Shown here: positions 1 through 64,000 of the stretch, in pieces
How the letters are laid out: each line of letters begins with the position of its first letter
Numbering within the stretch: position 1 is the first letter of the stretch
Source of the DNA: Bdellovibrionales bacterium
GTDB lineage: Bacteria; Bdellovibrionota; Bdellovibrionia; Bdellovibrionales; UBA1609
NCBI GenBank assembly: GCA_965203225.1
Contig: CBDBBW010000007.1
Location: forward strand, 423,574 to 487,573
Length of the DNA stretch: 64,000 bases
Direction of reading: 5' to 3'
The notes under the pieces: generated by a model
What the model saw: only the letters and a program-made list of their open reading frames with translations
What the model was told of the DNA's origin: nothing
Databases searched by the model: none
Position numbers and translations under genes: made by a program

Positions 1-2
1 AT

Positions 3-203
3 TGTCACTATTCTTCTAGGGATGCACGTTTCCGCTCGTCCGACTATTGTTATGTTCATGGACCTAATGTTTGGAATTACTGGGAAAATTTGAATGAAGA
101 TAGGATGTTTTATGATAGTGATTTTCCCGCCGGAGCGAGAATAAATGAAGATGAATGCAACAGAATTTGCGAGTCTGAAAAATGCAATCGGAACGGCGCT
201 TAA
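3..203 (+). CDS. 3' end of a cysteine-rich protein (partial, enters from upstream of window)
   Basis: Own translation of frame 3. The frame is open from the window edge to TAA 201-203: ...SDYCYVHGPNVWNYWENLNEDRMFYDSDFPAGARINEDECNRICESEKCNRNGA*. It is absent from the ORF track because it has no start in the window. No family recognised. Confidence 0.3.
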   Translation, partial: CHYSSRDARFRSSDYCYVHGPNVWNYWENLNEDRMFYDSDFPAGARINEDECNRICESEKCNRNGA

Positions 204-438
204 AGATGAAAAAAATTAAACCCGATAGCAACAGGATAGGTCATAAGTTAAGACGAACCACAGGATATGTTTTGCAAAAAATCAGTATAAACAATTTAGA
301 TTATTAGGTAAAAACCGGTAAAAGCAAAAAAGTTCTTGAAATGTATAAAAAAAGAGGGTTATAGTGTACATATTGCGCTTAGTTAATAAGGAAATTTGAA
401 TAGTGTTTTAAAAATTAAGTGATTTATAGGAGGTTTAA

Positions 439-1521
439 ATGAAAAAAATTTTAAAAAACAAATTATGGATTGTGTTAATTATATCCGGTTTTCTGGTTCT
501 ATTTTTTTCTTCCAACTGCACTCAGGAGGAGCCGAAGAGCAGTAGAACATCCCCCACCAAAGTCGATGGTGATACAAGCACAAAAACAACCTCAGATCTT
601 GATTGTACCCTTCCTTCATGCAGTGGTTCCTGTTGTGGAGATGATGAAGATTGCCGGGATAAGTGCACAGACAACTTTGATGATGGATTGGATGTTAGTA
701 GCTCTAACAGGGACAAGTGCTTCGACCTGAAAGAAGAGGATGTTAACTCTATTTTGGAGATAGTCGAAACGATAGACAACACGAACGAGGACGATCTGGC
801 TGCTCTGGGAGAAGAAGAAATAAGCTTGCTTTGTGCGGTCGGACGGGAAATAGAACATGAAATATTGGAGGACCGCTTTGATGATTACAATAGTCAAGGG
901 GCTCGCAGATTCCTGGGTTGGGCGGCAGAACAGCCTTATGTTCTGGAGATATTTGAAAACGTGGAAGACGATGAAGGTGCGCCTTTATTTCGAGACCTAT
1001 TACGTGCCGCCTCAAGTGAGAGTGGGGATTTAGGGATATTGGAGGGTTTGCTCGAAAAAGTGGACACGGAAGACGCGAGCAACCATGATGAAGATGATGA
1101 AACATATGTTGTGCGCTGGGCTTTCCAAGAAGATAATGAGGAACTTGCCCGGTGGATTCATGAGAACATTATTGCTGAAGAGGACGACGGGCTTTGTAGG
1201 GAGGCAAATTACCCTGTTATTGATGCGGGTGCAACAAACCCAATCCCTTCAGGAGAAACGGATTTTGCAGAACACGCTTGTGTTTTGGCTGTGTATTGTA
1301 AAATGGCTCCCAATGACAATAAGGATGATAATGAATTCCGAAAAGAGGTAGCGGAGGATGAAGATATAGGGGATAGTCCGGACGTGGAAGGATTTATAAG
1401 TGAAGCGGTTGCAAAAGGAGGTTTGGGCCTTAGTGATGAGATTGCTGACGAGTGGAGACATGAGGCTTGCGTTGGATTAAGGAGATTATGGAACGATGGT
1501 CCTCTTAATCTAGGCTTATAA
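439..1521 (+). CDS. secreted acidic cysteine-patterned protein, paralogue of 2095..3138
   Basis: AGGAGG at 428-433 lies 5 nt before the ATG. N-terminal signal peptide is KLWIVLIISGFLVLFFSSNC. It shares with 2095..3138 the motifs P.C.G..CC.....C...C.D.F, AC.LAVYC and a C-terminal GF(I).....GGL......D.W...AC..L..LW(N/D)DG.L...L. A terminator follows. Confidence 0.75.
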   Translation: MKKILKNKLWIVLIISGFLVLFFSSNCTQEEPKSSRTSPTKVDGDTSTKTTSDLDCTLPSCSGSCCGDDEDCRDKCTDNFDDGLDVSSSNRDKCFDLKEEDVNSILEIVETIDNTNEDDLAALGEEEISLLCAVGREIEHEILEDRFDDYNSQGARRFLGWAAEQPYVLEIFENVEDDEGAPLFRDLLRAASSESGDLGILEGLLEKVDTEDASNHDEDDETYVVRWAFQEDNEELARWIHENIIAEEDDGLCREANYPVIDAGATNPIPSGETDFAEHACVLAVYCKMAPNDNKDDNEFRKEVAEDEDIGDSPDVEGFISEAVAKGGLGLSDEIADEWRHEACVGLRRLWNDGPLNLGL

Positions 1522-1581
1522 TTAATTGTAATTAGGCAATAAAACTTAACTTTTTTTATGAATTTTATGGTTTAAGTAAAA

Positions 1582-1611
1582 GGGCAGACGAAAGAGTCTG
1601 CCCTTTTTTTT
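1582..1611 (+). terminator. rho-independent terminator after 439..1521
   Basis: Hairpin gggcagac-gaaaga-gtctgccc followed by a T8 run. Confidence 0.65.
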
Positions 1612-2094
1612 ATCACTGCTCGTCGGGAAAGTTGTTTTTATATTCTGTCTACTAGTGGTTTTTTTGTGATGTACCTTAGATGTGGTTTTGAATTGTAAAA
1701 GTTTGGAATTATAATAAAATTCTTTATGTCTGAATCAAGAGCAAAGCAGGGTCGCAGAAAAGTCCCGGCTTTTATGTGAAAAGGACAGACGAGAAAAAGC
1801 AGGAACTAATGATTCAGACCGATTAAACTGGACTTTGATATGGGTTCCGTTCTTCATGAAAATCACAAGTGTGATAAAGTGATCATGAATGCGTAGGTAT
1901 GTATGGAGACATTGGAAATTAATACATTTAGATGTCACTGTACAGCGTGATAAAATGGCGATGAATATGTTGATATAAAGAGAGGAGATGAGGAAAACTT
2001 TTGACATGAAATATTCATTTGTTCTTCAATTAGTCATAATAACTTGTCTATGTGGGAATAAAAAAGAAGACAGAATGAAAAAGAGAGGACAGGA

Positions 2095-3138
2095 ATGAAA
2101 ATTGTGCTGTTGGTTTTAACAAGCCTGCTTTTCTTGTCAGGCTGTGGTTCAAAAGGACAAAGTGATTCCTCCGTAAGCGGGAGTGAGGATGGGAATACTC
2201 AACAGGCTGTACCGGATGTGTCAACCGGATCCAGTTCTGTTCCTTCTGTCTCCACCTCCTCTTTTGCTCTTCCCGCCTGCGCGGGAAAGGATTGTTGTGA
2301 CCGGAATGCAGGTTGTGTTAGACAATGTGACGATATTTTTCCAACAAAAGAATCCAAGGAAGCCTGCTTTAATTTGCCTGTGGGTGAAGTGGCTAAAATA
2401 AAGGAGACACTTGGAGGTCTTTTAAAGACTCCCTCTTGGAATGATCTGAGAAATATTGAGTTACAGGTGTTGTGGTCCGCTCTTAAAATTTCCGAAAGAT
2501 CCTGGCTGAAAAAAATACATGATTATAATCGGAAAGAGGTAAAAACGGTCTTGCTGTGGCTGGCTGTACGGCCGGATATAAGTTTACTGGTTTTTGGCAA
2601 TCTGCCCAATTGGAAGGTACGTTCATTGATGATAGCCTTGTTCAGAAAAAACAGCTATTTACCTCCTCTTGTGGATGATAATGCTTTACTGTCCGGCCTG
2701 AAAGAGCCTGTAGAAGAGAAAAAGGATACTTTTTTAGAATTGGCTGTGAGGAAAAAAAACAAAAGTATGATATTGTTTCTGCATGAGCAGATAGTGAGAA
2801 ATCATATTTGTGATTATCCTATCAATCGCCCGCAGGCGGTTTACTCCAACGACCAAAATAAGTCCGCCTGTGCGCTGGCTGTGTATTGCCACCTAACGGG
2901 TTCTTATCTTGTGGGTGTTTACCAGACTCTGCCTTCAGTCCGCGATCAAAAAGCGGTACAAAAATTCAGAAAAGTTTTGGCTGATGAATCTAATGACGAG
3001 GGAATCGCCGGATTTATTCAGGATACTTTGGATAGAGGGGGTCTGGCCATTACGGAGGACGCAGTTGACTGGCCGGATTCAGCCTGTTTCAAGCTGGGAG
3101 AGCTTTGGGATGATGGAAATTTAAAATTTAATTTGTAA
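2095..3138 (+). CDS. lipoprotein, cysteine-patterned, paralogue of 439..1521
   Basis: Signal peptide with canonical lipobox LFLSGC. Cysteine pattern CAGKDCCDRNAGCVRQCDDIF, ACALAVYC and the C-terminal GFIQDTLDRGGLAITEDAVDWPDSACFKLGELWDDGNL align with the upstream gene. Confidence 0.8.
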   Translation: MKIVLLVLTSLLFLSGCGSKGQSDSSVSGSEDGNTQQAVPDVSTGSSSVPSVSTSSFALPACAGKDCCDRNAGCVRQCDDIFPTKESKEACFNLPVGEVAKIKETLGGLLKTPSWNDLRNIELQVLWSALKISERSWLKKIHDYNRKEVKTVLLWLAVRPDISLLVFGNLPNWKVRSLMIALFRKNSYLPPLVDDNALLSGLKEPVEEKKDTFLELAVRKKNKSMILFLHEQIVRNHICDYPINRPQAVYSNDQNKSACALAVYCHLTGSYLVGVYQTLPSVRDQKAVQKFRKVLADESNDEGIAGFIQDTLDRGGLAITEDAVDWPDSACFKLGELWDDGNLKFNL

Positions 3139-3196
3139 TTTTTCAACTTGATAACAGTGAAAGCAAATATTTTTGTAGTAGCTGAGTTAAGTGCTA

Positions 3197-3313
3197 CTCG
3201 CGACTGTTCGTTGTTTGTGATCCTATCCTATGCGTTTCCTGTTTAATGGAAATGTATATTTAAGTGTTCTGGCTCGTGACTGTTCGTTGTTTGTGATCCT
3301 GACCCTATGCGTT
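3197..3313. repeat. two copies of a ~45-bp conserved core spaced 76 bp apart
   Basis: ctcgYgactgttcgttgtttgtgatcct..cctatgcgtt starts at 3197 and at 3273. Confidence 0.7.
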
Positions 3314-3350
3314 AGCCTTATTGGATTGCATTGGCTTCATCTTCAAATTG

Positions 3351-3828
3351 TCTATATCTGTAGTCTGTAGTTTGTCCTGTAGTTTATAATCTGTATTCTA
3401 GTCTGTTATTTATAGTTTATAGCCTGTAGTTTATAATCTGTAATCTGTAATCTGTAATCTGTCCTGTAGTTTATAGTCTTGTAGTCTGTAGTCTGTAGTC
3501 TGTAATCTGTAATCTGTTGTTTATAGTTTGTAGTCTGTCCTGTAGTTTATAGTCTGTATTCTAGTCTGTAGTTTATAGTCTGTAGTCTGTAATCTGTAGT
3601 TTATAGTCTGTAGCCTGTCCTGTAGTTTATAGTCTGTAGTTTATAGTTTATAGTTTATAGTTTATAGTTTTATAGTTTATAGTTTATAGTTTATAGTTTT
3701 ATAGTTTATAGTTTATAGTTTATAGTCTGTAATCTGTCCTGTAGTTTATAGTCTGTATTCTAGCCTGTATTCTAGTCTGTAGTCTGTCCTGTAGTTTATA
3801 GTCTGTATTCTAGTCTATAGTCTGTTAT
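3351..3828. repeat. ~480-bp degenerate heptanucleotide microsatellite (TAGTCTG / TAGTTTA / TAATCTG family)
   Basis: Read directly. The core at about 3636-3722 is (tagttta)4 plus an extra t, repeated three times, giving a 29-bp super-period. It lies between convergent gene ends. Confidence 0.9.
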
Positions 3829-3878
3829 GTGCCCCTCATTTTCGAATAAGTACACAAAATAATTGCAAGCAAATATTT

Positions 3879-5168
3879 TTATTTTTCAGAGTTTGGTTCA
3901 GATTTTGTGTTGTCCTCTTCTGTCCATTCTATTTTGTTCTCTTCCATTTGCTCCGCTTCGGTTAAGGCTTTTTCCGCTTCCTGTTGAATACGGAGGTCTT
4001 CCTCCGGATTTTCGAAAATGCTGTTTACGGACTCCGCTTCTTCAATGATTTGTGACTCAAAGCGGTTTTGTGGTTCATCAAACATATCCTTCATTTTTTT
4101 GTCTTTTTCTCCTCCCAGTTTTACAATGAGGGAAGCCAGAAAAGAATAGCCCCTGGAATAATTAGTGCCGTTGATATCTATGTCTCCTGAAAGCCGCAAA
4201 GTTACATAAGGAAAGTGCCAGCCTAGCCAGCCTGTAAAACCAATCACGCCCGGATTGGCTGAGAAAAATCTCAAGCTGGCCGCATTGGTTCGCGTGAGTA
4301 TTTGAGTACGATCCCCCAGCCGGGCAGAGGATTGATCGCGGATCACAGACCAAAAGCCATAAGAATAAAATCCCACTTCGGCAATGTCCGCTTTTAACAT
4401 AAGCCCTAGTTTCCACTGCAGAAGAGAGGACAGGAATTGGGTGCGTAATTGAAAACCCGTATAAGCAAAAGGATACAGTATGTTTTCTATCACTCCATAT
4501 ATCCACAGGGCTGGGGTGAAATGCAGGCTTCCATCATCCGTAATAGGCTTTTCCGTATACTTGTTTACAAGGAAAAAAGGAAAGGAAAAGCTAAATTCCG
4601 GTATAAAGCCAAAATTGTTGTGTATATTTTGTTGACTACGGACAGCCGCTCCCATTCTTTTTATTTGAGGGCCGGAGAACCGAAGCCTTTGTCCGTTTCC
4701 GCTTTGCGCGAACCAGAATCCACTGGAAAATACATCCACTTCAAACCAGTCGGTCAGAGCGTACCCCAGACTTAGCTCCATGCTCATGTACTGAAAGAAG
4801 GGAGTGGAGAAGTTGTTGTCCACGAGACCAAGTGACTGGCGTAAGGATTGAGATCGGAAACTTTGTGTGTAGTTGCTTTCCGTGTAGTAATAGCCTGTGT
4901 TAAGTTCCGTATAAAATGCGCCTCTGCCGTGAGAAAGGGGCAAAGTGAGTGAATCCTCCCCCGCATTGGATGGAAGGGAAAACAGAAACAGAAAATAGAA
5001 AAGGCTTAAGCGGATTTTTTTTAAAATGGCTTGAATAGCGTAAAAAAAACGGAAAAAATCAGACTTTTCATTGATTTTCCGGTTTAAAATTTTCGCTTTC
5101 CATATATGCCTGATTATGGAAGAAAAAGCTTGAGCAAAGGACAAAAAGGATCGACAAAATTTTTTCAT
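3879..5168 (-). CDS. outer-membrane beta-barrel-like protein with acidic C-terminal tail
   Basis: Internal signal-like segment LSLFYFLFLFSLPSNA, so the true start is probably downstream of the annotated M. Alternating aromatic/polar strands follow (FYTELNTGYYYTESNY, GFYSYGFW). The tail is E/D-rich. No specific family recognised. Confidence 0.6.
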   Translation of the reverse strand: MKKFCRSFLSFAQAFSSIIRHIWKAKILNRKINEKSDFFRFFYAIQAILKKIRLSLFYFLFLFSLPSNAGEDSLTLPLSHGRGAFYTELNTGYYYTESNYTQSFRSQSLRQSLGLVDNNFSTPFFQYMSMELSLGYALTDWFEVDVFSSGFWFAQSGNGQRLRFSGPQIKRMGAAVRSQQNIHNNFGFIPEFSFSFPFFLVNKYTEKPITDDGSLHFTPALWIYGVIENILYPFAYTGFQLRTQFLSSLLQWKLGLMLKADIAEVGFYSYGFWSVIRDQSSARLGDRTQILTRTNAASLRFFSANPGVIGFTGWLGWHFPYVTLRLSGDIDINGTNYSRGYSFLASLIVKLGGEKDKKMKDMFDEPQNRFESQIIEEAESVNSIFENPEEDLRIQQEAEKALTEAEQMEENKIEWTEEDNTKSEPNSEK

Positions 5169-5333
5169 TTTTTGTTACATAAAAATTACAATAATTAATA
5201 ATTGTTTAAATAATAAGACCAAATAAGCCGAAAAATCAAGATAAAATCCAAATACTGTTTGGTTTATTATATTGAGGTATAAAGTTGTAGTCCAGTAAAA
5301 GCTGAACCGGGCGGAATAAGTTGAGAAGTAATT

Positions 5334-7238
5334 ATGAAAAGGAAAGTTTTAATTGTTGAAGATGATAAAAATTTTGCGGACAGCCTGGAGAATATTTTTA
5401 CCAAGAAAAATATCACCGTAAAAACCAGTCTCTCTGTCAAGCAGGCGGAGCATTTCATATCTTTGGAAAAATATGATCTACTCATAGTGGATGTGGTTTT
5501 GCCGAAAGTAAATGGAATTGACTTTTTAAAGAAAGTGATTCCTCAAGGGTTTCTACACTCCGGTTGCAAAATATGGATTATCTCCGGTGTGTTCAACCAA
5601 AATATTGTATCAAAAGAGATAATGAACCATGTAGACGCTTTTTTGAAAAAACCTTTAAATTTACACTCCATTGAAAAAAATATAGATACTTTATTTAATC
5701 CTGTTGAAACTCAGACGAACAATCTGCCCTTTTTTTACCTTAATTCAATAAATGAAAAAAATGCCTTGGAAAATAAAAAGTACCTTATTAAAGGCCATGA
5801 GCTTATGTTCATTTATTTTTACCTGTGTTTCATACGTTTTAGTGGGACATTGGAGCTTCATTATCAAGGGAGCACGGATCAGATTTTATTTAGAGACGGT
5901 AATATCTGTAGTTTTAAGTCCGAGGATAAAGAATCTTACCTGGGAGTCTTACTGGTTAAAAATAATTTGGTGGGAAAGGAAGATATAAAAAAACTGTTGA
6001 GAGAGGAAACCGATATCCCTTTAGGCGAGCGCCTTGTAACTGGTTGTTATGTCAGCCCTCATCACTTGCAAAAAATTTTGAGAGAGCAGTTGGCTATCCG
6101 GCTGTTTAAAGCAATGAGTCCTTCGTCCGTAACAATCATCTGTTGCAATTTTGTCACTTCCAAAAAAAGAAATTACGCTGTTGAACTGAATATAAAGGAT
6201 CTTTTCTCTCTAGTGGATAATTGGGTGAAATCCAAAGTGAATATACAGTGGTTAAAAGATTTTTTTGACAATAACAAGGAACTGTATATTAAACCTTTAA
6301 CAAAACCGCCGAACGCGAAACAGTTCATCCACTATCCCGGTCTGAAGTTTTTAGCCTCCTCACCCATAAAAGGATCAAAAACAGTAGAGGAGGTTCTGAA
6401 TGATATGGATAATATGACAGAAGATAATGCCATACGGGAGCTTTATTGCCGACTTTTGGTAAAGGAGAGTTGTTTTGATTACACTGTGGGTAAGAATATA
6501 TCCAAAAATAGTTATGGATTCGTGGAGAAGCAGTATAAAACTTTTCTTAGGGACGCGGGTACGAAAAATTATTTCGAACTACTGAATCTGCCATTGAATA
6601 GCTCCCTTAGTAATATAGAGGAGGCATACAGAAACATGGTGAAAATTTTTCATCCGGACCGACGCGACCGTAATATGCCAGAGGAAATAACGAAACTGTG
6701 TGACCAATGTTTTTTTTTAGTGAACAAAATACATCAAACTTTAATTGATCCAAATAAGAAAGAACAATATCTGAAAAAGCTGGCAGCGGACCACAACAAG
6801 GACAGTTTTACAATTAGATCAGCTTATGTGAGAGGAAAGACAGATCTGGAAAAAGGTTGTTACGCTGAGGCCTTAGAGCAGTTTGAGTCTATTGTTAAAA
6901 GCCGATTTGCTCCCGGAGATACAGTATTGTTTTATATATGGTCTATTATAAAGCACAAGAAATTCGCAATAGATCAGGAAGAAAAAAATAAAATTGTGAA
7001 GCTTTTTGATAGTGTAGGTCTGGAGCACAGGCAAAGCTCGGTGTTTTTTTTCGTTAAAGGTTTATTTATGAAAGCATTCAGAAATAAAGAAGCCGCTTTT
7101 AATTACTTTACGAAGGCGCTTTTACTGGATTCCAAGCTGACGGTAGCTCGCGTGGAAAAGCACTCCCTAGGTCCTGTAGGTCCTGTGCAAAAGAAAAGCC
7201 TGAAATCATTTATGGATTTATTTAAAAAAAGCTCTTGA
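5334..7238 (+). CDS. response-regulator receiver domain fused to a J-domain (DnaJ-like) and TPR-like C-terminus
   Basis: The N-terminus KVLIVEDDKNFADSL...DLLIVDVVLPKVNGIDFLKK is a CheY-like receiver. YFELLNLPLNSSLSNIEEAYRNMVKIFHPDR is a J-domain with HPD. The C-terminus is helical and TPR-like. Confidence 0.8.
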   Translation: MKRKVLIVEDDKNFADSLENIFTKKNITVKTSLSVKQAEHFISLEKYDLLIVDVVLPKVNGIDFLKKVIPQGFLHSGCKIWIISGVFNQNIVSKEIMNHVDAFLKKPLNLHSIEKNIDTLFNPVETQTNNLPFFYLNSINEKNALENKKYLIKGHELMFIYFYLCFIRFSGTLELHYQGSTDQILFRDGNICSFKSEDKESYLGVLLVKNNLVGKEDIKKLLREETDIPLGERLVTGCYVSPHHLQKILREQLAIRLFKAMSPSSVTIICCNFVTSKKRNYAVELNIKDLFSLVDNWVKSKVNIQWLKDFFDNNKELYIKPLTKPPNAKQFIHYPGLKFLASSPIKGSKTVEEVLNDMDNMTEDNAIRELYCRLLVKESCFDYTVGKNISKNSYGFVEKQYKTFLRDAGTKNYFELLNLPLNSSLSNIEEAYRNMVKIFHPDRRDRNMPEEITKLCDQCFFLVNKIHQTLIDPNKKEQYLKKLAADHNKDSFTIRSAYVRGKTDLEKGCYAEALEQFESIVKSRFAPGDTVLFYIWSIIKHKKFAIDQEEKNKIVKLFDSVGLEHRQSSVFFFVKGLFMKAFRNKEAAFNYFTKALLLDSKLTVARVEKHSLGPVGPVQKKSLKSFMDLFKKSS

Positions 7239-7251
7239 GTTTTTCACACAA

Positions 7252-8367
7252 TTAAAACAGATATTGGCGGTAGGAAACGGAGGAAATCACCCCCAGCGCT
7301 GTCATTGTGGTTAACAGACCGGAGCCTCCATAAGAAAGCAGGGGTAGAGGAATCCCCACCACCGGCAAAAGCCCCATTGTCATTCCAATATTGATAAAGA
7401 TATGCCAAAACATATAAAACGACATACCGACGCATAAAAACACTCCCACTTTGTCCTTGGACTGAAATGCGGTGCGAAAACCAATGATAATAAGAAATAA
7501 GAATAAGGCAATGGTGACAACGCTTCCGGTAAATCCATGCTCCTCACTTAGCACACTGAAAATAAAATCGGTGTGGCGCTCAGGCAGAAACTCCAATTGA
7601 GATTGTGTTCCTTTTTGAAATCCTTTCCCCAAAAACTGCCCGCTGCCTATGGCAATCTTTGATTGAATTGTGTTGTAGCCTGTGCCTCTTGGATCACGTC
7701 CGGGAGAAATAAAAGTTAAAATTCTGTTTTTTTGATAGTCTTTAAGTATGAAATTCCATGCCAAAGGGGAAATACATAAAATAAATAAAACGGAGGAGAA
7801 TAAAATATTTTTATGCACTTTTGCGAATATAATAATGGAACTGGCAATAATAAGCGTGATGAGTGCTGTTCCTAAGTCTGGCTGAAAAATAATAAGCACC
7901 ACAGGGATAAGAATGAGGAAGAGAGGTTTTAACAACTCATTTAAAGTCATGGACCTCCAGCTTCTCTTGGTGGATAAAATTCGTGCTAAAATAAAAATAA
8001 GAATGATTTTAAATGTTTCGGAAGGTTGATAATTAAATAAACCTAAATCCAGCCATCTTCGGGAACCGCCGAACACGCTCCCGAAAAAAGACACCATGAT
8101 CAGACAAATCAGGTTTATTCCGTAGAGGAAGTAAGCGATCCTCGTAAACACATGGTAATTAATAAAGGAAGTGCAAAAAAATATGCAAAGTCCCAAGGCA
8201 ATCCAAATTAACTGCAGATAAAACAAATGAGTGGTGGTGGAATGGGCGCGATGGGAAATACTGTATAAATTAATTAATCCAATGATTAAAAGTGTTACTA
8301 TGGTGATAACCATAATCCAATTGAGTTTTTTTATTATGCTTAAGCTTTTGGGATCTTGTATTTTCAT
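7252..8367 (-). CDS. rodA: SEDS-family peptidoglycan polymerase RodA
   Basis: Multipass membrane protein with the SEDS signature GSGQFLGKGFQKGTQSQLEFLPERHTDFIFSVLSEEHGF. It lies directly downstream of PBP2. Confidence 0.9.
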   Translation of the reverse strand: MKIQDPKSLSIIKKLNWIMVITIVTLLIIGLINLYSISHRAHSTTTHLFYLQLIWIALGLCIFFCTSFINYHVFTRIAYFLYGINLICLIMVSFFGSVFGGSRRWLDLGLFNYQPSETFKIILIFILARILSTKRSWRSMTLNELLKPLFLILIPVVLIIFQPDLGTALITLIIASSIIIFAKVHKNILFSSVLFILCISPLAWNFILKDYQKNRILTFISPGRDPRGTGYNTIQSKIAIGSGQFLGKGFQKGTQSQLEFLPERHTDFIFSVLSEEHGFTGSVVTIALFLFLIIIGFRTAFQSKDKVGVFLCVGMSFYMFWHIFINIGMTMGLLPVVGIPLPLLSYGGSGLLTTMTALGVISSVSYRQYLF

Positions 8368-8370
8368 TTT

Positions 8371-10296
8371 TTAATCCCTGTCGCTTTGAAGAAAGTTGTT
8401 TCGGTCTTTTTTGTTTTTGAAGTAAAAGTGCATAATGTCCCGGGCAATCGGTGCGGATCCACTGGACCCGGAGCAAGAGTGCTCCGTCAGGACGGAGACT
8501 GTTATTTCTGGTTTTTCCGCCGGGGCCATAGCCACGAACCAGCCGTGATGTCTTTGCTCCATCGGCCTTAAGCGGCATTTTTCATGGATGCTTTCCTTTG
8601 AAAAAGACATGACTTGCGCCGTGCCTGTCTTGCCGGCCGTCTCCACTTCCTTGATTTTCCACCATCTGGCTGTTCCCTGAGAGCCGTGCAGAACCTGTTT
8701 TAGAGCTTTTTGAATAGTTTTGAAATGTCTTTCCTCTATTTCATTAATGGTTTTAATGATTGTGGGCTGAAAAGTTCGAATTTTTTTATCCTTATTATCC
8801 TTAAATTCCGTGATTTTTTTTACCACGAATGGCTGTACGATTTTTCCTGAGGTGGCAATGGCATTGTACGCAACAGCCATCTGTAATGGAGTAACCAGAG
8901 TAAAACCCTGGCCAATGGCGTGGACTAAATTTTCGCCCGGCTGCCAGGCTTCTCCCAAGTACTTCTTTTTCCATTTTGAGTCAGGGACAAATCCTGCCAC
9001 TTCCTCCTCCATTTTGATATTTGTTTTTTTTCCCAAGTGAAACAGCTTCGCGTATTTTGTCATTGTGTCAATACCCATTTCCATTCCCAATTTGTAAAAA
9101 AAGACATTGGCTGATCTTTCAATGGCGGAAACAATATTAATGGAGCCGTGTCCTGTTTTTCTGTAGTCATGGTAAGTTCTTCGTCCAAAGATGATTTTGT
9201 GTGGTGATTCCAGTAAAGTGTGCTCCGTGAGAATATTCTCCTGTAGGGCGGCCAAAGCGATAATGGGTTTCAGTACGGAACCGGGGGCGTAGTGATCCTG
9301 TATCAGTTTGTTTCTCAACGGTTTGGTGGGGTCGTGTGCCAGCTTCATCCATTCCGCGGTGGAAAGCCCCATTGAAAAAACGTTTGGATTGTAGGAGGGG
9401 TGAGAGACCCAGGCCAGAATTTCTCCGTTGTTTTTCATAACCACGGCGGAACCGTGGCGGGGACCGATTTTATCCTTTCTTAAAAAACTGGAATATAATT
9501 TTTCCTGCAATTCCTTGTCAATGGTAAGGGTTAGGTTTTTGCCCTTCTGATATGGTTTTGGCTCTAGCCCGGCGATGTTGGATAGAGACTTACGATTATG
9601 CACATCCACCTCCACAAATTCAAAGCCGTCTTTTCCTTTCAGTTCATATTCCCAAACCAACTCCAATCCACTTTTTCCAATAAGGTCCCCGGCCTGAAAA
9701 TGAAAAAGGTCTCCGTATTTTTTATTGAACTTCGGGATTTGTTCTTTTGTGATTTCACTTAAGTAACCAAATAAATGAGCGCCGTTTTTCTTTAACGGAT
9801 AATGCCTCATAATAGTGGTTTGAATATCTATTCCTGTGTAATCCCATTGTAAAAATTTTAAGCGCACCACCTGATTTAAAGTTAAGTGTTTTTTAATGAC
9901 GACCGGTCGGAAAGGGCCGTATTTTTTCCCCCCTGTTTTGACTTTTTCAATGATATGTCGGGGTGCAATTCTGATAATAGTGGAAATATCCTTAGCCGCT
10001 TTTTCCGGATCTTTCATGTATTGAGGTGTAATGGTCAACTGTAGATCCAGCAGGTTGTCCACCAAAATATTGTTATAGCGGTCAAAAATAAGCCCTCTTG
10101 GAGCTGGAATTTTTGTTTCCTTCAGCCGGTTTATTTCAGAGTATTTTCTCAATTTTTCCCCGTGAATGATTTGCAAATACCACAACCGGCTGATTAAAAT
10201 CAGTCCGGCTCCCGCCACAATAACCCAGCTGACTTTCTTCCATCTATGGACTATATCTGTCAGCTCCTCTTCCATGCGGGAAAGAGTCTCTCTCAT
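8371..10296 (-). CDS. mrdA: penicillin-binding protein 2 (elongasome transpeptidase)
   Basis: N-terminal TM anchor. Transpeptidase motifs are SVLK (SxxK), SAN (SxN) and KTGT. It sits in mreC-mreD-mrdA-rodA order. Confidence 0.9.
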   Translation of the reverse strand: MRETLSRMEEELTDIVHRWKKVSWVIVAGAGLILISRLWYLQIIHGEKLRKYSEINRLKETKIPAPRGLIFDRYNNILVDNLLDLQLTITPQYMKDPEKAAKDISTIIRIAPRHIIEKVKTGGKKYGPFRPVVIKKHLTLNQVVRLKFLQWDYTGIDIQTTIMRHYPLKKNGAHLFGYLSEITKEQIPKFNKKYGDLFHFQAGDLIGKSGLELVWEYELKGKDGFEFVEVDVHNRKSLSNIAGLEPKPYQKGKNLTLTIDKELQEKLYSSFLRKDKIGPRHGSAVVMKNNGEILAWVSHPSYNPNVFSMGLSTAEWMKLAHDPTKPLRNKLIQDHYAPGSVLKPIIALAALQENILTEHTLLESPHKIIFGRRTYHDYRKTGHGSINIVSAIERSANVFFYKLGMEMGIDTMTKYAKLFHLGKKTNIKMEEEVAGFVPDSKWKKKYLGEAWQPGENLVHAIGQGFTLVTPLQMAVAYNAIATSGKIVQPFVVKKITEFKDNKDKKIRTFQPTIIKTINEIEERHFKTIQKALKQVLHGSQGTARWWKIKEVETAGKTGTAQVMSFSKESIHEKCRLRPMEQRHHGWFVAMAPAEKPEITVSVLTEHSCSGSSGSAPIARDIMHFYFKNKKDRNNFLQSDRD

Positions 10297-10829
10297 ATAT
10301 TCCCCCGCAGTTGGTTGTCTCTCGCCGGCTTGGTGATAGTTAGATGGTCAACCCATTGAAAAAGCCCCAATAAGGGAAAGGACAGAATCCATGTCATCAG
10401 CCCTCCTCCCAGCCAGGCAATAAATCCGTGAAAGTACACCGGACCATTCATCATCCGGGTTAAAACCCAAAGTAAAACCGGGAAAGAAAGCAAAGTGAGC
10501 GCACAGGCGATGCTGAAAAACATCCAACTGGTGTAATAAATTCTTTTAAATAATAGAAGCACCAGTAAAATCACGGCATTAAAAACCAAAAAATAGCCGG
10601 TTAATAAAGAGGAAGTGGAGGCCGTGTTAAAAGTGATAAAATACACTATAAAAACAGCTTCCACTGTTTGGCGGTAAAGCGCCCAGTAGATCAAACAGGG
10701 TATCCATAAATAAATAGGAATATTGTCAAAAAGGGAAGGCCATAAACTGTTTTGAATTATGGTAATCAATAAAAAAAGCGCTATCATGGTCGTATAATTT
10801 AAAATCGCCAGCTTGTAATTGATAAACAT
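10293..10829 (-). CDS. mreD: rod shape-determining protein MreD
   Basis: Small polytopic membrane protein between mreC and mrdA with a 4-nt overlap with mrdA. The call rests mainly on position and topology. Confidence 0.7.
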   Translation of the reverse strand: MFINYKLAILNYTTMIALFLLITIIQNSLWPSLFDNIPIYLWIPCLIYWALYRQTVEAVFIVYFITFNTASTSSLLTGYFLVFNAVILLVLLLFKRIYYTSWMFFSIACALTLLSFPVLLWVLTRMMNGPVYFHGFIAWLGGGLMTWILSFPLLGLFQWVDHLTITKPARDNQLRGNI

Positions 10830-10842
10830 TAAAATGATTCCT

Positions 10843-11661
10843 TTAGAGTTTTTGCTGTTTCATTATAAGCACTTCCTCTAATCGTGAAGGGTTGATAAAA
10901 GGTGTGACGGTTATCTCCTGTGTAAGGCTGTCCTGCTGGTTTTTTATCTCTGTGACAGTTCCAATAGGAAAACCTTCCGCGTATAAAGGGCTTAATCTGG
11001 AAGTGACAATAACATCCCCCTTTTTGACATCGTCCCTTTTTTTCAGATATTTCAGCTTGCATAGACCTCTTTTTGCGCCTTCCACCACTCCTTGTACGCG
11101 GGATCGTTGAATGACGGCGAGGATAGCTGAGTGCGGGTTCGTCAGTAAGATCACTTGTGAAAAATCAGAAAAAATACGAAACACATAGCCCACAACACCT
11201 GTTTCATTAATGACAATCGTGTTTTTTTTAACATTATGGCGGCTTCCGCGGTTGATTGTAATGAACTGGTATTTGGAAACAGGATCCCAGCTGATAATCT
11301 GAGCTGAAATAAAATGTTTTTTTCTTTTTTTTTTGAAATTCAACAGAGTATTTAGCCGGTTGTTTTCCTGCTGTATTTCCCGCATGAGGGAAAGACGGGA
11401 TTTAAGCTGTCTGTTCTCCTCTGTTAACTTTTTGTTTCTTTTTTTGACTTTGATAAGATTCAAATAAGTGTCAACCGTGTGATGAATGGAGTTGGACAGG
11501 GAATGGTAGACCAGCTGTGTTTTGCTGTTTACGAAAACGAAGGATCTGAAAATAAAATTGTTTTCCGTTTTTGTCCGGTTCAAGGTGATAAAAAATACAG
11601 GCACAATCACCAGAAAGATGATTAAAAAGACTTTTTTTATGTCAAAATTAAAAAAATGCAA
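10843..11661 (-). CDS. mreC: rod shape-determining protein MreC
   Basis: N-terminal TM, a coiled-coil segment (LTEENRQLKSRLSLMREIQQENNRL), then beta-rich MreC-type domains (GVVGYVFRIF..SQVILLTNP, VTSRLSPLYAEGFPIGTV). Confidence 0.85.
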   Translation of the reverse strand: MHFFNFDIKKVFLIIFLVIVPVFFITLNRTKTENNFIFRSFVFVNSKTQLVYHSLSNSIHHTVDTYLNLIKVKKRNKKLTEENRQLKSRLSLMREIQQENNRLNTLLNFKKKRKKHFISAQIISWDPVSKYQFITINRGSRHNVKKNTIVINETGVVGYVFRIFSDFSQVILLTNPHSAILAVIQRSRVQGVVEGAKRGLCKLKYLKKRDDVKKGDVIVTSRLSPLYAEGFPIGTVTEIKNQQDSLTQEITVTPFINPSRLEEVLIMKQQKL

Positions 11662-11793
11662 GATAGCCTCTTTATTCCTTATGGTTATTTATGAGATTAT
11701 ACACTTATATTGTTTGCTTTTTCCCTTTGTTCAAGATAAATTATCTCTTATCAACTCCGTATAAAAATTCACATCTTAAAAATACAAAGAATT

Positions 11794-12825
11794 ATGTTTG
11801 AGAAACTTAGAAAGCCGGTCCGAACAAAAAATATTGCCTATTATGTTATTTTTGGTCTTATATGCGTGGTTTTTGTGTTTATCGGGGTGCCGATGGGACA
11901 AATGTCCAGTATAAGCGGATCTGCTTTCATAGTGAATAATAAAATGATTTCCTGGTCAGAATATCAAAATTACCTTGAAATGGTAAGACAACAATCTCAA
12001 AAAGGGGATTTTGGATCGGATTTGGAAACTCAGCGTCAGGAACAACTGAAAAAGCAGGCTATTGATACTCTGCTGAATACGGAGCTAATAAATCAGGAGG
12101 TAGACCAGGTAGGGCTGACTCCTGTCGACAAAGAGGTGCAGGATAAAATTGTGAAGCTTCCTTTTTTTCAGGAAGAAGGCCGGTTTACGCATTCTAAATA
12201 TCGTGCTTTTTTGTCCGCTCGTCGGTTCTCCGCCGGTTATTTTGAAAACCTGATCAGAAAGGAAATACAAACCGCCCGGTTCCAAAATATGTTTAATGTG
12301 GCCGTACGTGTCTCAGAGGGGGAGAAAGAAAAAAGAAAATGGCTGGAGTCATTTAAAGCGCAGGTCAGCTATATTGAGTTTGGGTCTGATGAGCTAAAGC
12401 CGGAGGAGTCAAACAGCATCAACACGATCGTGCGGGAAGGGGACATGGCTTTGCTGGATCAGGTTGTTAGAGATAAAAAATGGAAATGGGAGCAAACGGA
12501 GGTTTTTAATTTACGGCGCGTTTCTTTGCCCGGTTTGGAATCTCATAAAATACTTTTTAATGAGGTATTAAATTATTTTCCTGAAACAGGGTTGATTAAA
12601 AAAACTGTCAATTTGCGTGATCGATTTTTTATATTAAAGGTGGATTCTTTTGTGCAAGCAGAAGAGCCAAATGAGCAAAAAGCTTTCCCTGTTTCGGATT
12701 ATTTTTTTACAAATATGATGTTGGCCCGGATGACTTTTTTATCTTGGGTTCGCTCCGCCCGGCTGTCAGCGAAATTACAATTCAATCCTCGTCTGCAAAC
12801 AAACCAGCCGGCGGAGTTGGAATAA
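11794..12825 (+). CDS. PpiD/SurA-N-like periplasmic chaperone (membrane-anchored)
   Basis: The N-terminus MFEKLRKPVRTKNIAYYVIFGLICVVFVFIG is typical of PpiD-type anchors. A SurA-N-like helical region follows. No clear parvulin domain was seen. Confidence 0.6.
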   Translation: MFEKLRKPVRTKNIAYYVIFGLICVVFVFIGVPMGQMSSISGSAFIVNNKMISWSEYQNYLEMVRQQSQKGDFGSDLETQRQEQLKKQAIDTLLNTELINQEVDQVGLTPVDKEVQDKIVKLPFFQEEGRFTHSKYRAFLSARRFSAGYFENLIRKEIQTARFQNMFNVAVRVSEGEKEKRKWLESFKAQVSYIEFGSDELKPEESNSINTIVREGDMALLDQVVRDKKWKWEQTEVFNLRRVSLPGLESHKILFNEVLNYFPETGLIKKTVNLRDRFFILKVDSFVQAEEPNEQKAFPVSDYFFTNMMLARMTFLSWVRSARLSAKLQFNPRLQTNQPAELE

Positions 12826-13075
12826 ATCTCTGTGTGAAGTAAATCCCTGTTGCCAATACTTTTTTTTTTAACGGGTTCAGACAGCAAGTTGGAATAAATC
12901 TCTGTGTGAAGTAAATCCCTGTTGCCAATACTTTTTTTTTTTAACGGGTTCAGACAGCAAGTTGGAATAAATCTCTGTGTGAAGTAAATCCCTGTTGCCA
13001 ATACTTTTTTTTTTTAACGGGTTCAGACAGCAAGTTGGAATAAATCTCTGTGTGAAGTAAATCCCTGTTACCTTG
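12816..13075. repeat. 72-73-bp tandem array (~3.6 copies) starting inside the last codons and stop of 11794..12825
   Basis: The unit gttggaataaatctctgtgtgaagtaaatccctgttgccaatacttttttttttaacgggttcagacagcaa starts at 12816, 12888, 12961 and 13034. Confidence 0.9.
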
Positions 13076-13515
13076 ATTCATCCTGTATAATGTGTCTTAT
13101 GTTCTATTCTATATAAAAAATTTCAATTGTTTTTGTGTGCCTTATTCCATCTTTTTTAAATCTGCCACAAATATTTCGAGTAAAAAATCTCAAAAAAAAC
13201 TAACACTAATGAAAAGAAAAGAATTCTCCTCACTGATACATGGAACAAACACGAAAATATTTATGAATTCTTCAATAAGTTCTATTTTTTTTTTGAAAGC
13301 AGAAGATACACTCATCAAATAATAAATAGATTTTTATAGCGACACAGATACTTTAGTCTTAAATCCTGAGTCTGGTAATAGTGAAAATTTTTCTTTCTTA
13401 CTGGATTATTAGCTTAAACCTTGAGTCTGTTTTTTTCTTTAATCTTATTCTTTGAATTGTTTTTTATTCAATCTATGTTTGTACTGAACCGATAAAAGCT
13501 ATTACAGGAGGTAAT

Positions 13516-14718
13516 ATGAGAAAGCTTGTTTTTTTATTGACGATATTTTTAATTGGATGTGACACTTCTGTTGGTTTTGACAGTTCACCTCCTTGGGTTG
13601 ATGCTCTTGCCTCTGAGGTGGGTGCAAATAAAAAGAAAAAAATAGATAATCCACGAGGTAAAAAAAGAGGTAAGGGTAAAAAAAGAGGCAAGAAGGTTAG
13701 GCGAACACAGACTATAGCGGATGTGGTTCAGCCCCGCCCCGCTCCTCCTCCTCCTATGACAGACCCGACACTGCCGAAACAACCGGACTTTGTTGTAACT
13801 TTAGAAGAAGCAGTGACTAAACCTAAAGTGGGAAAATATTCTCAGCCAACTCCGGTTCCTGCTCCGGTTCCTGCTCCGGTTCCTACTCCTACTCTGAATG
13901 TACATGATTCAAGTGCTTCATTGGATCGAGAGGCCGTTCGTCCTCAGCCTGTTCAACCACCTTCAGTTCCGGCGAAAGCGGATATTGTTTTTATCGTGGA
14001 TTCCTCTAATTCTATGAATACTTTTTTAAGAAAAGTTGGCACAACCTTTGCCGGGTTTATTCCCGCTTTGGAGCCATTGGATTGGCAGATTATGTTTACT
14101 AATGCAGACTATAGTTGGTTCAAAAAAGGGTACGCCATGAATCTGGAGAATGATGGCAAATTGTTGTGGAAGAAAAAAATAACAAAGGGCATGAAAAATG
14201 CTGAATCTATTTTCTTGGATACATTGAGATTACATAATGAATATGATGAATATCGTGAATATTATAGGGGTGGTAGTGTTGAAACAAGCCCTTGTATATT
14301 AGCCCCCGGTTGTCAAGGGTGGGATGAACAGCCTTTGAAAGCTTTACAATCCTCTTTTGTCGTAAATCGTTCATTTTTTCGCCCAGGTGCGGATGTAATA
14401 GCTATTATTTTTTCTGACAGTGATGAAGCCGCGGACATAAAACAACCTAAATCCAAAACAAAAGCACAGAATGTTGTTCAGGCTTTCCAAAAGCAATGGG
14501 GAGACGACAAAAGATTAATAACTTATGCGATTATTATGATTCCTGAAATTGATGAAGCTTGCAGAAGAAAATATGAGGGTTTCTGGAGAGGAGGCGAAGG
14601 TCTTTTTGGAAAAGAATTCCAAAAATTGGTTGAAATGACAGGAGGTGCAAGTTACAGTCTTTGTGACAGCGATTATACACCTTTAGCACAAAAAATTGTT
14701 TCTGATTTACAAAAATAA
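13516..14718 (+). CDS. lipoprotein with polybasic and Pro-rich linker plus vWA-like (MIDAS DSSNS) domain; paralogue family member 1
   Basis: AGGAGG RBS and lipobox LTIFLIGC. Linker segments are KKKKIDNPRGKKRGKGKKRGKKVRR and the PVPAPVPAPVPTP spacer. The domain motifs are DIVFIVDSSNSM, WQIMFTNADY, CILAPGCQGWDEQPLKAL, IIFSDSDE, YAIIMIPEIDEAC and TGGASYSLCDSDYTPLA. Confidence 0.85.
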   Translation: MRKLVFLLTIFLIGCDTSVGFDSSPPWVDALASEVGANKKKKIDNPRGKKRGKGKKRGKKVRRTQTIADVVQPRPAPPPPMTDPTLPKQPDFVVTLEEAVTKPKVGKYSQPTPVPAPVPAPVPTPTLNVHDSSASLDREAVRPQPVQPPSVPAKADIVFIVDSSNSMNTFLRKVGTTFAGFIPALEPLDWQIMFTNADYSWFKKGYAMNLENDGKLLWKKKITKGMKNAESIFLDTLRLHNEYDEYREYYRGGSVETSPCILAPGCQGWDEQPLKALQSSFVVNRSFFRPGADVIAIIFSDSDEAADIKQPKSKTKAQNVVQAFQKQWGDDKRLITYAIIMIPEIDEACRRKYEGFWRGGEGLFGKEFQKLVEMTGGASYSLCDSDYTPLAQKIVSDLQK

Positions 14719-14745
14719 TATCAAAGTGGAAATGTAATATTTCTA

Positions 14746-15678
14746 ATGTTATGGCGTAAAATAATATTCTTTTTTTTATTTTTCGTATTTTCTTGTGGAT
14801 GTGGCCTTTCTCGAGATACTGTTTCTTTCGAGGAGGGTCAAGCAAGAGGAGTTGATGGGGCATCTGCTCGTATCAGCAACAGGACGGAAAATAATGTTCT
14901 GGACCTAAGCTGGGAGTATAAGGAATCTAAACGGCATAAACAGGTAGATATTCTTTTTGTAGTGGACACCACTTATCACATGATTAAACATCTGAAAAAA
15001 GTGTATGCCACTTTTAGAGATTTTTTACCGAATCTGTCTCCTTCCCATTGGAAAATAGCTTTTACAAATGCGGATTACAATCCGCTTGTTTTTTCCTATT
15101 ATAATCGCGCTTCGTTTGAAGGGAAGATCATGCCATTGGAGCTAAGAGGGAGGATTCTTCCTTATAATATTTTATATCCTTATTTTACAAATAGTGAAAA
15201 AGTATTTTTGGATACTTTAAAAAGATATGAAAAAGGGGATGTATTTGGTGATTCCAATCAGTACATAAACCCCTGTGATTTGCCTCCTTATTGTCAGGGG
15301 AGTGTACGGTCCCCCATTCGCTCCCTTATGAAATCCTTTTCAGTGAATAAAGACTTGTTCAGAAAATACGCTGATTTTGTGGTTGTTATTTTTACGAATG
15401 GAGATGATGAATACGTTGGAAATAATATGGTAAATGTGCTTTTTAATGAGTTTCAAAGTTATCATGGGCCGGATAAACGCATAAAGATATACAGTATTTC
15501 GATTATTCCAGGAGATCAAGATTGCTTTCAAAAAGATCAATCCTCTCATTATAGTTTTGCTAATTCCACTTACAGTCAAAACATTCACGAACTGGTTAAA
15601 GCCACAGGGGGAGAAGCAATAAGTATTTGCGAAGCCAGTTACTCTCCCTTAGCTAAGGCTATTGTGCAAGCGCTATAA
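14746..15678 (+). CDS. vWA-like lipoprotein paralogue 2 (MIDAS degenerate)
   Basis: Lipobox FVFSCGC. Motifs are DILFVVDTTYHM (the DxSxS is lost), WKIAFTNADY, CDLPPYCQG, VIFTNGDDE, YSISIIPGDQDC and TGGEAISICEASYSPLA. Confidence 0.85.
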   Translation: MLWRKIIFFFLFFVFSCGCGLSRDTVSFEEGQARGVDGASARISNRTENNVLDLSWEYKESKRHKQVDILFVVDTTYHMIKHLKKVYATFRDFLPNLSPSHWKIAFTNADYNPLVFSYYNRASFEGKIMPLELRGRILPYNILYPYFTNSEKVFLDTLKRYEKGDVFGDSNQYINPCDLPPYCQGSVRSPIRSLMKSFSVNKDLFRKYADFVVVIFTNGDDEYVGNNMVNVLFNEFQSYHGPDKRIKIYSISIIPGDQDCFQKDQSSHYSFANSTYSQNIHELVKATGGEAISICEASYSPLAKAIVQAL

Positions 15679-15698
15679 GTGAGACAGGTGCATCCCCA

Positions 15699-16011
15699 TT
15701 ACTTTAGAAAAAACCCGGCAGTATATTCAACTATAACTTTTACGCTCAAGTGAATTTCAAAAAAATCTCTATCGCTTACTTTATGAAAAAACCCGGCAGT
15801 ATATTCAACTATAACTTTTACGCTCAAGTGAATTTCAAAAAAATCTCTATCGCTTACTTTATGAAAAAACCCGGCAGTATATTCAACTATAACTTTTACG
15901 CTCAAGTGAATTTCAAAAAAAATCTCTATCGCTTACTTTATGAAAAAACCCGGCAGTATATTCAACTATAACTTTTACGCTCAAGTGAATTTCAAAAAAA
16001 ATCTCTATCGC
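15699..16011. repeat. 78-79-bp tandem array, ~4 copies
   Basis: aacccggcag recurs at 15711, 15790, 15868 and 15947. The unit is ttactttatgaaaaaacccggcagtatattcaactataacttttacgctcaagtgaatttcaaaaaaatctctatcgc. Confidence 0.9.
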
Positions 16012-16142
16012 TTTTTTATTATCTTCCCGGTAGAAATAAGGCTTCGTTTTTTTTTAACTGATTGTAATACCAACTAAGGTCTTAAATTTTTTATCAAAGA
16101 ATTTTTTGATGTTATTATTTGTAAGCCTGTAGTCCTGATACC

Positions 16143-17531
16143 ATGACTAATTTAATACATTTTTTTTTATCTTTTGTTATTCTTTTGCAAAAGGTAACAA
16201 CTGTGAAATACTTTCTGTTTTGTTTATGTGTGTTTTTTATATCATGTACTAAAGGCGTGGATTTTTTTAGTTCGGTTGAGGAAACTGATCCAAAAATTGT
16301 TATCACACATCGAAATCCATTTAGTGTTGTGGACAATGTAAAAAAGAGTCGGAAGAAGCGGAAAAGGAAAAAATCTTATCGACCGCCTCCATCGGAAAAA
16401 TTGATTGTTTTGGCTGGGAATGTGCAATTTGTTCCACAGAGTTCAGTCAGTGATACCATCGATGATATTAAGTTGTCGCCTCCAAACCCAGTTGATGATG
16501 TTGTTCCTATCCACTTAAAAGACAGTGAAAATCCCCCTGTCTTAGTACAACCGACACAGGAGGTGCCTCTTGTGAGCGTCGTCTCTTCTGCTTCTCCTTT
16601 ATTGCAGAAAGAGAAAGTCTCGGTGGTTCAATCTGACTTTGCAAAAAAAGAAGCAGTGCAATTTTCCCCTCCGATGGTTCAGGATGAAAAGAGGCAACCC
16701 TCTTCCTCTCCCGCATTACAGCTTGCTGTGGAAGTGGACAAGCCTGATGAAATATTTATTCTCCGGCCTTTGGATATTTTATTTATTATTGATACATCTG
16801 CATCCATGAATCAGCATTTGAATGTTTTTAAAACGAAGTTTGCGGGCTTTCTAAATTATTTTTTTGATTTACACTGGAAGGTGGCTTTGACCAATTCAAA
16901 TCACGGTGAGAACAGGATATTTCTATACAACATAGGAGCTTTAAAAGGATCGGCTATGAAATTGGAAAGAGCGGGGGTCGTGCTGAATATTCGCTATCTG
17001 TCCCCGGATATTGCCAATTATAATCAGATTTTTATAGACAGTATTTCAAGGAATTCGTACACAAGGGAGGGAGACGGTGGATTGGAGAATGTGGATTTGT
17101 GCAGTCTACCTCCTTATTGTGACGGAGATCAGGAACAGCCTTTGAAAGTTTTAAAATCCGCTTTAGTCAAAAATCAGGATTTCTTCAGAAAAGAGGCGGA
17201 TCTGGCGGTGGTGATTATCAGTAATTCCAGGGAAAGAGGTGGTGATCCCTCATTGGCTACACAGTCGGAAGAAATTGTCGAACAGTTTCGAATCACGCAC
17301 GGATCCCGTAAAAGATTTGAAGTATACAGTCTTATTATTCCGGATGGGGATATGGATTGTCTAAATCAAAATATTGATCGGCAGTTTTTCTTTCCTGAAG
17401 GGGCTTTCTCAAAGGAGATCGCTGTTTTAAGTGAAATGACGGGAGGTAAGGTATTCAGTATTTGTTTGCCTGATTATCGGGTTTTAGCTCAAAGCATATT
17501 TAATTCCTTTGCTACACCTAACATGGAGTAA
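16143..17531 (+). CDS. vWA-like lipoprotein paralogue 3 (polybasic tract, long Pro/Ser/Val linker)
   Basis: The start is more probably GTG at 16204, giving (M)KYFLFCLCVFFISC. KKSRKKRKRKKSYRPPP follows. Domain motifs are DILFIIDTSASM, WKVALTNSNH, CSLPPYCDGDQEQPLKVL, YSLIIPDGDMDC and TGGKVFSICLPDYRVLA. Confidence 0.85.
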   Translation: MTNLIHFFLSFVILLQKVTTVKYFLFCLCVFFISCTKGVDFFSSVEETDPKIVITHRNPFSVVDNVKKSRKKRKRKKSYRPPPSEKLIVLAGNVQFVPQSSVSDTIDDIKLSPPNPVDDVVPIHLKDSENPPVLVQPTQEVPLVSVVSSASPLLQKEKVSVVQSDFAKKEAVQFSPPMVQDEKRQPSSSPALQLAVEVDKPDEIFILRPLDILFIIDTSASMNQHLNVFKTKFAGFLNYFFDLHWKVALTNSNHGENRIFLYNIGALKGSAMKLERAGVVLNIRYLSPDIANYNQIFIDSISRNSYTREGDGGLENVDLCSLPPYCDGDQEQPLKVLKSALVKNQDFFRKEADLAVVIISNSRERGGDPSLATQSEEIVEQFRITHGSRKRFEVYSLIIPDGDMDCLNQNIDRQFFFPEGAFSKEIAVLSEMTGGKVFSICLPDYRVLAQSIFNSFATPNME

Positions 17532-17545
17532 TCATACGCAGAGCT

Positions 17546-19390
17546 ATGTTTCATAAATTGATTAAGGCAATAAAAAAAAATTTTTCTTTAGATGTCCGTT
17601 CCCTTGCTTTGTTTAGAGTGGCGCTTGCACTGATTTTAATTATTGATTTCCTGTTTACCCGGCTTCCTTATTTTACTTTGTTTTATACGGATAAAGGGAT
17701 TTTACCTCTGAGAATTTTGTTCCGTGACAAGTCTTTTTGGGCCAGCTCCAGCTCTTTAAATTTTATCTCTTCCAGTCATGGGTACCAGTTGGTTTTGGGC
17801 ATCACAGCGCTAATATTTTTTTTTATGCTTCTTGTGGGGTATAAAACAAGATGGGCTGTGCTGGGATCCTGGATTTTAGTTGCTTCTTTTCATTCTCGAA
17901 ATTTTTTAATTCTTAACTCCGGCGACATATTAATTTGTCTTTTGTTGTTTTGGTCTTTATGTCTTCCTTTGGGAAAACATTTCTCCTTGGACAGCGCCTT
18001 AATGGAAAAAACAAAGCAGGTTTTTTCTGTCTTTTCCGTGAACTCTTTTTCCTTCATCTTTCAGATTCTGCTCGTTTATTTTTTTACTTATTTGATGAAA
18101 TCGGATAATGTATGGAGCACAGGACAGGCGGTTTATTATGCCTTGATGCTGGATAATTTCAGAACAGCCTGGGGGGACATTTTATTACAATATCCCTATG
18201 TCATGCGAGTATTATCTTTTATTACTTATAATATTATTGAAAACTTTGTGCCGTTGTTGTTTGTGTTTTTCGGTTTTTGGTGGCGATTTAAAGTGCTACT
18301 GATTTTGGTTATGTGTTTTTTTCATTTATCTCTCGGGACTTTTTTACATTTGGGTCTTTTTTCATGGGTCTGTATTGCCGGATGGCTGGCTTTTTTGCCT
18401 TCAGAGTTTTGGGAGCATATAAAAGAGCTTCTACCGGCGGGGAAACGTAAATTATTTGTATATTATGATGAAGACTGTACTTTTTGTAAAAAAGCCAGCC
18501 GGTTAATACAAACATTTTTGATTCTTCCCCATGTGCCTTTTGCTCCGGCTCAATCAGACAGCCGCACTTGGGAGGAAATGCAGAAAAGAAATTCATGGCT
18601 GGTGTTTGACGGGGAAGACAACTGGTATAGTCGTTGGGAGGCCTGGGTCGTGTTGATTTCCCGTTCCCCTTTGTTTTTCTATTTAGCCCCTCTGTTTAGA
18701 ATAAAAAAGCTTTCTGCTTTGGGGGACTGGTGTTACGGAAAAGTAGCTGAAAATAGAAAACAACTGGGGTACTTACTTCCGAATTTTCAAAAAGAAAGAA
18801 GTCAAAAAAAAATATTTTCAATATTGCTGACCGGATTTTTCTTTTTTTCGTTTGTATATGTAATCATGTGGAATGTTCGTACTTTGGATTTTAAATATTA
18901 TTCAAAATATATGCCTAAGGAGTGGAATAAATTTGGAGCTTTTTTTCATTTGAACCAATATTGGAATATGTTTTCTCCCAAGCCTTTGGACAAAACCGGC
19001 TGGATTATTCTCTCTGCTGTTAAATCAGATACGGATGAAAAAATAGATCTGTGGAGACAGGGAAAGCCTGTCAGTATGAAAAAACCCATCAGATATGACA
19101 CCAGTTTTCCAAATTTCCGGTTCAGGAAAATGCTTGAAAATTTTGTCCTGCAATATAAAAAATATAGTGTGAATTATCTGCTGTATCTTTGTGGTGAGTG
19201 GAATACAAAAAAGTCCGGACGATATATTGAAAAAATTGAGTTTATTTATATGGAGCAAAAAATCCCTTCTCCGGAGCGTGTGACCAGCCCAGCCTCCAAT
19301 ATGGAGCAAAAAATCCCTTTTTCGGAGCGGCTTTTGCCTCCAAAAAAGGTATCAATACGTAAAAAACGCTGTCCTCGTCAGCGTGGATGA
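17546..19390 (+). CDS. HTTM-domain multipass membrane protein fused to a DCC/DUF393-like CxxC thiol-disulfide oxidoreductase module
   Basis: The HTTM-type N-terminus is SLALFRVALALILIIDFLFTRLPYF... with about 8 TM segments. The central module is KLFVYYDEDCTFCKKASRLIQ (the DCC CxxC signature). The C-terminus NQYWNMFSPKPLDKTGW is as in HTTM/LMF-like proteins. The gene starts 14 nt after paralogue 3. Confidence 0.8.
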   Translation: MFHKLIKAIKKNFSLDVRSLALFRVALALILIIDFLFTRLPYFTLFYTDKGILPLRILFRDKSFWASSSSLNFISSSHGYQLVLGITALIFFFMLLVGYKTRWAVLGSWILVASFHSRNFLILNSGDILICLLLFWSLCLPLGKHFSLDSALMEKTKQVFSVFSVNSFSFIFQILLVYFFTYLMKSDNVWSTGQAVYYALMLDNFRTAWGDILLQYPYVMRVLSFITYNIIENFVPLLFVFFGFWWRFKVLLILVMCFFHLSLGTFLHLGLFSWVCIAGWLAFLPSEFWEHIKELLPAGKRKLFVYYDEDCTFCKKASRLIQTFLILPHVPFAPAQSDSRTWEEMQKRNSWLVFDGEDNWYSRWEAWVVLISRSPLFFYLAPLFRIKKLSALGDWCYGKVAENRKQLGYLLPNFQKERSQKKIFSILLTGFFFFSFVYVIMWNVRTLDFKYYSKYMPKEWNKFGAFFHLNQYWNMFSPKPLDKTGWIILSAVKSDTDEKIDLWRQGKPVSMKKPIRYDTSFPNFRFRKMLENFVLQYKKYSVNYLLYLCGEWNTKKSGRYIEKIEFIYMEQKIPSPERVTSPASNMEQKIPFSERLLPPKKVSIRKKRCPRQRG

Positions 19391-19404
19391 AATTGCCGAT
19401 AGGG

Positions 19405-19511
19405 TATAAAACCAATTTGATAGTGTTGTTTTTCCAAAAGCGGCGGTTTTTTGTTTATTCGTAAATCAAAATCCAATTATAAAACCAATTTGATAGTGTT
19501 GTTTTTCCAAA
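19405..19511. repeat. two copies of a 34-bp core spaced 73 bp apart
   Basis: tataaaaccaatttgatagtgttgtttttccaaa starts at 19405 and 19478. Confidence 0.8.
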
Positions 19512-19573
19512 TCGATAAAAAAATGAAATAAAATTCAAAAAGTTCAAACAAGTAAAATCCCGGCAGGTTATTT

Positions 19574-20293
19574 TTATCGAGGCCGGGCCATGATCAATAT
19601 TTCCTCTGTGGATAAGCGGGTCATTTTCGTCAATTTTTTTACAAACCAAAAGAACAATCCAATAGTAAAGACGGTCATGGGAAGTCCGATTACGATAAAA
19701 CCCATCCAGGTCATGTCTGCTATTTTTTTGTTTAAGATAATTTCCTTTTTAGTTGATGAAAGATCTGAAACTTCCTCCGGAGAGAAAATATAAAGCGCCA
19801 GCACAAAATTTAAAATGGCGCTAATGAAAAAAGACAAGGAGAATATAAAAGTGGATTTTCTGAATAATGCTTTTAGGTGATTCATGGAGGAAAAAGTTTG
19901 TATTTTTTCTTCAATAAGGTCCCATTTGAAAAGATGGGAATGGCGCATCAGATATTCAAAGAAATTTTTTTTTGTGTAAGAGGATATGAAAACAAATACC
20001 CCTATCAGTAAAGGAAAAGCGGCCTCTTTAACGGCAAACCATATTCCGTCTACTTTATACAGAGCGAAGCCTCCGGTAAAGAGAACATTTAAAATTCCAA
20101 AAAGGGAGATGATGTTTTTTCTTTTGTTTTTAATAAGATCAAAAGCACCGTAAAATACTGGAAAGGCCAGTGCCAGTAAAAGCGTCAAAATGCCTGCATT
20201 TTCGCCGAAAATAACATGGCCTTTATTTAAAAAGAAAATGGGAATAAAGATATTAAATAAAAGATTGAAGAAGGGATTTTCCCGTTGATTCAT
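19574..20293 (-). CDS. multipass inner-membrane protein (YciB/VC0807-like N-terminus)
   Basis: The N-terminus ENPFFNLLFNIFIPIFFLNKG is followed by 5-6 hydrophobic segments. The family call rests on resemblance only. Confidence 0.5.
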   Translation of the reverse strand: MNQRENPFFNLLFNIFIPIFFLNKGHVIFGENAGILTLLLALAFPVFYGAFDLIKNKRKNIISLFGILNVLFTGGFALYKVDGIWFAVKEAAFPLLIGVFVFISSYTKKNFFEYLMRHSHLFKWDLIEEKIQTFSSMNHLKALFRKSTFIFSLSFFISAILNFVLALYIFSPEEVSDLSSTKKEIILNKKIADMTWMGFIVIGLPMTVFTIGLFFWFVKKLTKMTRLSTEEILIMARPR

Positions 20294-20319
20294 GATGGAC
20301 TGTTTACTCAGTGGGAAGG

Positions 20320-20637
20320 TTATTTCTCTTTAAAGTTGCTGTTTTTGCCGCGGGTTTTGCTCCAGTCCAAAATTTGTAAAGACATTTTTTTATATAGTTC
20401 ATCAATCAGTGATATGGCTGATCTGTTTTCTGAATTAACTTTAAAAATACCGGACGCGGAGGTGACACGAAAAGTGCCTTCGTATCCTTTATGGGTTTTG
20501 TTGATAAAAGCGATTTTTGTGGATTCACTGGGAGCCTTGTCCTCCACGCGACTGTATACTTCCTTACCGTGAATTTTTAAGTCTTCCGATGGGTCAAAAC
20601 CCTTGAATACGAAGTTATCTTTGTTTAAGTTAATCAT
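20320..20637 (-). CDS. small hypothetical protein (weakly HPF/RaiA-like pattern)
   Basis: 105-aa ORF with its own intergenic spacing. The alternating beta/alpha pattern and a basic C-terminus resemble ribosome-hibernation factors, but no diagnostic motif was seen. Confidence 0.4.
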   Translation of the reverse strand: MINLNKDNFVFKGFDPSEDLKIHGKEVYSRVEDKAPSESTKIAFINKTHKGYEGTFRVTSASGIFKVNSENRSAISLIDELYKKMSLQILDWSKTRGKNSNFKEK

Positions 20638-20944
20638 AAATTTGCACCTTTATATGATATTTTACAGGAATGATCTTTGTTAGATAATGGGACAAAAGTC
20701 TGCAATATAAAATCTAAAACTAGATTATATATATGGAATCTTTTGTTTTTTGTCAAGTTTTTTATGAAAAAAACGAAATACGCGTGAAAAGACCCTTAAT
20801 AAAATCCACTTTTATAAATTTTATTTATTTAAAAAAATATTTTTATTTAAAAGTTTTTAACTATTCCGGTGAAAGTGACTTATTTAATGTTTTCTGTTAT
20901 CCTTTGAGTACATTATCATTGGTGTTTTTTTATAAAGAGGCAAT

Positions 20945-21571
20945 ATGGCTGTACTAAATATTTTAAAGTTTCCCGACTCCCGTCTTAGGAGTAAATGCGC
21001 GCCGGTGAAGGAGATAACTGATAATTTAGTACGTTTGGCTGATGATATGCTGGAAACCATGTACAGCTCTAATGGACTGGGGCTGTCGGCCATTCAGGTG
21101 GGGCATTTTGTTCGTCTTTTGACAGCGGATACACGGGCGCTTTACAACATGGAAAACGAAAGATATTCCAACGGGAATGAGCGATGCGAAAGCGCACAGC
21201 CTGGACAACATGAGAAATCAGTTACTCAACCGTTTGTGTTGTTTAATCCTGAAATACTCAGCCGCTCCGGGGAAATTATTTTTAAAGAGGGATGTCTCAG
21301 TTTTCCTTCTTACTATGCGGAAGTCAAAAGAGCGAATCTTATTGAAGTGCGAGGGCTGGATAAATCCGGGAAAATATGTCAAATCAAAACGGATGGTGTA
21401 TTGGCTGTTTGTATTCAACATGAAATAGATCACCTGAATGGAAAGTTGTTTATAGATCATTTAAGCCCTGTGAAAGCGGATCGCCTCCGCGCTCAGATAA
21501 AAAAATATGGATACCCTGACCCGATTCGAGAACAGGCGCCCTCTTCCGAAAAACAAGAAGAGCTTTTGTGA
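20945..21571 (+). CDS. def: peptide deformylase
   Basis: The motifs GLGLSAIQVG, EGCLSFP and HEIDHLNG are present. The stop overlaps the fmt start (GTGA). Confidence 0.95.
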   Translation: MAVLNILKFPDSRLRSKCAPVKEITDNLVRLADDMLETMYSSNGLGLSAIQVGHFVRLLTADTRALYNMENERYSNGNERCESAQPGQHEKSVTQPFVLFNPEILSRSGEIIFKEGCLSFPSYYAEVKRANLIEVRGLDKSGKICQIKTDGVLAVCIQHEIDHLNGKLFIDHLSPVKADRLRAQIKKYGYPDPIREQAPSSEKQEELL

Positions 21572-22515
21572 AACAACAAACTTTCTCTATAGTGTTTCTT
21601 GGTACGGATCACATATCCCTTAAAGGTTTGAATAAAATAATAAATCGTCCTGAATTGGAAATAAAAGGGGTTGTCACCCAGCCGGCGCGTCCAAAAGGAA
21701 GAGGTTTGCGCCCGCTTATGTCTTCCGTAGCTCAGAGAGCCAGGGAGTTGTCGCTTCCTGTGTTAACGCCTGATAATTTAAAGTCAGTTGACTTTTTGTC
21801 TGAAGTGAAAAGTTTAAAAGCCGAATGGGCCGTACTGCTGTCTTATGGGAAAATACTTCCCTCGGATTTTTTATATTTGTTTTCTGAAAAAGCTTTGAAT
21901 TTTCATGCCAGCCTGCTTCCCCGTTGGAGAGGGGCGGCTCCTGTTCAAAGGGCTATTATGGCCGGGGATCGGGAATTAGGGCTTAGTTTGCAGGTCATGG
22001 AGTCTCGTTTGGATGCCGGTCCTTTAATCGGGTCGCGCGCTTTTACAATGGAAGAGACAATGGACACGGTATCCGCCTTTGAAAAAATAGAACTTTTGAT
22101 CGAGGAGCTTTTGTTGGATATGCTTGAATATATGAGAGGTCGTATTGTTCCCGTCAGACAGGATGAAAGCCGCGCCACTTATGCTCATAAAATTGATAAA
22201 AGGGAAAGCCGGATTATATGGGATGAACCGGCTGTCAAAATTTTTAATAAGGTCAGAGCTTTGGTTGCAGGGCCTCAGGCTTACACTTTTTACAGGAGCG
22301 AAAGAATAAAAATCTATAAAGCGCGTTGTCTTCCTGAAAATTCTCAAAAGGCCTCTCCCGGTCAGGTCGTGGAGGTGGGTGCTGATTATTTTACAGTGGC
22401 CTGTCGTGAGTCTTTGTTATCCGTTTTCCGTCTTCAGCCGGAGTCCAAAAAAACCATGTCCTCCGGGGAATATATAAGAGGGTATAATTTAAAATCAGGA
22501 GATTGTTTTGTTTAA
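21568..22515 (+). CDS. fmt: methionyl-tRNA formyltransferase
   Basis: GTG start overlapping the def stop. The signature is HASLLPRWRGAAPVQRAI. The def-fmt synteny is canonical. Confidence 0.95.
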   Translation: MKQQTFSIVFLGTDHISLKGLNKIINRPELEIKGVVTQPARPKGRGLRPLMSSVAQRARELSLPVLTPDNLKSVDFLSEVKSLKAEWAVLLSYGKILPSDFLYLFSEKALNFHASLLPRWRGAAPVQRAIMAGDRELGLSLQVMESRLDAGPLIGSRAFTMEETMDTVSAFEKIELLIEELLLDMLEYMRGRIVPVRQDESRATYAHKIDKRESRIIWDEPAVKIFNKVRALVAGPQAYTFYRSERIKIYKARCLPENSQKASPGQVVEVGADYFTVACRESLLSVFRLQPESKKTMSSGEYIRGYNLKSGDCFV

Positions 22516-23179
22516 AGTGGCGCCCAGTATTCTGTCCGCTGATTTTGCCCGTTTGGGGGAAGAGGTGCGGGCGGTGGAAACTGCCGGTGCGGATCGTCTT
22601 CATATTGATGTCATGGATGGCCGCTTTGTACCAAATCTGACGATCGGTGCTCCTGTAGTTAAAAGTTTAAAAAAAACCACCACTTTGCCTTTGGATGTGC
22701 ACTTAATGGTGGAGGAACCGGGGAAAATGATTTCCTCTTTTGTTTCTGCGGGTGCGGATTCTATCACTATTCACCTGGAATCCGATGGCGGGCTTGAAGC
22801 GGTTTTGAAAAACATTCGTCAGGAAAAAGTGCTGGCAGGTCTGGCTCTCAAGCCGGACACACCTGTGGAAAAACTTTTTCCGTTTCTTCCTCTTTTGGAT
22901 ATGGTGTTGATTATGACTGTTGAGCCGGGTTTTGGAGGACAGTTTTTACTGCCGGATCAGGTGGTAAAAATTTCCGATGTAAAAAAGGAAGTAGCCCGTC
23001 AGGGCCTGAAAGCTTTGCCTATTCATGTTGACGGAGGGGTTAATGATAAAACCCAATTGCTTGTGTCCTCTGCTGATGTGTTGGTTGCCGGTCATTTTAT
23101 ATTCAAGCATAAAAATTACAAGGAGGCGATTTCCCTCCTGAAAAAGAAAAATACTTCTGAATCAAAAAAATTATTTTAA
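22508..23179 (+). CDS. rpe: ribulose-phosphate 3-epimerase
   Basis: Motifs APSILSADF, HIDVMDGRFVPN and MTVEPGFGGQ. The start is either TTG at 22508 or, more likely, GTG at 22517. Confidence 0.9.
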   Translation: MFKVAPSILSADFARLGEEVRAVETAGADRLHIDVMDGRFVPNLTIGAPVVKSLKKTTTLPLDVHLMVEEPGKMISSFVSAGADSITIHLESDGGLEAVLKNIRQEKVLAGLALKPDTPVEKLFPFLPLLDMVLIMTVEPGFGGQFLLPDQVVKISDVKKEVARQGLKALPIHVDGGVNDKTQLLVSSADVLVAGHFIFKHKNYKEAISLLKKKNTSESKKLF

Positions 23180-23250
23180 TAAAGCTCCGGTGTATTGTAA
23201 TATTGATTTGAAGGGCTGAAAAAAAAGAAAATGGAGCCAAAAAGAGTGTA

Positions 23251-23571
23251 ATGAAAAATCAATGGAAATCAATCAACAGGGCAAAAGAACTGGTTTCGCG
23301 GGAAGCGGATGTGTTGCGGCACTTGCGGGGTTTTCAAAGGCGGAGTTTTGTTGATTTTGCTTGTTGGTTTTACGCTCAATTATTTAAAGCGCCCCGGTTC
23401 AGGGAGAATAGGGGAGCCATTATGCTGGAGTATGTGCTTTTATTGGTAGCTTGTCTTGGTTTTGCGGCGCTCATTAAATCAGCGGTTGAAATAAGCAGTA
23501 GCAGCGAGGAATCCGGGTGGGTAATACAAACCTGGATGTCTGTTATTAATAGAATAGCGGAAGATATGTAA
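23251..23571 (+). CDS. possible Flp-type (type IVb) prepilin-like small protein
   Basis: ENRG/AIMLEYVLLLVACLGFAALI matches the Flp G-XXXXEY processing motif followed by a hydrophobic helix. The leader is unusually long from the annotated ATG; internal GTG/TTG starts are possible. No tad genes are in the window. Confidence 0.35.
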   Translation: MKNQWKSINRAKELVSREADVLRHLRGFQRRSFVDFACWFYAQLFKAPRFRENRGAIMLEYVLLLVACLGFAALIKSAVEISSSSEESGWVIQTWMSVINRIAEDM

Positions 23572-23779
23572 TATCTTCATTTATTTCATAAAAGTTTTTC
23601 TTTCGATCGTTAGAAACTGGCTTTTAAAAACAGCCGGTTAAAAAACTAATAATCAACAACAACCCTTCTGTTGATAACCTCTCACCAAAATCTGTTCGGA
23701 AATTATCATAACTTTAGTTGTATAGATGAAAACGAATTTAAAATCTTCTGATGTGAAACGTTTTTTAAGGTACGGATCA

Positions 23780-25135
23780 TCAAGGCAGGTCCTTTATAGA
23801 TTGAACCCAGTGTAAGCTTAATTCTTTTGGCGGTTTAATTTGTTTTAAATGTTTTTTGTTTCCGGCCGGCAAATAAATATTTTTAAAACCCAGTTTTTGA
23901 GCTTCTTTTATTCTCTCTTCTGAAAAGGTGCAGGCTCTTACTTCACCTGTTAAACCCACTTCTCCAAAAAAACAGCTTTGTGTGGACACAGGTTCTTGTT
24001 TTTTCGCGGAGATCAAAGCTTTGGCTATGGCCAGATCGGCTCCCGGTTCCGTTATTTTTAAACCTCCCGGCAGATTTAAAAACACGTCATATTGGTACAA
24101 TCCTATTTTTAGATGGCGATCCAGCACGGCGATAATTTTATACAACCGATTTATGTCCAGGCCAATGGCGGTTCTGCGGGGGGTGGAAAGATAACTGCGC
24201 ACACACAGTCCCTGTATTTCACAAAGCAAAGGGCGTGAGCCTTCCATTGCGGTAAACACGACTGAGCCGATCATATTTTCTTTTCTCTCTTCCAAAAAAA
24301 ACTCAGATGGATTGGATACTTCTTGAAGTCCTCCAGAAGACATTTGGAATACTCCTATCTCACTTATAGCTCCAAAGCGGTTTTTTAATGCTCTAAGCAA
24401 ACGAAATTGGTAAAGAGGGTCTCCGTCAAAGGATAAAACCGTATCCACTGTATGTTCCAGCAAACGAGGGCCGGCCAGTTGCCCGTCTTTGGTAATGTGT
24501 CCGATGATAAATACGGCCGTATTGCTGTGCTTGGCAAAATTCATAAGCTGTCCGGCGCATTCCCGGACTTGGGATGGGGAGCCTGGGGCGGAAGATAGCT
24601 CGGACAACTGCACAGTTTGTATGGAATCCACGATCAGTACATTTGGTTTTATATTTTCAATATGATGAAAAATCTTCTCTAAAGAGGTTTCGTTCAATAT
24701 AAAAATATTGTTTTTGGTTTTTAAATTTAATCGTTCCGCCCTTAAACTTGTTTGTTGCAGACTTTCTTCGGCGGAAACATAAAATACTTTCAGCCCCTGT
24801 TGAGCCAAACCTTCCGCGGTATGTAGAAGGAGAGTGCTTTTTCCTATTCCCGGAGCCCCTCCCAACAGAATGTAGGAACCGGATACCAGACCTCCTCCCA
24901 GTACTCTGTCCAGCTCCCTTATTCCCGTGGTGGTTCTGTCTGTAGATCCTGTCCCCTTTTGTCCTAATAATACGGGTTTTTGTTTTGTTGTTTTTTTGAA
25001 AGCCGTGGGGGAAGAAGGCGTTTCCTCAATGATGGAATTCCATTTTCCGCAATGGGGGCACTGTCCTTGCCATTTTGGGCTGGACACACCGCATTCAACA
25101 CAAACAAAGTTCATTTTTACTCTTGTTGTTTTCAT
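23780..25135 (-). CDS. radA: DNA repair protein RadA/Sms
   Basis: N-terminal zinc ribbon CVECG...CPHCGKWNS, Walker A GGAPGIGKST, the KNRFG motif (LKNRFGA) and a Lon-like C-terminus. Confidence 0.95.
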   Translation of the reverse strand: MKTTRVKMNFVCVECGVSSPKWQGQCPHCGKWNSIIEETPSSPTAFKKTTKQKPVLLGQKGTGSTDRTTTGIRELDRVLGGGLVSGSYILLGGAPGIGKSTLLLHTAEGLAQQGLKVFYVSAEESLQQTSLRAERLNLKTKNNIFILNETSLEKIFHHIENIKPNVLIVDSIQTVQLSELSSAPGSPSQVRECAGQLMNFAKHSNTAVFIIGHITKDGQLAGPRLLEHTVDTVLSFDGDPLYQFRLLRALKNRFGAISEIGVFQMSSGGLQEVSNPSEFFLEERKENMIGSVVFTAMEGSRPLLCEIQGLCVRSYLSTPRRTAIGLDINRLYKIIAVLDRHLKIGLYQYDVFLNLPGGLKITEPGADLAIAKALISAKKQEPVSTQSCFFGEVGLTGEVRACTFSEERIKEAQKLGFKNIYLPAGNKKHLKQIKPPKELSLHWVQSIKDLP

Positions 25136-25402
25136 AAGATCGCTGAGAATAACTTATTTTTCCCCATAGAATCAAAGTAAAAAAGCTTTTTTATACTGTT
25201 GATCCAGAGGAAAAAAAGTCCTGTTGGAAAAAAGCGGTGTTCAATCCACACTGAAGTTTATAAACTCAGAAAGTCATTCATGGCTTCAGTTTTCGTTCTT
25301 CTTTGAAAACAGAGGAAAGTCCGCAAAATGGAAAGGTCTGGCAAAAAACCTTGATACTTTTTCATACAGGTAGTGAAATAATAAAGAGAGGAATTAAATA
25401 GT

Positions 25403-26335
25403 TTGTTTAACGAGAATGGGTGTATGCGAAAATCAGGTCTTTTTGTTTTTACTCTTTTTTTGTTGTTTTCCTCTGCGGCTCATTCAGCGTTGATTCTTAA
25501 AATCAAGGGCCGGAAAGCTTTGGTGGATTTGGAAGGGGTGCAGGCGTCCCGAGGGGATAAGTTTGACGCACTTAATTTGTATGGAAAAGCCTTGGGTTTG
25601 CTGGAGATAAAACAAATCAAGAGAGGAAAAGCGGTAGCCGTGTTGCTGAAAGGGAAAATGGGGGTTAATTGGATTTTGGAGCCTTCCGCGCAAGAGGAGA
25701 GTTCTTTTACAGAAGAGGATGAATACTCTCCGTCGAAGCCAAAGTCTTCTTATGGTCATTCCGCCGGGTCTTTTCGCTCTAAATCCTATTCTTTTGCCAA
25801 TGGAGTGGGCTTTATTGCCGGATTGCATTTTAATTCCATTTCCACAGAGCAGAATAAATTCGTTTCCGGAAGTAGTTTACTGGGGACTTTGTTTATGGAT
25901 TTTTTTCTCGTAAATCCTTTGGCTGTCCGGTTTATGTTGGGCTATCAAAATCTTATTGCTACTGGAACGGATTGCGGTCTTAGCAAATGCAATTTGTTGG
26001 TGCATTATCCGTTAGCAGGTATTCTTTTAAGGGCTGTTTTTTTGAATCATTTAATGTTTCAGCCTTGGGTGGGAGCGGGAGGGTTCCTATTTTGGCCTTT
26101 TGTGGATCAAACAGCGGATTTGGGTTTGGATAAAAAAAGTTTTTCCAGTTTTCATGGCGCTGTTACCGCGGCGGCGGGTGTTGATATTCATTTTTTAGGA
26201 TTTTATATACCTATCCAAATTGATCTTAATTGGGTTAATCTGGTGATAGTCTCCCTGCAATCCCTTAAAGAAGGTTCCAGAGGATTTAAACCTTTTTATT
26301 TTGGAATTAAAGGGGGCATTGCTTTTTCCTTTTAA
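25403..26335 (+). CDS. outer-membrane beta-barrel-like protein
   Basis: Signal peptide LFLLFSSAAHSA, a Gly/aromatic-rich alternating C-terminal half, and a terminal ...GGIAFSF (C-terminal Phe typical of OMPs). Confidence 0.6.
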   Translation: MFNENGCMRKSGLFVFTLFLLFSSAAHSALILKIKGRKALVDLEGVQASRGDKFDALNLYGKALGLLEIKQIKRGKAVAVLLKGKMGVNWILEPSAQEESSFTEEDEYSPSKPKSSYGHSAGSFRSKSYSFANGVGFIAGLHFNSISTEQNKFVSGSSLLGTLFMDFFLVNPLAVRFMLGYQNLIATGTDCGLSKCNLLVHYPLAGILLRAVFLNHLMFQPWVGAGGFLFWPFVDQTADLGLDKKSFSSFHGAVTAAAGVDIHFLGFYIPIQIDLNWVNLVIVSLQSLKEGSRGFKPFYFGIKGGIAFSF

Positions 26336-26443
26336 GCAACTCAAGTTGTTTGTGACGACTCTTTTTATGACGATTAGTGTGCTGTATCGGTTGTACTTAT
26401 TCCTTATCTCGGAGTATATGGCTTCAGTTCTGTTTGTGAGCAC

Positions 26444-26807
26444 TGGTGAGAAGCGGGAATCCCTAGGGTGAGAAAGGGATCGGAAGATTTTCGCCAAAGC
26501 GATCAGGCCCAAGTGGTACTGCGCTTTTGGAGTGAGCAAGGGATCGGAAGATTTTCGATAAAGCGATCAGGCCCAAGTAGTACTGCGCTTTTGGAGTGAG
26601 AAGGGGATCGGAGATTTTCGCCAAAGCGATCAGGCCCAATTAGTACTGCGCTTTTGGAGTGAGAAGGGATTGGAGATTTTCGCCAAAGCGATCAGGCCCA
26701 ATTAGTACTGCGCTTTTGGAGTGAGAAGGGATTGGAGATTTTCGCCAAAGCGATCAGGCCCAATTAGTACTGCGCTTTTGGAGTGAGAAGGGGATCGGAG
26801 ATTTTCG
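26444..26807. repeat. 62-64-bp tandem array, ~5.5 copies
   Basis: gatcaggccc recurs at 26501, 26565, 26628, 26690 and 26752. The unit is gagtgagaagggatcggagattttcgccaaagcgatcaggcccaattagtactgcgcttttg. Confidence 0.9.
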
Positions 26808-26940
26808 ACAGTCAAAATTCCAACATTGAGATGTTGGGCAATTGACTTTTATATGTGTGAATACTGTGCCGGGACATGAACTTTTTGTTTGAACCGGGGA
26901 GCCAAAAAGTTCTTTTTTAAGATTCTTTTTTTCTTGAAGT

Positions 26941-27183
26941 TCAATGCAGGCGATGATCCTGCACTCTGGACAAAGCCATGCACTGGGTACAGCGGGCTTC
27001 CTCCTTTTATGGAGAGCATTAATGCAGGCGATGATCCTGCACTCTGGACAAAGCCATGCACTGGGTACAGCGGGCTTCCTCCTTTTATGGAGAGCATTAA
27101 TGCAGGCGATGATCCTGCACTCTGGACAAAGCCATGCACTGGGTACAGCGGGCTTCCTCCTTTATATGGAGAGCATTAATGCA
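26941..27183. repeat. 78-bp tandem array (~3.1 copies) derived from the 3' coding end of 27097..27303
   Basis: atgcagg recurs at 26944, 27022 and 27100. The last unit is the gene's own C-terminal 26 codons plus its stop. Confidence 0.9.
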
Positions 27184-27303
27184 CTCCACATAAATATCCA
27201 GTGTGCCATGACAAATGGGGCATTGTGTTTGCTCTCTCAAAAAATCTGTTTTTTCATTTTCCTTGTACTCATAATGTTCTTTTAATTGATTAGTAGTTCT
27301 CAT
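27097..27303 (-). CDS. small zinc-ribbon protein (CxxC...CxxC)
   Basis: 68 aa with CPICHG...(20 aa)...CTQC. Its 3' end is the template of the adjacent tandem array. Confidence 0.55.
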   Translation of the reverse strand: MRTTNQLKEHYEYKENEKTDFLREQTQCPICHGTLDIYVECINALHIKEEARCTQCMALSRVQDHRLH

Positions 27304-27484
27304 GTTCTCTCTCCCTGATAAAGGTTTCCATATTTAATATATATGCAAAAACCGTTCACAGACTTTAAACTTGTTTTTCTGTTTTTTATCGTCTATTTTT
27401 TAAACAATTATCCAATTTTATTCCAACAGCCGAGGGAAAATCACAAATGGTAGAAGAAAGTTAGTAAGGAAAAATTTCAGTACT

Positions 27485-28138
27485 ATGAGAGAGTTTAAAC
27501 AGCAATTTGTTCCCAGGCCGGATTTGGCTGTGCCCGGGTTTTTAAGGAAGAAAGTTTCTGTCAAGGAGCTGGAAATCGGTGCGGGAGATGGGGAATTTGC
27601 TTTTCACAGTGCCAAAAGCTGTCCGCATTCCCATTTTATAGCGATTGAAAAAAGCCGGAGTTTGTTCAATCGAATGTTTCAAAAGTATCAAAAAGAGCCT
27701 CTTTCCAATTTATGGATTTTTCATACCAATGCTGTCTGGTGGATAAGCCATTTCCTATTACCGGACAGCATAGATAAAGCCTATATTTTCTATCCCAATG
27801 TGTATGTTAAGCCTCGTCAAAGCAATTTAAGGTGGTTTAATCGCCCATTTATGTCTTATTTGCTGAATTGCTTAAAACCCGGCGGCCGGCTCGAAATCAG
27901 GACAAATGAAAAAAAATATTATGAAGAATGTAAAATAAAAATGAACAATTTTCATGATATCAAAAACACGCGGGACTTTTATATTACCCGTTCTTCCGCT
28001 TCGCCCTTTAAGGCTCGTTACTCCTCCCTCGCTGGCGGGAACCCCTCATTTGTCCATTCTCCCGGCACAGCCTTTGAGAGAAAATACCTGGCTCAGGGGC
28101 AAATTTGTAGGGGCCTGATTTATACACGGTTTATTTAA
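27485..28138 (+). CDS. trmB: tRNA (guanine-N7)-methyltransferase
   Basis: SAM-binding ELEIGAGDGEF, the TrmB-like FPDPW-equivalent region (IFYPNVYVKPRQ), and appropriate size. Confidence 0.8.
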   Translation: MREFKQQFVPRPDLAVPGFLRKKVSVKELEIGAGDGEFAFHSAKSCPHSHFIAIEKSRSLFNRMFQKYQKEPLSNLWIFHTNAVWWISHFLLPDSIDKAYIFYPNVYVKPRQSNLRWFNRPFMSYLLNCLKPGGRLEIRTNEKKYYEECKIKMNNFHDIKNTRDFYITRSSASPFKARYSSLAGGNPSFVHSPGTAFERKYLAQGQICRGLIYTRFI

Positions 28139-28197
28139 TATTCTCTGATTTTTTTAATTATTTCTCCTTTTTTTCCGTTAAGACAGTATACAAAATA

Positions 28198-29454
28198 TTG
28201 ATGTTTTTGAAATATTTGGATTTTAAAATGATTACAGTGAATATGAAACTTTTTAACTCTTTTGGAAAATGGTATATAAAAATTCTGACAACCACTCTTT
28301 TTACGGGACTGGTTATGTTGACTTTTTATATGATAAGCTGTCAGGATCTGAATTTTCAGTCCATCCCCGGTGCCAGCTGTGATGAAACAATAGAAATGGT
28401 GGACGGGCTTTCCTGTGGTGATGTGGGAGGAGTGAACGCGGATACTTATGAATATGAAGATGAAGATGAAGATGAATATGAAGATAAAGGTTCAGATCCC
28501 AACACTTCCCAATCTCGCCCCTTCACTCTGGTCACTCGCCTTGGTAAAATCAGTATTTTGTTTATTATAGACACCTCCGGGTCTATGAAGGAAGAGTTGG
28601 CATCTATATCCACTCAGTTTGATCCTTTTTTACAAAAGATCAGAAGGATGGATTATCAGGTAGCCATTACCACAGTTGAGTCGATAAACGGGCAGTTTCT
28701 GACATTTGAAAACGGTCAAAAAATTCTCTCCAATCCGACAAAAAAAAGCTCGGTTCATAAAGAAAATGTGAAACAGTTTCAGCAGAAAATGGAGAATTTG
28801 CCTGTAGCTACCACATCGGATGAAAGGGCTATTTTTGTCTTAAATAAAGTGTTGGATGCGCAGGCCCAGTCGGGATTTTTCCCATCTCATTCTCTCTTTT
28901 TGGCGATCATTGTTTCAGATGAGGATGAAAGAAGTTACGGAGGCGTCCTCCCTTCCTTGCCATCCGATTGTATGGTGCTAGAGACAGTCTCTGCTCACCC
29001 TCTGGAGGAGTTTGATAAGCCGGTCACTTTTTTCAGAAAAAGCCAACAGCAACTACCTTATGTTACAGTGACTGTGCATTCCATTATTGTGCCCCCGGGC
29101 AGTAGTGATTGTGCCACTAATCCCTGTGCACCAAGCGGTGTGAGGATAGAAGGTAAAATTTACGCTCAGGCTTCAAAACCTTCCTCTGCCATGTTGTCCA
29201 CTTACGGGAATGTTCGAACCGGTCATATAGGCTCTATTTGTTCCTCTGATTACAGTAGTCAGTTGGGCCCTATTGCTGATATATTGATAAATACCCCCTC
29301 TATTCCGCTTCACTGTAATCCCGTGTCCGGCAAAGTGAAAGTTCGAGTGGGTGGGGATAAAGTGAAATTTCGAGTGGAAGGCAATAAAATTATCATAGAG
29401 GAATCGGTTTCTTTCAATTCCTATGCAAAAGTGCGGTACTATTGTCGATCATAA
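28198..29454 (+). CDS. vWA-like secreted protein, distant paralogue 4 (acidic linker)
   Basis: TM/signal LFTGLVMLTFYMISC, then YEYEDEDEDEYEDKG. Domain motifs are ISILFIIDTSGSM (DxSxS), YQVAITT, IIVSDEDE, HSIIVPPGSSDC and IGSICSSDYSSQLGPIA, collinear with the 13.5-17.5 kb family. Confidence 0.8.
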   Translation: MMFLKYLDFKMITVNMKLFNSFGKWYIKILTTTLFTGLVMLTFYMISCQDLNFQSIPGASCDETIEMVDGLSCGDVGGVNADTYEYEDEDEDEYEDKGSDPNTSQSRPFTLVTRLGKISILFIIDTSGSMKEELASISTQFDPFLQKIRRMDYQVAITTVESINGQFLTFENGQKILSNPTKKSSVHKENVKQFQQKMENLPVATTSDERAIFVLNKVLDAQAQSGFFPSHSLFLAIIVSDEDERSYGGVLPSLPSDCMVLETVSAHPLEEFDKPVTFFRKSQQQLPYVTVTVHSIIVPPGSSDCATNPCAPSGVRIEGKIYAQASKPSSAMLSTYGNVRTGHIGSICSSDYSSQLGPIADILINTPSIPLHCNPVSGKVKVRVGGDKVKFRVEGNKIIIEESVSFNSYAKVRYYCRS

Positions 29455-30132
29455 CCTTTTTCGTTTGATAGGCTGATGTGAGGAGGGTTTGTTTCGGTTC
29501 TGAGGATGTACTATTGTCGATCATAACTTTTCCAGTTTGATAGGGGTTTTTCATCCAGTCAGTTCCCCGTTGGCTGGCAAAGAATTAAATATACTCCTCT
29601 TATTCCAGTCAGTTCCAAGTGATGTCAGTTCCCCGTTGGCTGGCAAAGAATTAAATATACTCCTCTTATTTCCAGTCAGTTCCAAGTGATGTCTGTGTCA
29701 GTGCCATCTGTCAATAATAACTTTTCCCGATGACAGGGGTTTTGCCTCCTTGTCCGCGCTTACTCCATTATGGAAAAAACCTTAAGCCAAAGTCCTGCCC
29801 CTTCCCTTATGAAAGACTGTCTTATTTTACCCTTAAGCCAAGGCCCTTTCTCCTCCCTTATGAAAGGCCGTCTCATTTTGAGACACCGACTGTTTCACTT
29901 AAGCCAAGGCCTTTTCTCCTCTTTTATGAAAGGCCGTCTCATTTTGAGACAGCGACTGTTTCATTTCGCCCTTAAGCCAAAGTCCCGCCCCTTCCCTTAT
30001 GAAAGACTGTCTTATTTCACCCTTAAGCTAAGGCCCTTTCTCCTCTTTTATGAAAGGCTGTTTCATTTTGAGACACTGACTGTTTCATTTTTCCCTTAAG
30101 CCAAAGTCCTGCCCCTTCCCTTATGAAAGGGC
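29436..30132. repeat. composite repeat block filling the whole convergent intergenic gap
   Basis: (i) gtactattgtcgatcataac at 29436 and 29508 duplicates the last codons of 28198..29454 with a 72-bp offset. (ii) ccagtcagttcc units of 50/67 bp start at 29555, 29605 and 29672. (iii) 29780-30132 holds alternating 51-bp and ~68-bp units (ccttaagccaa...cccttatgaaag...) in the order A-B-B-A-B-A, ending against the sohB stop. Confidence 0.9.
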
Positions 30133-31152
30133 CTACCTTCTAAGCCACTTTTTCAAGATCAAAAGACCGGAAGCAGATATATTTCTTATTTTTTTTGAGA
30201 GCAGTCGCTGAATGCCCATTAACTCCTCTTCTTTTAGTGTAAGCTTGTATACTTTTTTATTCTTCAGCAGGGATAAAATATAATCATCACTGACAGCGAT
30301 CTCATCCACCAGACCCAGTTCCTTTGCTTTTGTTCCAAGCCAGTGTTCGCCAGTCGCTATTTTGGACAAATCCAGTGCGGGTCTGTACTTTTTGATATAG
30401 TTTTGAAAGTGAAAATGAATTTCCTCCAATTGTTCTTTTAATTTTTCTCTTTTTTGATCGGTAGTTTTTCCAAGCATAGTCACAGTTCTTTTATGCTCAC
30501 CGGCGTAGTGTTCTTCGTAATCTACATTTTGCTTTTGTAAAAATCTGTAAAAATTGGGTATTTGTGCTAGCACTCCAATGGAGCCGATGACAGCGAAAGG
30601 AGCTGCTAAAATTTTATTTGCCACACAGGCCATAAGATAGCCTCCGCTTCCCGCTACCTCATCTACACAAACTGTCAGGTGAAAGCCTTTATTCCTCAAT
30701 CTTTCAAGCTGGCTGGCTCCCAGGCCGTGGTTGTGGACAACCCCTCCGCGGTTGTTCAGTCTGACAATAATTTCGTCTTTTTTCGGGTCCGCTGTTTTCA
30801 GTAAGATGGAGATTTCCTCCCGCAGAAAGCGCACTTGGGAGGCTTCAATGTCCCCTTTGAAGTCCAATACATAAGCCCGTGGTTTATCTTCAAGACTTTC
30901 TGTTTTCTTTTTCTTTTTAATTTGTTTTAGTTGTTTTTTTACTGTTTTCGCACAACGAGTAACAGACTGAACCGCCAACTGATAGGCCTGAAGGTTCTCC
31001 TCTAGATCTTCCACTTCCAGCTTTTTTTTCTTTTTCCATTTTTTATGTTCGGACAAAGCCATACCGAAAAAAGCGATTAATACTCCAATTAAAATCACAA
31101 AAATAAAAACCTTGCTTGCGAAAACACCGATTTCGACAAAAAAATCAGCCAT
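30133..31152 (-). CDS. sohB: S49-family periplasmic serine peptidase SohB
   Basis: N-terminal TM, then VLDFKGDIEASQV, NRGGVVHNHGLGASQLERLR, VCVDEVAGSGGYLMACVANKILAAPFAVIGSIGV and ATGEHWLG, which closely follow the SohB pattern. Confidence 0.85.
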   Translation of the reverse strand: MADFFVEIGVFASKVFIFVILIGVLIAFFGMALSEHKKWKKKKKLEVEDLEENLQAYQLAVQSVTRCAKTVKKQLKQIKKKKKTESLEDKPRAYVLDFKGDIEASQVRFLREEISILLKTADPKKDEIIVRLNNRGGVVHNHGLGASQLERLRNKGFHLTVCVDEVAGSGGYLMACVANKILAAPFAVIGSIGVLAQIPNFYRFLQKQNVDYEEHYAGEHKRTVTMLGKTTDQKREKLKEQLEEIHFHFQNYIKKYRPALDLSKIATGEHWLGTKAKELGLVDEIAVSDDYILSLLKNKKVYKLTLKEEELMGIQRLLSKKIRNISASGLLILKKWLRR

Positions 31153-31193
31153 GATTACATCCTTTCTTTTATTTTCCCGTTGTATATTCTCTA

Positions 31194-31934
31194 TTGAGCT
31201 TTTGCCAATATATGCTTTCTTCCGTCCTTTTACTTGAAATAAAAGAACTTGTCATAAAATATAGGATAATTATAATAAACAAAATGTCTCTTGTCATTCA
31301 CGGAAACACCTTGTCTCCCAACTGCGATCAAGTGGAAATAACAGTGGAATTTTTGGTGATTCATTATACCGCCGCCGGACTTTCCAAAACCTTAGATCTT
31401 TTTCAGGATCCCGGGACCAAAGCAAGTAGTCACTTAGTGGTGGACAGAGGAGGCACTATTTATGAGCTGGTTTCCTGCCTGGAAGGTCGGTGTTTTAAGG
31501 CCTGGCACGCAGGAGAAAGTTCTTGGTGGGAGGCGGGAAGGAAATGGAAGCAGTTTAATGACTTTTCCATTGGAGTGGAATTGGTGAATAAAAACGGAAA
31601 CCTGTTTGAATACACAAAAAAACAATATCACTGTCTTACAACTTTGATTGGAAAATTAAAAAAGCATTACCCCGCTTTGGAAAATCCGGAGCGTATCTTA
31701 GGGCATGAACATATTGCAGGTTATAGAGGTAAGGTGGATCCTGGGTATTATTTTGACTGGCCCTTGTTTTTTAAGATGAACTATCCCCGTTCAGTCACTA
31801 TGAGAAAGCCCTTGTTGTCTGAAGAGCAAAGGAAAGTGTTTTTTGACACTTTGGCTGTGTCCGGAACACAGGAAACAGATGAGTATTGGATAGAATTAAA
31901 TAATCAGATGGAAAGCCGGTTTAAAAAGAGATAA
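31194..31934 (+). CDS. ampD: N-acetylmuramoyl-L-alanine amidase (AmpD-like, Amidase_2)
   Basis: Motifs FLVIHYTA, SSHLVVDRGGTIYELV, KAWHAGES, NDFSIGVELVN, ILGHEHIA and KVDPGYYFDW. The true start is probably the internal M at about 31284. Confidence 0.85.
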   Translation: MSFCQYMLSSVLLLEIKELVIKYRIIIINKMSLVIHGNTLSPNCDQVEITVEFLVIHYTAAGLSKTLDLFQDPGTKASSHLVVDRGGTIYELVSCLEGRCFKAWHAGESSWWEAGRKWKQFNDFSIGVELVNKNGNLFEYTKKQYHCLTTLIGKLKKHYPALENPERILGHEHIAGYRGKVDPGYYFDWPLFFKMNYPRSVTMRKPLLSEEQRKVFFDTLAVSGTQETDEYWIELNNQMESRFKKR

Positions 31935-31967
31935 GTTTTTTTGCTCAGCAAAGTCAGGTGAAAATAG

Positions 31968-32207
31968 GACCAGTTTTGTTGTCTTTGCGCTTAATTTTGT
32001 TGCCTTTGCATGAATGATGATATGCGCTTGATTTTGTTGCCTTTGCATGAATGATGATATGTGCTTGATTTTGTTGCCTTTGCATGAATGATGATATGCG
32101 CTTAATTTTGTTGCCTTTGCATGAATGATGATATGCGCTTGATTTTGTTGCCTTTGCATGAATGATGACATGCACTTGATTTTGTTGCCTTTGCGCGGAA
32201 TAGGAAT
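31968..32207. repeat. 37-bp tandem array, ~6 copies
   Basis: The unit gcgcttRattttgttgcctttgcatgaatgatgatat starts at 31987, 32024, 32061, 32098, 32135 and 32172. Confidence 0.9.
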
Positions 32208-32229
32208 AGGGCGGGGCATTCTTTGGGTC

Positions 32230-32766
32230 TTAATTAAGACTGTTGATTTCCGCTATATAGGGCAGGTGGCGGAACTGCTCCTGATAGTCCAAACCATATC
32301 CCACTAGAAAAGACGATTGCTCCACTTTGAATCCCGTATAGTCAATTTGGCATTTTCGCTCTCGAACACTTTGAGGTTTGGCAATTAATACAACCGTGGT
32401 GAGGGATGCAGGATTGCGATTTTTAAAATAAGATTGCAGAAATTCCAGAGTGTGTCCTTTGTCCACAATATCTTCGATCAGAATAATGTGCCGTCCTGAG
32501 ACATTCAGGTTTGTGTCCATAATGAGCTTTACCTCTTTTGTGGGGTCTTTTCTTGTTCCGTATCGGGAGGTTTCGCAAAAATCACATATTACACGACATG
32601 AAAGAGAACGTATTAAATCCGAGTAAAAGATAAAAGAGCCTTTTAGGACTCCAATGGCGATCAACTGCTGATTCTCAAACTTTTTATTAAGGGTTGAAGC
32701 TATTTCCTGAACTCTCTTTTGTATTTGTTCCTTGGTAATTAAAATGGAGGTTTTTATATCAAGCAT
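32230..32766 (-). CDS. hpt: hypoxanthine phosphoribosyltransferase
   Basis: PRPP-binding HIILIEDIVDKGHTL and the C-terminal FLVGYGLDYQEQFRHLPYI. Confidence 0.9.
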   Translation of the reverse strand: MLDIKTSILITKEQIQKRVQEIASTLNKKFENQQLIAIGVLKGSFIFYSDLIRSLSCRVICDFCETSRYGTRKDPTKEVKLIMDTNLNVSGRHIILIEDIVDKGHTLEFLQSYFKNRNPASLTTVVLIAKPQSVRERKCQIDYTGFKVEQSSFLVGYGLDYQEQFRHLPYIAEINSLN

Positions 32767-33059
32767 TGATTATTATCTTTGTTACAGGTTGAAAATAAAA
32801 AAGAAAGCTCAGATTTTAACTTGATTGGGCTTACTTTCAACAGTTTTCAATAAATACTCTTATCCAGTTTGATTTTTCAGGTTTTCATAATATGAAAATT
32901 GTCAGTAATCAGCCACATACACATACATCTTCAGGACCTGTGGTCAAAATTTGGACTCACATAAGGGCCTTTTCATAAGGGCAGTATAATTTAAGGATAT
33001 TTTTTTGTCCATAATTATACGAATAAGATGGTTTTTTTTCCTAATGGTCGTCAGGAGGT

Positions 33060-34470
33060 GGGGGGGCTTAAGCCAGTGGCGTAAGGGGTAGAGCTTGATG
33101 ATATGTCCAAAAATATTCATCGTTTGAAGTGGAGGGGCTTAAGCCAGAGGCGTAAGAGGTAGAGGGAGGGGTCGGACTGCTGTGCCGCCAAGAGCTGGGT
33201 TTTGGATGGAGTTCCAGTTGTTTTTGTCGTCTGTACAGGTATGTAGGTATATGCCCTAAGAGTTGGGGGTGTATAGCCTCCGTCCATAAGGCAAGAGGTT
33301 AATCAACATTTACGGAACTCTATGGGCAAGGCATCAGCAGGAGCAGGGTGCATGGCCTCTGTCCATAAGGCAAGAGGTTAATCAACATTTACGGAACTCT
33401 ATGGGCAAGGCATAGGGCATCAGGGTTCATGGCCTCTGTCCATAAGGCAAGAGGTTAATCAACATTTACGGAACTCTATGGGCAAGGCATAGGGCATCAG
33501 GGTTCATGGCCTCTGTCCATAATGCAAGAGGTTAAGCAACATTTACGGACGACTCTATGGGCAAGGCATCGGGAGCAGGGTGCATAGCCTCGTGTCCATA
33601 AGGCAGGAGGTTAAACCAGGCGGATCAGGCCTGTATGCACAAGAAAAAGGAGGTACCAGGCCTACCCATCCATAAGGCAAGAGGTTAATCAACATTTACG
33701 GAAAGGGCATCAGGGTGCATAGCCTGTGTCCATAAGGTAACTGTTAAGATAAAGTGCGATGCGTGCCCGTCAAGGGGGGCATCAAGGTGTATAGTATAGC
33801 CTCTGTCCAGGGCATGAGGTTAAACCAATCAGACCTGTATGCACAAGAACAGGGTACACAGGCCTCCTTATCCTCACCATCCATAAGGCAGGAGGTTAGG
33901 CAATATTTACAGAACTCTATGGGCAGAGCATCAAGGTGCATAGCCTCGTGTCCATAAGGCAGGAGGTTAAACCAGGCGGATCAGGCCTGTATGCACAAGA
34001 AAAAGGAGGTACCAGGCCTACCCATCCATAAGGCAAGAGGTTAATCAACATTTACGGAAAGGGCATCAGGGTGCATAGCCTGTGTCCATAAGGTAACTGT
34101 TAAGATAAAGTGCGATGCGTGCCCGTCAAGGGGGGCATCAAGGTGTATAGTATAGCCTCTGTCCAGGGCATGAGGTTAAACCAATCAGACCTGTATGCAC
34201 AAGAACAGGGTACATAGGCCTCCTTATCCTCACCATCCATAAGGCAGGAGGTTAGGCAATATTTACAGAACTCTATGGGCAGAGCATCAAGGTGCATAGC
34301 CTGTGTCCATAAGGCAAGAGGTTAATCAACATTTACGGAACTCTATGGGCAGGGTGCATAGCCTCCGTCCATAAGGCAGGAGGTGTTAAACCAGGCGGAT
34401 CAGGTCTGTATGCGCAAGAAAAAGGAGGTACCAGGCCTACCCATCCATAAGGCAGGAAGTTAAGTCCTCT
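33060..34470. repeat. 1.4-kb complex repeat region (71-bp pair, degenerate ~77-bp units, nested 356-bp tandem duplication)
   Basis: gcttaagccag pair at 33065 and 33136. gtccataaggcaRgaggtta... units with a ~77-bp period start at about 33280. 33581-33936 is duplicated at 33937-34292, and the near-identical ORFs 33744..33941 and 34100..34297 are 356 bp apart. Confidence 0.9.
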
Positions 34471-34692
34471 GTAGATGGTGTGCATTTTGGAAGTGCGGAA
34501 AACTTGGATTGTTTTATTCGTACTAAGCCAAAAGTCGCTCGAAATAAAAAGTTGTTGAGTATTAAGCAGTGTATTAAGTATCTTCAGTTTTATAAAAAAC
34601 TGTTGCGTGATCCCTTGCCCTTAATGTTTTCAGTTTTGCGCGAGGGAATCTGTCACTTGCCATAAATAACAATCTGGTGGATATTATTTGTT

Positions 34693-36087
34693 ATGTCTTT
34701 TCGTGAGGAATCAGACAGCTTGGGTGTGGTCAGTATTCCAGCTGATCGGCTATGGGGCGCTCAGACTCAACGATCTTTGGAAAATTTTCGTATTGGCGGA
34801 TTGTCGGAACGTCTGCCGATAGAGTGTATTCATGCTTTGGCCCTTGTGAAAAAATGCTCGGCTCAGGTCAATTGGAAGCTTTCTCTCTTGGATAGCAAAA
34901 AATCCCAAGCCATTATTCAAGCCGCGGATGAGGTGATAAAGGGCCGATGGGACAACCATTTTCCTCTTGTGGTCTGGCAAACGGGCAGTGGCACTCAAAG
35001 CAATATGAATGTGAATGAGGTGATTGCCAATCGCGCTATTCAGATTATGGGTGGTCAGGTGGGGGATAAAAGCGTCCACCCCAACGATGATGTGAATAAA
35101 TGCCAGTCCTCCAATGATGTGTTCCCTACAGCGATGCATATCGTAGCAGTGGATCAATTGCACTTGCTTCTTATAAAAAGACTTAAATCCCTAAAAGAAA
35201 GCCTCTTTTCCAAGGCGAAAGAATTTGAAAAGGTAATAAAAGTGGGTCGCACTCACTTGATGGATGCCACTCCTCTTAGCTTGGGTCAGGAGTTTTCTGG
35301 TTATGCGAATCAGTTGACAGCCCATCAAGACAGAATCCAGAATTGCCTGATCCGCTTGTATGCCTTGGGTTTGGGAGGAACCGCCGTGGGGACAGGCTTA
35401 AACGCTCATCCCGATTTCGCCCGTCAAACCATTGCTTTAATTTCCAGTGAGAAAGGCTACCCTTTCGTACCGGCAAAGAATCTATTTTCCTCAAGTTCCG
35501 CTCACGATGACTTAGTGGAATTAAGCGGAATATTGAAAACCATTGCCTGTGGGCTGATGAAAATAGGCAATGATATTCGTCTTATGGCCAGTGGACCGAG
35601 GGCGGGTTTAAATGAGATTTTTATTCCCTCCAATGAACCGGGTAGTTCCATTATGCCTGGAAAAGTCAATCCCACGCAAAGTGAAGCTTTGACAATGGTT
35701 TGTGCCGAAGTAATAGGTTGTGATACAGCTGTGTCCATAGGAGGGGCCGGCGGGCATTTTGAATTGAATGCTTTTAAGCCCATGATTATCTTTAATATAC
35801 TCCGGGCGATCAGGCTACTGGCAGACGGCTGTGAAAGTTTTAAAACAAATTGCGTAGATGGCATAAAGGCAAACGAGCAACAGTTAAATCGCAATCTCAG
35901 TCAGTCCCTTATGTTGGTAACCGCTTTAAATCCTCATATTGGATATGATAAGTCCGCTCAAATTGCCAAATCGGCATATCAAAATGGCACTACATTAAAG
36001 GAAGCGGCTGTAAAACTGGGATATGTTACTGATGAGGAGTTTGATCGTTGGGTTCAGCCGGAAAATATGTTGAGTTCTAAAAAGTGA
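34693..36087 (+). CDS. fumC: class II fumarate hydratase
   Basis: The signature [16 protein letters not shown] is present, with full-length collinearity to the FumC pattern ([23 protein letters not shown]). Confidence 0.95.
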
Positions 36088-36103
36088 GCTGAATATCGTC
36101 GAA

Positions 36104-36853
36104 TTGTCTTTATTTTTCCTTGGTGTTTGTATTGGCCTTTCCTCCGCTTTTCTCGGGGTGGGAGGGGGGTTGATTATGGTGCCTTTACTGCCCTTGCTGT
36201 TTCCGCTGGATCCCGTGGAAACAGTGGTCACATCCTTGTTTGTGGTGATGGTTACTGTTTTTATAAACAGCATCTCTTTTGTAAGAAAAAAATTGGTAAA
36301 CTGGCCCTTTTTTTTTGATCTGTCTCTTGGTGCTGTTGTTTTTTCCTCTTTGTTCTCTTATATCAGTGTTCAGTTGGAACATATGATTTTCCGACTAGGC
36401 TTGTTATTGGTTTTATGTGTGGTTTTATTCATGATTTTATTCAACCCCTTGTCTCATTTTCATTTCAGAAAGAGCAAGCTAAATTCCATTATTTTAGGGA
36501 GCTTTTCGGGTTGCCTCACGGGAGTTTCGGGGGTGGGGGGGGCGATCTTCAGCCCCATTCTTTTTGAATTTCAATGGTTGAAAAAAGAGCGGATCGTTCC
36601 AACAGTTAACATGGTTATGTTTGTTACCACTTTGGCGACTTTGTCCACTTTGTTTTTGGGACATCCTAAGCAATTTGAGTTACTGAAAATGGATATTGCT
36701 GGATTCATTTTAATTGGATCTTTCTTAAGCTCTTTTATCGGCCGGCGCTTTAATTTGGGGCCTTATGAAAAGCAACGGCAGTTTTTGCTAAAAACCCTTG
36801 TTTTATGTCTTCTGATAAAAGTGTTGTTTGAATTGATTGTGTATTTCTTTTAA
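36104..36853 (+). CDS. TauE/SafE (TSUP) family anion exporter
   Basis: Membrane protein of about 8 TM segments with the duplicated G-rich motifs GVGGGLIMVPLL and GVSGVGGAIFSPIL. Confidence 0.75.
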   Translation: MSLFFLGVCIGLSSAFLGVGGGLIMVPLLPLLFPLDPVETVVTSLFVVMVTVFINSISFVRKKLVNWPFFFDLSLGAVVFSSLFSYISVQLEHMIFRLGLLLVLCVVLFMILFNPLSHFHFRKSKLNSIILGSFSGCLTGVSGVGGAIFSPILFEFQWLKKERIVPTVNMVMFVTTLATLSTLFLGHPKQFELLKMDIAGFILIGSFLSSFIGRRFNLGPYEKQRQFLLKTLVLCLLIKVLFELIVYFF

Positions 36854-36950
36854 AAGCTGGAGCTAGAGTAAAGGGGCTATGGATGGTTTCATACAGGATC
36901 AAATCTTCCCAAATTGCATTGTCATCAGGAGGTGAGGAGAGGGAGGGAGG

Positions 36951-37215
36951 GGGGCAGAGGATGTTTTCACGGTAGCCGTGGCGGTTCGAATATTGTGATT
37001 CAGGGTCATTTGTTGTTGAGGGGCAGAGAATGTTTTCACGGTAGCCTGTGGCGGTGAATCTATAGATGCGTATGGGAGTTAAGAAGATGGTGTTTGATGC
37101 CCTGTTTGTACCTTTTAATTTGCGAACCAACCGATCTAATAAGAAGGGATGATGTTTGATGCCCTGTTTGTACCTTTTAATTTGCGAACCAACCGATCTA
37201 ATAAGAAGGGATGGT
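36951..37215. repeat. two adjacent short arrays (69-bp x2; 60-62-bp x2.3)
   Basis: ggggcagagRatgttttcacggtagcc starts at 36951 and 37020. aagaagRRatgRtgtttgatgccctgtttgtaccttttaatttgcgaaccaaccgatctaat starts at 37081 and 37141, with a partial copy at 37203. Confidence 0.85.
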
Positions 37216-37439
37216 ATTGGCTTATCTATCTCTGGACCCCTGTATTTATATGTCAGATATGGTCGGGGCTGAATAAGGTTTCACAGACAGCTTGTTTTTT
37301 TTGTATCATTAGTTTTATTATTGTAATGGTTTTTTTGTGGCTAAAGGGGAAAACGGCGGCTTTCCTTTCTCCCGTAGCCGATGTGGGCTTTGGGTGAGTT
37401 GGTTTTTTTGCAGACGGTGTCAAACTTTAACTTTATAGA

Positions 37440-37730
37440 GTGGATTTTTGCTTGCGTACTTAAGGTGTAATTTGTATCGAGAGCAGTGTCAGACTGAGGT
37501 CGTATAGTTTTTTGCAATGGGATTTGATGCCGACGAGGCTGAATTGTCTAAAGTTGCATTTATAATCTGGGGCAGTATCAGGCTTAGGTCGATGAGGCTG
37601 AATTGTCTGAGTTGCATGTGTAATCTGTACCGGTGGCAGTGTCAGACTGAGTTCGATGAGTCTGAATTGTTTAATTTGACTGTGTAATCTGGGGCAGTAT
37701 CAGACTTAGGGCGTATAGTTTTTTGCAAGG
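37440..37730. repeat. irregular array (58-89-bp spacing, 4 copies) upstream of bolA
   Basis: gcagtRtcagRctKag...gaggctgaattgtct...taatctg cores start at 37483, 37572, 37636 and 37694. Confidence 0.75.
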
Positions 37731-37827
37731 GGACTTGGTGTGGAAAGGCTCTATGTACAAGCGGAACAGTTTGTAAGAAATAATAAACGGTATTTCCATT
37801 AATATTGTATCATGGTAAGGGGTAAGT

Positions 37828-38136
37828 ATGAGTGTGGAACACAAAATCCGGCAGAAATTAAACTCTCATTTTAATATTGCCGTGTTGGAAGTGGTGAATG
37901 AAAGCCCTAATCATCAAGTACCTGAAGGTGCCGAGACCCACTTTCGCGTGTTGATTGTTTCCAAGGATTTTGAAGGATTAAACACTGTTAAGCGTCATCA
38001 GAAGGTATATCAGGTATTGAAGGAGGAACTGCAAGGGCCTGTGCACGCTTTCTCCCAAAAAACCCTAACCCCGGCGGAATGGTCAGCACCTGAGTCCTTT
38101 GTTTCACCATCTCCTCCCTGTCAAAGGAAAGGGTAA
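37828..38136 (+). CDS. bolA: BolA-family protein
   Basis: The sequence LEVVNESPNHQVPEGAETHFRVLIVSKDFEGLNTVKRHQKVYQVL....VHAFSQKTLTPAEW matches the BolA fold pattern. Confidence 0.85.
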   Translation: MSVEHKIRQKLNSHFNIAVLEVVNESPNHQVPEGAETHFRVLIVSKDFEGLNTVKRHQKVYQVLKEELQGPVHAFSQKTLTPAEWSAPESFVSPSPPCQRKG

Positions 38137-38156
38137 AAGCCTCATTCCCTGATACA

Positions 38157-38305
38157 GAGTTAGGCTGTCCTTACATTTTCAAGGTACCCCCTCGGTTATC
38201 TCAAGATCCCCTATTACAAAAGCAACAGGAGTTAGGTTGTCCTTACATCTTCAAGGTATCCCCTCGGTTTCAAGGTATCCCCTCGGCTTCAAGGTATCCC
38301 CTATA
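38157..38305. repeat. 72-bp-offset pair plus 17-bp triplet
   Basis: gagttaggYtgtccttacatYttcaaggta starts at 38157 and 38229. ttcaaggtatcccctcgg occurs about three times in 38251-38305. Confidence 0.8.
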
Positions 38306-38410
38306 TATACTGTCCTCAGTCATTATTGAGTTTTTTCTTTTGATAAGTTGATACTATAAGGGTATTATATATACTTAGTTATAGAATACTGTTAAAAACA
38401 GTAGTACAAC

Positions 38411-38872
38411 TTGGAGGTTAATATGGCAGTAAAGAAGCAAAAAAAAGCGATTAAAAGAAAAAAGAAGGTAGTAAAAAAAAAAGCTAAAAAGAAAGTAGTA
38501 AAAAAGCAGGCTAAGAAAAAAGTAGTGAAAAAGAAGGCTAAGAAAAAAGTGGTGAAAAAGCAGGCCAAGAAAAAAGTAGTGAAAAAGAAGGCTAAGAAAA
38601 AAGTGGTGAAAAAGAAGAAAAGGAAATTGAACCCGGCTCTTATGAAAACTCTGGAAGCTTCAGACAAACTTGCGGCGGTAGTGAATTCAAAAAAGATCAC
38701 CAGGCAAAAAGCAATCAAGCATTTTTGGGACTATGTAAAGAAGAACAAATTACAAGACTCAAAAGACAGACGCAATATCAACTTGGATGACAAGTTGAAG
38801 CAGCTTTTTGGAAATAAAAAACAAGTGAGTATGTTTGAAGCAACAAAAGTGATAAGTAAAAATTTGAAATAG
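38411..38872 (+). CDS. histone-H1-like lysine-repeat N-terminus fused to a SWIB/MDM2 domain
   Basis: Six 8-aa units AKKKVVKK(K/Q) are followed by LNPALMKTLEASDKLAAVV..KKITRQKAIKHFWDYVKKNKLQDSKDRRNINLDDKLKQLFG..VSMFE, the SWIB pattern. Confidence 0.85.
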   Translation: MEVNMAVKKQKKAIKRKKKVVKKKAKKKVVKKQAKKKVVKKKAKKKVVKKQAKKKVVKKKAKKKVVKKKKRKLNPALMKTLEASDKLAAVVNSKKITRQKAIKHFWDYVKKNKLQDSKDRRNINLDDKLKQLFGNKKQVSMFEATKVISKNLK

Positions 38873-38934
38873 AAAATAATTGTAATTTAGCTGAACTAAA
38901 GAAGCCTGCTTTTTTATAAAGAGTGGGCTTCTTT

Positions 38935-39585
38935 TTGAAAAATCAATTATTAAGTGTTTTTCTAATTGAGACTTTATTCTTATTTGTATAGAAGCTTTGT
39001 TTTTATAGAGATAGAGATTTTGTTCTTATGGATGAATTGAAAAGCAAACAAAATAAAGAGTTAGATTATAAGGTTTGTAAAGAGGCCATGAACAATCCTG
39101 ACTGGATGGAGGAATTAAACCGATGGGGTCGGGAGGAGATTCGCTTGGCGGAAGATGAGATGCCAGGTTTGATGGCTTTAAGGAAAGAGTATACTGCACT
39201 GAAGCCTCTTGCCGGCGCGCGTATCACGGGTTGCTTGCACAGACCATCCAAACAGCGGTGTTGATAGAAACCCTGATTGATCTGGGCGCTCAGGTGAGGG
39301 TGAAAAAACAGAAAAGGAAGTTGAACCCGGCTCTTATGAAAATTCTGGAAGCTTCAGACAAACTTGCGGCGGTAGTGGGTTCAAAAAAGATCACCAGGCA
39401 AAACGCGATCAAGCATTTTTGGGACTATGTAAAGAAGAACAAATTACAAGACTCAAAAGACAGACGCAATATCAACTTGGATGACAAGTTGAAGCAGCTT
39501 TTTGGAAGTAAAAAACAAGTGAGTATGTTTGAAGTAACAAAGTTGATAAGTAAAAATTTGAAATAGAAAATGATTGTAATTTAGT
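38935..39585 (+). pseudogene. chimeric duplication: ahcY promoter plus codons 1-91 (with a 1-nt deletion) joined to the last ~90 codons of the SWIB gene
   Basis: 38935-39297 matches 40675-41038, except that cacatgacc becomes cacagacc. 39298-39585 matches about 38603-38893. The joint is at caggtgag|ggtgaaaaa (GGTGA microhomology). The ORF track fragments are 39028..39264 and 39231..39566. Confidence 0.8.
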
Positions 39586-39827
39586 TTATTGTCGTGGATT
39601 TTTGTTTTGGATATAAGCTTTGTATCCATTTGTAAGAGGATATGTGGTTTTTCCCTGTTTTCATGCCGTTTTTATTCCACAATTTTGTATCCATCCTCCG
39701 TAAGAGGATATGTGGTGAGCTGATTTTTTATCCAGGTTGGAATTTATGCCTTTCAGGGCTTGGTGATATTTTCATATTTTGTTAATAATTTCAAAAGGGG
39801 TTTAAAAGAGCAAAGTCGGAGTAAAGT

Positions 39828-40607
39828 ATGAATGCTTTAACGGAAAAAGAAATAGCCTTAATGCGGTCCGTTGGCCGTCTGTCAGCTTATGTTCTGGCTC
39901 AAGTGGGTAAAATGGTTGCACCAGGGGTGCGTACCTCCGCTCTGGACAAAAAGGCTTATGAATTAACCTTGTCTAAGGGAGCACAGCCGGCCCCTTTGAA
40001 TTATAAAGGGTATCCAAAATCTATATGTACTTCCGTGAATCATTGTATTTGCCATGGCGTGCCCGGATCTTATGTGTTGCGGGAAGGCGATATTGTTAAT
40101 ATTGATGTAACCTGTATTAAAGAGGGATTTCATGGCGACACCTCCAGAACTTTTTATGTGGGGGAGGTTTCAGAACGAGCTAAAGCCGTCACGGAATGCG
40201 CGTATGAGGCCATGATGAAAGGGATCGATCAAGTGAAGGCAGGTAACACGACGGGGGATATTGGTTTCGCTATCAATAAATATGTGGTGAGAAAAGGATT
40301 GTATCCGGTTTTGGAAATTGGCGGTCATGGAATAGGAAAGAATTTTCATGAAGATCCTTTCGTGCCTTCTTATGGAAAAAAAGGTAAAGGAACGGTTTTA
40401 CAAGCTCATCGCTGTATTACAGTGGAACCTATGGTTAATGAAACCTCCGCCTGTATAAAAGCATTTGATATTCCTGATTCTGACATTCAGTTTTATGAGA
40501 CCTCTGACAACACTCTCTCCGCCCAATTTGAGCATACCGTGTTGATTCAGGAAGACAGGTATGAGATTCTCACACTTCCTGAAACTTCTTTTGAAGTGGG
40601 ATATTAA
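39828..40607 (+). CDS. map: type I methionine aminopeptidase
   Basis: Metal-ligand context DIVNIDVTCIKEGFHGDTSRTF, GHGIGKNFHEDP, TVEPM and FEHTVLI. Confidence 0.95.
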   Translation: MNALTEKEIALMRSVGRLSAYVLAQVGKMVAPGVRTSALDKKAYELTLSKGAQPAPLNYKGYPKSICTSVNHCICHGVPGSYVLREGDIVNIDVTCIKEGFHGDTSRTFYVGEVSERAKAVTECAYEAMMKGIDQVKAGNTTGDIGFAINKYVVRKGLYPVLEIGGHGIGKNFHEDPFVPSYGKKGKGTVLQAHRCITVEPMVNETSACIKAFDIPDSDIQFYETSDNTLSAQFEHTVLIQEDRYEILTLPETSFEVGY

Positions 40608-40767
40608 TTTTTTTATCGAGCGGGAAAAAGAGATTTGTTTTTAACTTTAATTTATGAGTTTATGAAATTTCAAATTGAAAAATCAATTATTAAGTGTTTT
40701 TCTAATTGAGATTTTATTTTTATGTGTATAGAAGCTTTGTTTTTATGGAGATTGAGGTTTCATTCTT

Positions 40768-42117
40768 ATGGATGAATTGAAAAGCAAACAAAATAAAGAG
40801 TTAGATTATAAGGTTTGTAAAGAGGCCATGAACAATCCTGCCCGGATGGAGGAGCTAAATCGATGGGGTCGGGAGGAGATTCGCTTGGCGGAAAATGAGA
40901 TGCCAGGTTTGATGGCTTTAAGGAAAGAGTATACTGCACTGAAGCCTCTTGCCGGCGCGCGTATCACGGGTTGCTTGCACATGACCATCCAAACAGCGGT
41001 TCTGATAGAAACCCTGATTGATCTGGGCGCTCAGGTGAGATGGAGTTCCTGTAATATTTATTCCACTCAGGATCATGCCGCCGTGGCAATGGCGCAGTCG
41101 AAGGTACCGGTGTTTGCTTGGAAAGGGGAGACAGAGGAGGAATATTGGTGGTGTATTGAGCAGACCATTAAAGGCTGGGGGCCGGACGGGTTTGATTTAA
41201 TTTTGGATGATGGAGGGGATTTAACCAATGTTCTGCACAGGCCGGAGTACAATTATTTAATGCAGAAAATAGTGGGTATTTCAGAGGAGACCACTACCGG
41301 GGTCAGGAACTTGGAAAGACTGCATAGGGAGGGCAATCTTAAAGCCCCGGCTATCAATGTAAATGATTCTGTTACCAAGTCTAAATTTGATAATTTGTAT
41401 GGGTGCAGAGAGTCTTTGGTGGACGGAATTAAGAGAGCTACGGATATTATGCTGGCCGGGAAGGTGGCTTTGGTGGCAGGTTATGGCGATGTGGGAAAGG
41501 GGTCCGCTCAAAGTCTTCGTTCTTATGGAGCGCGGGTGTTGATTTCCGAGATTGATCCCATCTGCGCTTTGCAGGCCAGTATGGAGGGGTACGCTGTGGT
41601 TCGAATGGACGATGTGGCCAAGCAAGTGGATATTTTTGTCACAGCCACCGGATGCAGAGATATCATAACGAAAAATCATTTTCTGGAGATGAAAAATGGG
41701 GCTATTGTCTGTAATATTGGTCATTTTGATTTGGAAGTGGATATGGAGTGGCTGAATCAAAACAGCAAAAAACTTCCCATAAAACCACAAGTGGATTTGC
41801 ATCGTTTTTCTGATGGACGGGAAATTATCGTTTTGGCGGAAGGGCGTCTTGTGAATTTGGGTTGCGCCACTGGCCATCCTTCTTTTGTGATGAGTAATTC
41901 CTTTTCCAATCAGGTGTTGGCTCAGATTGATTTATGGCAGAACAAAGGGGGTTATACTCCGGGGGTGTATCGGTTGTCCAAAAAACTGGATGAAAAGGTG
42001 GCTCATTTGCACTTGAATCAGCTGGGTGTTCAGTTGACTCACCTGTCTAAGGAGCAGGCGGACTATTTGGGTGTGAATATAGAGGGTCCTTATAAACCGG
42101 CCGATTACAAATATTAA
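40768..42117 (+). CDS. ahcY: adenosylhomocysteinase
   Basis: Motifs [27 protein letters not shown] fold [10 protein letters not shown], and a C-terminal [12 protein letters not shown]...Y. Confidence 0.95.
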
Positions 42118-42199
42118 TTTTTGTGTTATTTTTCCCTGACGGGATCCTGTTGTCTGGTTCTTTTTGGACTGGTTGTTCGGTCCTTTTGGTCTCTTCCTG

Positions 42200-42565
42200 T
42201 CTCAATAACAAGTTTTGTTTTGCGGTCCGAATAGCCAAAATCGTCATAGGCTTATGCACAGGAAACTTCCCTCCCGAGGATTTTACGGTCTATAAAAGGG
42301 ATAATGAAACAGCCCATCGTCATAGGCTTATGCACAGGAAACTTCCCTCCCGAGGATTTTACGGTCTATAAAAGAGATAATGAAACAGCCCATCGTCATA
42401 GGCTTGTGCACAGGAAATTTCCCTCCCGAGGATTTTACGGTCTATAAAAGAGATAATGAAACAGCCCATCGTCATAGGCTTGTGTACACAGGCAACTTTC
42501 CCATCTCAATAACAAGTTCCGTACTGCTGTCCTGTTCTGATTTGTACTGCTGTCCTGTTCTGAAG
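42200..42565. repeat. 76-bp tandem array (~4 unit lengths) bracketed by tctcaataacaagtt, plus a 23-bp doublet
   Basis: tcgtcatagg recurs at 42241, 42317 and 42393. The 15-mer sits at 42200 and 42504, which is 304 bp apart (4 x 76). gtactgctgtcctgttctga occurs twice at about 42520-42565. Confidence 0.9.
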
Positions 42566-42610
42566 TGACCAGTCGTTTGGCCATAAAGAGTCAAAATCCC
42601 TTGGAATTTT

Positions 42611-43171
42611 TTAAGTGCAATTAGTATCTTGTGAGTTATTTATTTTTTCCATGTTTAGATAGTTTAGGTATGTTTTCATTTCTCTGATACTTTCCCGAGC
42701 GTCATCCAAGGCGCGGTGTTTGTTTTCTTTTTTAAATGTGATTCCTATGTTGGAGAAAATGATTTTCCATGCTGAAATGTCCAGCATCCGGTAGTGGAGC
42801 CGTTCCTCAAACTTAAGAAGGTGTTTTTTAATAAACAGCCGGTCTTGATAAATGGAATTGCCGGCCAGAATGATTTTTTCATCTTTAAAATGTTCATCTG
42901 CCAGATAAATCAGTTCTCTTTCCATCTGATCCTGTGTAGTCCCTTTGGGGACCAGTTCGTAGAGTCCTGATTTCTTGTGCTGTTTTGTATTCCATTTGTC
43001 CATCTTTTCTAAATAGTCTTTATGCTGTTTGACTATTTGGTGATAGGAATGCAGTTCTTTATACTGGTGGTCAGTGACAACCACAGCTACTTCAATGATA
43101 ACTTCTTTTTCCGGGTCCAAGCCTGTCATTTCCATATCCAGCCATAGAAATTTTTGCACTTTTGGGTTCAT
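42611..43171 (-). CDS. orn: oligoribonuclease
   Basis: DEDDh exonuclease: LWLDMEMTGLDPEK, GNSIYQDRLFI and HRALDDARESIREM. Confidence 0.9.
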   Translation of the reverse strand: MNPKVQKFLWLDMEMTGLDPEKEVIIEVAVVVTDHQYKELHSYHQIVKQHKDYLEKMDKWNTKQHKKSGLYELVPKGTTQDQMERELIYLADEHFKDEKIILAGNSIYQDRLFIKKHLLKFEERLHYRMLDISAWKIIFSNIGITFKKENKHRALDDARESIREMKTYLNYLNMEKINNSQDTNCT

Positions 43172-43406
43172 AAATTACAGACCTTTTCTGTTTGTATCAC
43201 TTAAATTTCCCTTATCCGACGCTTTTTCATTCTTTGGTGAAAAAAAACCATGAAGAATTCAAGCGGGATCAGTATCGCTTAGCTTGTGTAATACTATAAC
43301 TTTATAGTTATTTTTTGCTGAAAACAAGATTATTTGTTATAAATAGTAATCTGTTGTATATTTGGCATGGCTATATAAACCTCGATTTTGTGTTGTGGGG
43401 GTAGTT

Positions 43407-43548
43407 GATTGGATTGCTGTAAATGGGTGTTGCAAATGCTGATCGAATTGCTGGGAATGGGTATTGCAAATGCTGATCGAATTGCTGTAAATAGATGTTC
43501 CAAATGTTGATTGGATTGCTGTAAATGGGTGTTGCAAATGCTGATTGG
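43407..43548. repeat. 34-bp tandem array, ~4 copies
   Basis: gatYgRattgctg recurs at 43407, 43441, 43475, 43509 and 43543. Confidence 0.9.
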
Positions 43549-43675
43549 TGAAAAATTTGTAAAAATAAAGCTTTGGTATTGTATAAAATGTCTGTTTTTT
43601 TAGAGTTTGGCTTGAGGGTATATATCGTAAAATGCTGGCAGATTTTTAGTTGATATATTGTTAAATCATTTCATT

Positions 43676-43752
43676 GGGGTGGTGGTCTAGTTGGTTAGGA
43701 CGCCGGCCTGTCACGCTGGAGATCGCGGGTTCGAGCCCCGTCCACCCCGCCA
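43676..43752 (+). tRNA. tRNA-Asp (anticodon GTC), CCA encoded
   Basis: Hand-folded cloverleaf. The acceptor is GGGGTGG/CCACCCC, the D arm GTCT/GGAC, and the anticodon stem CCGGC/GCTGG with loop CTGTCAC. The T arm is GCGGG-TTCGAGC-CCCGT, with discriminator G and 3' CCA. Confidence 0.9.
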
Positions 43753-44137
43753 CTTAAACACCACTACTTTTTCAAACCCATGTCATTAACATTTGCAGGA
43801 ACTGTCTGTGTATTTCAAACCCCCGTGTTTCTTGGTTAATCAGGCAATCCTCAATTTCGCCGGACTTATTTCAGGATATTTCCTGATATTTCAAATTTTA
43901 TCTACATGAGTCTACATATTTTGCTATACGGTTTTTTAGGCTGGCTGGAGGCTTCTTTGGTGGTGAAAAGAAATATATCCAGCAATTTTTTATAAGTCGA
44001 TATATAAATTATAGAGTTAAGAAAAGTCTTTTATTGCATAACACTTGATAAATTTTTAATCTGTGAGTACCTATAAAAAAATACAAGAAGCAATTTTTAA
44101 ATTAAATTTTTCGGCTAAAAGGTGTAAATAATTAATA

Positions 44138-44890
44138 ATGAACAAGACTCAAAGCTGGCAATGCCCTTATTGTAGTCATCATCAAGTACTTTTAGACACA
44201 GGTAATTATAGTGATAATTTAAAATCTACTACAACAGATATTGTTCAAACAAGTAAATATAGTCAAATAGGGCTTTTCACAACTAGTATTGCTTGTTTAA
44301 ACTCAGATTGCAAAAAGCTTACACTAAAAGTTGATTTAAAAAAGATAGATAGCTATGATCCATATTTGGCGGGGAAATCAATAGGACAATGGTCATTACT
44401 ACCTGATTCAATAGCTAAGCCACAGCCGGATTATATACCTGCACCTATTAGAAAGGACTATCAGGAAGCTTGCAAAATATCACATCTCAGTCCAAATGCT
44501 TCTGCCGTTTTATCCAGAAGATGTTTAGAAAGCATGATTAAACATTTCTGTGAAATAAAAGAAGCCTCTCTTTATCAATCCATAGAGAAACTAAAAAGCA
44601 AATTGAAAAATAATAAAGCTCCTAAAGGTGTTACAGAAGAAACAATAGAAGCTATTGACAGTATAAGAAGAATGGGACGCATAGGTGCACATATGAAAGA
44701 ACCGACAGGTATGTTGGTTGATATTGAACCTGAAGAGGCTGCTCTACTTGTTGAGCTTATAGAAATGTTATTTAAAGAGTGGTATATTGCCAGAAATGAA
44801 AGACAAGAAAGGTTAAACAAAATAAAAGAGACTACTATACAAAAAGAGCAAAAACGAAATTCTGGAGCAAAAAGCCAAAACTATGAATGA
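44138..44890 (+). CDS. DUF4145-domain protein with N-terminal zinc ribbon
   Basis: CPYCSHH...C at the N-terminus. The C-terminal IRKDYQEACKISHLSPNASAVLSRRCLESMIKHF...IRRMGRIGAH matches the DUF4145 pattern. There is an 8-nt overlap with the methyltransferase gene. Confidence 0.7.
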   Translation: MNKTQSWQCPYCSHHQVLLDTGNYSDNLKSTTTDIVQTSKYSQIGLFTTSIACLNSDCKKLTLKVDLKKIDSYDPYLAGKSIGQWSLLPDSIAKPQPDYIPAPIRKDYQEACKISHLSPNASAVLSRRCLESMIKHFCEIKEASLYQSIEKLKSKLKNNKAPKGVTEETIEAIDSIRRMGRIGAHMKEPTGMLVDIEPEEAALLVELIEMLFKEWYIARNERQERLNKIKETTIQKEQKRNSGAKSQNYE

Positions 44891-45929
44891 TTATAAAGAA
44901 AGAAAATATTTATCATCAATAGAAGCAGGAAAATACTTAGGTATTACTGTTCAAACTTTACATGGCTTGGTCAAACAGAAAAAAATCAAGAGTGTCATTG
45001 CTACCAGTGGACAAAAAAGGTTTAAACTACAAGACTTAAAAAATTATGAAAAAGGCAGGCTTAAAGTAAGAAAAGTAAGCCAAAAACGAACTGCAAAAGA
45101 AACTCTGTTACAAATTAACGATACTTCACATAAAATCTATATAAAAAATTCAATGAGCATGGATAAGTTGGAGGATAATTCTATTCATTTAATGGTGACC
45201 TCCCCTCCTTATTTTAATGCAAAGATGTATACAAAAAAGCCTGTAAAAGGGGATTTAGGAAATATCCATGATCTTGATGAATGGTTTGAGAAAATCGGAA
45301 TGGTTTGGAAAGAAACTTTCAGGGTGCTCCAATCGGGCAGAAAAGCTTTTATAAACATTATGAATCTGCCTATAAGAATTGAAAAAAGTTTTAAAACCTT
45401 AAATTTGGTTGGTAGAACCATAGAAACTATGGAAGAGATCGGATTTATTTTTAAAAGGGATATTATATGGCATAAAACAAATGGAGTAAAAGCCCACTTT
45501 GGAACTTATCCCTATCCAGGAGGTATTTTAATCAACAATATGCACGAATTTATTTTAGAATTTAACAAACCAGATAAAAAAGGCTTCAGTAAATATGGTC
45601 ATTTAACAAAAAAACAAAAAGAAATTTCAAAACTGGATAAAGACTTTTGGTTAAGTATCAAAAATACGGATGTATGGACAATGAAGCCGGAAAATAGTGG
45701 AGATAGTCGCTCCCACGTTGCTCCATTTCCCTATGAATTGCCTTATAAAATTATTAAAGCCTTTACTTATGTAGGGGAAACTGTGCTAGATCCTTTTGCA
45801 GGTAGTGGAACAACAACCAAGTCTGCCGCAGATTTAAAAAGAAATAGTGTGGGATATGAAATCGCTCCAGAAATCGCTGGAGAGGCTATCAATAGTTTAA
45901 AGAACTATCAAAACAGATTGTTTGTTTAA
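44883..45929 (+). CDS. HTH-fused DNA methyltransferase (beta-class N6A/N4C type)
   Basis: N-terminal HTH LSSIEAGKYLGITVQTLHGLVKQKKI. The catalytic motif IV TSPPYF precedes the SAM motif I LDPFAGSGTT (beta-class order). Confidence 0.85.
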   Translation: MNDYKERKYLSSIEAGKYLGITVQTLHGLVKQKKIKSVIATSGQKRFKLQDLKNYEKGRLKVRKVSQKRTAKETLLQINDTSHKIYIKNSMSMDKLEDNSIHLMVTSPPYFNAKMYTKKPVKGDLGNIHDLDEWFEKIGMVWKETFRVLQSGRKAFINIMNLPIRIEKSFKTLNLVGRTIETMEEIGFIFKRDIIWHKTNGVKAHFGTYPYPGGILINNMHEFILEFNKPDKKGFSKYGHLTKKQKEISKLDKDFWLSIKNTDVWTMKPENSGDSRSHVAPFPYELPYKIIKAFTYVGETVLDPFAGSGTTTKSAADLKRNSVGYEIAPEIAGEAINSLKNYQNRLFV

Positions 45930-45944
45930 GAAAAAGAAAGAATA

Positions 45945-47066
45945 ATGTCCGATACAAAGACAATATATGCCCAATCCAGTGATATTAAATCCAGAACTTA
46001 TTTGGAATATCGAAAAGATATGAAGCAAAAGGCTATTGCAGAGCTTGAAATTCTGCCTTGGCTAAAGGAACAAATTAAAAAATCAGATGAGGAGGTTAGC
46101 GTAGAAAAATATGGAGGTGACAAGTTTATATGGTTTTTGAGAAAGGGAGGAATTACAAGAGAACCTGATTTTATTGTTAAATACTCCAATAAAAAAACGG
46201 AGTATATAGAATTTCAATATGCAAAAAAAGAATTAAGAGCTTATGATTTTAAAATTTCCAAGATTACTCCAAAAGATAAAAAGCTAAAGAAAAGAGTTCC
46301 TAAAAAAGATACAAAAATCTTATATATCATCAAGCCAACTGGTGAATTTGCTATTTTAGAACCTTCTTGGATAGCTAAACATTCACAACAAACTGTCGCT
46401 CCTGCATGGGGAAATGCTCCTGTGTTTAGAGTGCTTAAAGAGAAATTTAAAAAAGTTTTGAAGAAAGATAAAAAATTAAAAACTGTTTGCAATACGATAG
46501 ATAAGAAAAACTATATCTTGGACTTTCAACATAAAACTATTGAAATAGAAAAAGAGAAAATTTCTTATTTACTCCAACAGGTTTTAGATGAAGAAAAAGC
46601 CTTAAAAATCATGCCTAAAACTTTGGACGGATTTTTCAAAGTTTGTTTTACACTCAGTCATCTTGAGAAGACACCTGCTAATGCCAGCCTATGGCTGATA
46701 TATTTGTTATCTTTTTTAAGTCAAAAACTCAACTCTTATAAGATATTTCAACTAGTTTACAGTTTGGATTTCCTTTATTCAAAAGTTGATTTAGAAAAGA
46801 ATGAGATAAATAAATTAGTTGAGGGAATAAACTTTCTTTATAAAAACTTACAAAAGTTCTCAAAAACTGACGGTTCTTTTCAATCAAATAAAACGATCGC
46901 TCCTTTAGAGGATACAAGATACTCTCTTTTTATAATAAATATCATTGAGGATTTAACTCAGGATATCTTATTTTACTATGGAAATGATTTTGATCTAAAA
47001 TCTATTAACAAGATATATCAGACTATTCCTCAAGTCGATGAAACTTTTGAGTTCATTAGAATTTGA
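45945..47066 (+). CDS. putative cognate restriction endonuclease (PD-(D/E)xK-like core)
   Basis: It lies immediately downstream of the MTase. The N-terminal E...EPDFIV-x12-EYIEFQYAKK resembles a PD...E.Q/K nuclease core. No family was recognised, so the call rests on position plus motif. Confidence 0.5.
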   Translation: MSDTKTIYAQSSDIKSRTYLEYRKDMKQKAIAELEILPWLKEQIKKSDEEVSVEKYGGDKFIWFLRKGGITREPDFIVKYSNKKTEYIEFQYAKKELRAYDFKISKITPKDKKLKKRVPKKDTKILYIIKPTGEFAILEPSWIAKHSQQTVAPAWGNAPVFRVLKEKFKKVLKKDKKLKTVCNTIDKKNYILDFQHKTIEIEKEKISYLLQQVLDEEKALKIMPKTLDGFFKVCFTLSHLEKTPANASLWLIYLLSFLSQKLNSYKIFQLVYSLDFLYSKVDLEKNEINKLVEGINFLYKNLQKFSKTDGSFQSNKTIAPLEDTRYSLFIINIIEDLTQDILFYYGNDFDLKSINKIYQTIPQVDETFEFIRI

Positions 47067-47079
47067 TACAAAAAATTGA

Positions 47080-47632
47080 ATAAAGAAGGTAATCATATCT
47101 TCATTTAAAATTAATTTTGATCGCTTTAAAGAGTTTTCTTCAAATGAAAGCAATATTTTATCAGATATAGTTGGTTTGTATTTCATAAAAATGGATAATA
47201 TTTTAATATCATACCCTTTTAAACAGTCGAAACTAATTTATATAGGAATGAGTGAAAAAAACTAATGGAATAGGAGTAAGATTATATGATCATTTCAATG
47301 GTCAATCTGGTAATGTGGGATTATTCAACTATATCAAAAGTATAGATGTCAAATTTACATATATAAACTTTGATATTTTAAAAGATTTTTGGAAGCTCTC
47401 AATAGAAAACTTGGAAAGTTATTTTATACTTGATTTTCTAAAGTATCATGGAGCGTACCCTATTTGTAATAATAAAACTGGATTTCCTGAGCTACCTAAA
47501 AAATACTTTAATATAAATTGGAGACGACACGCAGACGACATCAAAACAAAAACTATTGATTTTACAGGACTTTTTCAAGTAGCTGGAAATAGAATCAGCT
47601 GGATTTGGTCAGACGACACGCAGACGACATGA
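47080..47632 (+). pseudogene. GIY-YIG nuclease-like gene, start lost and frameshifted in an A7 run
   Basis: Own translation gives ...VGLYFIKMDNILISYPFKQSKLIYIGMSEKN*, continuing in the +1 frame (ORF 47252..47632) as TNGIGVRLYDHFNG...IENLESYFI...PICNN. Deleting one A of 47255-47261 restores the frame. No ATG/GTG/TTG lies upstream of the GLY motif. Confidence 0.6.
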
Positions 47633-48128
47633 CTGGTACAATAAATATCGGTAAAATGGCGGGGTAACTCTCACCCCTCTCATTGATTTTAGAGGGAATT
47701 TAACGGGATACTCCGGTTAGGAGAGGTTATCAGCAGTTGTCAGTGGTATAAAAAGGAGCAGATTTATTGGTTTATTGGTTTATTTTAGTGTTTTAAGAAC
47801 TCTTTTTCCTAACCCGTCCCCCCCCCTGCCACTGTTCTCTGTAAACCTTATAAACACTATAGTTTTTCAGAAAAAAATGTTTTTTAACGGGATTTTTTTA
47901 AAAGATTTTTCAAAACAACTTAAACTGCCAATGATTGATTAACTGTGTTTCCAAAACAGTTAGTCGTTTTTAAAGAGGGCAGAAAAAGTTTTTTCTCCCA
48001 CTTCATGATTCAAAAGAACTGCAGTCTTCTCATGGGATAAATCATCAATATTTTCTAAAAATGGAATCTTATAAGATAAATTGTCTTGAAAAATAGATTT
48101 AAAATAAAGTCAAAGAAATAAATTATCT

Positions 48129-51100
48129 TTACCAGCTTACAATATTAAGAAACCACATAGTACCTTCAATTTTATCGCCATTAGTAAAATAAACTCCACT
48201 GAAAACATGTCGTTTTCCTGTCATACTATCTTTTCCATAAAGACGCTTTTCACCACCGATAAGCCAAATCAAACATAAATTATCTTGATCTAACCAAGTA
48301 TTTAAGACATCTGTTTTAATAAGAGCATAAGAAGGATCTTTTGATTTAATACTTGGATTTTTGAAAATAGGAGTACCGTCATTATTTACCCAATATTCAA
48401 ACTGTCCGGGTAAATAATATAATTTAAGTTTATCAATCAAAATTTTAGTTGGTAAGTAGACTGAAATAGATTCATCTATAGAGTGATCTGCATTTCCACT
48501 TTCCCAACTGTATTCTCTGATTGGACATAGGTATTTAGTATTTGAGTCAATATTATACACTGATAAACTATTGAAATTATTAGCATATTCTTTATTACAA
48601 AACGGATACTCTTTTAGGAATCTATCTATTCTCCCTATGTTTACTGTATGAGGGTCACAAAAATCTTTATTTTTTAGTTGTGTATAAAAAGTGTCACGAT
48701 CTTTTTTAGGAATAAGTATAGCATTTATTCTAAACCAACACTCTGGTTTATAAAGTCCTTCTTCTTTTTTATTAGGATGTAATTCTTTTTGCTGAATTAC
48801 AAAACCATGAAGAACTGTCCATAAACTGTTATCTTTTGGTTCTCTTACCTGAAGAAGATTCTTAAAAGATAGAATAGTAGATTTTGACCTAAACCATTTT
48901 TCCTGTTGTTCAACATCTTCAGTAGTACATTCAAGAACATAAGGTTGCCACCACCATTCAGTGGAACTTGTTTCAAAATTAAGATCAGATTCTGTCTTTC
49001 TCAAATAAAAAGTTGGATCAATGTCTCTTATACTAAGTTGCCAAGGCCCTTGATATTCATTTTTATCATCATACCAATCGCCAATATAATGGACATTATC
49101 TGCTAAATGAGCTAATAATTTATGAAAAGCAATCCATTGATATTTTTTCCCAATTCTTTCTATAAGTTTTCCTTCTCTGTCCCTAGAACACATGAGTTTC
49201 TCAAATTTTCCAAACAACTCTTTTTTCCAACCCATTTCATATACCTGTTTACATACCCATCGTTTAGCCTGTTTACGACTAAAAGCAGCTGGTCTGTCAT
49301 TCATAAATTTATCATCAAATAACCATCTTTTCTCTTCTCTTTGTTTCTCATTAAGGGTTTCCATAAATTTATCTTTTTTTTCTGATGATTGACCATAATA
49401 CAAAGCTTTTTGTTGTTCACTTAATTTATCTACAAACTTTTTTTGTAGCTCTTTTCCAGTTTCAGGATGCTGTTTGGTCAAAGGAGTAGGTGAAAAAGAA
49501 TGAATACAGCTCATAGTATAAATTCCAAAATCTCCAGTAAATCCCATTAATGAGTAATGTACAGAACCATACTGCTTATCATCAACTAAAGCATCTATTT
49601 CTGAGTCCATGGGATTTTCAATGGGTACACTATTATATGGTGGACGAAAATTCTCTGGATTAATTTCACTAGAAAGCAATCCTTTATTATGTGTAAACTC
49701 TAAAATACATCGTGCATAATCTCTCAATAATATATGAGGCACAGGTTTTCCTTCCTTGAATATTTGCTCATAAGTTTTTTCTGCAATTCTTTTCATCAAA
49801 TTTTTGTCTTCTATATTCACAATTACACCATAGGTAATAGCATATAATCTTTCTAATACATAAAGATCATTCACTTTTAAAAAAGTATCCATTAACTCTA
49901 GTAAATGTTCTGGATGCTGTGATAGAATGATAATAGCTGACTTGGTTGCCTTATCTCTAACTTCCCTATATGAAGTTGTTGTAAGCCAAATCAATGTTAT
50001 TGCATAAAGTCTTGCACATTCAGCTTCAAGGTTACTTAAATTAGCAGAATAAGGCCAATCGATTAAGTTCTTTACAACTAATTTTTCATTATAATGATAA
50101 GAACAAGCTATATGAATAGACCAAAACTTATCTCTCTCATATAATTTTTGTTTAAAAAGTATTTTATGAAGAAAATCTGCATTCCATGGATGTTCAACTT
50201 CTGTAGATAAATTTAAAAGAATATCCAATGCAGGAGAAATAAAACTATTATTTGGAATTTTTTTTAGTAGTTCAAGGGTTCTATTAGTTAATGAGTCAGA
50301 AGAACGCTGTAAAATTGTATTAGTAAAAGAAATCTCTAAAAGCTCTTTCTTTTTTAGTGCTATTAAATACTGTTGATTCTTATCTATTTTTTTAATATAT
50401 AATCTTCTTAGAAAATTAAAGAGAGTGTTTATTTTAAGATAAGGTTTATGAAACTTCGTATTAATATCCCTCGTTTCTATGAGATCATATAATTCCATGT
50501 TAAAACACTTACCTATACAAATAGATAGCGCTTCAATAATTCCCACAAACAAATAAAATTTATTATCAATGAAAATATTTCCAATAAGAGTATCTTTTTT
50601 AAAATATAATTTTAAATTCTCGGATTTTAGAGGGTAATTTCTTTTAAATAAAACTTTAAAAATGTAATATTTGATTAGATTTACATTTTTTTTAAATTTC
50701 TTAGGTTTTCCTTTTATTTCTTTTTCAATCAAAGCCTCAGCAATAAAATAATCACTAAAACGCTCATAGGTAAAACGAATAATTGGACTATCTTTATAAA
50801 TATCTTCTGATAAAATTCCTTCATTTAAAAGATCATCAATTAACTCTTTTCCTTTTTCTCCATTGATACCAGATGATATTATTGTTCTTCTAGCTTCATC
50901 TATTGAAAGACCGTAAAGATTATTAGGAAATAATTTTAGAGCAAATAATTGTAGTGCCTGCAGAACTGTTTGTTTATCAAGTCTATATAGTTTTCTATTA
51001 CTGATGGTTTCTAAAATAGAATCTATATAAAATCTAAAAATATCTCTAATACCTCTTGACCCTTTTGGAAACTTATTTTCTCCTTTGATTTTAAGAGATT

Positions 51101-52685
51101 TACAACATATTTTTAAAAATAAAGGGTTAAAAAATTCTGGATTCATTATTGGAGTGCTTGGCACAAAAATACCTTGTTTTTCAAAATATTTATATACAGC
51201 TTTATGACCTGGGTCAGAAAACCCTATATGTTCTATTTCTACTACCAAATCTTTAATTTGAGGAGGTAAAAGATATTTAAGATAAGTGGAACGACAACTA
51301 AAAACAAAAGAAATATATGGATATTTTTTTAGCTCTATAATTAAACTTATAATATGATCTTTCCAAGACTCTTTGTGAGAGCCTTCATTAATAGCATCAA
51401 TAATAATCATTGTTCTTGTAGAATGAGCTTCTCCAAGTGCAGCTAAAGCTCCTAAAACCTCTTTATAAGAGTTACTATTTAAATCTAAAGAATCAGAAAT
51501 AAGTTTAAGAGGGTTATCTCCATTGTAATGTTGCCCTAAAAGAAATAGAGTTGGTAAATTTTCATCTAAGCGATTTAGGGTAATATCACATAGTAAATGT
51601 GATTTACCTACTCCAGCACCACCTGAGAGCAACATAGACTTTTTAGAAAAAGCCATCATGACTTCACTTGTTAAAAAAAGTGCTAACTCAGAATTGATAT
51701 TGCTGAATTCATTGAAATATCTTTTAATTTTCCTTTCAATTTCTGTTTTTGTAGGTTTAAATTCCGGTTTAATTTTTTGTTTTAAGTTATCAATAATTTC
51801 TTTTAACTGATTTGCATTTTCATACAAGAATTCTGCATTAATTACTTTCTTTAAAAGAATCTCTAAATTGAAAACAGAATCTTTTATAGGATTCCACCAT
51901 TCTTTTGTTAAGCTTTTATCTTCTTTATTGATAATATTTATCAAACTGCCTAACACTTTTAACCAATGGTTTTTAATAGAGCAAAATTTTAGATACCAAC
52001 TGGGGGTAAGACCTATACCTTCAAAATACTTTGAGATAGGGAGATCAATATTTAACTTTTGAGAAAATCTCTCGCCAAGTGATTGTTTAGACTTTTCTGT
52101 GATATCCTTAAGATGCTGAATTTGTAAAATAGGAGAGTTAAACCAATATAAGGCACGACCAGAGAAACGAGGGTCATCTCTGCTCAATATACTGAAAATT
52201 TCACTAGCTCCCCAAAATTCAAATTTAACATTCATACTCTTTGATTTTGCTATTTTTTTCCATTCTGCTATTTTTTTGTTCCATTTTTCTAACAGATCTT
52301 TTTTGTTTTCTTGCTTCCGATCTGTTCTATTTAATGGAAGACAAATATAGTACTTTTTCAAATTTGGATGTTTATTTAAAGCTGTTTTTACAGATTTAGA
52401 AATTTGTCGCCATTGCGGGTCGGTTATTGTATCTAAAAAGTATTTTGCCTGCCAAGCATGTTCCGAGTCATCTTTCAATTTCCAAAAGCACTCAATCCCA
52501 GCATCTCCGCCAGAACCTTCTTTTCTGATAAAAGATTCTGCACCTTCTGGACGAGATAATCGAGCAAGCTGGCAAATCAGTTCTTCAAAAGCATTGTTTT
52601 GACTGCCATTATGAGATCGGATTTTCTTAAAATCTATGTTGCTACCCATGAAATGAATTTTAAAAGAATCGTTTTTAACAATCAA
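48129..52685 (-). CDS. Mrr-like PD-(D/E)xK nuclease + STAND/NACHT-like P-loop NTPase + ~900-aa C-terminal region (Avs / bacterial NLR-like defence candidate)
   Basis: N-terminal nuclease-type motif FEELICQLA...GSGGDAGIEC-x13-WQAKYF. Walker A LLSGGAGVGKSHLL, Walker B MIIIDAINEG, then ISFVFSCRS and FTYERFSDYFIAEAL (a NACHT/WH-like arrangement). The long C-terminus is unassigned. The probable true start is the internal MGSNIDF. Confidence 0.7.
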   Translation of the reverse strand: MIVKNDSFKIHFMGSNIDFKKIRSHNGSQNNAFEELICQLARLSRPEGAESFIRKEGSGGDAGIECFWKLKDDSEHAWQAKYFLDTITDPQWRQISKSVKTALNKHPNLKKYYICLPLNRTDRKQENKKDLLEKWNKKIAEWKKIAKSKSMNVKFEFWGASEIFSILSRDDPRFSGRALYWFNSPILQIQHLKDITEKSKQSLGERFSQKLNIDLPISKYFEGIGLTPSWYLKFCSIKNHWLKVLGSLINIINKEDKSLTKEWWNPIKDSVFNLEILLKKVINAEFLYENANQLKEIIDNLKQKIKPEFKPTKTEIERKIKRYFNEFSNINSELALFLTSEVMMAFSKKSMLLSGGAGVGKSHLLCDITLNRLDENLPTLFLLGQHYNGDNPLKLISDSLDLNSNSYKEVLGALAALGEAHSTRTMIIIDAINEGSHKESWKDHIISLIIELKKYPYISFVFSCRSTYLKYLLPPQIKDLVVEIEHIGFSDPGHKAVYKYFEKQGIFVPSTPIMNPEFFNPLFLKICCKSLKIKGENKFPKGSRGIRDIFRFYIDSILETISNRKLYRLDKQTVLQALQLFALKLFPNNLYGLSIDEARRTIISSGINGEKGKELIDDLLNEGILSEDIYKDSPIIRFTYERFSDYFIAEALIEKEIKGKPKKFKKNVNLIKYYIFKVLFKRNYPLKSENLKLYFKKDTLIGNIFIDNKFYLFVGIIEALSICIGKCFNMELYDLIETRDINTKFHKPYLKINTLFNFLRRLYIKKIDKNQQYLIALKKKELLEISFTNTILQRSSDSLTNRTLELLKKIPNNSFISPALDILLNLSTEVEHPWNADFLHKILFKQKLYERDKFWSIHIACSYHYNEKLVVKNLIDWPYSANLSNLEAECARLYAITLIWLTTTSYREVRDKATKSAIIILSQHPEHLLELMDTFLKVNDLYVLERLYAITYGVIVNIEDKNLMKRIAEKTYEQIFKEGKPVPHILLRDYARCILEFTHNKGLLSSEINPENFRPPYNSVPIENPMDSEIDALVDDKQYGSVHYSLMGFTGDFGIYTMSCIHSFSPTPLTKQHPETGKELQKKFVDKLSEQQKALYYGQSSEKKDKFMETLNEKQREEKRWLFDDKFMNDRPAAFSRKQAKRWVCKQVYEMGWKKELFGKFEKLMCSRDREGKLIERIGKKYQWIAFHKLLAHLADNVHYIGDWYDDKNEYQGPWQLSIRDIDPTFYLRKTESDLNFETSSTEWWWQPYVLECTTEDVEQQEKWFRSKSTILSFKNLLQVREPKDNSLWTVLHGFVIQQKELHPNKKEEGLYKPECWFRINAILIPKKDRDTFYTQLKNKDFCDPHTVNIGRIDRFLKEYPFCNKEYANNFNSLSVYNIDSNTKYLCPIREYSWESGNADHSIDESISVYLPTKILIDKLKLYYLPGQFEYWVNNDGTPIFKNPSIKSKDPSYALIKTDVLNTWLDQDNLCLIWLIGGEKRLYGKDSMTGKRHVFSGVYFTNGDKIEGTMWFLNIVSW

Positions 52686-52980
52686 TTATAAAAAGTGTAC
52701 TTTCAAGAATTACTTTTTGTATATAGTAAGTCCCGCCGCCCCCATTTTCGAGCCAACAGTATATATGAGACCATTTTGTCCAAGGACATCCAATTTATAA
52801 AAGTCGTCTATAAAACCAGATTCAGTTTCTTCTACTATCTCTTGAAGCATGACTTATATATCTTCTTTGTAGTGAGACCAAGTGTTATCACTAGCTAAAG
52901 AAGTCTGAATAGCTTTATTTTCAAAGTATACTGTTTCATGATTTTAAAAAATCTCCTCTCACAAAAGGCACTCTTGAATA

Positions 52981-53353
52981 GCAATATCGCACAGAATCCA
53001 TTCAAATCTTTTCAAAAGAAATTGAAAAATTATTCAAGCCAAATTCAAATGCAACTATAACAGCAATTCCAAGTTCTAAACTAAAAGCACACCTTGAATA
53101 TGATAACCGATTTGAAGACTTATTTAAGGTGCTTTTAAAAACTCGTCCTCATTTGAATATTGAGTGGCCGGTTGAAATTCAAAAATTTATACACCCTGCT
53201 CACCAAAGAGGTTCTAGAAATCCAGAACATATAAAGAAAAACTACAGATGGAAAAGGTTTAAACACTCCTCTTTTGAAATAAATTCCTTCTTCCTATTTC
53301 ACATAGGGAATTTTTCCAAGAGCTATCCAATTACGGATAGTGTGAGGAGCTAA
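52981..53353 (+). pseudogene. startless gene remnant
   Basis: The frame is open after TAG 52978-52980 and has no start: QYRTESIQIFSKEIEKLFKPNSNATITAIPSSKLKAHLEYDNRFEDLF.... Its 3' end overlaps the opposite-strand HTH gene. Family not recognised. Confidence 0.25.
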
Positions 53354-53485
53354 CCCAAAGACAACCGCTAATTCCTCTACCGGTATTAAGTTGTCAAAGA
53401 ACTGATCTGAATTATCAGAACAGCTGGAACAACCAGCTTTTTTAAGCTTAAATCTTTTTGCTTTTTTTCCCCCAGTTTTTAACAT
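53294..53485 (-). CDS. excisionase/AlpA-type helix-turn-helix protein
   Basis: The C-terminal LIPVEELAVVFGLAPHTIRNWIALGKIPYVK matches the excisionase-family HTH pattern. 63 aa. Confidence 0.55.
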   Translation of the reverse strand: MLKTGGKKAKRFKLKKAGCSSCSDNSDQFFDNLIPVEELAVVFGLAPHTIRNWIALGKIPYVK

Positions 53486-53610
53486 TCTTATAAAAACTCC
53501 ATTTATGCCTTCAATAAACTTGCTTCTTATTTCTTATTTTTCTCCTTTCCATTTTTTATTTTCTTAATAAAATTTCAGTTCTTAAGCATTGCTTCTAAGA
53601 GATCGCATCT

Positions 53611-53916
53611 TCATTTCTTTTTTTTTGATTTAAAATACTGGATGATTTCCTTCTTGAAATTGAATACCCCAATAATTATAAGAAGACCTAAAGAAAACAG
53701 TGGATTAGATAAAATAATTTCCAAAAAACTGAAAAGTGTAAATAAAATAATGGAAATACAATTCAATACCACAAAACAGCCTAAAAGCTTTATACTAATT
53801 TGTTTGCTTGTGTCTTTTTCCGAAAAGCTTAAACTATAGTTTATCAACCATAAAACTTTTTTAACTGTGTAGTTTAGCATTTTTTTTATATTCGTCTTGT
53901 TATTTTTTTGTTTCAT
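53611..53916 (-). CDS. small membrane protein
   Basis: An AGGAGG RBS precedes the ATG (revcomp of tcctcctttatg). Two or three hydrophobic segments. No family recognised. Confidence 0.45.
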   Translation of the reverse strand: MKQKNNKTNIKKMLNYTVKKVLWLINYSLSFSEKDTSKQISIKLLGCFVVLNCISIILFTLFSFLEIILSNPLFSLGLLIIIGVFNFKKEIIQYFKSKKKK

Positions 53917-53935
53917 CTTTTCCTCCTTTATGTTT

Positions 53936-54453
53936 TTATTCTGCCTTTATGTAGAGAACTTTAAGCTCAAACATTTTATTCTTTTTAACTAATCGATTGT
54001 TGCCAACTGGAGTCCAGTGTTCTACAGCTTGACTTTTTTCCAACTGAAACAAATGCCACTATCCAAAAGAAACATAAGGCTTTATCTCTTCCGGTATGTC
54101 TTTTTTAGTCAGATAGTTTTTTCCTCCTGTGAGATACTCAATTCTTGAACCTTCATACATAAGACCAAATTCCTCTTCTAAAGACTTAAGCTTTTCTTCC
54201 CGCTATTCAGCTTTCTTTTCCTCATTAAAAACAACTAGACTTATAAGAGAGGTTATCAAACCAAAACTGGTTCCGTAAAAAAAGTATTCTTTGTTTTAGT
54301 TTAGCTTTGATTCAAACCATAACCTACCCTGCCAGCTATGCCTAAAGCTGTCATCCCATAGATTTTTTCACGATTAGATAACTTCAAATTCGAACAAGAA
54401 CTAGAGAAAAAAGTAAGAAAAACGGTTTGAAATAAAAAAATTCTTAATGACAT
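53936..54453 (-). pseudogene. decayed lipoprotein gene (multiple stops and frameshifts)
   Basis: AGGAGG RBS plus ATG at 54453-54451, giving MSLRIFLFQTVFLTFFSSSCSNLK...GYGLNQS*. Coding-like segments then continue in other frames (…EEEFGLMYEGSRIEYLTGGKNYL…HWTPVGNNRLVKKNKMFELKVLYIKAE*). Confidence 0.4.
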
Positions 54454-55095
54454 ATCACACCCTCCTTATTTTTGATTTCTTCTAATTGAGAGGACTTGTG
54501 TAATAATAAAGAATCTTTTTTTATAATCTCTTCTATTTGCTCATGTCCTTGAACAGGATTATCTAAAACCTCAAGGCATGCCCATTTCTCAATTCCATTT
54601 TTGCCCACTTTCCTTTTTTCTCCTCTTTTTGGACAGAGAAGCTTTTCTCCACATAACCCTTTATCATCTTCTTCCACTCTGTCCAGCATTCCCGTCAGAA
54701 CCTCTAAAACTTCCTCTTCTTCCTTCACTTCCAATACCAGAAACTTTTTTAATTTCCTCTAATTGAAAATCTAAAAGACTATAAGCCTTTAAATGAAAAG
54801 AGCAAGCTAAAATGAATATATCTCCTCCAGACTTTCCGTCTTCTCTTTTTTGAGCCTTTTGTCCTTTCAGAAAATTTTCAATGATAGAGTGCTTAGATAA
54901 AAACTCTGTTGCTATGACTGTTAAACTATGTTCGTTTGTTTGGATTTTTACCATATCCAAAATAACTTTTAAAAACCTCATAAACTCCTCTTTTGTTTTG
55001 GTGAAGGAGCATACGGAAAAAAAGAAAAAAGAAAAGAAAGAGACTGAAAGCCTCCTACTGCAGTGGGATTTTTCGCCAAAAATCCATACCACCAT
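54444..55095 (-). pseudogene. frameshifted ORF pair of unknown function
   Basis: ORFs 54664..55095 and 54444..54734 overlap by 71 nt in different frames and read as one interrupted product. It contains GGDIFILA, also seen in the remnant at about 61400. Confidence 0.35.
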
Positions 55096-55237
55096 GAGAT
55101 AACTGCAAAAAAATGCAGTTTTTCATCCCATCGCAATGGGATAAATCAACTAAAAAATCCCATAATGGGATAAGAGAACTAAAAATTTTTATTCAATTTT
55201 TAAATTGTGTCTCACAACAAATGTCTCAGTTTGAGAT

Positions 55238-55703
55238 ATGAAACAGAAAAAACTTATAAGAATACAACTTTTTATTTTTACACTATGGAAGGTGATGATT
55301 TTAAAAAAATATGTGAAACATCTAAGAGAAAATCTGAAAAATTAAAGAAAATTCATGATAAAATGAAAAGAAAAGATTGTTTTGCGTATGGGGTAATTGC
55401 AATTCGTAGATTGGATGCAAAGTCCAAAACAAAAATACTGGTACCCAAAATTTAAACAAAAAGGTGTTGATATGAGAATAGGGTTGGATATTGCAAGCAT
55501 TACAGCAAAAAAATTATGCTCTAAAATTGTATTAATATCCGGAGATACTGATATTATTCCTGCAATGAAAAATAGCAAGAAAAGAAGGTGTTCATGTATA
55601 TTGGCATAGCATGGATGATGGACGAACTGGATCAAATATAAACTTAGCTATGCACTCAGATGTAGTGATAACTAATAAACTACTCAAAACATTCAACAAG
55701 TAA
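55238..55703 (+). pseudogene. NYN/LabA-like domain gene broken by at least 3 frameshifts
   Basis: Joining frames gives ...KQKGVDMRIGLDIASITAKKLCSKIVLISGDTDIIPAMKNSKKEGVHVYWHSMDDGRTGSNINLAMHSDVVITNKLL, which is the NYN pattern (KGVD...D...vLvSGDsD..Pa....G..V). Confidence 0.55.
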
Positions 55704-56049
55704 GAAAAGAAGCTGTTTCTATCATCAGAAGCTTTGAGTTTAAATGAAATAAGAAATACTTAAGAAACTTAAAGATCTAAATAATAAATTCAATCTAATT
55801 TACAATCTCGCTGTGATTTACTTAAATAGAGTGGGAAACTGCGGGAAAATCTAGGAAAATTTTATACTTACTGCTCCTATCTTTAACAGTTTCACGGCTT
55901 AAAACTTCTTTTAATTCTTGTATCTAAATGATTTTAAAACGCACTTTATTAATATATTTAATCTGATATTGTTACAATTCAGCAAAATCTCACAACAAAC
56001 TTCATAAATGCCAGCGATTTTCTAATAAGATAGAAACAATGCCTAATTA

Positions 56050-57115
56050 TCAATGCTGAAAAAGAGAGGCAAAATATCGCAAACTATATTGTATAAGAGC
56101 TTTTCTTAGCTCTTCCTTTCCCCACTCTTTCTCTAGCTGTTTCAAAGAAGATAACTTCAAAATAGCAAAACCTAGCAAATCCGCTAGCATCTTCTTTTTT
56201 ACTCTCTTTTTTCCTATATGGCCTTCAATTATCTTCACAACCTTTCTCAGCTTTTCCGGATTCGCCCTAGCAAAACCTAGCAAATCCGCTAGCATCCTCT
56301 CTTCTACTCCCTTTTTTCCTATATAGCCTTCAATTATCTCCAGAACCTCTTTCAGCTTTTCCGGATTCGCCCTAGCAAAACCTAGCAAATCCGCTAGCAT
56401 CCTCTTTTCTACTCCCTTTTTTCCTATATAGCCTTCAATTATCTCCAGAACCTTTCTCAGCTTTTCCGGATTCGCCCTAGCAAAACCTAGCAAATCCGCT
56501 AGCATCCTCTCTTCTACTCCCTTTTTTCCTATATAGCCTTCAATTATCTCCAGAACCTCTTTCAGCTTTTCCGGATTCGCCCTAGCAAAACCTAGCAAAT
56601 CCGCTAGCATCCTCTCTTTTACTCCCTCTTCTCCTATACAACCCTCAACAATCTTCACAACTTCTCTTAAATCATCCAATGAAATTCTTATAAAAAAACC
56701 TCCCATTGATCTTCTTAATCTCTTTGTCACTCCCTCTTTCCCTAAATAACCTTCAAAAAAGGAAACGAGTTCTTTAAACTTTCCATAGTTTGAAACACCA
56801 AAATAGGACAGAGATTTTAACCTCTTTAGTGTATCTTCAACTCCTATTCGCTCCTCTAAATATTTTAATAAACTTCCTGTCTCTTCCGGCTTCCAACGCT
56901 TAAAAGATGACTTAACTTTCTCCTCCCATTTTTTATCGTATCCTGTAAGATTATACTCTTTCTCGTGAAGTCTTACATATTTTATAACATCTGCCTCCCG
57001 ATACAAATAAATCTTTACAGCTTGAGCTTAAACAAATCCCAGGAACACTCAAAAATAAAATAAAAAAGAAAACCTTAAACCAGGCATTTGAAAAACATCT
57101 TTTTAAAACAAACAT
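56050..57115 (-). CDS. tandem 35-residue helical-repeat protein; lipoprotein signal peptide is in a different frame (frameshift)
   Basis: There are about 5 near-identical 105-bp DNA units encoding RMLADLLGFARANPEKL(K/R)(E/K)VLEIIEGYIGKKGVE(E/K), plus degenerate flanking units. The ORF track starts at TTG 57006. ATG at 57115-57113 encodes MFVLKRCFSNAWFKVFFFILFLSVPGICLSSSC in the -1 register. Confidence 0.6.
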
Positions 57116-57239
57116 CTTTTCTCCTGCTTTGTTTAAAACATATAATCAAAACTAATTCTTATAAAGCTATTTCTATTTATAGGAAAATGTTTCCACTTAC
57201 TGTTCCTATCTTTAACAGTTTCACATCTTGAAACTTCTT

Positions 57240-57580
57240 TAAGAGAAAGTTTTGAAAAAAATACACAAGAGGTAAAAAGAGGGAAAGATTTTTTTAACAT
57301 ATCTGATCATTTAAGCGCAAGAGGAGATTTGCCTCGAGCAAAATGGTGGCTGGAAAAAGCGGCTAAACAAGATTTTGCTCTGGCTCAGTATAAATTAGCT
57401 AGGATGTATTCTAAGGGAGAAGGAGTGGAGCAAGATCTACATCGAGCAAGAGAGTGGTATGAAAGAGCGGCTAAACAAGATTTTGCTCTGGCTAAAACAA
57501 TCTTGGATAAGGTGTTTAAGAAAAAAGAGAAGAAAAATAAATCCTTCTTAAAAAAATGCTTAAATATATTCTTAGATTGA
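57240..57580 (+). pseudogene. 5'-truncated Sel1-repeat paralogue (linker plus 2 Sel1 units)
   Basis: LRESFEKNTQEVKRGKDFFNISDHLSARGDLPRAKWWLEKAAKQDFALAQYKLARMY... is collinear with residues about 260 onward of 57905..60556 and with 61450..62352. Confidence 0.6.
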
Positions 57581-57911
57581 AAAAGTTTTTTTCAGTTTAT
57601 ATTTCCTGTATCTTAAAAGTTACTTTGGAAAGAGAAACAAATAACACATAAAAGAAGCTGTTGAAACTATCCTGTCTGACAAATATATTTTTAACTTTGG
57701 CTTTCTCTAAAAGACGCAGTAAAAAAAGAAATAAGAGAGCAGTTAAGGTCTTACTGCTTTTTAAGCTTTGGAAAAGAATATACAAAAGAAATCATTTAAA
57801 GTTTAAACAGAGGTGTGTAATTTTTATTCATAATTTTACAATTATCTGGAATGATTTAGCAAATTATGGTAAAAAAACCATAGTTTGAATAAGAATCGGA
57901 GATAATGATGA
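57559..57911. repeat. 353-bp 5' cassette (intergenic region + RBS + ATGATG), copy 1
   Basis: Same length as 62356-62708 with only a handful of mismatches. A partial third copy at 63081-63233 carries an internal deletion. Confidence 0.9.

Positions 57912-64000: not shown

Follow-up and report, generated by a model that had tools for sequence, protein, structure and literature searches.

Non-coding tandem repeats of Ehrlichia ruminantium were reportedly linked by Collins in 2005 and Frutos in 2006 with 'active genome expansion/contraction'. In this species, 201 tandem repeats make up 6.3% of the genome (PMC3287509, Table 4), and the genome is described as expanding and contracting by tandem units of approximately 150 bp in non-coding DNA (Frutos 2006, according to the passages citing it in PMC6547736 and PMC10710844). 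Intergenic minisatellites of approximately 100 bp, with copies 98–99% identical, are known from Wolbachia (VNTR-141 and VNTR-105), and slipped-strand mispairing was invoked for them (PMC3287509). In long-read MAGs of planktonic Planctomycetota, non-coding indels concentrate at intergenic tandem repeats, with polymerase slippage invoked as the cause (PMC9426551). An earlier note on the present DNA held that no mechanism with a step of about 75 bp was known, and thereby overlooked the precedent of the E. ruminantium units (approximately 150 bp, non-coding DNA). The kind of event reported below is already known (E. ruminantium type); its local density is above that of the record-holder, E. ruminantium.

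The window (the whole stretch of DNA analysed, 64 000 nucleotides) comes from an uncultured Bdellovibrionales-like bacterium, probably host-associated. Its core segment (1–43.7 kb) was searched with TRF and with an independent offset scan, which gave approximately 24 tandem arrays; 19 of these are non-coding and count as independent. Every array located in the earlier note was recovered. The arrays are 110–1200 bp long, and their copies are arranged head-to-tail and match at 76–100%, mostly 93–99% (TRF). They cover 9.9% of the 43.7 kb core and approximately 45% of its non-coding DNA. Arrays with periods of at least 30 bp numbered 41 per 100 kb, whereas 222 kb from relatives gave 3.6 for the same length; counted otherwise, the local density per 100 kb was 43 loci or 82 TRF rows. 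The statement that arrays lie in nearly every core intergenic gap was too strong: of the 22 gaps exceeding 100 bp, 12 contain arrays, as do 10 of the 11 exceeding 400 bp. When 21 units were compared all against all (blastn-short), matches were obtained solely between adjacent arrays, so the units are locus-specific; the sole exceptions are neighbours at 29.7–34.5 kb with common short motifs. Apart from these, the comparison agrees with the earlier view that each array has its own unit and does not belong to a dispersed REP/MITE family. Dispersed families (REP/BIME, ERIC, MIRU, MITE) were rejected on the grounds that there is no consensus across loci and no hairpin-forming unit. The following repeats were recorded (strand in brackets; entries without a sign are unstranded):

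3187..3313: A-B-A direct repeat, period 76 bp, A approximately 41–51 bp; convergent gap, 48 bp 3′ of the stop codon of a 347-aa gene.
3357..3825: degenerate heptamer array (TAGTCTG/TAGTTTA), approximately 70 copies, in the convergent gap shared with 3187..3313; a repeat class distinct from the minisatellites.
12815..13069 (+): period 73 bp, 3.5 copies, 99% identical; structure (AB)3A (A, 37 bp; B, 36 bp); the unit begins 8 nt before the stop of a ppiD-like gene (11794–12825).
15699..16013 (+): period 78 bp, 4.0 copies, 99% identical; begins 20 bp 3′ of the stop of the gene at 14746–15678; remainder past whole copies approximately 2–3 bp.
19247..19348 (+): in-frame 51-bp (17-codon) tandem duplication in an HTTM/DCC1-like gene (17546–19390).
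19402..19514: A-B-A repeat, period 73 bp, A = 34 bp, B = 39 bp; convergent gap, 11 bp past the stop at 19390.
26468..26807: period 62–64 bp, 5.4 copies, 94% identical; convergent gap.
26943..27183 (−): period 78 bp, 3.1 copies, at a 68-aa zinc-ribbon gene (27097–27303, minus strand).
29436..29544 (+): A-B-A repeat, period 72 bp, A = 37 bp, approximately 90% identical; the gene at 28198–29454 has its final 5 codons and stop within A.
29558..29693: period 66 bp, 2.0 copies, 98% identical; junction microhomology 3–6 bp.
29780..30131: composite array, six units of two types (51 bp; 66–73 bp), the longer type with a nested 22-bp duplication; 1 bp separates its end from the stop codon of sohB (30133).
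31986..32194: period 37 bp, 5.6 copies, 111-bp higher-order pattern; convergent gap between an ampD-like gene and hpt.
33055..33165: A-B-A repeat, period 71 bp, A = 40 bp; divergent gap hpt/fumC.
33267..34470: 1.2-kb block of approximately 16 units of 60–79 bp; the gap is divergent and coincides with a synteny breakpoint; at least three unit types, common to all only a head of 20–30 bp (CCATAAGGCARGAGGTTAA); 356-bp higher-order repeat, 2.3 copies.
36948..37055: A-B-A repeat, period 69–70 bp, A approximately 38 bp.
37086..37213: period 62 bp, 2.1 copies, 98% identical; microhomology 4–6 bp.
37531..37710: period 64 bp, 3 copies, 76% identical, older; ends 117 bp upstream of bolA.
38156..38302: A-B-A repeat, period 72 bp, A approximately 42 bp, accompanied by 2.8 copies of a 19-bp unit; starts 19 bp past the bolA stop codon.
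42240..42498: period 76 bp, 3.4 copies, 96% identical; convergent gap ahcY/orn; on its two sides (42197 and 42501) are the copies of an older direct repeat, TCTCAATAACAAGTT.
43406..43548: period 34 bp, 4.2 copies, 83% identical; divergent gap, 127 bp upstream of tRNA-Asp.

Comparison was made with 12 syntenic relatives, whose SohB proteins are 63–80% identical to the one encoded here; in the searched protein collection, the closest SohB after an identical one is likewise 80% identical. The orthologous gaps of these relatives are 0–240 bp long and array-free, versus 183–761 bp for the array-bearing gaps here, and where a gap here carries no array, its length matches that in the relatives. Because the relatives' gaps are compact and array-free, the expansion is specific to this lineage: the arrays are lineage-specific insertions.

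The clustering of periods at 71–79 bp claimed earlier was confirmed for 10 of the 19 arrays; 16 of the 19 have periods of 62–78 bp (mean TRF period 70 bp). It was significant under both null models after scan correction (P < 5e-5, uniform; P = 0.004, log-uniform) and also against the 222 kb from relatives. Other periods (34, 37, 51, 62–69 and 105–124 bp) are also present, and units of 20–60 bp are nearly absent, though TRF would detect them. Under plain slippage, frequency should fall monotonically with unit length, and the mode at 62–78 bp is not predicted.

A long partial copy (24–50 bp), not microhomology, forms the end of 10 of 15 arrays, with A = 34–42 bp in eight of these ten; in none of the 15 does the remainder fall within 0.66–1.0 of the period. 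Six loci are exactly A-B-A (A 34–42 bp, B 30–39 bp), with no resemblance to B in the sequence past the second A. The '1.5-copy' cases pointed out previously are present at 3195, 19402, 29436, 33055, 36948 and 38156. A measures 34–46 bp and B 25–41 bp (typically approximately 38 and 34 bp, respectively). Within the A-B-A arrays no similarity between A and B was found, and the B segments gave no match elsewhere in the window or in the 222 kb of relatives. The standard deviation of the period (2.3 bp) is smaller than that of A (2.8 bp) or of B (3.9 bp), so the sum is the constrained quantity. Simple duplication does not predict ends at half a unit (approximately 38 bp) or loci consisting of A-B-A only. 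Clean junctions with 2–7 bp of microhomology were found at 15699, 26943 (TGCATT), 29558, 37086 and 43406. The arrays span a range of ages, with copy identities of 76–100% and with nested and higher-order duplications.

Of 24 gene 3′ ends, 11 have an array no more than 60 bp away, whereas none of 24 gene 5′ ends has one (P = 2e-4), which bears out the 3′ bias seen earlier. Relative to stop codons, array starts range from −87 to +132 bp, seven arrays being no more than 25 bp from a stop; the minimum distance to a start codon is 108 bp. Units do include terminal codons and the stop, as had been remarked, at 12815, 26943 and 29436. At 26943, the array consists of the native final 22 codons and stop of the conserved 68-aa gene in three copies; it is flanked by the 6-bp microhomology TGCATT, and the junction T|AA regenerates the stop codon. 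This gene is intact, and its C terminus is unchanged relative to that in relatives. Duplications inside coding sequence (19247, 51 bp; 38468, 27 bp) are all in-frame and in variable tails. The former (copies at 19247 and 19298), already reported in the earlier note as lying in the 3′ end of a gene, is real and adds 17 residues to the C-terminal tail that homologues do not have. Array blocks also occupy two divergent (5′–5′) gaps (33055–34470; 43406).

These observations are, in our judgement, reasonably well accounted for by microhomology-mediated tandem duplication and subsequent slippage, with selection purging events near promoters, as in E. ruminantium. While DNA is being replicated or repaired, strands would misalign illegitimately through microhomology, leaving a segment of approximately 60–80 bp duplicated at its own site. 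The direct repeats so formed would gain or lose whole units through slipped-strand mispairing or unequal exchange, and presumably ongoing turnover would keep the copies 93–100% identical. The duplication process would be blind to sequence and not aimed at gene ends. Selection may then act as a filter: duplications past or straddling a stop codon would be tolerated with the protein unchanged, and those inside genes or in the approximately 100 bp preceding start codons would be purged. Given very short ancestral gaps, any tolerated event would have had to adjoin a stop codon. The 3′ bias has a simpler explanation here, because a duplication past or straddling the stop leaves the gene intact, and the absence of arrays less than 108 bp from a start codon is expected from purifying selection on promoters and 5′ UTRs. 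The arrays probably represent a recent duplication burst in one lineage, probably still continuing, and probably have no function of their own. The mode of the periods and the long partial copies at array ends count against this explanation, as does the adjacent low-GC island (44–64 kb, approximately 5 kb non-coding): no arrays of the minisatellite kind were found there by TRF or the offset scan, which needs an extra assumption, such as recent arrival of the island.

The earlier note had proposed a process determined by length rather than sequence and acting at transcription-unit ends. Its first part is supported by locus-unique units with lengths of approximately 62–78 bp; of the second there is no sign, given that two divergent promoter gaps and coding sequence contain arrays as well and that hairpins are at chance level. 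In its full form, a dedicated duplication measuring steps of approximately 72–78 bp at such ends, the proposal is rather doubtful. Replication–transcription conflicts, R-loops past stop codons or a nucleoprotein footprint used as a ruler could be its source, and it would suit the clustered periods (10 of 19 at 71–79 bp, 16 of 19 at 60–80 bp), the narrow spread of A-B-A periods, the seven arrays beginning close to a stop and the E. ruminantium unit of about double the length. The divergent gaps and coding duplications, the additional periods, the scatter of array starts around stops and the chance level of terminators and structures in the units argue against it; avoidance of at least 108 bp upstream of start codons accounts fully for the 3′ bias, and relatives with the same genes and order have no arrays, so conserved transcription architecture alone is insufficient. 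We regard as unlikely a molecular ruler with a step of approximately 72 bp and a half-step of approximately 38 bp, which would leave A-B-A footprints at arbitrary sequences for amplification by slippage. Speculative candidates are an SSB tetramer holding the looped-out nascent strand (SSB tetramers have 35-nt and 65-nt binding modes), a superhelical turn on a nucleoid or histone-like protein, or a long-stagger integrase; if such a ruler existed, the same process at a double step could underlie the approximately 150-bp units of E. ruminantium. It is very improbable that the A-B-A loci are 'neo-CRISPR'-like footprints of staggered-cut integration, in which a B of approximately 34 bp was inserted, an A of approximately 38 bp was duplicated and slippage amplified the product. 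The lengths of A and B vary, although an integrase ruler would need them fixed, B copies within one array are identical, and arrays of Class I, with that same period, are made up entirely of native sequence (26943 is a pure gene 3′ end). In addition, the B segments are unmatched, Rfam gave no matches at the arrays, and no cas1, cas2 or other cas gene was recognisable among the proteins of the window. Such an origin would fit the six exact A-B-A loci with unrelated sequence after the second A, the dissimilarity of A and B, the missing remainders of 0.66–1.0 of the period and the block at 33284–34445, where a conserved 20–30 bp head is followed by at least three unrelated bodies. Its precedent is off-target Cas1–Cas2 integration yielding new repeat–spacer loci (Nivala 2018, according to the citing excerpt of bioRxiv 10.1101/148544).

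That the arrays are functional cis-elements (multiplied terminators, 3′-UTR RNA stabilisers, small RNAs or protein-binding arrays) is improbable, even though they stand directly behind stop codons, their copies are highly identical and some units contain T-runs (12815, 15699). Terminator-like hairpins in the units were at chance (18 versus 18.0 expected and 21 versus 21.3) and did not coincide with the arrays, inside which a single, weak terminator-like site was found. Folding z-scores relative to dinucleotide shuffles averaged approximately 0 on both strands, without excess secondary structure, and the sole match to Rfam covariance models at gathering score was tRNA-Asp. Intrinsic terminators and structured RNAs were rejected on these hairpin counts and z-scores. 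Furthermore, no motif is common to units of different loci, and the orthologous gaps of every relative examined are without arrays. Spurious tandem expansion during assembly could be suspected in a metagenome-derived contig, but is extremely unlikely: an identical SohB protein is encoded on a 1.27-Mb contig, implying an assembly of long-read quality, the arrays are short (110–1200 bp), artefacts do not make the ordered variants inside arrays, the higher-order patterns or the partial decay (76–100% identity) seen here, and relatives assembled likewise have none.

Among known systems, MIRUs, REP/BIME, ERIC and MITEs resemble the arrays in intergenic position and in forming short tandem arrays, and MIRU units (51–77 bp) are said, from the work of Supply et al., to extend into the stop and start codons of the genes on either side; they differ in having a shared and often palindromic consensus, whereas the units here are unrelated and unstructured. 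CRISPR and neo-CRISPR loci (Nivala 2018) share the repeat–spacer–repeat order, a total period of approximately 70 bp and a locus-specific 'repeat', but in the present arrays the spacers are identical within an array, lengths are not fixed and some arrays are purely native gene sequence. For the Planctomycetota MAGs, the excerpt of PMC9426551 reports neither a preferred unit length nor 3′-end placement. The Wolbachia VNTRs and bacterial MLVA loci are also intergenic minisatellites with near-identical copies. Wolbachia, however, has few VNTR loci per genome (in wMel, 93 tandem repeats make up 1.6% of the genome) and units with hairpins, whereas the units here are unstructured and the density is approximately tenfold higher. 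The likeness to E. ruminantium extends to locus-unique non-coding arrays that lengthen intergenic regions, gene fragments duplicated at array edges, a characteristic unit length rather than unit sequence, slippage as the presumed mechanism, and a small-genome, host-associated bacterium (host association being only probable here). To our knowledge, the A-B-A half-unit geometry has not been described in E. ruminantium. Strain-to-strain variation in copy number was shown there, whereas a single genome was read here, and that species belongs to the Alphaproteobacteria rather than to a Bdellovibrionota-like lineage. Its unit is approximately 150 bp (mean TRF period 139 bp), whereas units here measure 62–78 bp with a mean of 70 bp. 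The two are comparable in coverage (6.3% of that genome versus 9.9% of the 43.7 kb core), and, against 13 TRF-listed repeats per 100 kb in E. ruminantium, the local density here is 3–6 times higher.

The intergenic minisatellites of the core, the first 43.7 kb of the window, are real and striking, and the observation made in the earlier note is essentially correct. Nineteen independent non-coding arrays were located between 1 and 44 kb with TRF, a repeat finder and an offset scan, and every array claimed in that note, the weak "1.5-copy" ones included, was recovered. The same segment also holds a heptamer array of 470 bp, together with two duplications that lie in frame within coding sequence. 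When TRF was run with the settings of a published Wolbachia/Ehrlichia comparison (PMC3287509), the core returned 36 rows at 19 loci; these take up 9.9% of its DNA, and their period averages 70 bp with an internal match of 92%. By our own sums, 10.9 kb of the core is non-coding, and arrays account for approximately 45% of this.

The 19 periods are 19, 34, 37, 62, 62, 64, 66, 66, 69, 71, 72, 72, 73, 73, 76, 76, 77, 78 and 78 bp. Ten of them fall within 71–79 bp, where clustering had been proposed, and 16 within 60–80 bp; the scan-corrected probability is <5e-5 against a uniform null and 0.004 against a log-uniform one. Periods of 60–80 bp were found in none of the 38 arrays detected in 222 kb of DNA from relatives (Fisher, 2e-11). 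The units are unrelated from locus to locus in an all-against-all comparison, as had been claimed, and a dispersed family of the REP, MITE or MIRU type was therefore set aside. The statement that nearly every core gap carries an array proved too strong: arrays are present in 12 of the 22 gaps longer than 100 bp and in 10 of the 11 longer than 400 bp.

The reported bias towards gene 3′ ends was borne out: of the 24 gap-facing 3′ ends, 11 have an array within 60 bp, compared with 0 of the 24 5′ ends (P=2e-4), and all arrays keep a distance of at least 108 bp from the nearest start codon. Arrays occupy 6/8 convergent and 2/8 divergent gaps, and in all four co-directional gaps that carry one the array adjoins the upstream stop codon. 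Intrinsic termination was rejected as the role of the units, because a consensus scan gave 18 sites against 18.0 expected and 21 against 21.3, and the arrays did not coincide with sites, barring one weak one. Structured RNA was rejected likewise, with folding z-scores centred on 0 on both strands relative to dinucleotide shuffles; an Rfam scan of the whole window matched only tRNA.

The closest genomes, from uncultured bacteria labelled "Bdellovibrionales bacterium", are MAGs of 1.8–3.0 Mb with SohB 63–80% identical; their gene order is largely that of the window. The best SohB match outside the window's own species, in the protein collection searched, is only 80% identical. Orthologous gaps in the relatives measure 0–240 bp and are without arrays, and the array-bearing gaps of the window are several times longer; array-free window gaps match those of the relatives in length.

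Lengths of selected gaps in the relatives and in the window
vWA-like/sohB: relatives 4–140 bp, window 678 bp
ampD/hpt: relatives −11 to 70 bp, window 295 bp
HTTM/VC0807: relatives −61 to 83 bp, window 183 bp
hyp310/hyp462: relatives 70–237 bp, window 464 bp

Arrays were sought and not found in the loci of the closest relatives (L012–L015, SohB 78–80% identical), so the trait does not extend to relatives at this distance, and the window arrays are recent insertions. Copy identity ranges from 76% to 100% among arrays, and nested and higher-order duplications are present, which points to a process still under way that has produced arrays of differing age. No unit recurs at a second locus, and the compact, syntenic sister genomes show what every gap looked like ancestrally; each array can therefore be treated as an event in its own right, and the arrays offer a clean view of a raw mutational process.

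At window positions 32767–34692, a gap of 1.9 kb without genes separates hpt from fumC; in two relatives (L013 and L014) hpt instead adjoins the dcw cluster (redoxin, rsmH, ftsL, ftsI and mur genes). Because the context of hpt differs, a synteny breakpoint coincides with the largest array block (33055–34470). The neighbouring arrays at 29781–30131, 33055–33094 and 33284–34445 have in common, in either orientation, the motifs CATAAGG(S)ARGRGG and CTTAAGCC, the latter belonging to the 10-bp palindrome GGCTTAAGCC; these could reflect shared array ancestry or a motif that recurs as a binding site or hot spot. An array containing CATAAGGCGG lies at 19398–19558 of the relative locus L005. Sporadic intergenic arrays also occur in some more distant relatives, and two of their periods, 140 and 147 bp, are about twice the window mode and near the approximately 150 bp of Ehrlichia ruminantium.

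Intergenic arrays in more distant relatives
L008, 15863–16514: period 140 bp, 4.7 copies, 100% identical
L006, 1605–1940: period 147 bp, 2.3 copies
L005, 17922–19558: array cluster, periods 21–65 bp

Units that include the last codons and stop of the flanking gene, another feature of the earlier note, were confirmed at 12815, 26943 and 29436, the proteins being intact. The arrays at 12815 and 29436 start 8–16 nt upstream of a stop codon. The array at 26943–27183 adjoins a minus-strand gene for a conserved 68-aa zinc-ribbon protein, whose end (...KEEARCTQCMALSRVQDHRLH*) is identical in the relatives, and consists of extra copies of its last 22 codons and stop. The duplicated segment is flanked by 6 bp of TGCATT microhomology, and the stop codon is re-created at the duplication junction T|AA; the TGA in the distal copy is probably the ancestral stop. 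The partial copy beyond whole periods (the remainder) is just 2–7 bp in arrays 15699, 29558, 37086 and 43406, the signature of microhomology-mediated tandem duplication.

A long partial copy terminates 10 of 15 arrays, and a remainder of 0.66–1.0 of the period was seen in none of the 15. In eight arrays with periods of 69–76 bp, a repeated segment A (34–42 bp) alternates with a unique segment B (30–41 bp), and six arrays consist of A-B-A alone, with a period less variable than A or B by itself. They are not decayed two-copy arrays, since in five of the six the DNA past the second A bears no relation to B. A hidden step of approximately 37 bp, with B as a diverged A, was dismissed because A-versus-B alignment scores were no better than those of shuffles, and templating of B by nearby sequence because a search of both strands of the window and of 15 relative loci gave no match to B. 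Quantisation by helical turns was discarded by inspection, 66, 69 and 76–78 not being multiples of 10.5 bp.

Segments and features of the window
1–43.7 kb: ordinary chromosome, with rodA-pbp2-mreC, def-fmt-rpe, radA, trmB, sohB, hpt, fumC, bolA, map, ahcY, orn and tRNA-Asp
12699–13001, 26849–27285, 29730–30099, 31896–32219, 37149–37397 and 42123–42371: spurious ORFs from arrays
56163–56667: 105-bp coding repeats of a 35-aa-repeat protein in the low-GC segment
57905–60556: trypsin-like protease fused to at least 14 Sel1 repeats

The segment directly past tRNA-Asp (43676–64000; 26–33% versus 38–45% GC) looks like a genomic island. It encodes a DUF4145 protein and an N6/N4 DNA methylase, likely a restriction–modification system, together with a 1518-aa orphan protein and fragmented Sel1 genes. 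Two adjacent SWIB/MDM2-domain proteins are encoded at 38411–38872 and 39231–39566, the first having a lysine-rich N terminus of 9-aa repeats derived from a 27-bp array (5.6 copies). SWIB/MDM2 is a chromatin domain of eukaryote-like type, known above all from Chlamydiae, and this pair and the Sel1-repeat proteins suggest a host-associated lifestyle. A 634-aa protein (5334–7238) carries an unusual fusion of an N-terminal response-regulator receiver domain to a DnaJ-like J domain (approximately residues 412–521). The heptamer block at 3357–3825, approximately 470 bp of degenerate TAGTCTG/TAGTTTA (about 70 copies) in a convergent gap, is microsatellite-like and distinct from the 60–80 bp arrays; heptamer direct repeats are reported for Beggiatoaceae (PMC4679880). 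The spurious ORFs, of 80–113 aa and possibly annotated as hypothetical proteins, are a caution for gene callers.

The most likely mechanism, favoured with some confidence, is sequence-blind duplication combined with slippage or unequal exchange and a selective filter, as in E. ruminantium. Local tandem duplication would be the first step, and slippage or unequal exchange would then alter copy number. Purifying selection would serve as the filter, duplications past or across a stop codon being neutral and those within genes or promoter regions being purged; surviving arrays would hug stop codons because the ancestral gaps were tiny. Of the interpretation in the earlier note, a length-biased, sequence-blind process is thus retained, but the targeting of transcription ends is without evidence.

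Several results sit poorly with duplication and slippage: duplications of 20–60 bp would be equally neutral and detectable, yet are nearly absent; the long terminal partial copies and the A-B-A geometry are not accounted for; and no unique-unit minisatellites were found in the island's approximately 5 kb of non-coding DNA. Plain slippage predicts neither the preference for periods of 62–78 bp nor the terminal repeat of about 38 bp, two quantitative features that could indicate a specific repair or replication defect; a ruler-like mechanism that sets duplication length is considered improbable. The A-B-A geometry also resembles a single CRISPR-type integration event, but the variable lengths of A and B, the identical "spacers", the purely native sequence of class I units such as those of 26943 and the lack of cas genes in the window argue against this origin.

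The window represents a second, independent case, in an unrelated phylum, of non-coding DNA growth by unit-length tandem duplication in the evolution of a probably host-associated genome, in contrast to the bias towards deletion that usually prevails in bacteria. The arrays should also be usable as excellent strain-typing markers. The non-coding DNA of E. ruminantium reportedly expands and contracts at its tandem repeats (Collins, 2005; Frutos, 2006). With the TRF settings used here, Table 4 of the 2012 comparison (PMC3287509) lists 201 repeats that average 139 bp in period and make up 6.3% of that genome, a content the paper calls the highest reported for a bacterium, and 89 repeats in the 4.6 Mb of E. 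coli. If the 44-kb core is typical of its genome, the tandem-repeat load would exceed that of E. ruminantium and might be a new record. The cited passages on E. ruminantium describe growth and shrinkage by units of approximately 150 bp, with truncated gene fragments at the repeats (PMC6547736, PMC10710844). The window shares this tandem-repeat plasticity of non-coding DNA, now in another phylum, but differs in a unit half as long, a higher local density and a terminal half-unit geometry of its own.

What the first reader, a model, noticed from the sequence alone, without database searches (positions are those of the whole stretch)
13516..19390. Three tandem vWA-like lipoprotein paralogues followed by an HTTM + DCC(CxxC) membrane fusion: candidate substrate-plus-maturase module
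Seen: three same-strand genes encode lipoprotein signals, low-complexity linkers and a shared ~230-aa domain. The domain motifs are (V/I)D(S/T)S.SM (vWA MIDAS DxSxS, degenerate in the middle copy), W.I.FTNADY, C.L(A/P)P.C.G..EQPLK.L, Y.hIhP..D..C and TGG...S(I/L)C..DY..LA. Four cysteines are invariant across all copies. Fourteen nt downstream sits a 614-aa protein with an HTTM-type polytopic N-terminal domain. It also has an embedded FVYYDEDCTFCKK module (DCC/DUF393 signature) and a QYWNMFSPKP C-terminal region. Established: HTTM is the fold of vitamin-K-dependent gamma-carboxylase and of SdpB-type toxin-maturation proteins, and DCC proteins are putative thiol-disulfide oxidoreductases. Inference: the membrane fusion may modify the adjacent secreted vWA-like proteins (disulfide formation or Glu/other modification). 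I know of no described system pairing these families.
Basis: partly seen in the sequence, partly recalled or inferred. Interest (0 to 1): 0.75.

Follow-up and report, generated by a model that had tools for sequence, protein, structure and literature searches.

The report
vWA adhesin lipoproteins beside GGCX-like enzyme
Three related surface-adhesin-type lipoprotein genes sit just upstream of a bacterial relative of the human vitamin-K carboxylase, but comparison with other genomes and the enzyme's predicted membrane orientation suggest they are neighbours by descent, not a dedicated enzyme-and-substrate pair.

Summary
There are four same-strand genes. Three are paralogous lipoproteins (BLASTP 1e-43 and 5e-42) and the fourth is a 614-aa membrane protein starting 14 nt after the third.

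The domain calls are correct. The shared ~250-aa domain folds as a vWA domain and belongs to a large superfamily that includes the Bdellovibrio MIDAS adhesin Bd0875 and Myxococcus CglD. The membrane protein resembles human gamma-glutamyl carboxylase (GGCX) along its whole length. It keeps the catalytic-lysine equivalent (K185) and has a DCC CxxC domain inserted between TM8 and TM9.

The substrate-plus-maturase inference is weak, for three reasons:
- The array lies directly upstream of the HTTM-DCC gene in 8 of 12 related Bdellovibrionales MAG species and in none of 68 loci from other phyla.
- Four genomes carry the lipoprotein array with no HTTM-DCC next to it. In two of them the gene lies about 0.5 Mb away.
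- GGCX topology and the positive-inside rule both place the CxxC in the cytoplasm, while the lipoprotein cysteines are periplasmic.

The most likely reading is two separate units co-transcribed in one subclade. One is a subfunctionalised adhesin trio; the other is a quinone-dependent membrane enzyme whose substrate is unknown. A periplasmic modification of the lipoproteins by the HTTM active site is not excluded, but I put it at about 10-15%.

The parts
13516..14718 (+). P1: lipoprotein (lipobox LIGC, Cys15), K/R- and Pro-rich linker with a conserved PxWVxxL[AS]S motif, and a vWA domain (aa ~150-400) with a complete MIDAS (D162-x-S164-x-S166, T236, D303)
   Evidence: The MIDAS residues are conserved in 17-19 of 19 position-1 orthologues.
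14746..15678 (+). P2: short lipoprotein paralogue with a vWA domain whose MIDAS is degenerate (DTTYH; beta4 Asp replaced by Asn)
   Evidence: Asn replaces the beta4 Asp in 15 of 15 position-2 orthologues, and the second Ser is variable.
15699..16013 (.). 78-bp x 4 near-perfect tandem repeat that widens the P2-P3 spacer; not part of either gene
   Evidence: Read off the ORF coordinates, orthologous loci have P2-P3 spacers of about 80-180 bp.
16143..17531 (+). P3: lipoprotein paralogue (alternative GTG start at 16203; lipobox FISC) with a long linker and a vWA domain that keeps DxSxS but has Thr->Ser and Asp->Asn at the other MIDAS positions
   Evidence: The substitutions are fixed in 11 of 11 position-3 orthologues.
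17546..19390 (+). HTTM-DCC membrane protein, 614 aa, GGCX-like along its whole length
17591..18430 (+). HTTM transmembrane core (aa 16-295, eight TM helices). K185 corresponds to GGCX Lys218 and H260 to GGCX His287.
   Evidence: K185 is invariant in 69 homologues.
18455..18769 (+). DCC1-like thioredoxin-fold domain (aa 304-408) with D308-x2-C311-x2-C314; inferred to be cytoplasmic
18809..19387 (+). TM9 (aa 422-446) followed by a C-terminal alpha/beta domain (aa 447-613, QYWNMFSPKP), inferred to be periplasmic and to correspond to part of the GGCX luminal domain. It contains a lineage-specific 17-aa duplication (nt 19250-19333).
28198..29454 (+). P4: a distant fourth paralogue that links the family to the Bd0875-type MIDAS adhesins
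   Evidence: fam.hmm E 1e-13; NF052240 E 3.6e-21; hhalign probability 98.1%.
11794..12825 (+). PpiD/SurA-N-like periplasmic chaperone gene, the conserved upstream anchor of the lipoprotein array

Best explanation
The region holds two functionally separable units that are co-oriented, and probably co-transcribed, in one subclade of uncultured Bdellovibrionales.

Unit 1 is an ancient, position-conserved trio of lipid-anchored vWA proteins. They are distant members of the MIDAS-adhesin lipoprotein superfamily of Bdellovibrionota and Myxococcota (Bd0875, CglD). I infer the following steps. Each protein is exported by Sec, acylated at the lipobox Cys, and tethered by a long linker. The vWA domain has four conserved cysteines, probably forming two disulfides. 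P1 keeps a complete MIDAS and is the metal-dependent ligand binder. P2 and P3 have fixed losses of metal-coordinating residues, so they probably act as partners or metal-independent binders.

Unit 2 is a GGCX-like membrane enzyme with nine TM helices. Its quinone-binding active site (K185, H260) faces the periplasm, and it ends in a periplasmic C-terminal domain. A DCC thioredoxin-fold CxxC domain is inserted in the cytoplasmic loop between TM8 and TM9. The DCC domain most likely serves the enzyme's own quinone/epoxide redox cycle from the cytoplasmic side (inference, by analogy with VKOR-Trx fusions; own knowledge). It does not act on the neighbours' cysteines. The enzyme's substrate is not defined by this neighbourhood.
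For: The fold and family assignments are shown.
- vWA.
- GGCX-like with conserved K185 and H260.
- DCC.

There are three orthogroups, each with a fixed position in the array and a group-specific MIDAS state.

HTTM-DCC fusions occur in Acidobacteriota, Planctomycetota, candidate phyla radiation (CPR) lineages, Pseudomonadales, Nevskiales, Roseibium and others. They share no common neighbour and have no lipoprotein of this family within 10 kb.

The lipoprotein arrays are anchored to the upstream ppiD-like gene and also occur without HTTM-DCC downstream:
- L081: followed by a SWIB gene; HTTM-DCC is about 580 kb away on the same contig.
- L082: a single copy; HTTM-DCC is about 490 kb away.
- L086: followed by a pentapeptide-repeat gene.
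- L087: four copies, then recO.

Topology: eight TM helices precede the DCC domain and one follows it. GGCX has 9 TMs with a luminal C-terminal domain (PMC13187478). K+R density is 0.156 on the inferred cytoplasmic loops against 0.083 on the periplasmic loops, averaged over 69 homologues.
Against: The coupling is tight. The gap is 14 nt here, and ranges from -11 to about 116 nt in 11 other loci. It persists down to about 50% HTTM-DCC identity (L009, L083), which suggests co-transcription and leaves a functional link possible. The active site of the enzyme and the lipoproteins are in the same compartment. Topology is inferred from a model and from homology, not measured. No activity has been shown for any HTTM-DCC protein.
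Confidence: 0.6

Rival explanations
1. Substrate-plus-maturase, HTTM version. The periplasm-facing GGCX-like active site modifies the tethered vWA lipoproteins, for example by carboxylating Glu or Asp residues or by other strong-base chemistry. The conserved N-terminal linker motifs act as docking peptides, and the cytoplasmic DCC domain recycles the quinone cofactor.
For: The genes are adjacent and closely spaced in 12 loci. The catalytic Lys equivalent is invariant. The enzyme's active face and the lipoproteins share a compartment. P1 and P3 linkers carry conserved short motifs that could serve as recognition peptides. P2 and P3 have lost MIDAS carboxylates/hydroxyls.
Against: Adjacency is lost in at least 4 genomes that keep the array, and the linker motifs persist in those genomes. 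HTTM-DCC is common in phyla that lack this lipoprotein family. There is no Glu-rich, Gla-like segment. The overall synteny of the region (rodA-PBP2-mreDC-ppiD ... VC0807-def-fmt) is conserved in the same genomes, so adjacency there may simply reflect common descent.
Confidence: 0.13
2. General periplasmic redox or oxidative-folding factor. The HTTM-DCC protein couples a cytoplasmic thiol domain to membrane quinone, in the way LMF1, VKOR or DsbB support disulfide-rich secreted proteins. The four-cysteine lipoproteins would be among many clients.
For: A CxxC thioredoxin-fold domain is fused to a quinone-binding membrane core. Three of 69 homologues weakly match Pfam LMF1. The enzyme is widely distributed independently of any one neighbour.
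Against: The protein has no periplasmic CxxC. The only conserved extracytoplasmic cysteines (C549; C609 in the close clade) look structural. The LMF1 match is marginal. No experimental precedent for HTTM-DCC turned up in the literature search.
Confidence: 0.12
3. The DCC CxxC domain directly forms or isomerises the disulfides of the adjacent lipoproteins.
For: Four cysteines are conserved in each vWA domain, and a conserved CxxC lies in the neighbouring gene.
Against: The DCC domain lies between TM8 and TM9 on the side that carries the N-terminus and the K/R-rich loops, which is the cytoplasm. The lipoprotein domains are exported (PMC13187478). The related Bd0875 family also has predicted disulfides, and that paper describes no such partner (PMC11003981).
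Confidence: 0.03

Closest known systems
Bdellovibrio bacteriovorus MIDAS-family adhesin Bd0875 / Bd1483 (NCBIfam NF052240; PMC11003981)
   Same: Both are lipobox-anchored vWA/MIDAS proteins of Bdellovibrionota with conserved cysteines. Homology is detectable: P1 E 0.0026, the window's fourth paralogue E 3.6e-21, and family members up to 7e-33.
   Different: Scores are far below the equivalog cut-off (17 vs 700 bits). There is no C-terminal segment to build Bd0875's small beta-rich N+C domain. A long disordered linker takes its place. The genes form a tandem trio with two MIDAS-degenerate members. No cap region has been tested.
Myxococcus gliding-motility vWA lipoproteins (CglD; NF033765)
   Same: The wider superfamily recovered with the domain profile includes CglD-like vWA lipoproteins. 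These are multi-protein adhesin sets in a related phylum.
   Different: CglD matches only some distant superfamily members, not P1-P3 themselves. CglD is much larger (1124-position profile).
[quoted passage not shown]
   Same: It is the only significant structural match, over ~580 alignment columns. The sequence profile aligns K185 with Lys218 and H260 with His287. Both have nine TM helices followed by an extracytoplasmic C-terminal domain.
   Different: Identity is 12-16%. Asn290 is not conserved. The C-terminal domain is ~165 aa rather than three luminal subdomains. A DCC domain is inserted between TM8 and TM9. Substrate and activity are unknown.
Bacterial HTTM + DCC1-like protein paired with a DUF5819 protein (Melghirimyces; bioRxiv 10.64898/2026.08.19.745780) and the fused carboxylase MloH
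   Same: The HTTM-then-DCC order is the same. In that system the separate DUF5819 partner (one TM helix plus a domain) occupies the place of GGCX's last TM and luminal domain. Here TM9 plus the C-terminal domain occupies that place in the same polypeptide.
   Different: In the window protein everything is one chain. Its C-terminal domain has no Pfam DUF5819 match at E<=1. That paper reports no link to vWA lipoproteins.

Membership tests
vWA (von Willebrand A) domain | alpha/beta Rossmann-like vWA fold | tested here: met
   AF2 model pLDDT 91.6, pTM 0.92. All 50 Foldseek PDB hits shown are vWA-containing entries, among them integrin I and beta-I domains, TRAP, VWF A1 and pilus adhesins. E-values go down to 4e-6 and TM-scores are 0.36-0.55.
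vWA (von Willebrand A) domain | Pfam PF00092 match at or above the gathering score | tested here: not met
   P1 scores 16.1 bits against a 23.8 cut-off, and only the beta1 strand/DxSxS region matches. P2 gets only a weak TssR_VWA match (E 0.078) and no PF00092 match; P3 matches no Pfam family.
vWA (von Willebrand A) domain | Complete MIDAS motif (DxSxS ... T ... D) | tested here: met
   Met for P1 and its orthogroup (17-19 of 19). Not met for P2 (DTTYH; beta4 Asp->Asn in 15/15) or P3 (Thr->Ser and Asp->Asn in 11/11).
Bdellovibrio MIDAS family adhesin (NF052240, Bd0875 equivalog) | Score above the equivalog cut-off (700 bits) | tested here: not met
   17.0, 12.8 and 12.6 bits for P1-P3, and 75.7 bits for P4. 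These are distant homologues, not equivalogs.
Bdellovibrio MIDAS family adhesin (NF052240, Bd0875 equivalog) | N-terminal lipobox | tested here: met
   LIGC, VFSC and FISC in P1-P3. A '..GC' lipobox-like motif is present in nearly all full-length family members. This rests on a pattern only; no signal-peptide predictor was available.
Bdellovibrio MIDAS family adhesin (NF052240, Bd0875 equivalog) | Small beta-rich domain built from N- and C-terminal segments, with the MIDAS domain inserted (PMC11003981) | tested here: not met
   P1-P3 end within a few residues of the last vWA helix. The P1 match covers profile positions 55-322 of 378.
HTTM / GGCX-like | Pfam PF05090 at or above the gathering score | tested here: inconclusive
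   The window protein scores 26.1 bits against a 27.7 cut-off (E 7.8e-6, aa 16-286). 58 of 69 homologues match at E<=0.01, the best at 1.2e-14.
HTTM / GGCX-like | GGCX-like fold including the extracytoplasmic C-terminal domain | tested here: met
   AF2 pLDDT 94.3. The 15 significant PDB hits are all GGCX, most with alignments of 571-594 columns.
HTTM / GGCX-like | Catalytic base Lys218 and His287 equivalents | tested here: met
   K185 is invariant and H260 is at least 90% conserved in 69 homologues. Both align to GGCX K218 and H287 (residue roles from PMC13187478).
HTTM / GGCX-like | Quinone-dependent epoxidase or carboxylase activity | not testable with these tools
   This needs biochemistry.
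DCC1-like thiol-disulfide oxidoreductase (PF04134) | Profile match above gathering, plus the DxxCxxC motif | tested here: met
   43.5 bits against a 27.8 cut-off. D308, C311 and C314 are at least 90% conserved. 63 of 69 homologues match.
Dedicated substrate + maturase gene module | The two families are co-located across independent lineages | tested here: not met
   Adjacent in 8 of 12 Bdellovibrionales MAG species and in 0 of 68 other loci. Four arrays have no HTTM-DCC beside them.
Dedicated substrate + maturase gene module | The catalytic CxxC is in the same compartment as the substrate cysteines | tested here: not met
   The DCC domain is inferred to be cytoplasmic from the 8+1 TM arrangement, GGCX topology and K+R bias. 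This is an inference, not a measurement.

The most novel reading that the evidence does not exclude
In this Bdellovibrionales subclade, the GGCX-like enzyme may post-translationally modify the tethered vWA lipoproteins in the periplasm. One possibility is quinone-dependent carboxylation of Glu or Asp. The conserved linker motifs (PxWVxxL[AS]S in P1, CNKxVYFFS in P3) would act as propeptide-like docking sites, and the cytoplasmic DCC domain would regenerate the cofactor. That would be the first bacterial vitamin-K-type modification of a protein adhesin.
Probability: 0.08. Interest if true: 0.85.

Novelty: new member of a known kind. Interest (0 to 1): 0.3.

Why it matters
If the neighbourhood is only synteny, the region adds two modest things. 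First, it adds a deeply diverged, triplicated branch to the MIDAS-adhesin lipoproteins of predatory and host-associated Bdellovibrionota. Its fixed 'one active MIDAS plus two degenerate' pattern hints at a heteromeric adhesin. Second, it provides a clean single-chain example of a complete GGCX-like architecture in bacteria, with a cytoplasmic DCC domain. That is a useful construct for asking what bacterial HTTM enzymes do and how they recycle their quinone. Only if the enzyme really modifies the lipoproteins would this become an important finding.

Tried and rejected
1. The wide 14-sequence alignment (A3) could not be used for locus finding because it has no conserved stretch. The 8-sequence alignment A4 was used instead.
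2. I looked for a universal neighbour of HTTM-DCC by clustering all ORFs within 6 kb in 80 loci. No cluster spans the phyla. The broadest were a GlmM-like gene shared by L010-12 and Pseudomonadales loci, and a GST-like gene in Roseibium.
3. The metagenome scan from the lipoprotein side returned one weak locus (25% identity), which is uninformative.
4. The sigma-70 promoter and terminator scan of 12.7-20.4 kb gave counts equal to shuffled sequence, so it says nothing about operon structure.
5. Kyte-Doolittle hydropathy alone gave ambiguous TM counts. I replaced it with helices from the AF2 model plus GGCX homology and K+R bias.
6. Three proteins (P0039, P0031, P0186) were not on record for neighbourhood look-up.
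7. No Pfam DUF5819 match was found for the C-terminal domain at E<=1, so the equivalence to the DUF5819 partner rests on position and structure only.
8. The two tandem repeats that flank or interrupt the array are unrelated in sequence. I rejected them as part of the system.
9. Model coordinates are not exposed, so the cysteine pairings (C260-C266 and C349-C383 in P1 numbering) could not be measured and remain inference.

Full report
OBSERVATION

- P1: 13516-14718, 400 aa
- P2: 14746-15678, 310 aa
- P3: 16143-17531, 462 aa
- a 614-aa membrane protein: 17546-19390

The last gene starts 14 nt after the P3 stop codon. P1-P3 are true paralogues. BLASTP gives 1e-43 for P1 vs P2 and 5e-42 for P1 vs P3, with 33-35% identity over a ~250-aa C-terminal domain.

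The quoted motifs are present, some only in part. P3 has WKVALTNSNH instead of W.I.FTNADY. P2 has SVRSPIR instead of EQPLK. P2 has SY instead of DY after the TGG...S(I/L)C motif. FVYYDEDCTFCKK lies at aa 304-316 of the membrane protein and QYWNMFSPKP at aa 471-480.

Each paralogue has a lipobox-type signal (LIGC, VFSC, FISC). P3 may begin at an in-frame GTG at 16203.

A 78-bp x 4 tandem repeat (15699-16013) widens the P2-P3 spacer. A 73-bp x 3.5 repeat (12815-13069) lies upstream of P1. The two repeats are unrelated in sequence.

WHAT THE LIPOPROTEINS ARE

Pfam sees only a sub-threshold VWA match, at the DxSxS strand of P1 (16.1 bits against a 23.8 cut-off).

An AF2 model of the P1 domain, built on 67 homologues, is confident (pLDDT 91.6, pTM 0.92). 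All 50 Foldseek PDB matches shown are vWA-containing entries. They include integrin I and beta-I domains, Plasmodium TRAP, VWF A1 and Gram-positive pilus adhesins, with E-values down to 4e-6. The 'vWA-like' call is therefore correct.

NCBIfam's 'MIDAS family adhesin' model (NF052240) was built for the Bdellovibrio Bd0875 family. It hits P1 weakly but over the full domain (E 0.0026). A fourth, distant paralogue in the window (28198-29454) links the two families. It matches my family HMM at 1e-13, the family alignment by hhalign at 98.1% probability, and NF052240 at 3.6e-21.

The word-indexed search found only 93 clusters, all unannotated and from 'Bdellovibrionales bacterium' / 'Oligoflexia bacterium' MAG-type contigs. 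The exhaustive profile search shows a much larger superfamily: 4869 representatives at E<=1e-3 and 301 at E<=1e-30. Sampled mid-range members match NF052240 (up to 7e-33) and the Myxococcus gliding lipoprotein CglD.

Bd0875 is a lipobox-anchored, disulfide-containing vWA adhesin at the predator-prey interface, and its MIDAS residues are required for invasion (PMC11003981). P1-P3 are therefore a diverged branch of a known kind. They are not equivalogs of Bd0875 (17 bits against 700). They also lack the C-terminal segment that, together with the N-terminus, forms Bd0875's small beta-rich domain.

THE TRIO IS OLD AND SUBFUNCTIONALISED

Across 17 loci the array members fall into three orthogroups, each with a fixed position in the array.
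- Position 1 (P1) keeps the full MIDAS: D, S, S, T and D in 17-19 of 19.
- Position 2 (P2) always has Asn in place of the beta4 Asp (15/15) and a variable second Ser.
- Position 3 (P3) keeps DxSxS but has Thr->Ser and Asp->Asn in 11/11.

Exactly four cysteines per domain are kept in 42 of 45 members. I infer two disulfides, a local CxxxxxC pair and a distal pair.

The 'low-complexity' linkers carry conserved short motifs. P1 has C-x-x-P-[IV]-x-F ... P-x-W-V-x-x-L-[AS]-S followed by a K/R patch, and the PxWV motif is sometimes repeated. P3 has C-N-K-x-V-Y-F-F-S plus a basic patch and YQxPPxEExIVL.

WHAT THE MEMBRANE PROTEIN IS

Pfam finds DCC1-like (E 9e-11, aa 305-407). It also finds HTTM just under the gathering score (26.1 vs 27.7 bits, aa 16-286). 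Among 69 homologues, 63 match DCC1-like and 58 match HTTM.

The AF2 model is very confident (pLDDT 94.3). Its only significant PDB matches are 15 human GGCX structures, most aligned over 571-594 columns. The similarity therefore covers the C-terminal domain as well as the HTTM core. A sequence profile also finds GGCX (E 7e-4). It aligns the invariant K185 with the catalytic base Lys218 and H260 with His287 (residue roles from PMC13187478).

The model has eight TM helices (17-47, 78-97, 101-118, 125-137, 165-184, 217-242, 246-266, 272-281). These are followed by the DCC domain (304-408), a ninth TM helix (422-446) and a ~165-aa alpha/beta domain.

GGCX has nine TMs with its C-terminal domain in the ER lumen (PMC13187478), so its N-terminus is cytoplasmic. 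Mapping this onto the window protein puts K185 and H260 at the periplasmic ends of TM5 and TM7. It puts the C-terminal domain in the periplasm and the DCC CxxC (C311, C314) in the cytoplasm.

K+R density over 69 homologues agrees: 0.156 on the inferred cytoplasmic loops against 0.083 on the periplasmic ones. This topology is an inference, not a measurement.

A 2026 preprint describes a 447-aa HTTM+DCC1-like protein whose separate DUF5819 partner completes a GGCX-like assembly. It also notes MloH as a bacterial vitamin-K-type carboxylase (bioRxiv 10.64898/2026.08.19.745780). The window protein looks like the single-chain version of that assembly. The HTTM+DCC architecture is therefore already known, although no member has been characterised functionally.

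IS THERE A SUBSTRATE-MATURASE LINK?

Starting from the enzyme. A scan of GTDB species representatives returned 80 loci. Twelve come from Bdellovibrionales MAGs. The other 68 come from Acidobacteriota, Planctomycetota, CPR lineages, Woesearchaeota-labelled bins, Pseudomonadales, Solimonas/Nevskia, Roseibium and others.
- The lipoprotein family lies directly upstream in L001-L007 (three copies) and L009 (two copies).
- It is absent within 10 kb in L008 and L010-L012, and in all 68 loci from other phyla.
- Extra look-ups add L083 (two copies, 11-nt overlap with the enzyme gene) and L084/L085 (three copies).
- No neighbour is shared across phyla.

Starting from the lipoproteins. The conserved anchor of the array is the upstream ppiD-like gene next to mreCD-PBP2-rodA, not the enzyme.
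- In the genome of L008 the intact P1-P2-P3 array is followed by a SWIB gene. It lies about 580 kb from HTTM-DCC on the same 2.0-Mb contig.
- In the genome of L011 a single P1-like gene follows ppiD, about 490 kb from HTTM-DCC.
- L086 (ppiD-P1-P2-P3, then a pentapeptide-repeat gene) and L087 (four copies, then recO) also have no HTTM-DCC within the 6 kb fetched on each side.

In most genomes where the two are adjacent, the whole region is collinear with the window: rodA ... ppiD upstream, and VC0807/def/fmt/rpe downstream where the locus extends that far. Adjacency there may therefore reflect shared ancestry as much as selection.

The version in which the HTTM domain modifies the neighbours is not excluded. 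The compartments match, the spacing is tight (-11 to ~116 nt) and the linkers carry conserved motifs. But it has only lineage-restricted support.

MECHANISM I CONSIDER MOST LIKELY (confidence 0.6)

There are two independent units.

Unit 1 is a lipid-anchored adhesin trio. P1 binds ligand through a metal-loaded MIDAS. P2 and P3 act as MIDAS-degenerate partners. Export, acylation and disulfide formation by the general machinery are inferred.

Unit 2 is a quinone-dependent GGCX-like enzyme acting at the periplasmic face on an unknown substrate. Its cytoplasmic DCC domain supplies or withdraws reducing equivalents for the quinone/epoxide cycle. I infer this by analogy with VKOR-thioredoxin fusions (my own knowledge).

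Rival explanations:
- The HTTM domain modifies the lipoproteins (0.13).
- The protein is a general periplasmic redox or oxidative-folding factor, LMF1-like (0.12). Three of 69 homologues weakly match Pfam LMF1.
- The DCC domain directly forms disulfides in the neighbours (0.03).

NOVELTY AND VERDICT

Both components are new members of known kinds. The pairing is a subclade-specific gene arrangement rather than a conserved system. Interest is modest (0.3). The residual novel reading is a bacterial vitamin-K-type modification of an adhesin. I give it about 8% probability; it would be highly interesting if true.

Noticed in passing
window 12815-13069, 15699-16013, 26468-26807, 26943-27183, 29558-30129, 31986-32194, 33267-34325, 37086-37213, 42240-42498, 43406-43548, 56163-56667: The window is unusually dense in near-perfect tandem repeats (mostly 91-99% matches), which appear to lie mostly between genes, with periods of 34-356 bp and 2-6 copies. 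Two of them flank or interrupt the lipoprotein array, and those two are unrelated in sequence. Orthologous loci in related MAGs have a much shorter P2-P3 spacer.
   Followed up: partly
window 28198-29454 (+), next to a trmB-like gene at 27485-28138: This is a fourth, distant vWA lipoprotein paralogue. It is closer to the Bd0875-type MIDAS adhesin family (NF052240 E 3.6e-21) and has a complete DxSxS and beta4 Asp. It is conserved in the same relative position in L003, L004, L006, L007, L084 and L085.
   Followed up: partly
window 13561-13960 (P1 linker) and 16250-16750 (P3 linker); alignments from L001-L009 and L081-L087: The supposedly low-complexity linkers contain conserved short linear motifs. 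P1 has PxWVxxL[AS]S, sometimes repeated, followed by a K/R patch and RxVxDxV. P3 has CNKxVYFFS, a K/R patch and YQxPPxEExIVLxGQV[ED]F. The motifs persist in genomes where HTTM-DCC is not adjacent. Their function is unknown.
   Followed up: partly
window 19250-19333 (aa 569-596 of the HTTM-DCC protein): This is a lineage-specific in-frame tandem duplication (MEQKIPSPERVTSPASN / MEQKIPFSERL). It is absent from all aligned orthologues and falls in the only low-confidence stretch of the model.
   Followed up: partly
window 19406-19438 and 19479-19511: There are two exact 33-bp direct copies (ATAAAACCAATTTGATAGTGTTGTTTTTCCAAA) in the convergent intergenic region between HTTM-DCC and the VC0807-family gene.
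   Followed up: no
window 57905-60556 (+), 61450-62352 (+), 62716-64000: An 883-aa protein combines a trypsin-like peptidase domain with 13 Sel1 repeats (Pfam E 5e-135). Further 108-bp-period, Sel1-type repeat genes follow it. Such expansions are typical of host-associated bacteria.
   Followed up: partly
window ~44000-57000, after the tRNA at 43676-43749: This low-GC block (0.26-0.34, against 0.36-0.45 elsewhere) holds a DUF4145 gene, an N6/N4 DNA methylase, and a 1518-aa ORF on the - strand with no Pfam match (48129-52685). It looks like a tRNA-flanked genomic island with a restriction-modification-like module.
   Followed up: no
window 3357-3825: A long degenerate microsatellite-like array, with a 7-bp (TCTGTAG) / 14-bp unit and ~70 copies at 71-73% matches.
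   Followed up: no
L084 and L085 (both from ENA contig ctg836539, 3.03 Mb, linear): The same mreC-ppiD-P1-P2-P3-HTTM-DCC-HNH region occurs twice on one contig, about 1.9 Mb apart. The two HTTM-DCC proteins are diverged enough to be listed as separate 90%-identity clusters (P0010 and P0017). This suggests either a chimeric assembly of two related genomes or a very large duplication.
   Followed up: no

Follow-up and report, generated by a model that had tools for sequence, protein, structure and literature searches.

The window, a 64,000-nt stretch of contig CBDBBW010000007.1 from an uncultured Bdellovibrionota bacterium, contains an island in which the G+C content drops from approximately 40% to approximately 31% between 43.8 and 57.9 kb. 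A tRNA-Asp(GTC) gene (43676..43752, plus strand) borders the island on the left. Within the island lie a three-gene cassette on the plus strand (44138..47066), delineated by Pfam and PADLOC matches and by comparison of neighbours, and, separate from the cassette, a single ORF on the minus strand (48129..52685; 29% G+C) that encodes 1518 aa when read from a TTG codon, the coordinates including the stop codon. The cassette encodes a DUF4145/PD-T7-4-like protein (44138-44890), an HTH-containing N6/N4 DNA methylase (44883-45929; N6_N4_Mtase and MTase_II matches) and a candidate restriction enzyme of 373 aa (45945-47066). In an Elusimicrobia bacterium and an Altiarchaeales archaeon, too, the gene for the 373-aa protein follows an N6_N4 methylase gene on the same strand, at a distance of one or two genes downstream, and the methylase together with the candidate restriction enzyme bears out the restriction-modification (RM) operon that an earlier note, made from the sequence, had placed beside the large ORF. 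The same note described the island as tRNA-linked: the adjacency to tRNA-Asp and the drop in G+C content stand, but the 43-62 kb region contains no direct repeat of the tRNA end, and there is no integrase-family Pfam match in the island ORFs and stretches scanned, 47067-48128 and 57007-57904 being outside the six-frame scans.

The large ORF is real and intact. The PADLOC profile search places it in a curated family at E = 0; we found 972 homologues, among them proteins of 1461-1565 aa that cover 100% of the query, and several homologues named Avs2 by NCBI share 40-43% identity with the query across 72-99% of its length. An open frame of 4.5 kb in DNA of 29% G+C would be very unlikely to arise by chance without selection. 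All homologues start at the position of Met13 of the ORF (M..IDF.KIR.H.GS in the homologue alignment) and the first residues matched by the PADLOC profiles are 13-17, so the likely start codon is the ATG at 52649, with a predicted coding sequence of 1506 codons (48129-52649, minus strand). Motif residues and domain boundaries below follow the 1506-aa numbering from the ATG, as opposed to the 1518-aa numbering from the TTG, which is indicated where used.

A non-functional relic within a decaying, horizontally acquired island, open but unexpressed or inactive, is a very improbable reading of this gene. The adjoining 3.4 kb (52686-56050) indeed contain no ORF longer than 143 aa, and a six-frame Pfam search of this stretch yields only two sub-threshold domain fragments (one NYN and one HTH_17), which does not bear out the 'many decayed defence-type genes' reported previously; furthermore, promoter-like sites occur no more often than in shuffled sequence, and no Shine-Dalgarno-like sequence was found upstream of either candidate start (TTG or ATG). 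Nevertheless, the 1506-codon frame is uninterrupted despite the low G+C content, has the same length as in the homologues and retains all the residues of the nuclease, the Walker A and B motifs and the sensor that are invariant in the 35 aligned homologues. True decay looks different, as in homologue L015, which is split into two ORFs.

The profile and structure-database searches identify the protein as a full-length Avs2 (AVAST type 2) STAND NTPase. The PADLOC search, which the earlier note had suggested, matches the whole protein to the Avs2 model PDLC02164 with 1400.9 bits and E = 0, and five other PADLOC Avs2 models are matched at E <= 1e-197. PDLC02164 is also matched separately by the N-terminal 190 aa (profile positions 3-185) and by the C-terminal 823 aa (positions 1072-1494 of 1504), and a sequence search of the PDB aligns EcAvs2 (9o4e) with residues 196-1508 (1518 numbering; E 3.2e-120). 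The NCBIfam Avs2 model NF041813 is matched with 880.3 bits over residues 202-1116 only, below its equivalog cut-off of 1000; this single model loses score over its effector and C-terminal regions, with the core unaffected. No name is given to the protein in any source we checked, and this sub-cut-off score may be the reason. Thus, the gene is a previously unannotated copy of Avs2, an ordinary addition to a well-studied family. The proposal of a single-gene protein with an effector, a STAND NTPase and a sensor of the Avs type was correct, and the PADLOC, NCBIfam and 9o4e matches narrow it to Avs2. All the motifs quoted in support of that proposal (FEELICQLA, GGDAGIEC, WQAKYF, GGAGVGKS, MIIIDAINEG, FVFSCRS and FTYERFSDYFIAEAL) are present in the translation, although 11 rather than 13 residues separate GGDAGIEC from WQAKYF.

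From the Pfam results alone, which comprise only weak NACHT and AAA matches, one could have concluded that the gene encodes a STAND/AAA ATPase with a housekeeping or regulatory role and no part in phage defence. The chance of this is close to nil, given the full-length match to Avs2 profiles at E = 0, the match to the solved Avs2 structure, the location in a low-G+C island beside an RM cassette, and the non-syntenic locus with relatives that lie among defence genes; as far as sequence analysis goes, the Avs2 profiles, 9o4e and the defence-gene neighbours of the relatives refute this reading.

The N-terminal effector (residues 1-175; 52125..52649, minus strand), delineated from the AlphaFold model, Foldseek matches and conservation, is predicted to adopt an Mrr-like PD-(D/E)xK fold. 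The nuclease module, previously given as about 130 aa, spans about 175 residues in the model (pLDDT 83.6), which has an alpha-beta-beta-beta-alpha-beta core (helices 17-31 and 77-93; strands 37-42, 54-58, 63-68 and 97-103). The best Foldseek match, modest with a TM score of 0.55 normalised to the query, is the EcAvs4 chain of 8dgf (nuclease end; E 2.4e-4, prob 1.00), and the next ones are the PD-(D/E)xK nucleases SfsA, EcoO109I, Card1 and NucS/EndoMS. The effector carries the motifs GGDAGIE (52491-52511) and WQAKYF (52437-52454), and its candidate catalytic residues are D49, E53 or E63, Q67 and K69. The acidic residues D49 and E53 lie ahead of strand 2 (54-58), Q67-A68-K69 forms a (D/E/Q)-x-K motif at the end of strand 3 (63-68), and D49, E53, E63, Q67 and K69 are invariant in 35/35 homologues; by the modelled fold, they are putative active-site residues. 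The fold and the invariant residues of catalytic type agree with the Mrr/PD-(D/E)xK-like N terminus recognized previously. Because the 214-aa N terminus matches no Pfam family at E <= 0.1, Mrr_cat included, a profile built from 26 homologues finds no meaningful sequence match in the PDB, and the sole, weak sequence link is to PADLOC LmuA (E 1.8e-5), the effector is best called Mrr-like by its modelled fold and not a member of Pfam Mrr_cat.

The effector is followed by a helical linker (residues about 176-330, approximate bounds; 51660..52124, minus strand), which aligns with EcAvs2 from residue 171 on, and by the STAND NTPase (residues about 331-640; 50730..51659, minus strand), placed by alignment to the EcAvs2 ATPase that spans GKSHLL and IDAINEG. 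This module contains the Walker A motif GGAGVGKS (51600-51623) with K349, the Walker B motif IIIDAINEG (51381-51407) with D418 and E422, an FSCRS motif with R453, and FTYERFSDYF (50745-50774). K349, S350, D418, E422 and R453 are invariant in 35/35 homologues, and K349 pairs in the alignment with the EcAvs2 Walker A lysine, where the K348A mutation ablates defence. The Pfam NACHT match (PF05729) reaches 18.1 bits compared to the gathering cut-off of 26.7, and the name Avs2-type STAND NTPase fits the module better than that of a demonstrated NACHT domain.

The remaining approximately 900 residues, to which no motif had been assigned, are the known helical and beta-rich C-terminal sensors of Avs2, as in EcAvs2, where the counterpart region consists of a TPR-type helical domain and a beta-rich C-terminal sensor (PMC13601566). 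The helical (TPR-type) sensor covers residues about 641-1094 (49368..50729, minus strand) and the beta-rich C-terminal sensor residues 1095-1506 (48132..49367, minus strand); in the 1518 numbering, residues 819-1098 align with EcAvs2 749-1029 (1.4e-43) and residues 1107-1508 with EcAvs2 1068-1476 (5.6e-28). The AlphaFold model of the C-terminal sensor is confident over the beta-rich part only, and its sole significant Foldseek matches are the SeAvs3-terminase chains of 8dgc (E 4.3e-6, prob 1.00). The structural search that the earlier note had recommended for the C terminus thus gave a significant match, but one to a known Avs sensor, and together with the EcAvs2 alignment this leaves without support the idea that the sensor might be a new variant lacking the look of TPR repeats.

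Several features set this sensor apart in detail: a 35-residue insertion private to this protein in the helical part (residues 731-765), a linker between the two sensors that is shorter than in EcAvs2, and substitutions among the nine published EcAvs2 residues that contact the terminase or a bridging ATP. Five of these nine are kept (D981=D1040, R1130=R1156, R1132=R1158, E1362=E1383 and E1444=E1467, EcAvs2 residue first) and four are changed (T1128 to C, W1266 to E, E1364 to N and E1462 to V). Conservation is partial for R1156 (12/35 homologues) and R1158 (22/35), complete for D1040 and E1383, and nearly complete for E1467 (34/35). Because of the insertion, the shortened linker and the four lost contacts, we entertain, as a doubtful reading, a shifted specificity, either for a non-terminase trigger or for terminases of the scarcely studied phages of predatory or host-associated Bdellovibrionota. 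A related possibility, also rather unlikely, is that the Avs2 assignment holds but that, instead of the large terminase, a different phage protein acts as the natural trigger and is bound in the same pocket, mainly by the C-terminal sensor. Besides the replaced contacts and the insertion, this would be in line with the activation of both KpAvs2 and EcAvs2 by Ksap1 and Ksap2 and with the toxicity of EcAvs2 co-expressed with vs.8; however, every Avs2 tested to date also responds to terminases, the known alternative triggers are confined to particular coliphage groups, and the pocket residues that are most conserved (D1040, E1383 and E1467) are retained.

The genomic context of the gene is variable and defence-rich, without a conserved partner gene. 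The flanks of 12 homologous loci encode type II and IIG restriction enzymes, PD-T4-6, Mza, AbiEi, AIPR, Z1 and nSTAND3, and the nearest full-length relative is flanked by CBASS, ApeA-HEPN, NERD and HEPN_RES genes, as anticipated from the notion that the relatives would occur near defence genes; the locus itself is not syntenic in relatives. Among the 110 flank proteins of the 12 loci, no Pfam family occurs in more than three proteins, and no radical-SAM protein or other recurrent neighbour was found. These data bear on whether the protein is a true single-gene system or requires an unrecognized accessory partner, by analogy with KpAvs2, which belongs to a three-gene operon with Avap1 (radical SAM) and Avap2, the latter being required against SECphi18 (PMC11564622). 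Small unannotated ORFs do flank the gene (for example, 53611-53916, minus strand, 101 aa), but there is no same-strand ORF of at least 60 aa within approximately 600 nt of either gene end, the neighbours do not recur and EcAvs2 functions alone, so a requirement for a partner appears unlikely. This copy falls into a clade from small-genome Bdellovibrionota MAGs, whose members share 56-71% identity with it.

Altogether, we favour, with a probability of roughly 0.85, a stand-alone Avs2 with an Mrr-like PD-(D/E)xK nuclease effector, the architecture of KpAvs2 and the mechanism of its relatives. By analogy with EcAvs2, KpAvs2 and SeAvs3, the phage large terminase would, during infection, be recognized through its ATPase domain and bound by the helical and C-terminal sensors; ATP-bound NTPase modules would then form a tetramer, in which the N-terminal nuclease domains would be brought together and activated; and the resulting non-specific degradation of DNA would kill or arrest the cell before the release of phage progeny, that is, abortive infection. 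The trigger, oligomerization, nuclease activity and defence phenotype are most likely those of the characterized Avs2 proteins. The trigger and the full autonomy are the less certain elements because KpAvs2 has non-terminase triggers and needs Avap2 against some phages.

In terms of significance, the gene is one more unannotated entry for the catalogue of Avs2 proteins, with an Mrr-like nuclease, and matters little beyond annotation. It places the Avs2 family in uncultured Bdellovibrionota, in a small island shared with an RM cassette, and indicates that the NCBI equivalog cut-off (NF041813) misses this effector subtype. Because the trigger, structure and mode of action of Avs2 are already established in homologues from E. 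coli, Klebsiella and Vibrio, no new question arises from this copy. The 373-aa neighbour, which has no name and is widespread as a partner of N6/N4 methylases across Bacteria and Archaea, may be a slightly better lead.

Among the known systems, KpAvs2, compared here by its published description (PMC11564622), likewise combines an N-terminal Mrr-family endonuclease with a STAND NTPase and an Avs2-type C-terminal sensor, and the key lysines occupy nearly equal positions (catalytic K71 and K69 here; Walker A K337 and K349 here). In KpAvs2, the K71A mutation abolishes defence, which involves non-specific DNA degradation and abortive infection (PMC11564622). The differences are the host, an uncultured Bdellovibrionota bacterium as opposed to an enterobacterium, and the operon partners Avap1 and Avap2, neither of which lies beside the gene described here. 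EcAvs2 (9o4e; PMC13601566) is homologous from the helical linker to the C-terminal sensor, with conserved Walker motifs, but has a different, uncharacterized effector, to which residues 1-195 here do not align, and differs in the four contact residues, the insertion and the inter-sensor linker. EcAvs4 (8dgf) and SeAvs3 (8dgc), the best structural match of the effector and the sole significant one of the C-terminal sensor, respectively, represent other Avs families and are absent from the PDB sequence search at E <= 1, that is, show no sequence similarity at this sensitivity. Avs4 senses the portal protein, and Avs3, unlike the Avs2 described here, has a Cap4-type nuclease and another TPR domain; the SeAvs3 match agrees with the published C-terminal sensor common to Avs2 and Avs3.

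A single long ORF (48129-52685, minus strand) encodes 1518 aa when counted from a TTG codon. The earlier note described its product as a nuclease-NTPase-sensor protein of the Avs type, and every motif quoted there is found in the translation, with the spacer between GGDAGIEC and WQAKYF being 11 residues long rather than 13. Sixty homologues open with M..(I/L)DF.KIR.H.GS, a pattern that starts at Met13 of the ORF, and the PADLOC profile matches begin at residues 13-17. Because the N-termini of the homologues and the profile starts fall at or near Met13, the start codon, judging from the sequence comparison, is probably the ATG at 52649, which yields a protein of 1506 aa (residue numbers below follow this start unless marked as 1518 numbering). 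No Shine-Dalgarno-like sequence was found ahead of either the TTG or the ATG candidate, and the promoter and terminator scan returned 33 promoter-like sites against 32.6 expected, that is, no excess over chance. No same-strand ORF of at least 60 aa lies closer than about 600 nt to the gene on either side.

The family assignment is based on several searches. PADLOC identified the protein as Avs2, the AVAST type 2 antiphage STAND NTPase (PDLC02164, 1400.9 bits, E = 0), and five further PADLOC Avs2 models matched at E <= 1e-197. The characterised EcAvs2 (PDB 9o4e) aligned in four segments across residues 196-1508 (1518 numbering) with an E-value of 3.2e-120. A search of 5.8 billion proteins produced 972 homologues, among which those 1461-1565 aa long span the entire query; several homologues, with 40-43% identity and 72-99% query coverage, carry the NCBI name 'AVAST type 2 anti-phage system protein Avs2'. 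Thus, the identification of an Avs protein in the earlier note was correct, and PADLOC, the EcAvs2 alignment, and the NCBI-named homologues specify the family as Avs2. The NCBIfam Avs2 model (NF041813) scored 880 bits over residues 202-1116, under its equivalog cut-off of 1000 bits, which may be the reason why the identical protein carries no name in any source. Pfam, searched with the whole protein, yielded only NACHT at 18.1 bits, below the 26.7 cut-off, and by itself would have made the gene seem novel. The gene adds a new, hitherto unannotated member to a family that is already well characterised. Readings of it as a housekeeping ATPase, as a pseudogene, or as dependent on an accessory partner were also weighed, and each was considered improbable.

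In the STAND NTPase module, GGAGVGKS (K349) and IIIDAINEG (D418, E422) align with the Walker motifs of EcAvs2, and both Walker A and Walker B, along with R453 in FSCRS, are invariant across 35 homologues. Mutants of the Walker A lysine lack defence in EcAvs2 (K348A), as well as in KpAvs2 (K337A; PMC11564622).

The N-terminal effector required a different approach. Residues 1-195 did not align to EcAvs2, the effector of which is a different, uncharacterised domain. Pfam gave no match, to a nuclease or to any other family, in the first 214 aa, and a profile of 26 N-terminal domains gave only chance matches to PDB sequences, so the fold was tested by structure prediction combined with Foldseek. 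The AlphaFold model, made from the 26-sequence alignment, is confident (mean pLDDT 83.6, pTM 0.80) and has an alpha-beta-beta-beta-alpha-beta core. The top Foldseek matches to this model in the PDB were the EcAvs4 chains of 8dgf (E 2.4e-4, probability 1.00, TM 0.55), followed by SfsA, EcoO109I, Card1, and NucS/EndoMS, all of which are PD-(D/E)xK nucleases. Five residues, D49, E53, E63, Q67, and K69, are invariant in 35/35 homologues. The N-terminus of KpAvs2 is described as an Mrr-family endonuclease, and its K71A mutant loses defence (PMC11564622); K69 occupies the position that corresponds to K71. Together, the model, the Foldseek matches, the invariant residues, and the correspondence to KpAvs2 K71 support a predicted nuclease by fold and motif, though not by membership of a Pfam family.

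Chromosomal housekeeping genes fill the leftmost 43.6 kb of the window, among them those for PBP2, RadA, FumC, adenosylhomocysteinase, methionine aminopeptidase, and oligoribonuclease. The RadA protein shares 77% identity with a homologue from an Oligoflexia MAG and 54-56% with sequences from Bdellovibrio and Bdellovibrionales, and on this basis the host is taken to be an uncultured member of Bdellovibrionota, Oligoflexia- or Bdellovibrionales-like. From the tRNA-Asp gene (43676-43752) to about 57.9 kb, the G+C content is 31%, compared to 40% leftward, and that of the Avs2 gene is 29%. A search of 43-62 kb for an att-type direct repeat copying the end of tRNA-Asp found none, and no integrase-family Pfam match was detected in the island ORFs or in the six-frame translation of 52686-56050. 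Shortly upstream of the tRNA, at 43406-43575, lie four tandem 34-nt units that overlap a 66-aa ORF on the minus strand.

Three genes separate tRNA-Asp from Avs2. The first encodes a DUF4145 protein (44138-44890, plus strand; PADLOC PD-T7-4 match, 2e-10), and its 3' end overlaps by 8 nt the start of the second gene, which encodes an HTH + N6/N4 methylase (PADLOC MTase_II, 7e-59); the third, adjacent to the methylase gene and downstream of it on the same strand, encodes a 373-aa protein (45945-47066, plus strand). The 8-nt overlap suggests that these genes form a three-gene cassette. The 373-aa protein has no match in Pfam, PADLOC, NCBIfam, or PDB sequences, and its more than 650 homologues of similar length from Bacteria and Archaea, most of those listed being 367-387 aa long, are all unnamed or labelled hypothetical. 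In an Elusimicrobia bacterium, the homologue directly follows a same-strand N6/N4 methylase; in an Altiarchaeales archaeon, one small gene separates it from the N6/N4 methylase upstream, again on the same strand. Given this pairing with methylases elsewhere, the description of the Avs2 gene as lying next to a restriction-modification operon is reasonable, with the restriction activity as a presumption; the 373-aa protein may represent a family of type II restriction enzymes that has so far escaped annotation.

The Avs2 gene was also said to sit next to many decayed defence-type genes, which the analysis does not bear out: the 3.4-kb AT-rich stretch at 52686-56050, on the other side of the gene, contains no ORF longer than 143 aa and, in a six-frame Pfam search with stops masked as X, gave only sub-threshold fragments of NYN (about 55409-55603, plus strand) and HTH_17 (53294-53485, minus strand). 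This stretch may consist of decayed genes, with no sign of a defence origin. Further along are repetitive genes. A 318-aa ORF (56050-57006, minus strand), with only weak, scattered Pfam matches, consists largely of five tandem 105-nt (35-aa) repeats, four of which match the reference copy at 83-100% identity, and one at 63%. An 883-aa protein (57905-60556, plus strand) combines a trypsin-like peptidase domain with 15 Sel1 repeats, for which the DNA repeat unit is 108 nt long, and truncated paralogous copies of its gene are found at 57329-57580, 61450-62352, and 62702-63097 (82-92% DNA identity). A 104-aa ORF (60877-61191, minus strand) with a faint match to the C-terminal end of N6_N4_Mtase (E 0.009) and a 61-nt repeat, 82% identical, at 54806-54866 and 61408-61468, may be what is left of genes that were duplicated or have decayed.

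A scan of genome contigs with the Avs2 protein as a single query found no relatives; an alignment-based scan identified 558, spread over many bacterial phyla and archaea. Relatives are also found on 80 plasmid records and are nearly absent from phage records. The nearest named relative comes from a Bdellovibrionales MAG (57% identity). Eight homologous loci lack a tRNA, and therefore, the Avs2 locus is not syntenic. The 110 flank proteins taken from 12 loci include strong matches to restriction enzymes of types II and IIG, PD-T4-6, PDC-S05, PDC-S34, Mza, and AbiEi, as well as matches to ResIII, AIPR, Z1, and nSTAND3, amid metabolic genes; each family is present in at most 3 of the 110, so these loci have no conserved partner gene. 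The closest full-length relative (P0004, locus L081 1-24464), which is 66% identical and comes from a 2.0-Mb MAG contig, lies in a dense defence island with CBASS (SMODS, bacterial HORMA, AAA), ApeA-HEPN, NERD, and HEPN_RES, along with an HTH/M78 pair and transposase fragments. The flanks of the relatives thus lend qualitative support to a defence-island context for Avs2. A copy of the 373-aa protein, 89% identical, is encoded on the P0004 contig as well. In Anaerotaenia torta (L015 9995-14611), the Avs2 homologue is divided between two ORFs (9995-12025 and 12134-14611), either because it is a pseudogene with a frameshift or, alternatively, through an error in the assembly.

The roughly 900 residues initially described as lacking an assignable motif, and suggested to be a new sensor variant, correspond by homology to the sensor of EcAvs2. 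Residues 819-1098 align with EcAvs2 749-1029 (1.4e-43) and residues 1107-1508 with EcAvs2 1068-1476 (both 1518 numbering; 2.1e-27 in the full-length search and 5.6e-28 with the C-terminal 579 aa alone as the query). In an AlphaFold model of residues 1095-1506, the beta-rich part is confident, and the sole significant fold matches in the PDB were to chains of 8dgc, in which SeAvs3 is bound to terminase (E 4.3e-6, probability 1.00), a result carried entirely by the beta-rich part because the first 135 modelled residues are of low confidence. The protein has a private 35-residue insertion at 731-765 and a shortened linker past residue 1086; both are indels of an ordinary kind, located in variable regions, and do not make a new sensor type. 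Given the EcAvs2 alignment and the SeAvs3 fold match, the proposal of a new sensor variant is unsupported. Nine EcAvs2 residues that contact the terminase or the bridging ATP were mapped onto the protein, and their conservation was counted in 35 homologues: D981 corresponds to D1040 (35/35), R1130 to R1156 (12/35), R1132 to R1158 (22/35), E1362 to E1383 (35/35), and E1444 to E1467 (34/35), and T1128, W1266, E1364, and E1462 are replaced by C1154, E1297, N1386, and V1482, respectively. Alongside the observed homology, intact motifs, fold, and context, the trigger, oligomerisation, cleavage, and phenotype can be proposed by analogy: as in EcAvs2, KpAvs2, and SeAvs3, the sensor would bind the large terminase of a phage at its ATPase domain, the NTPase modules, with ATP bound, would then tetramerise, and the N-terminal nucleases, drawn together, would degrade DNA non-specifically and abort the infection.
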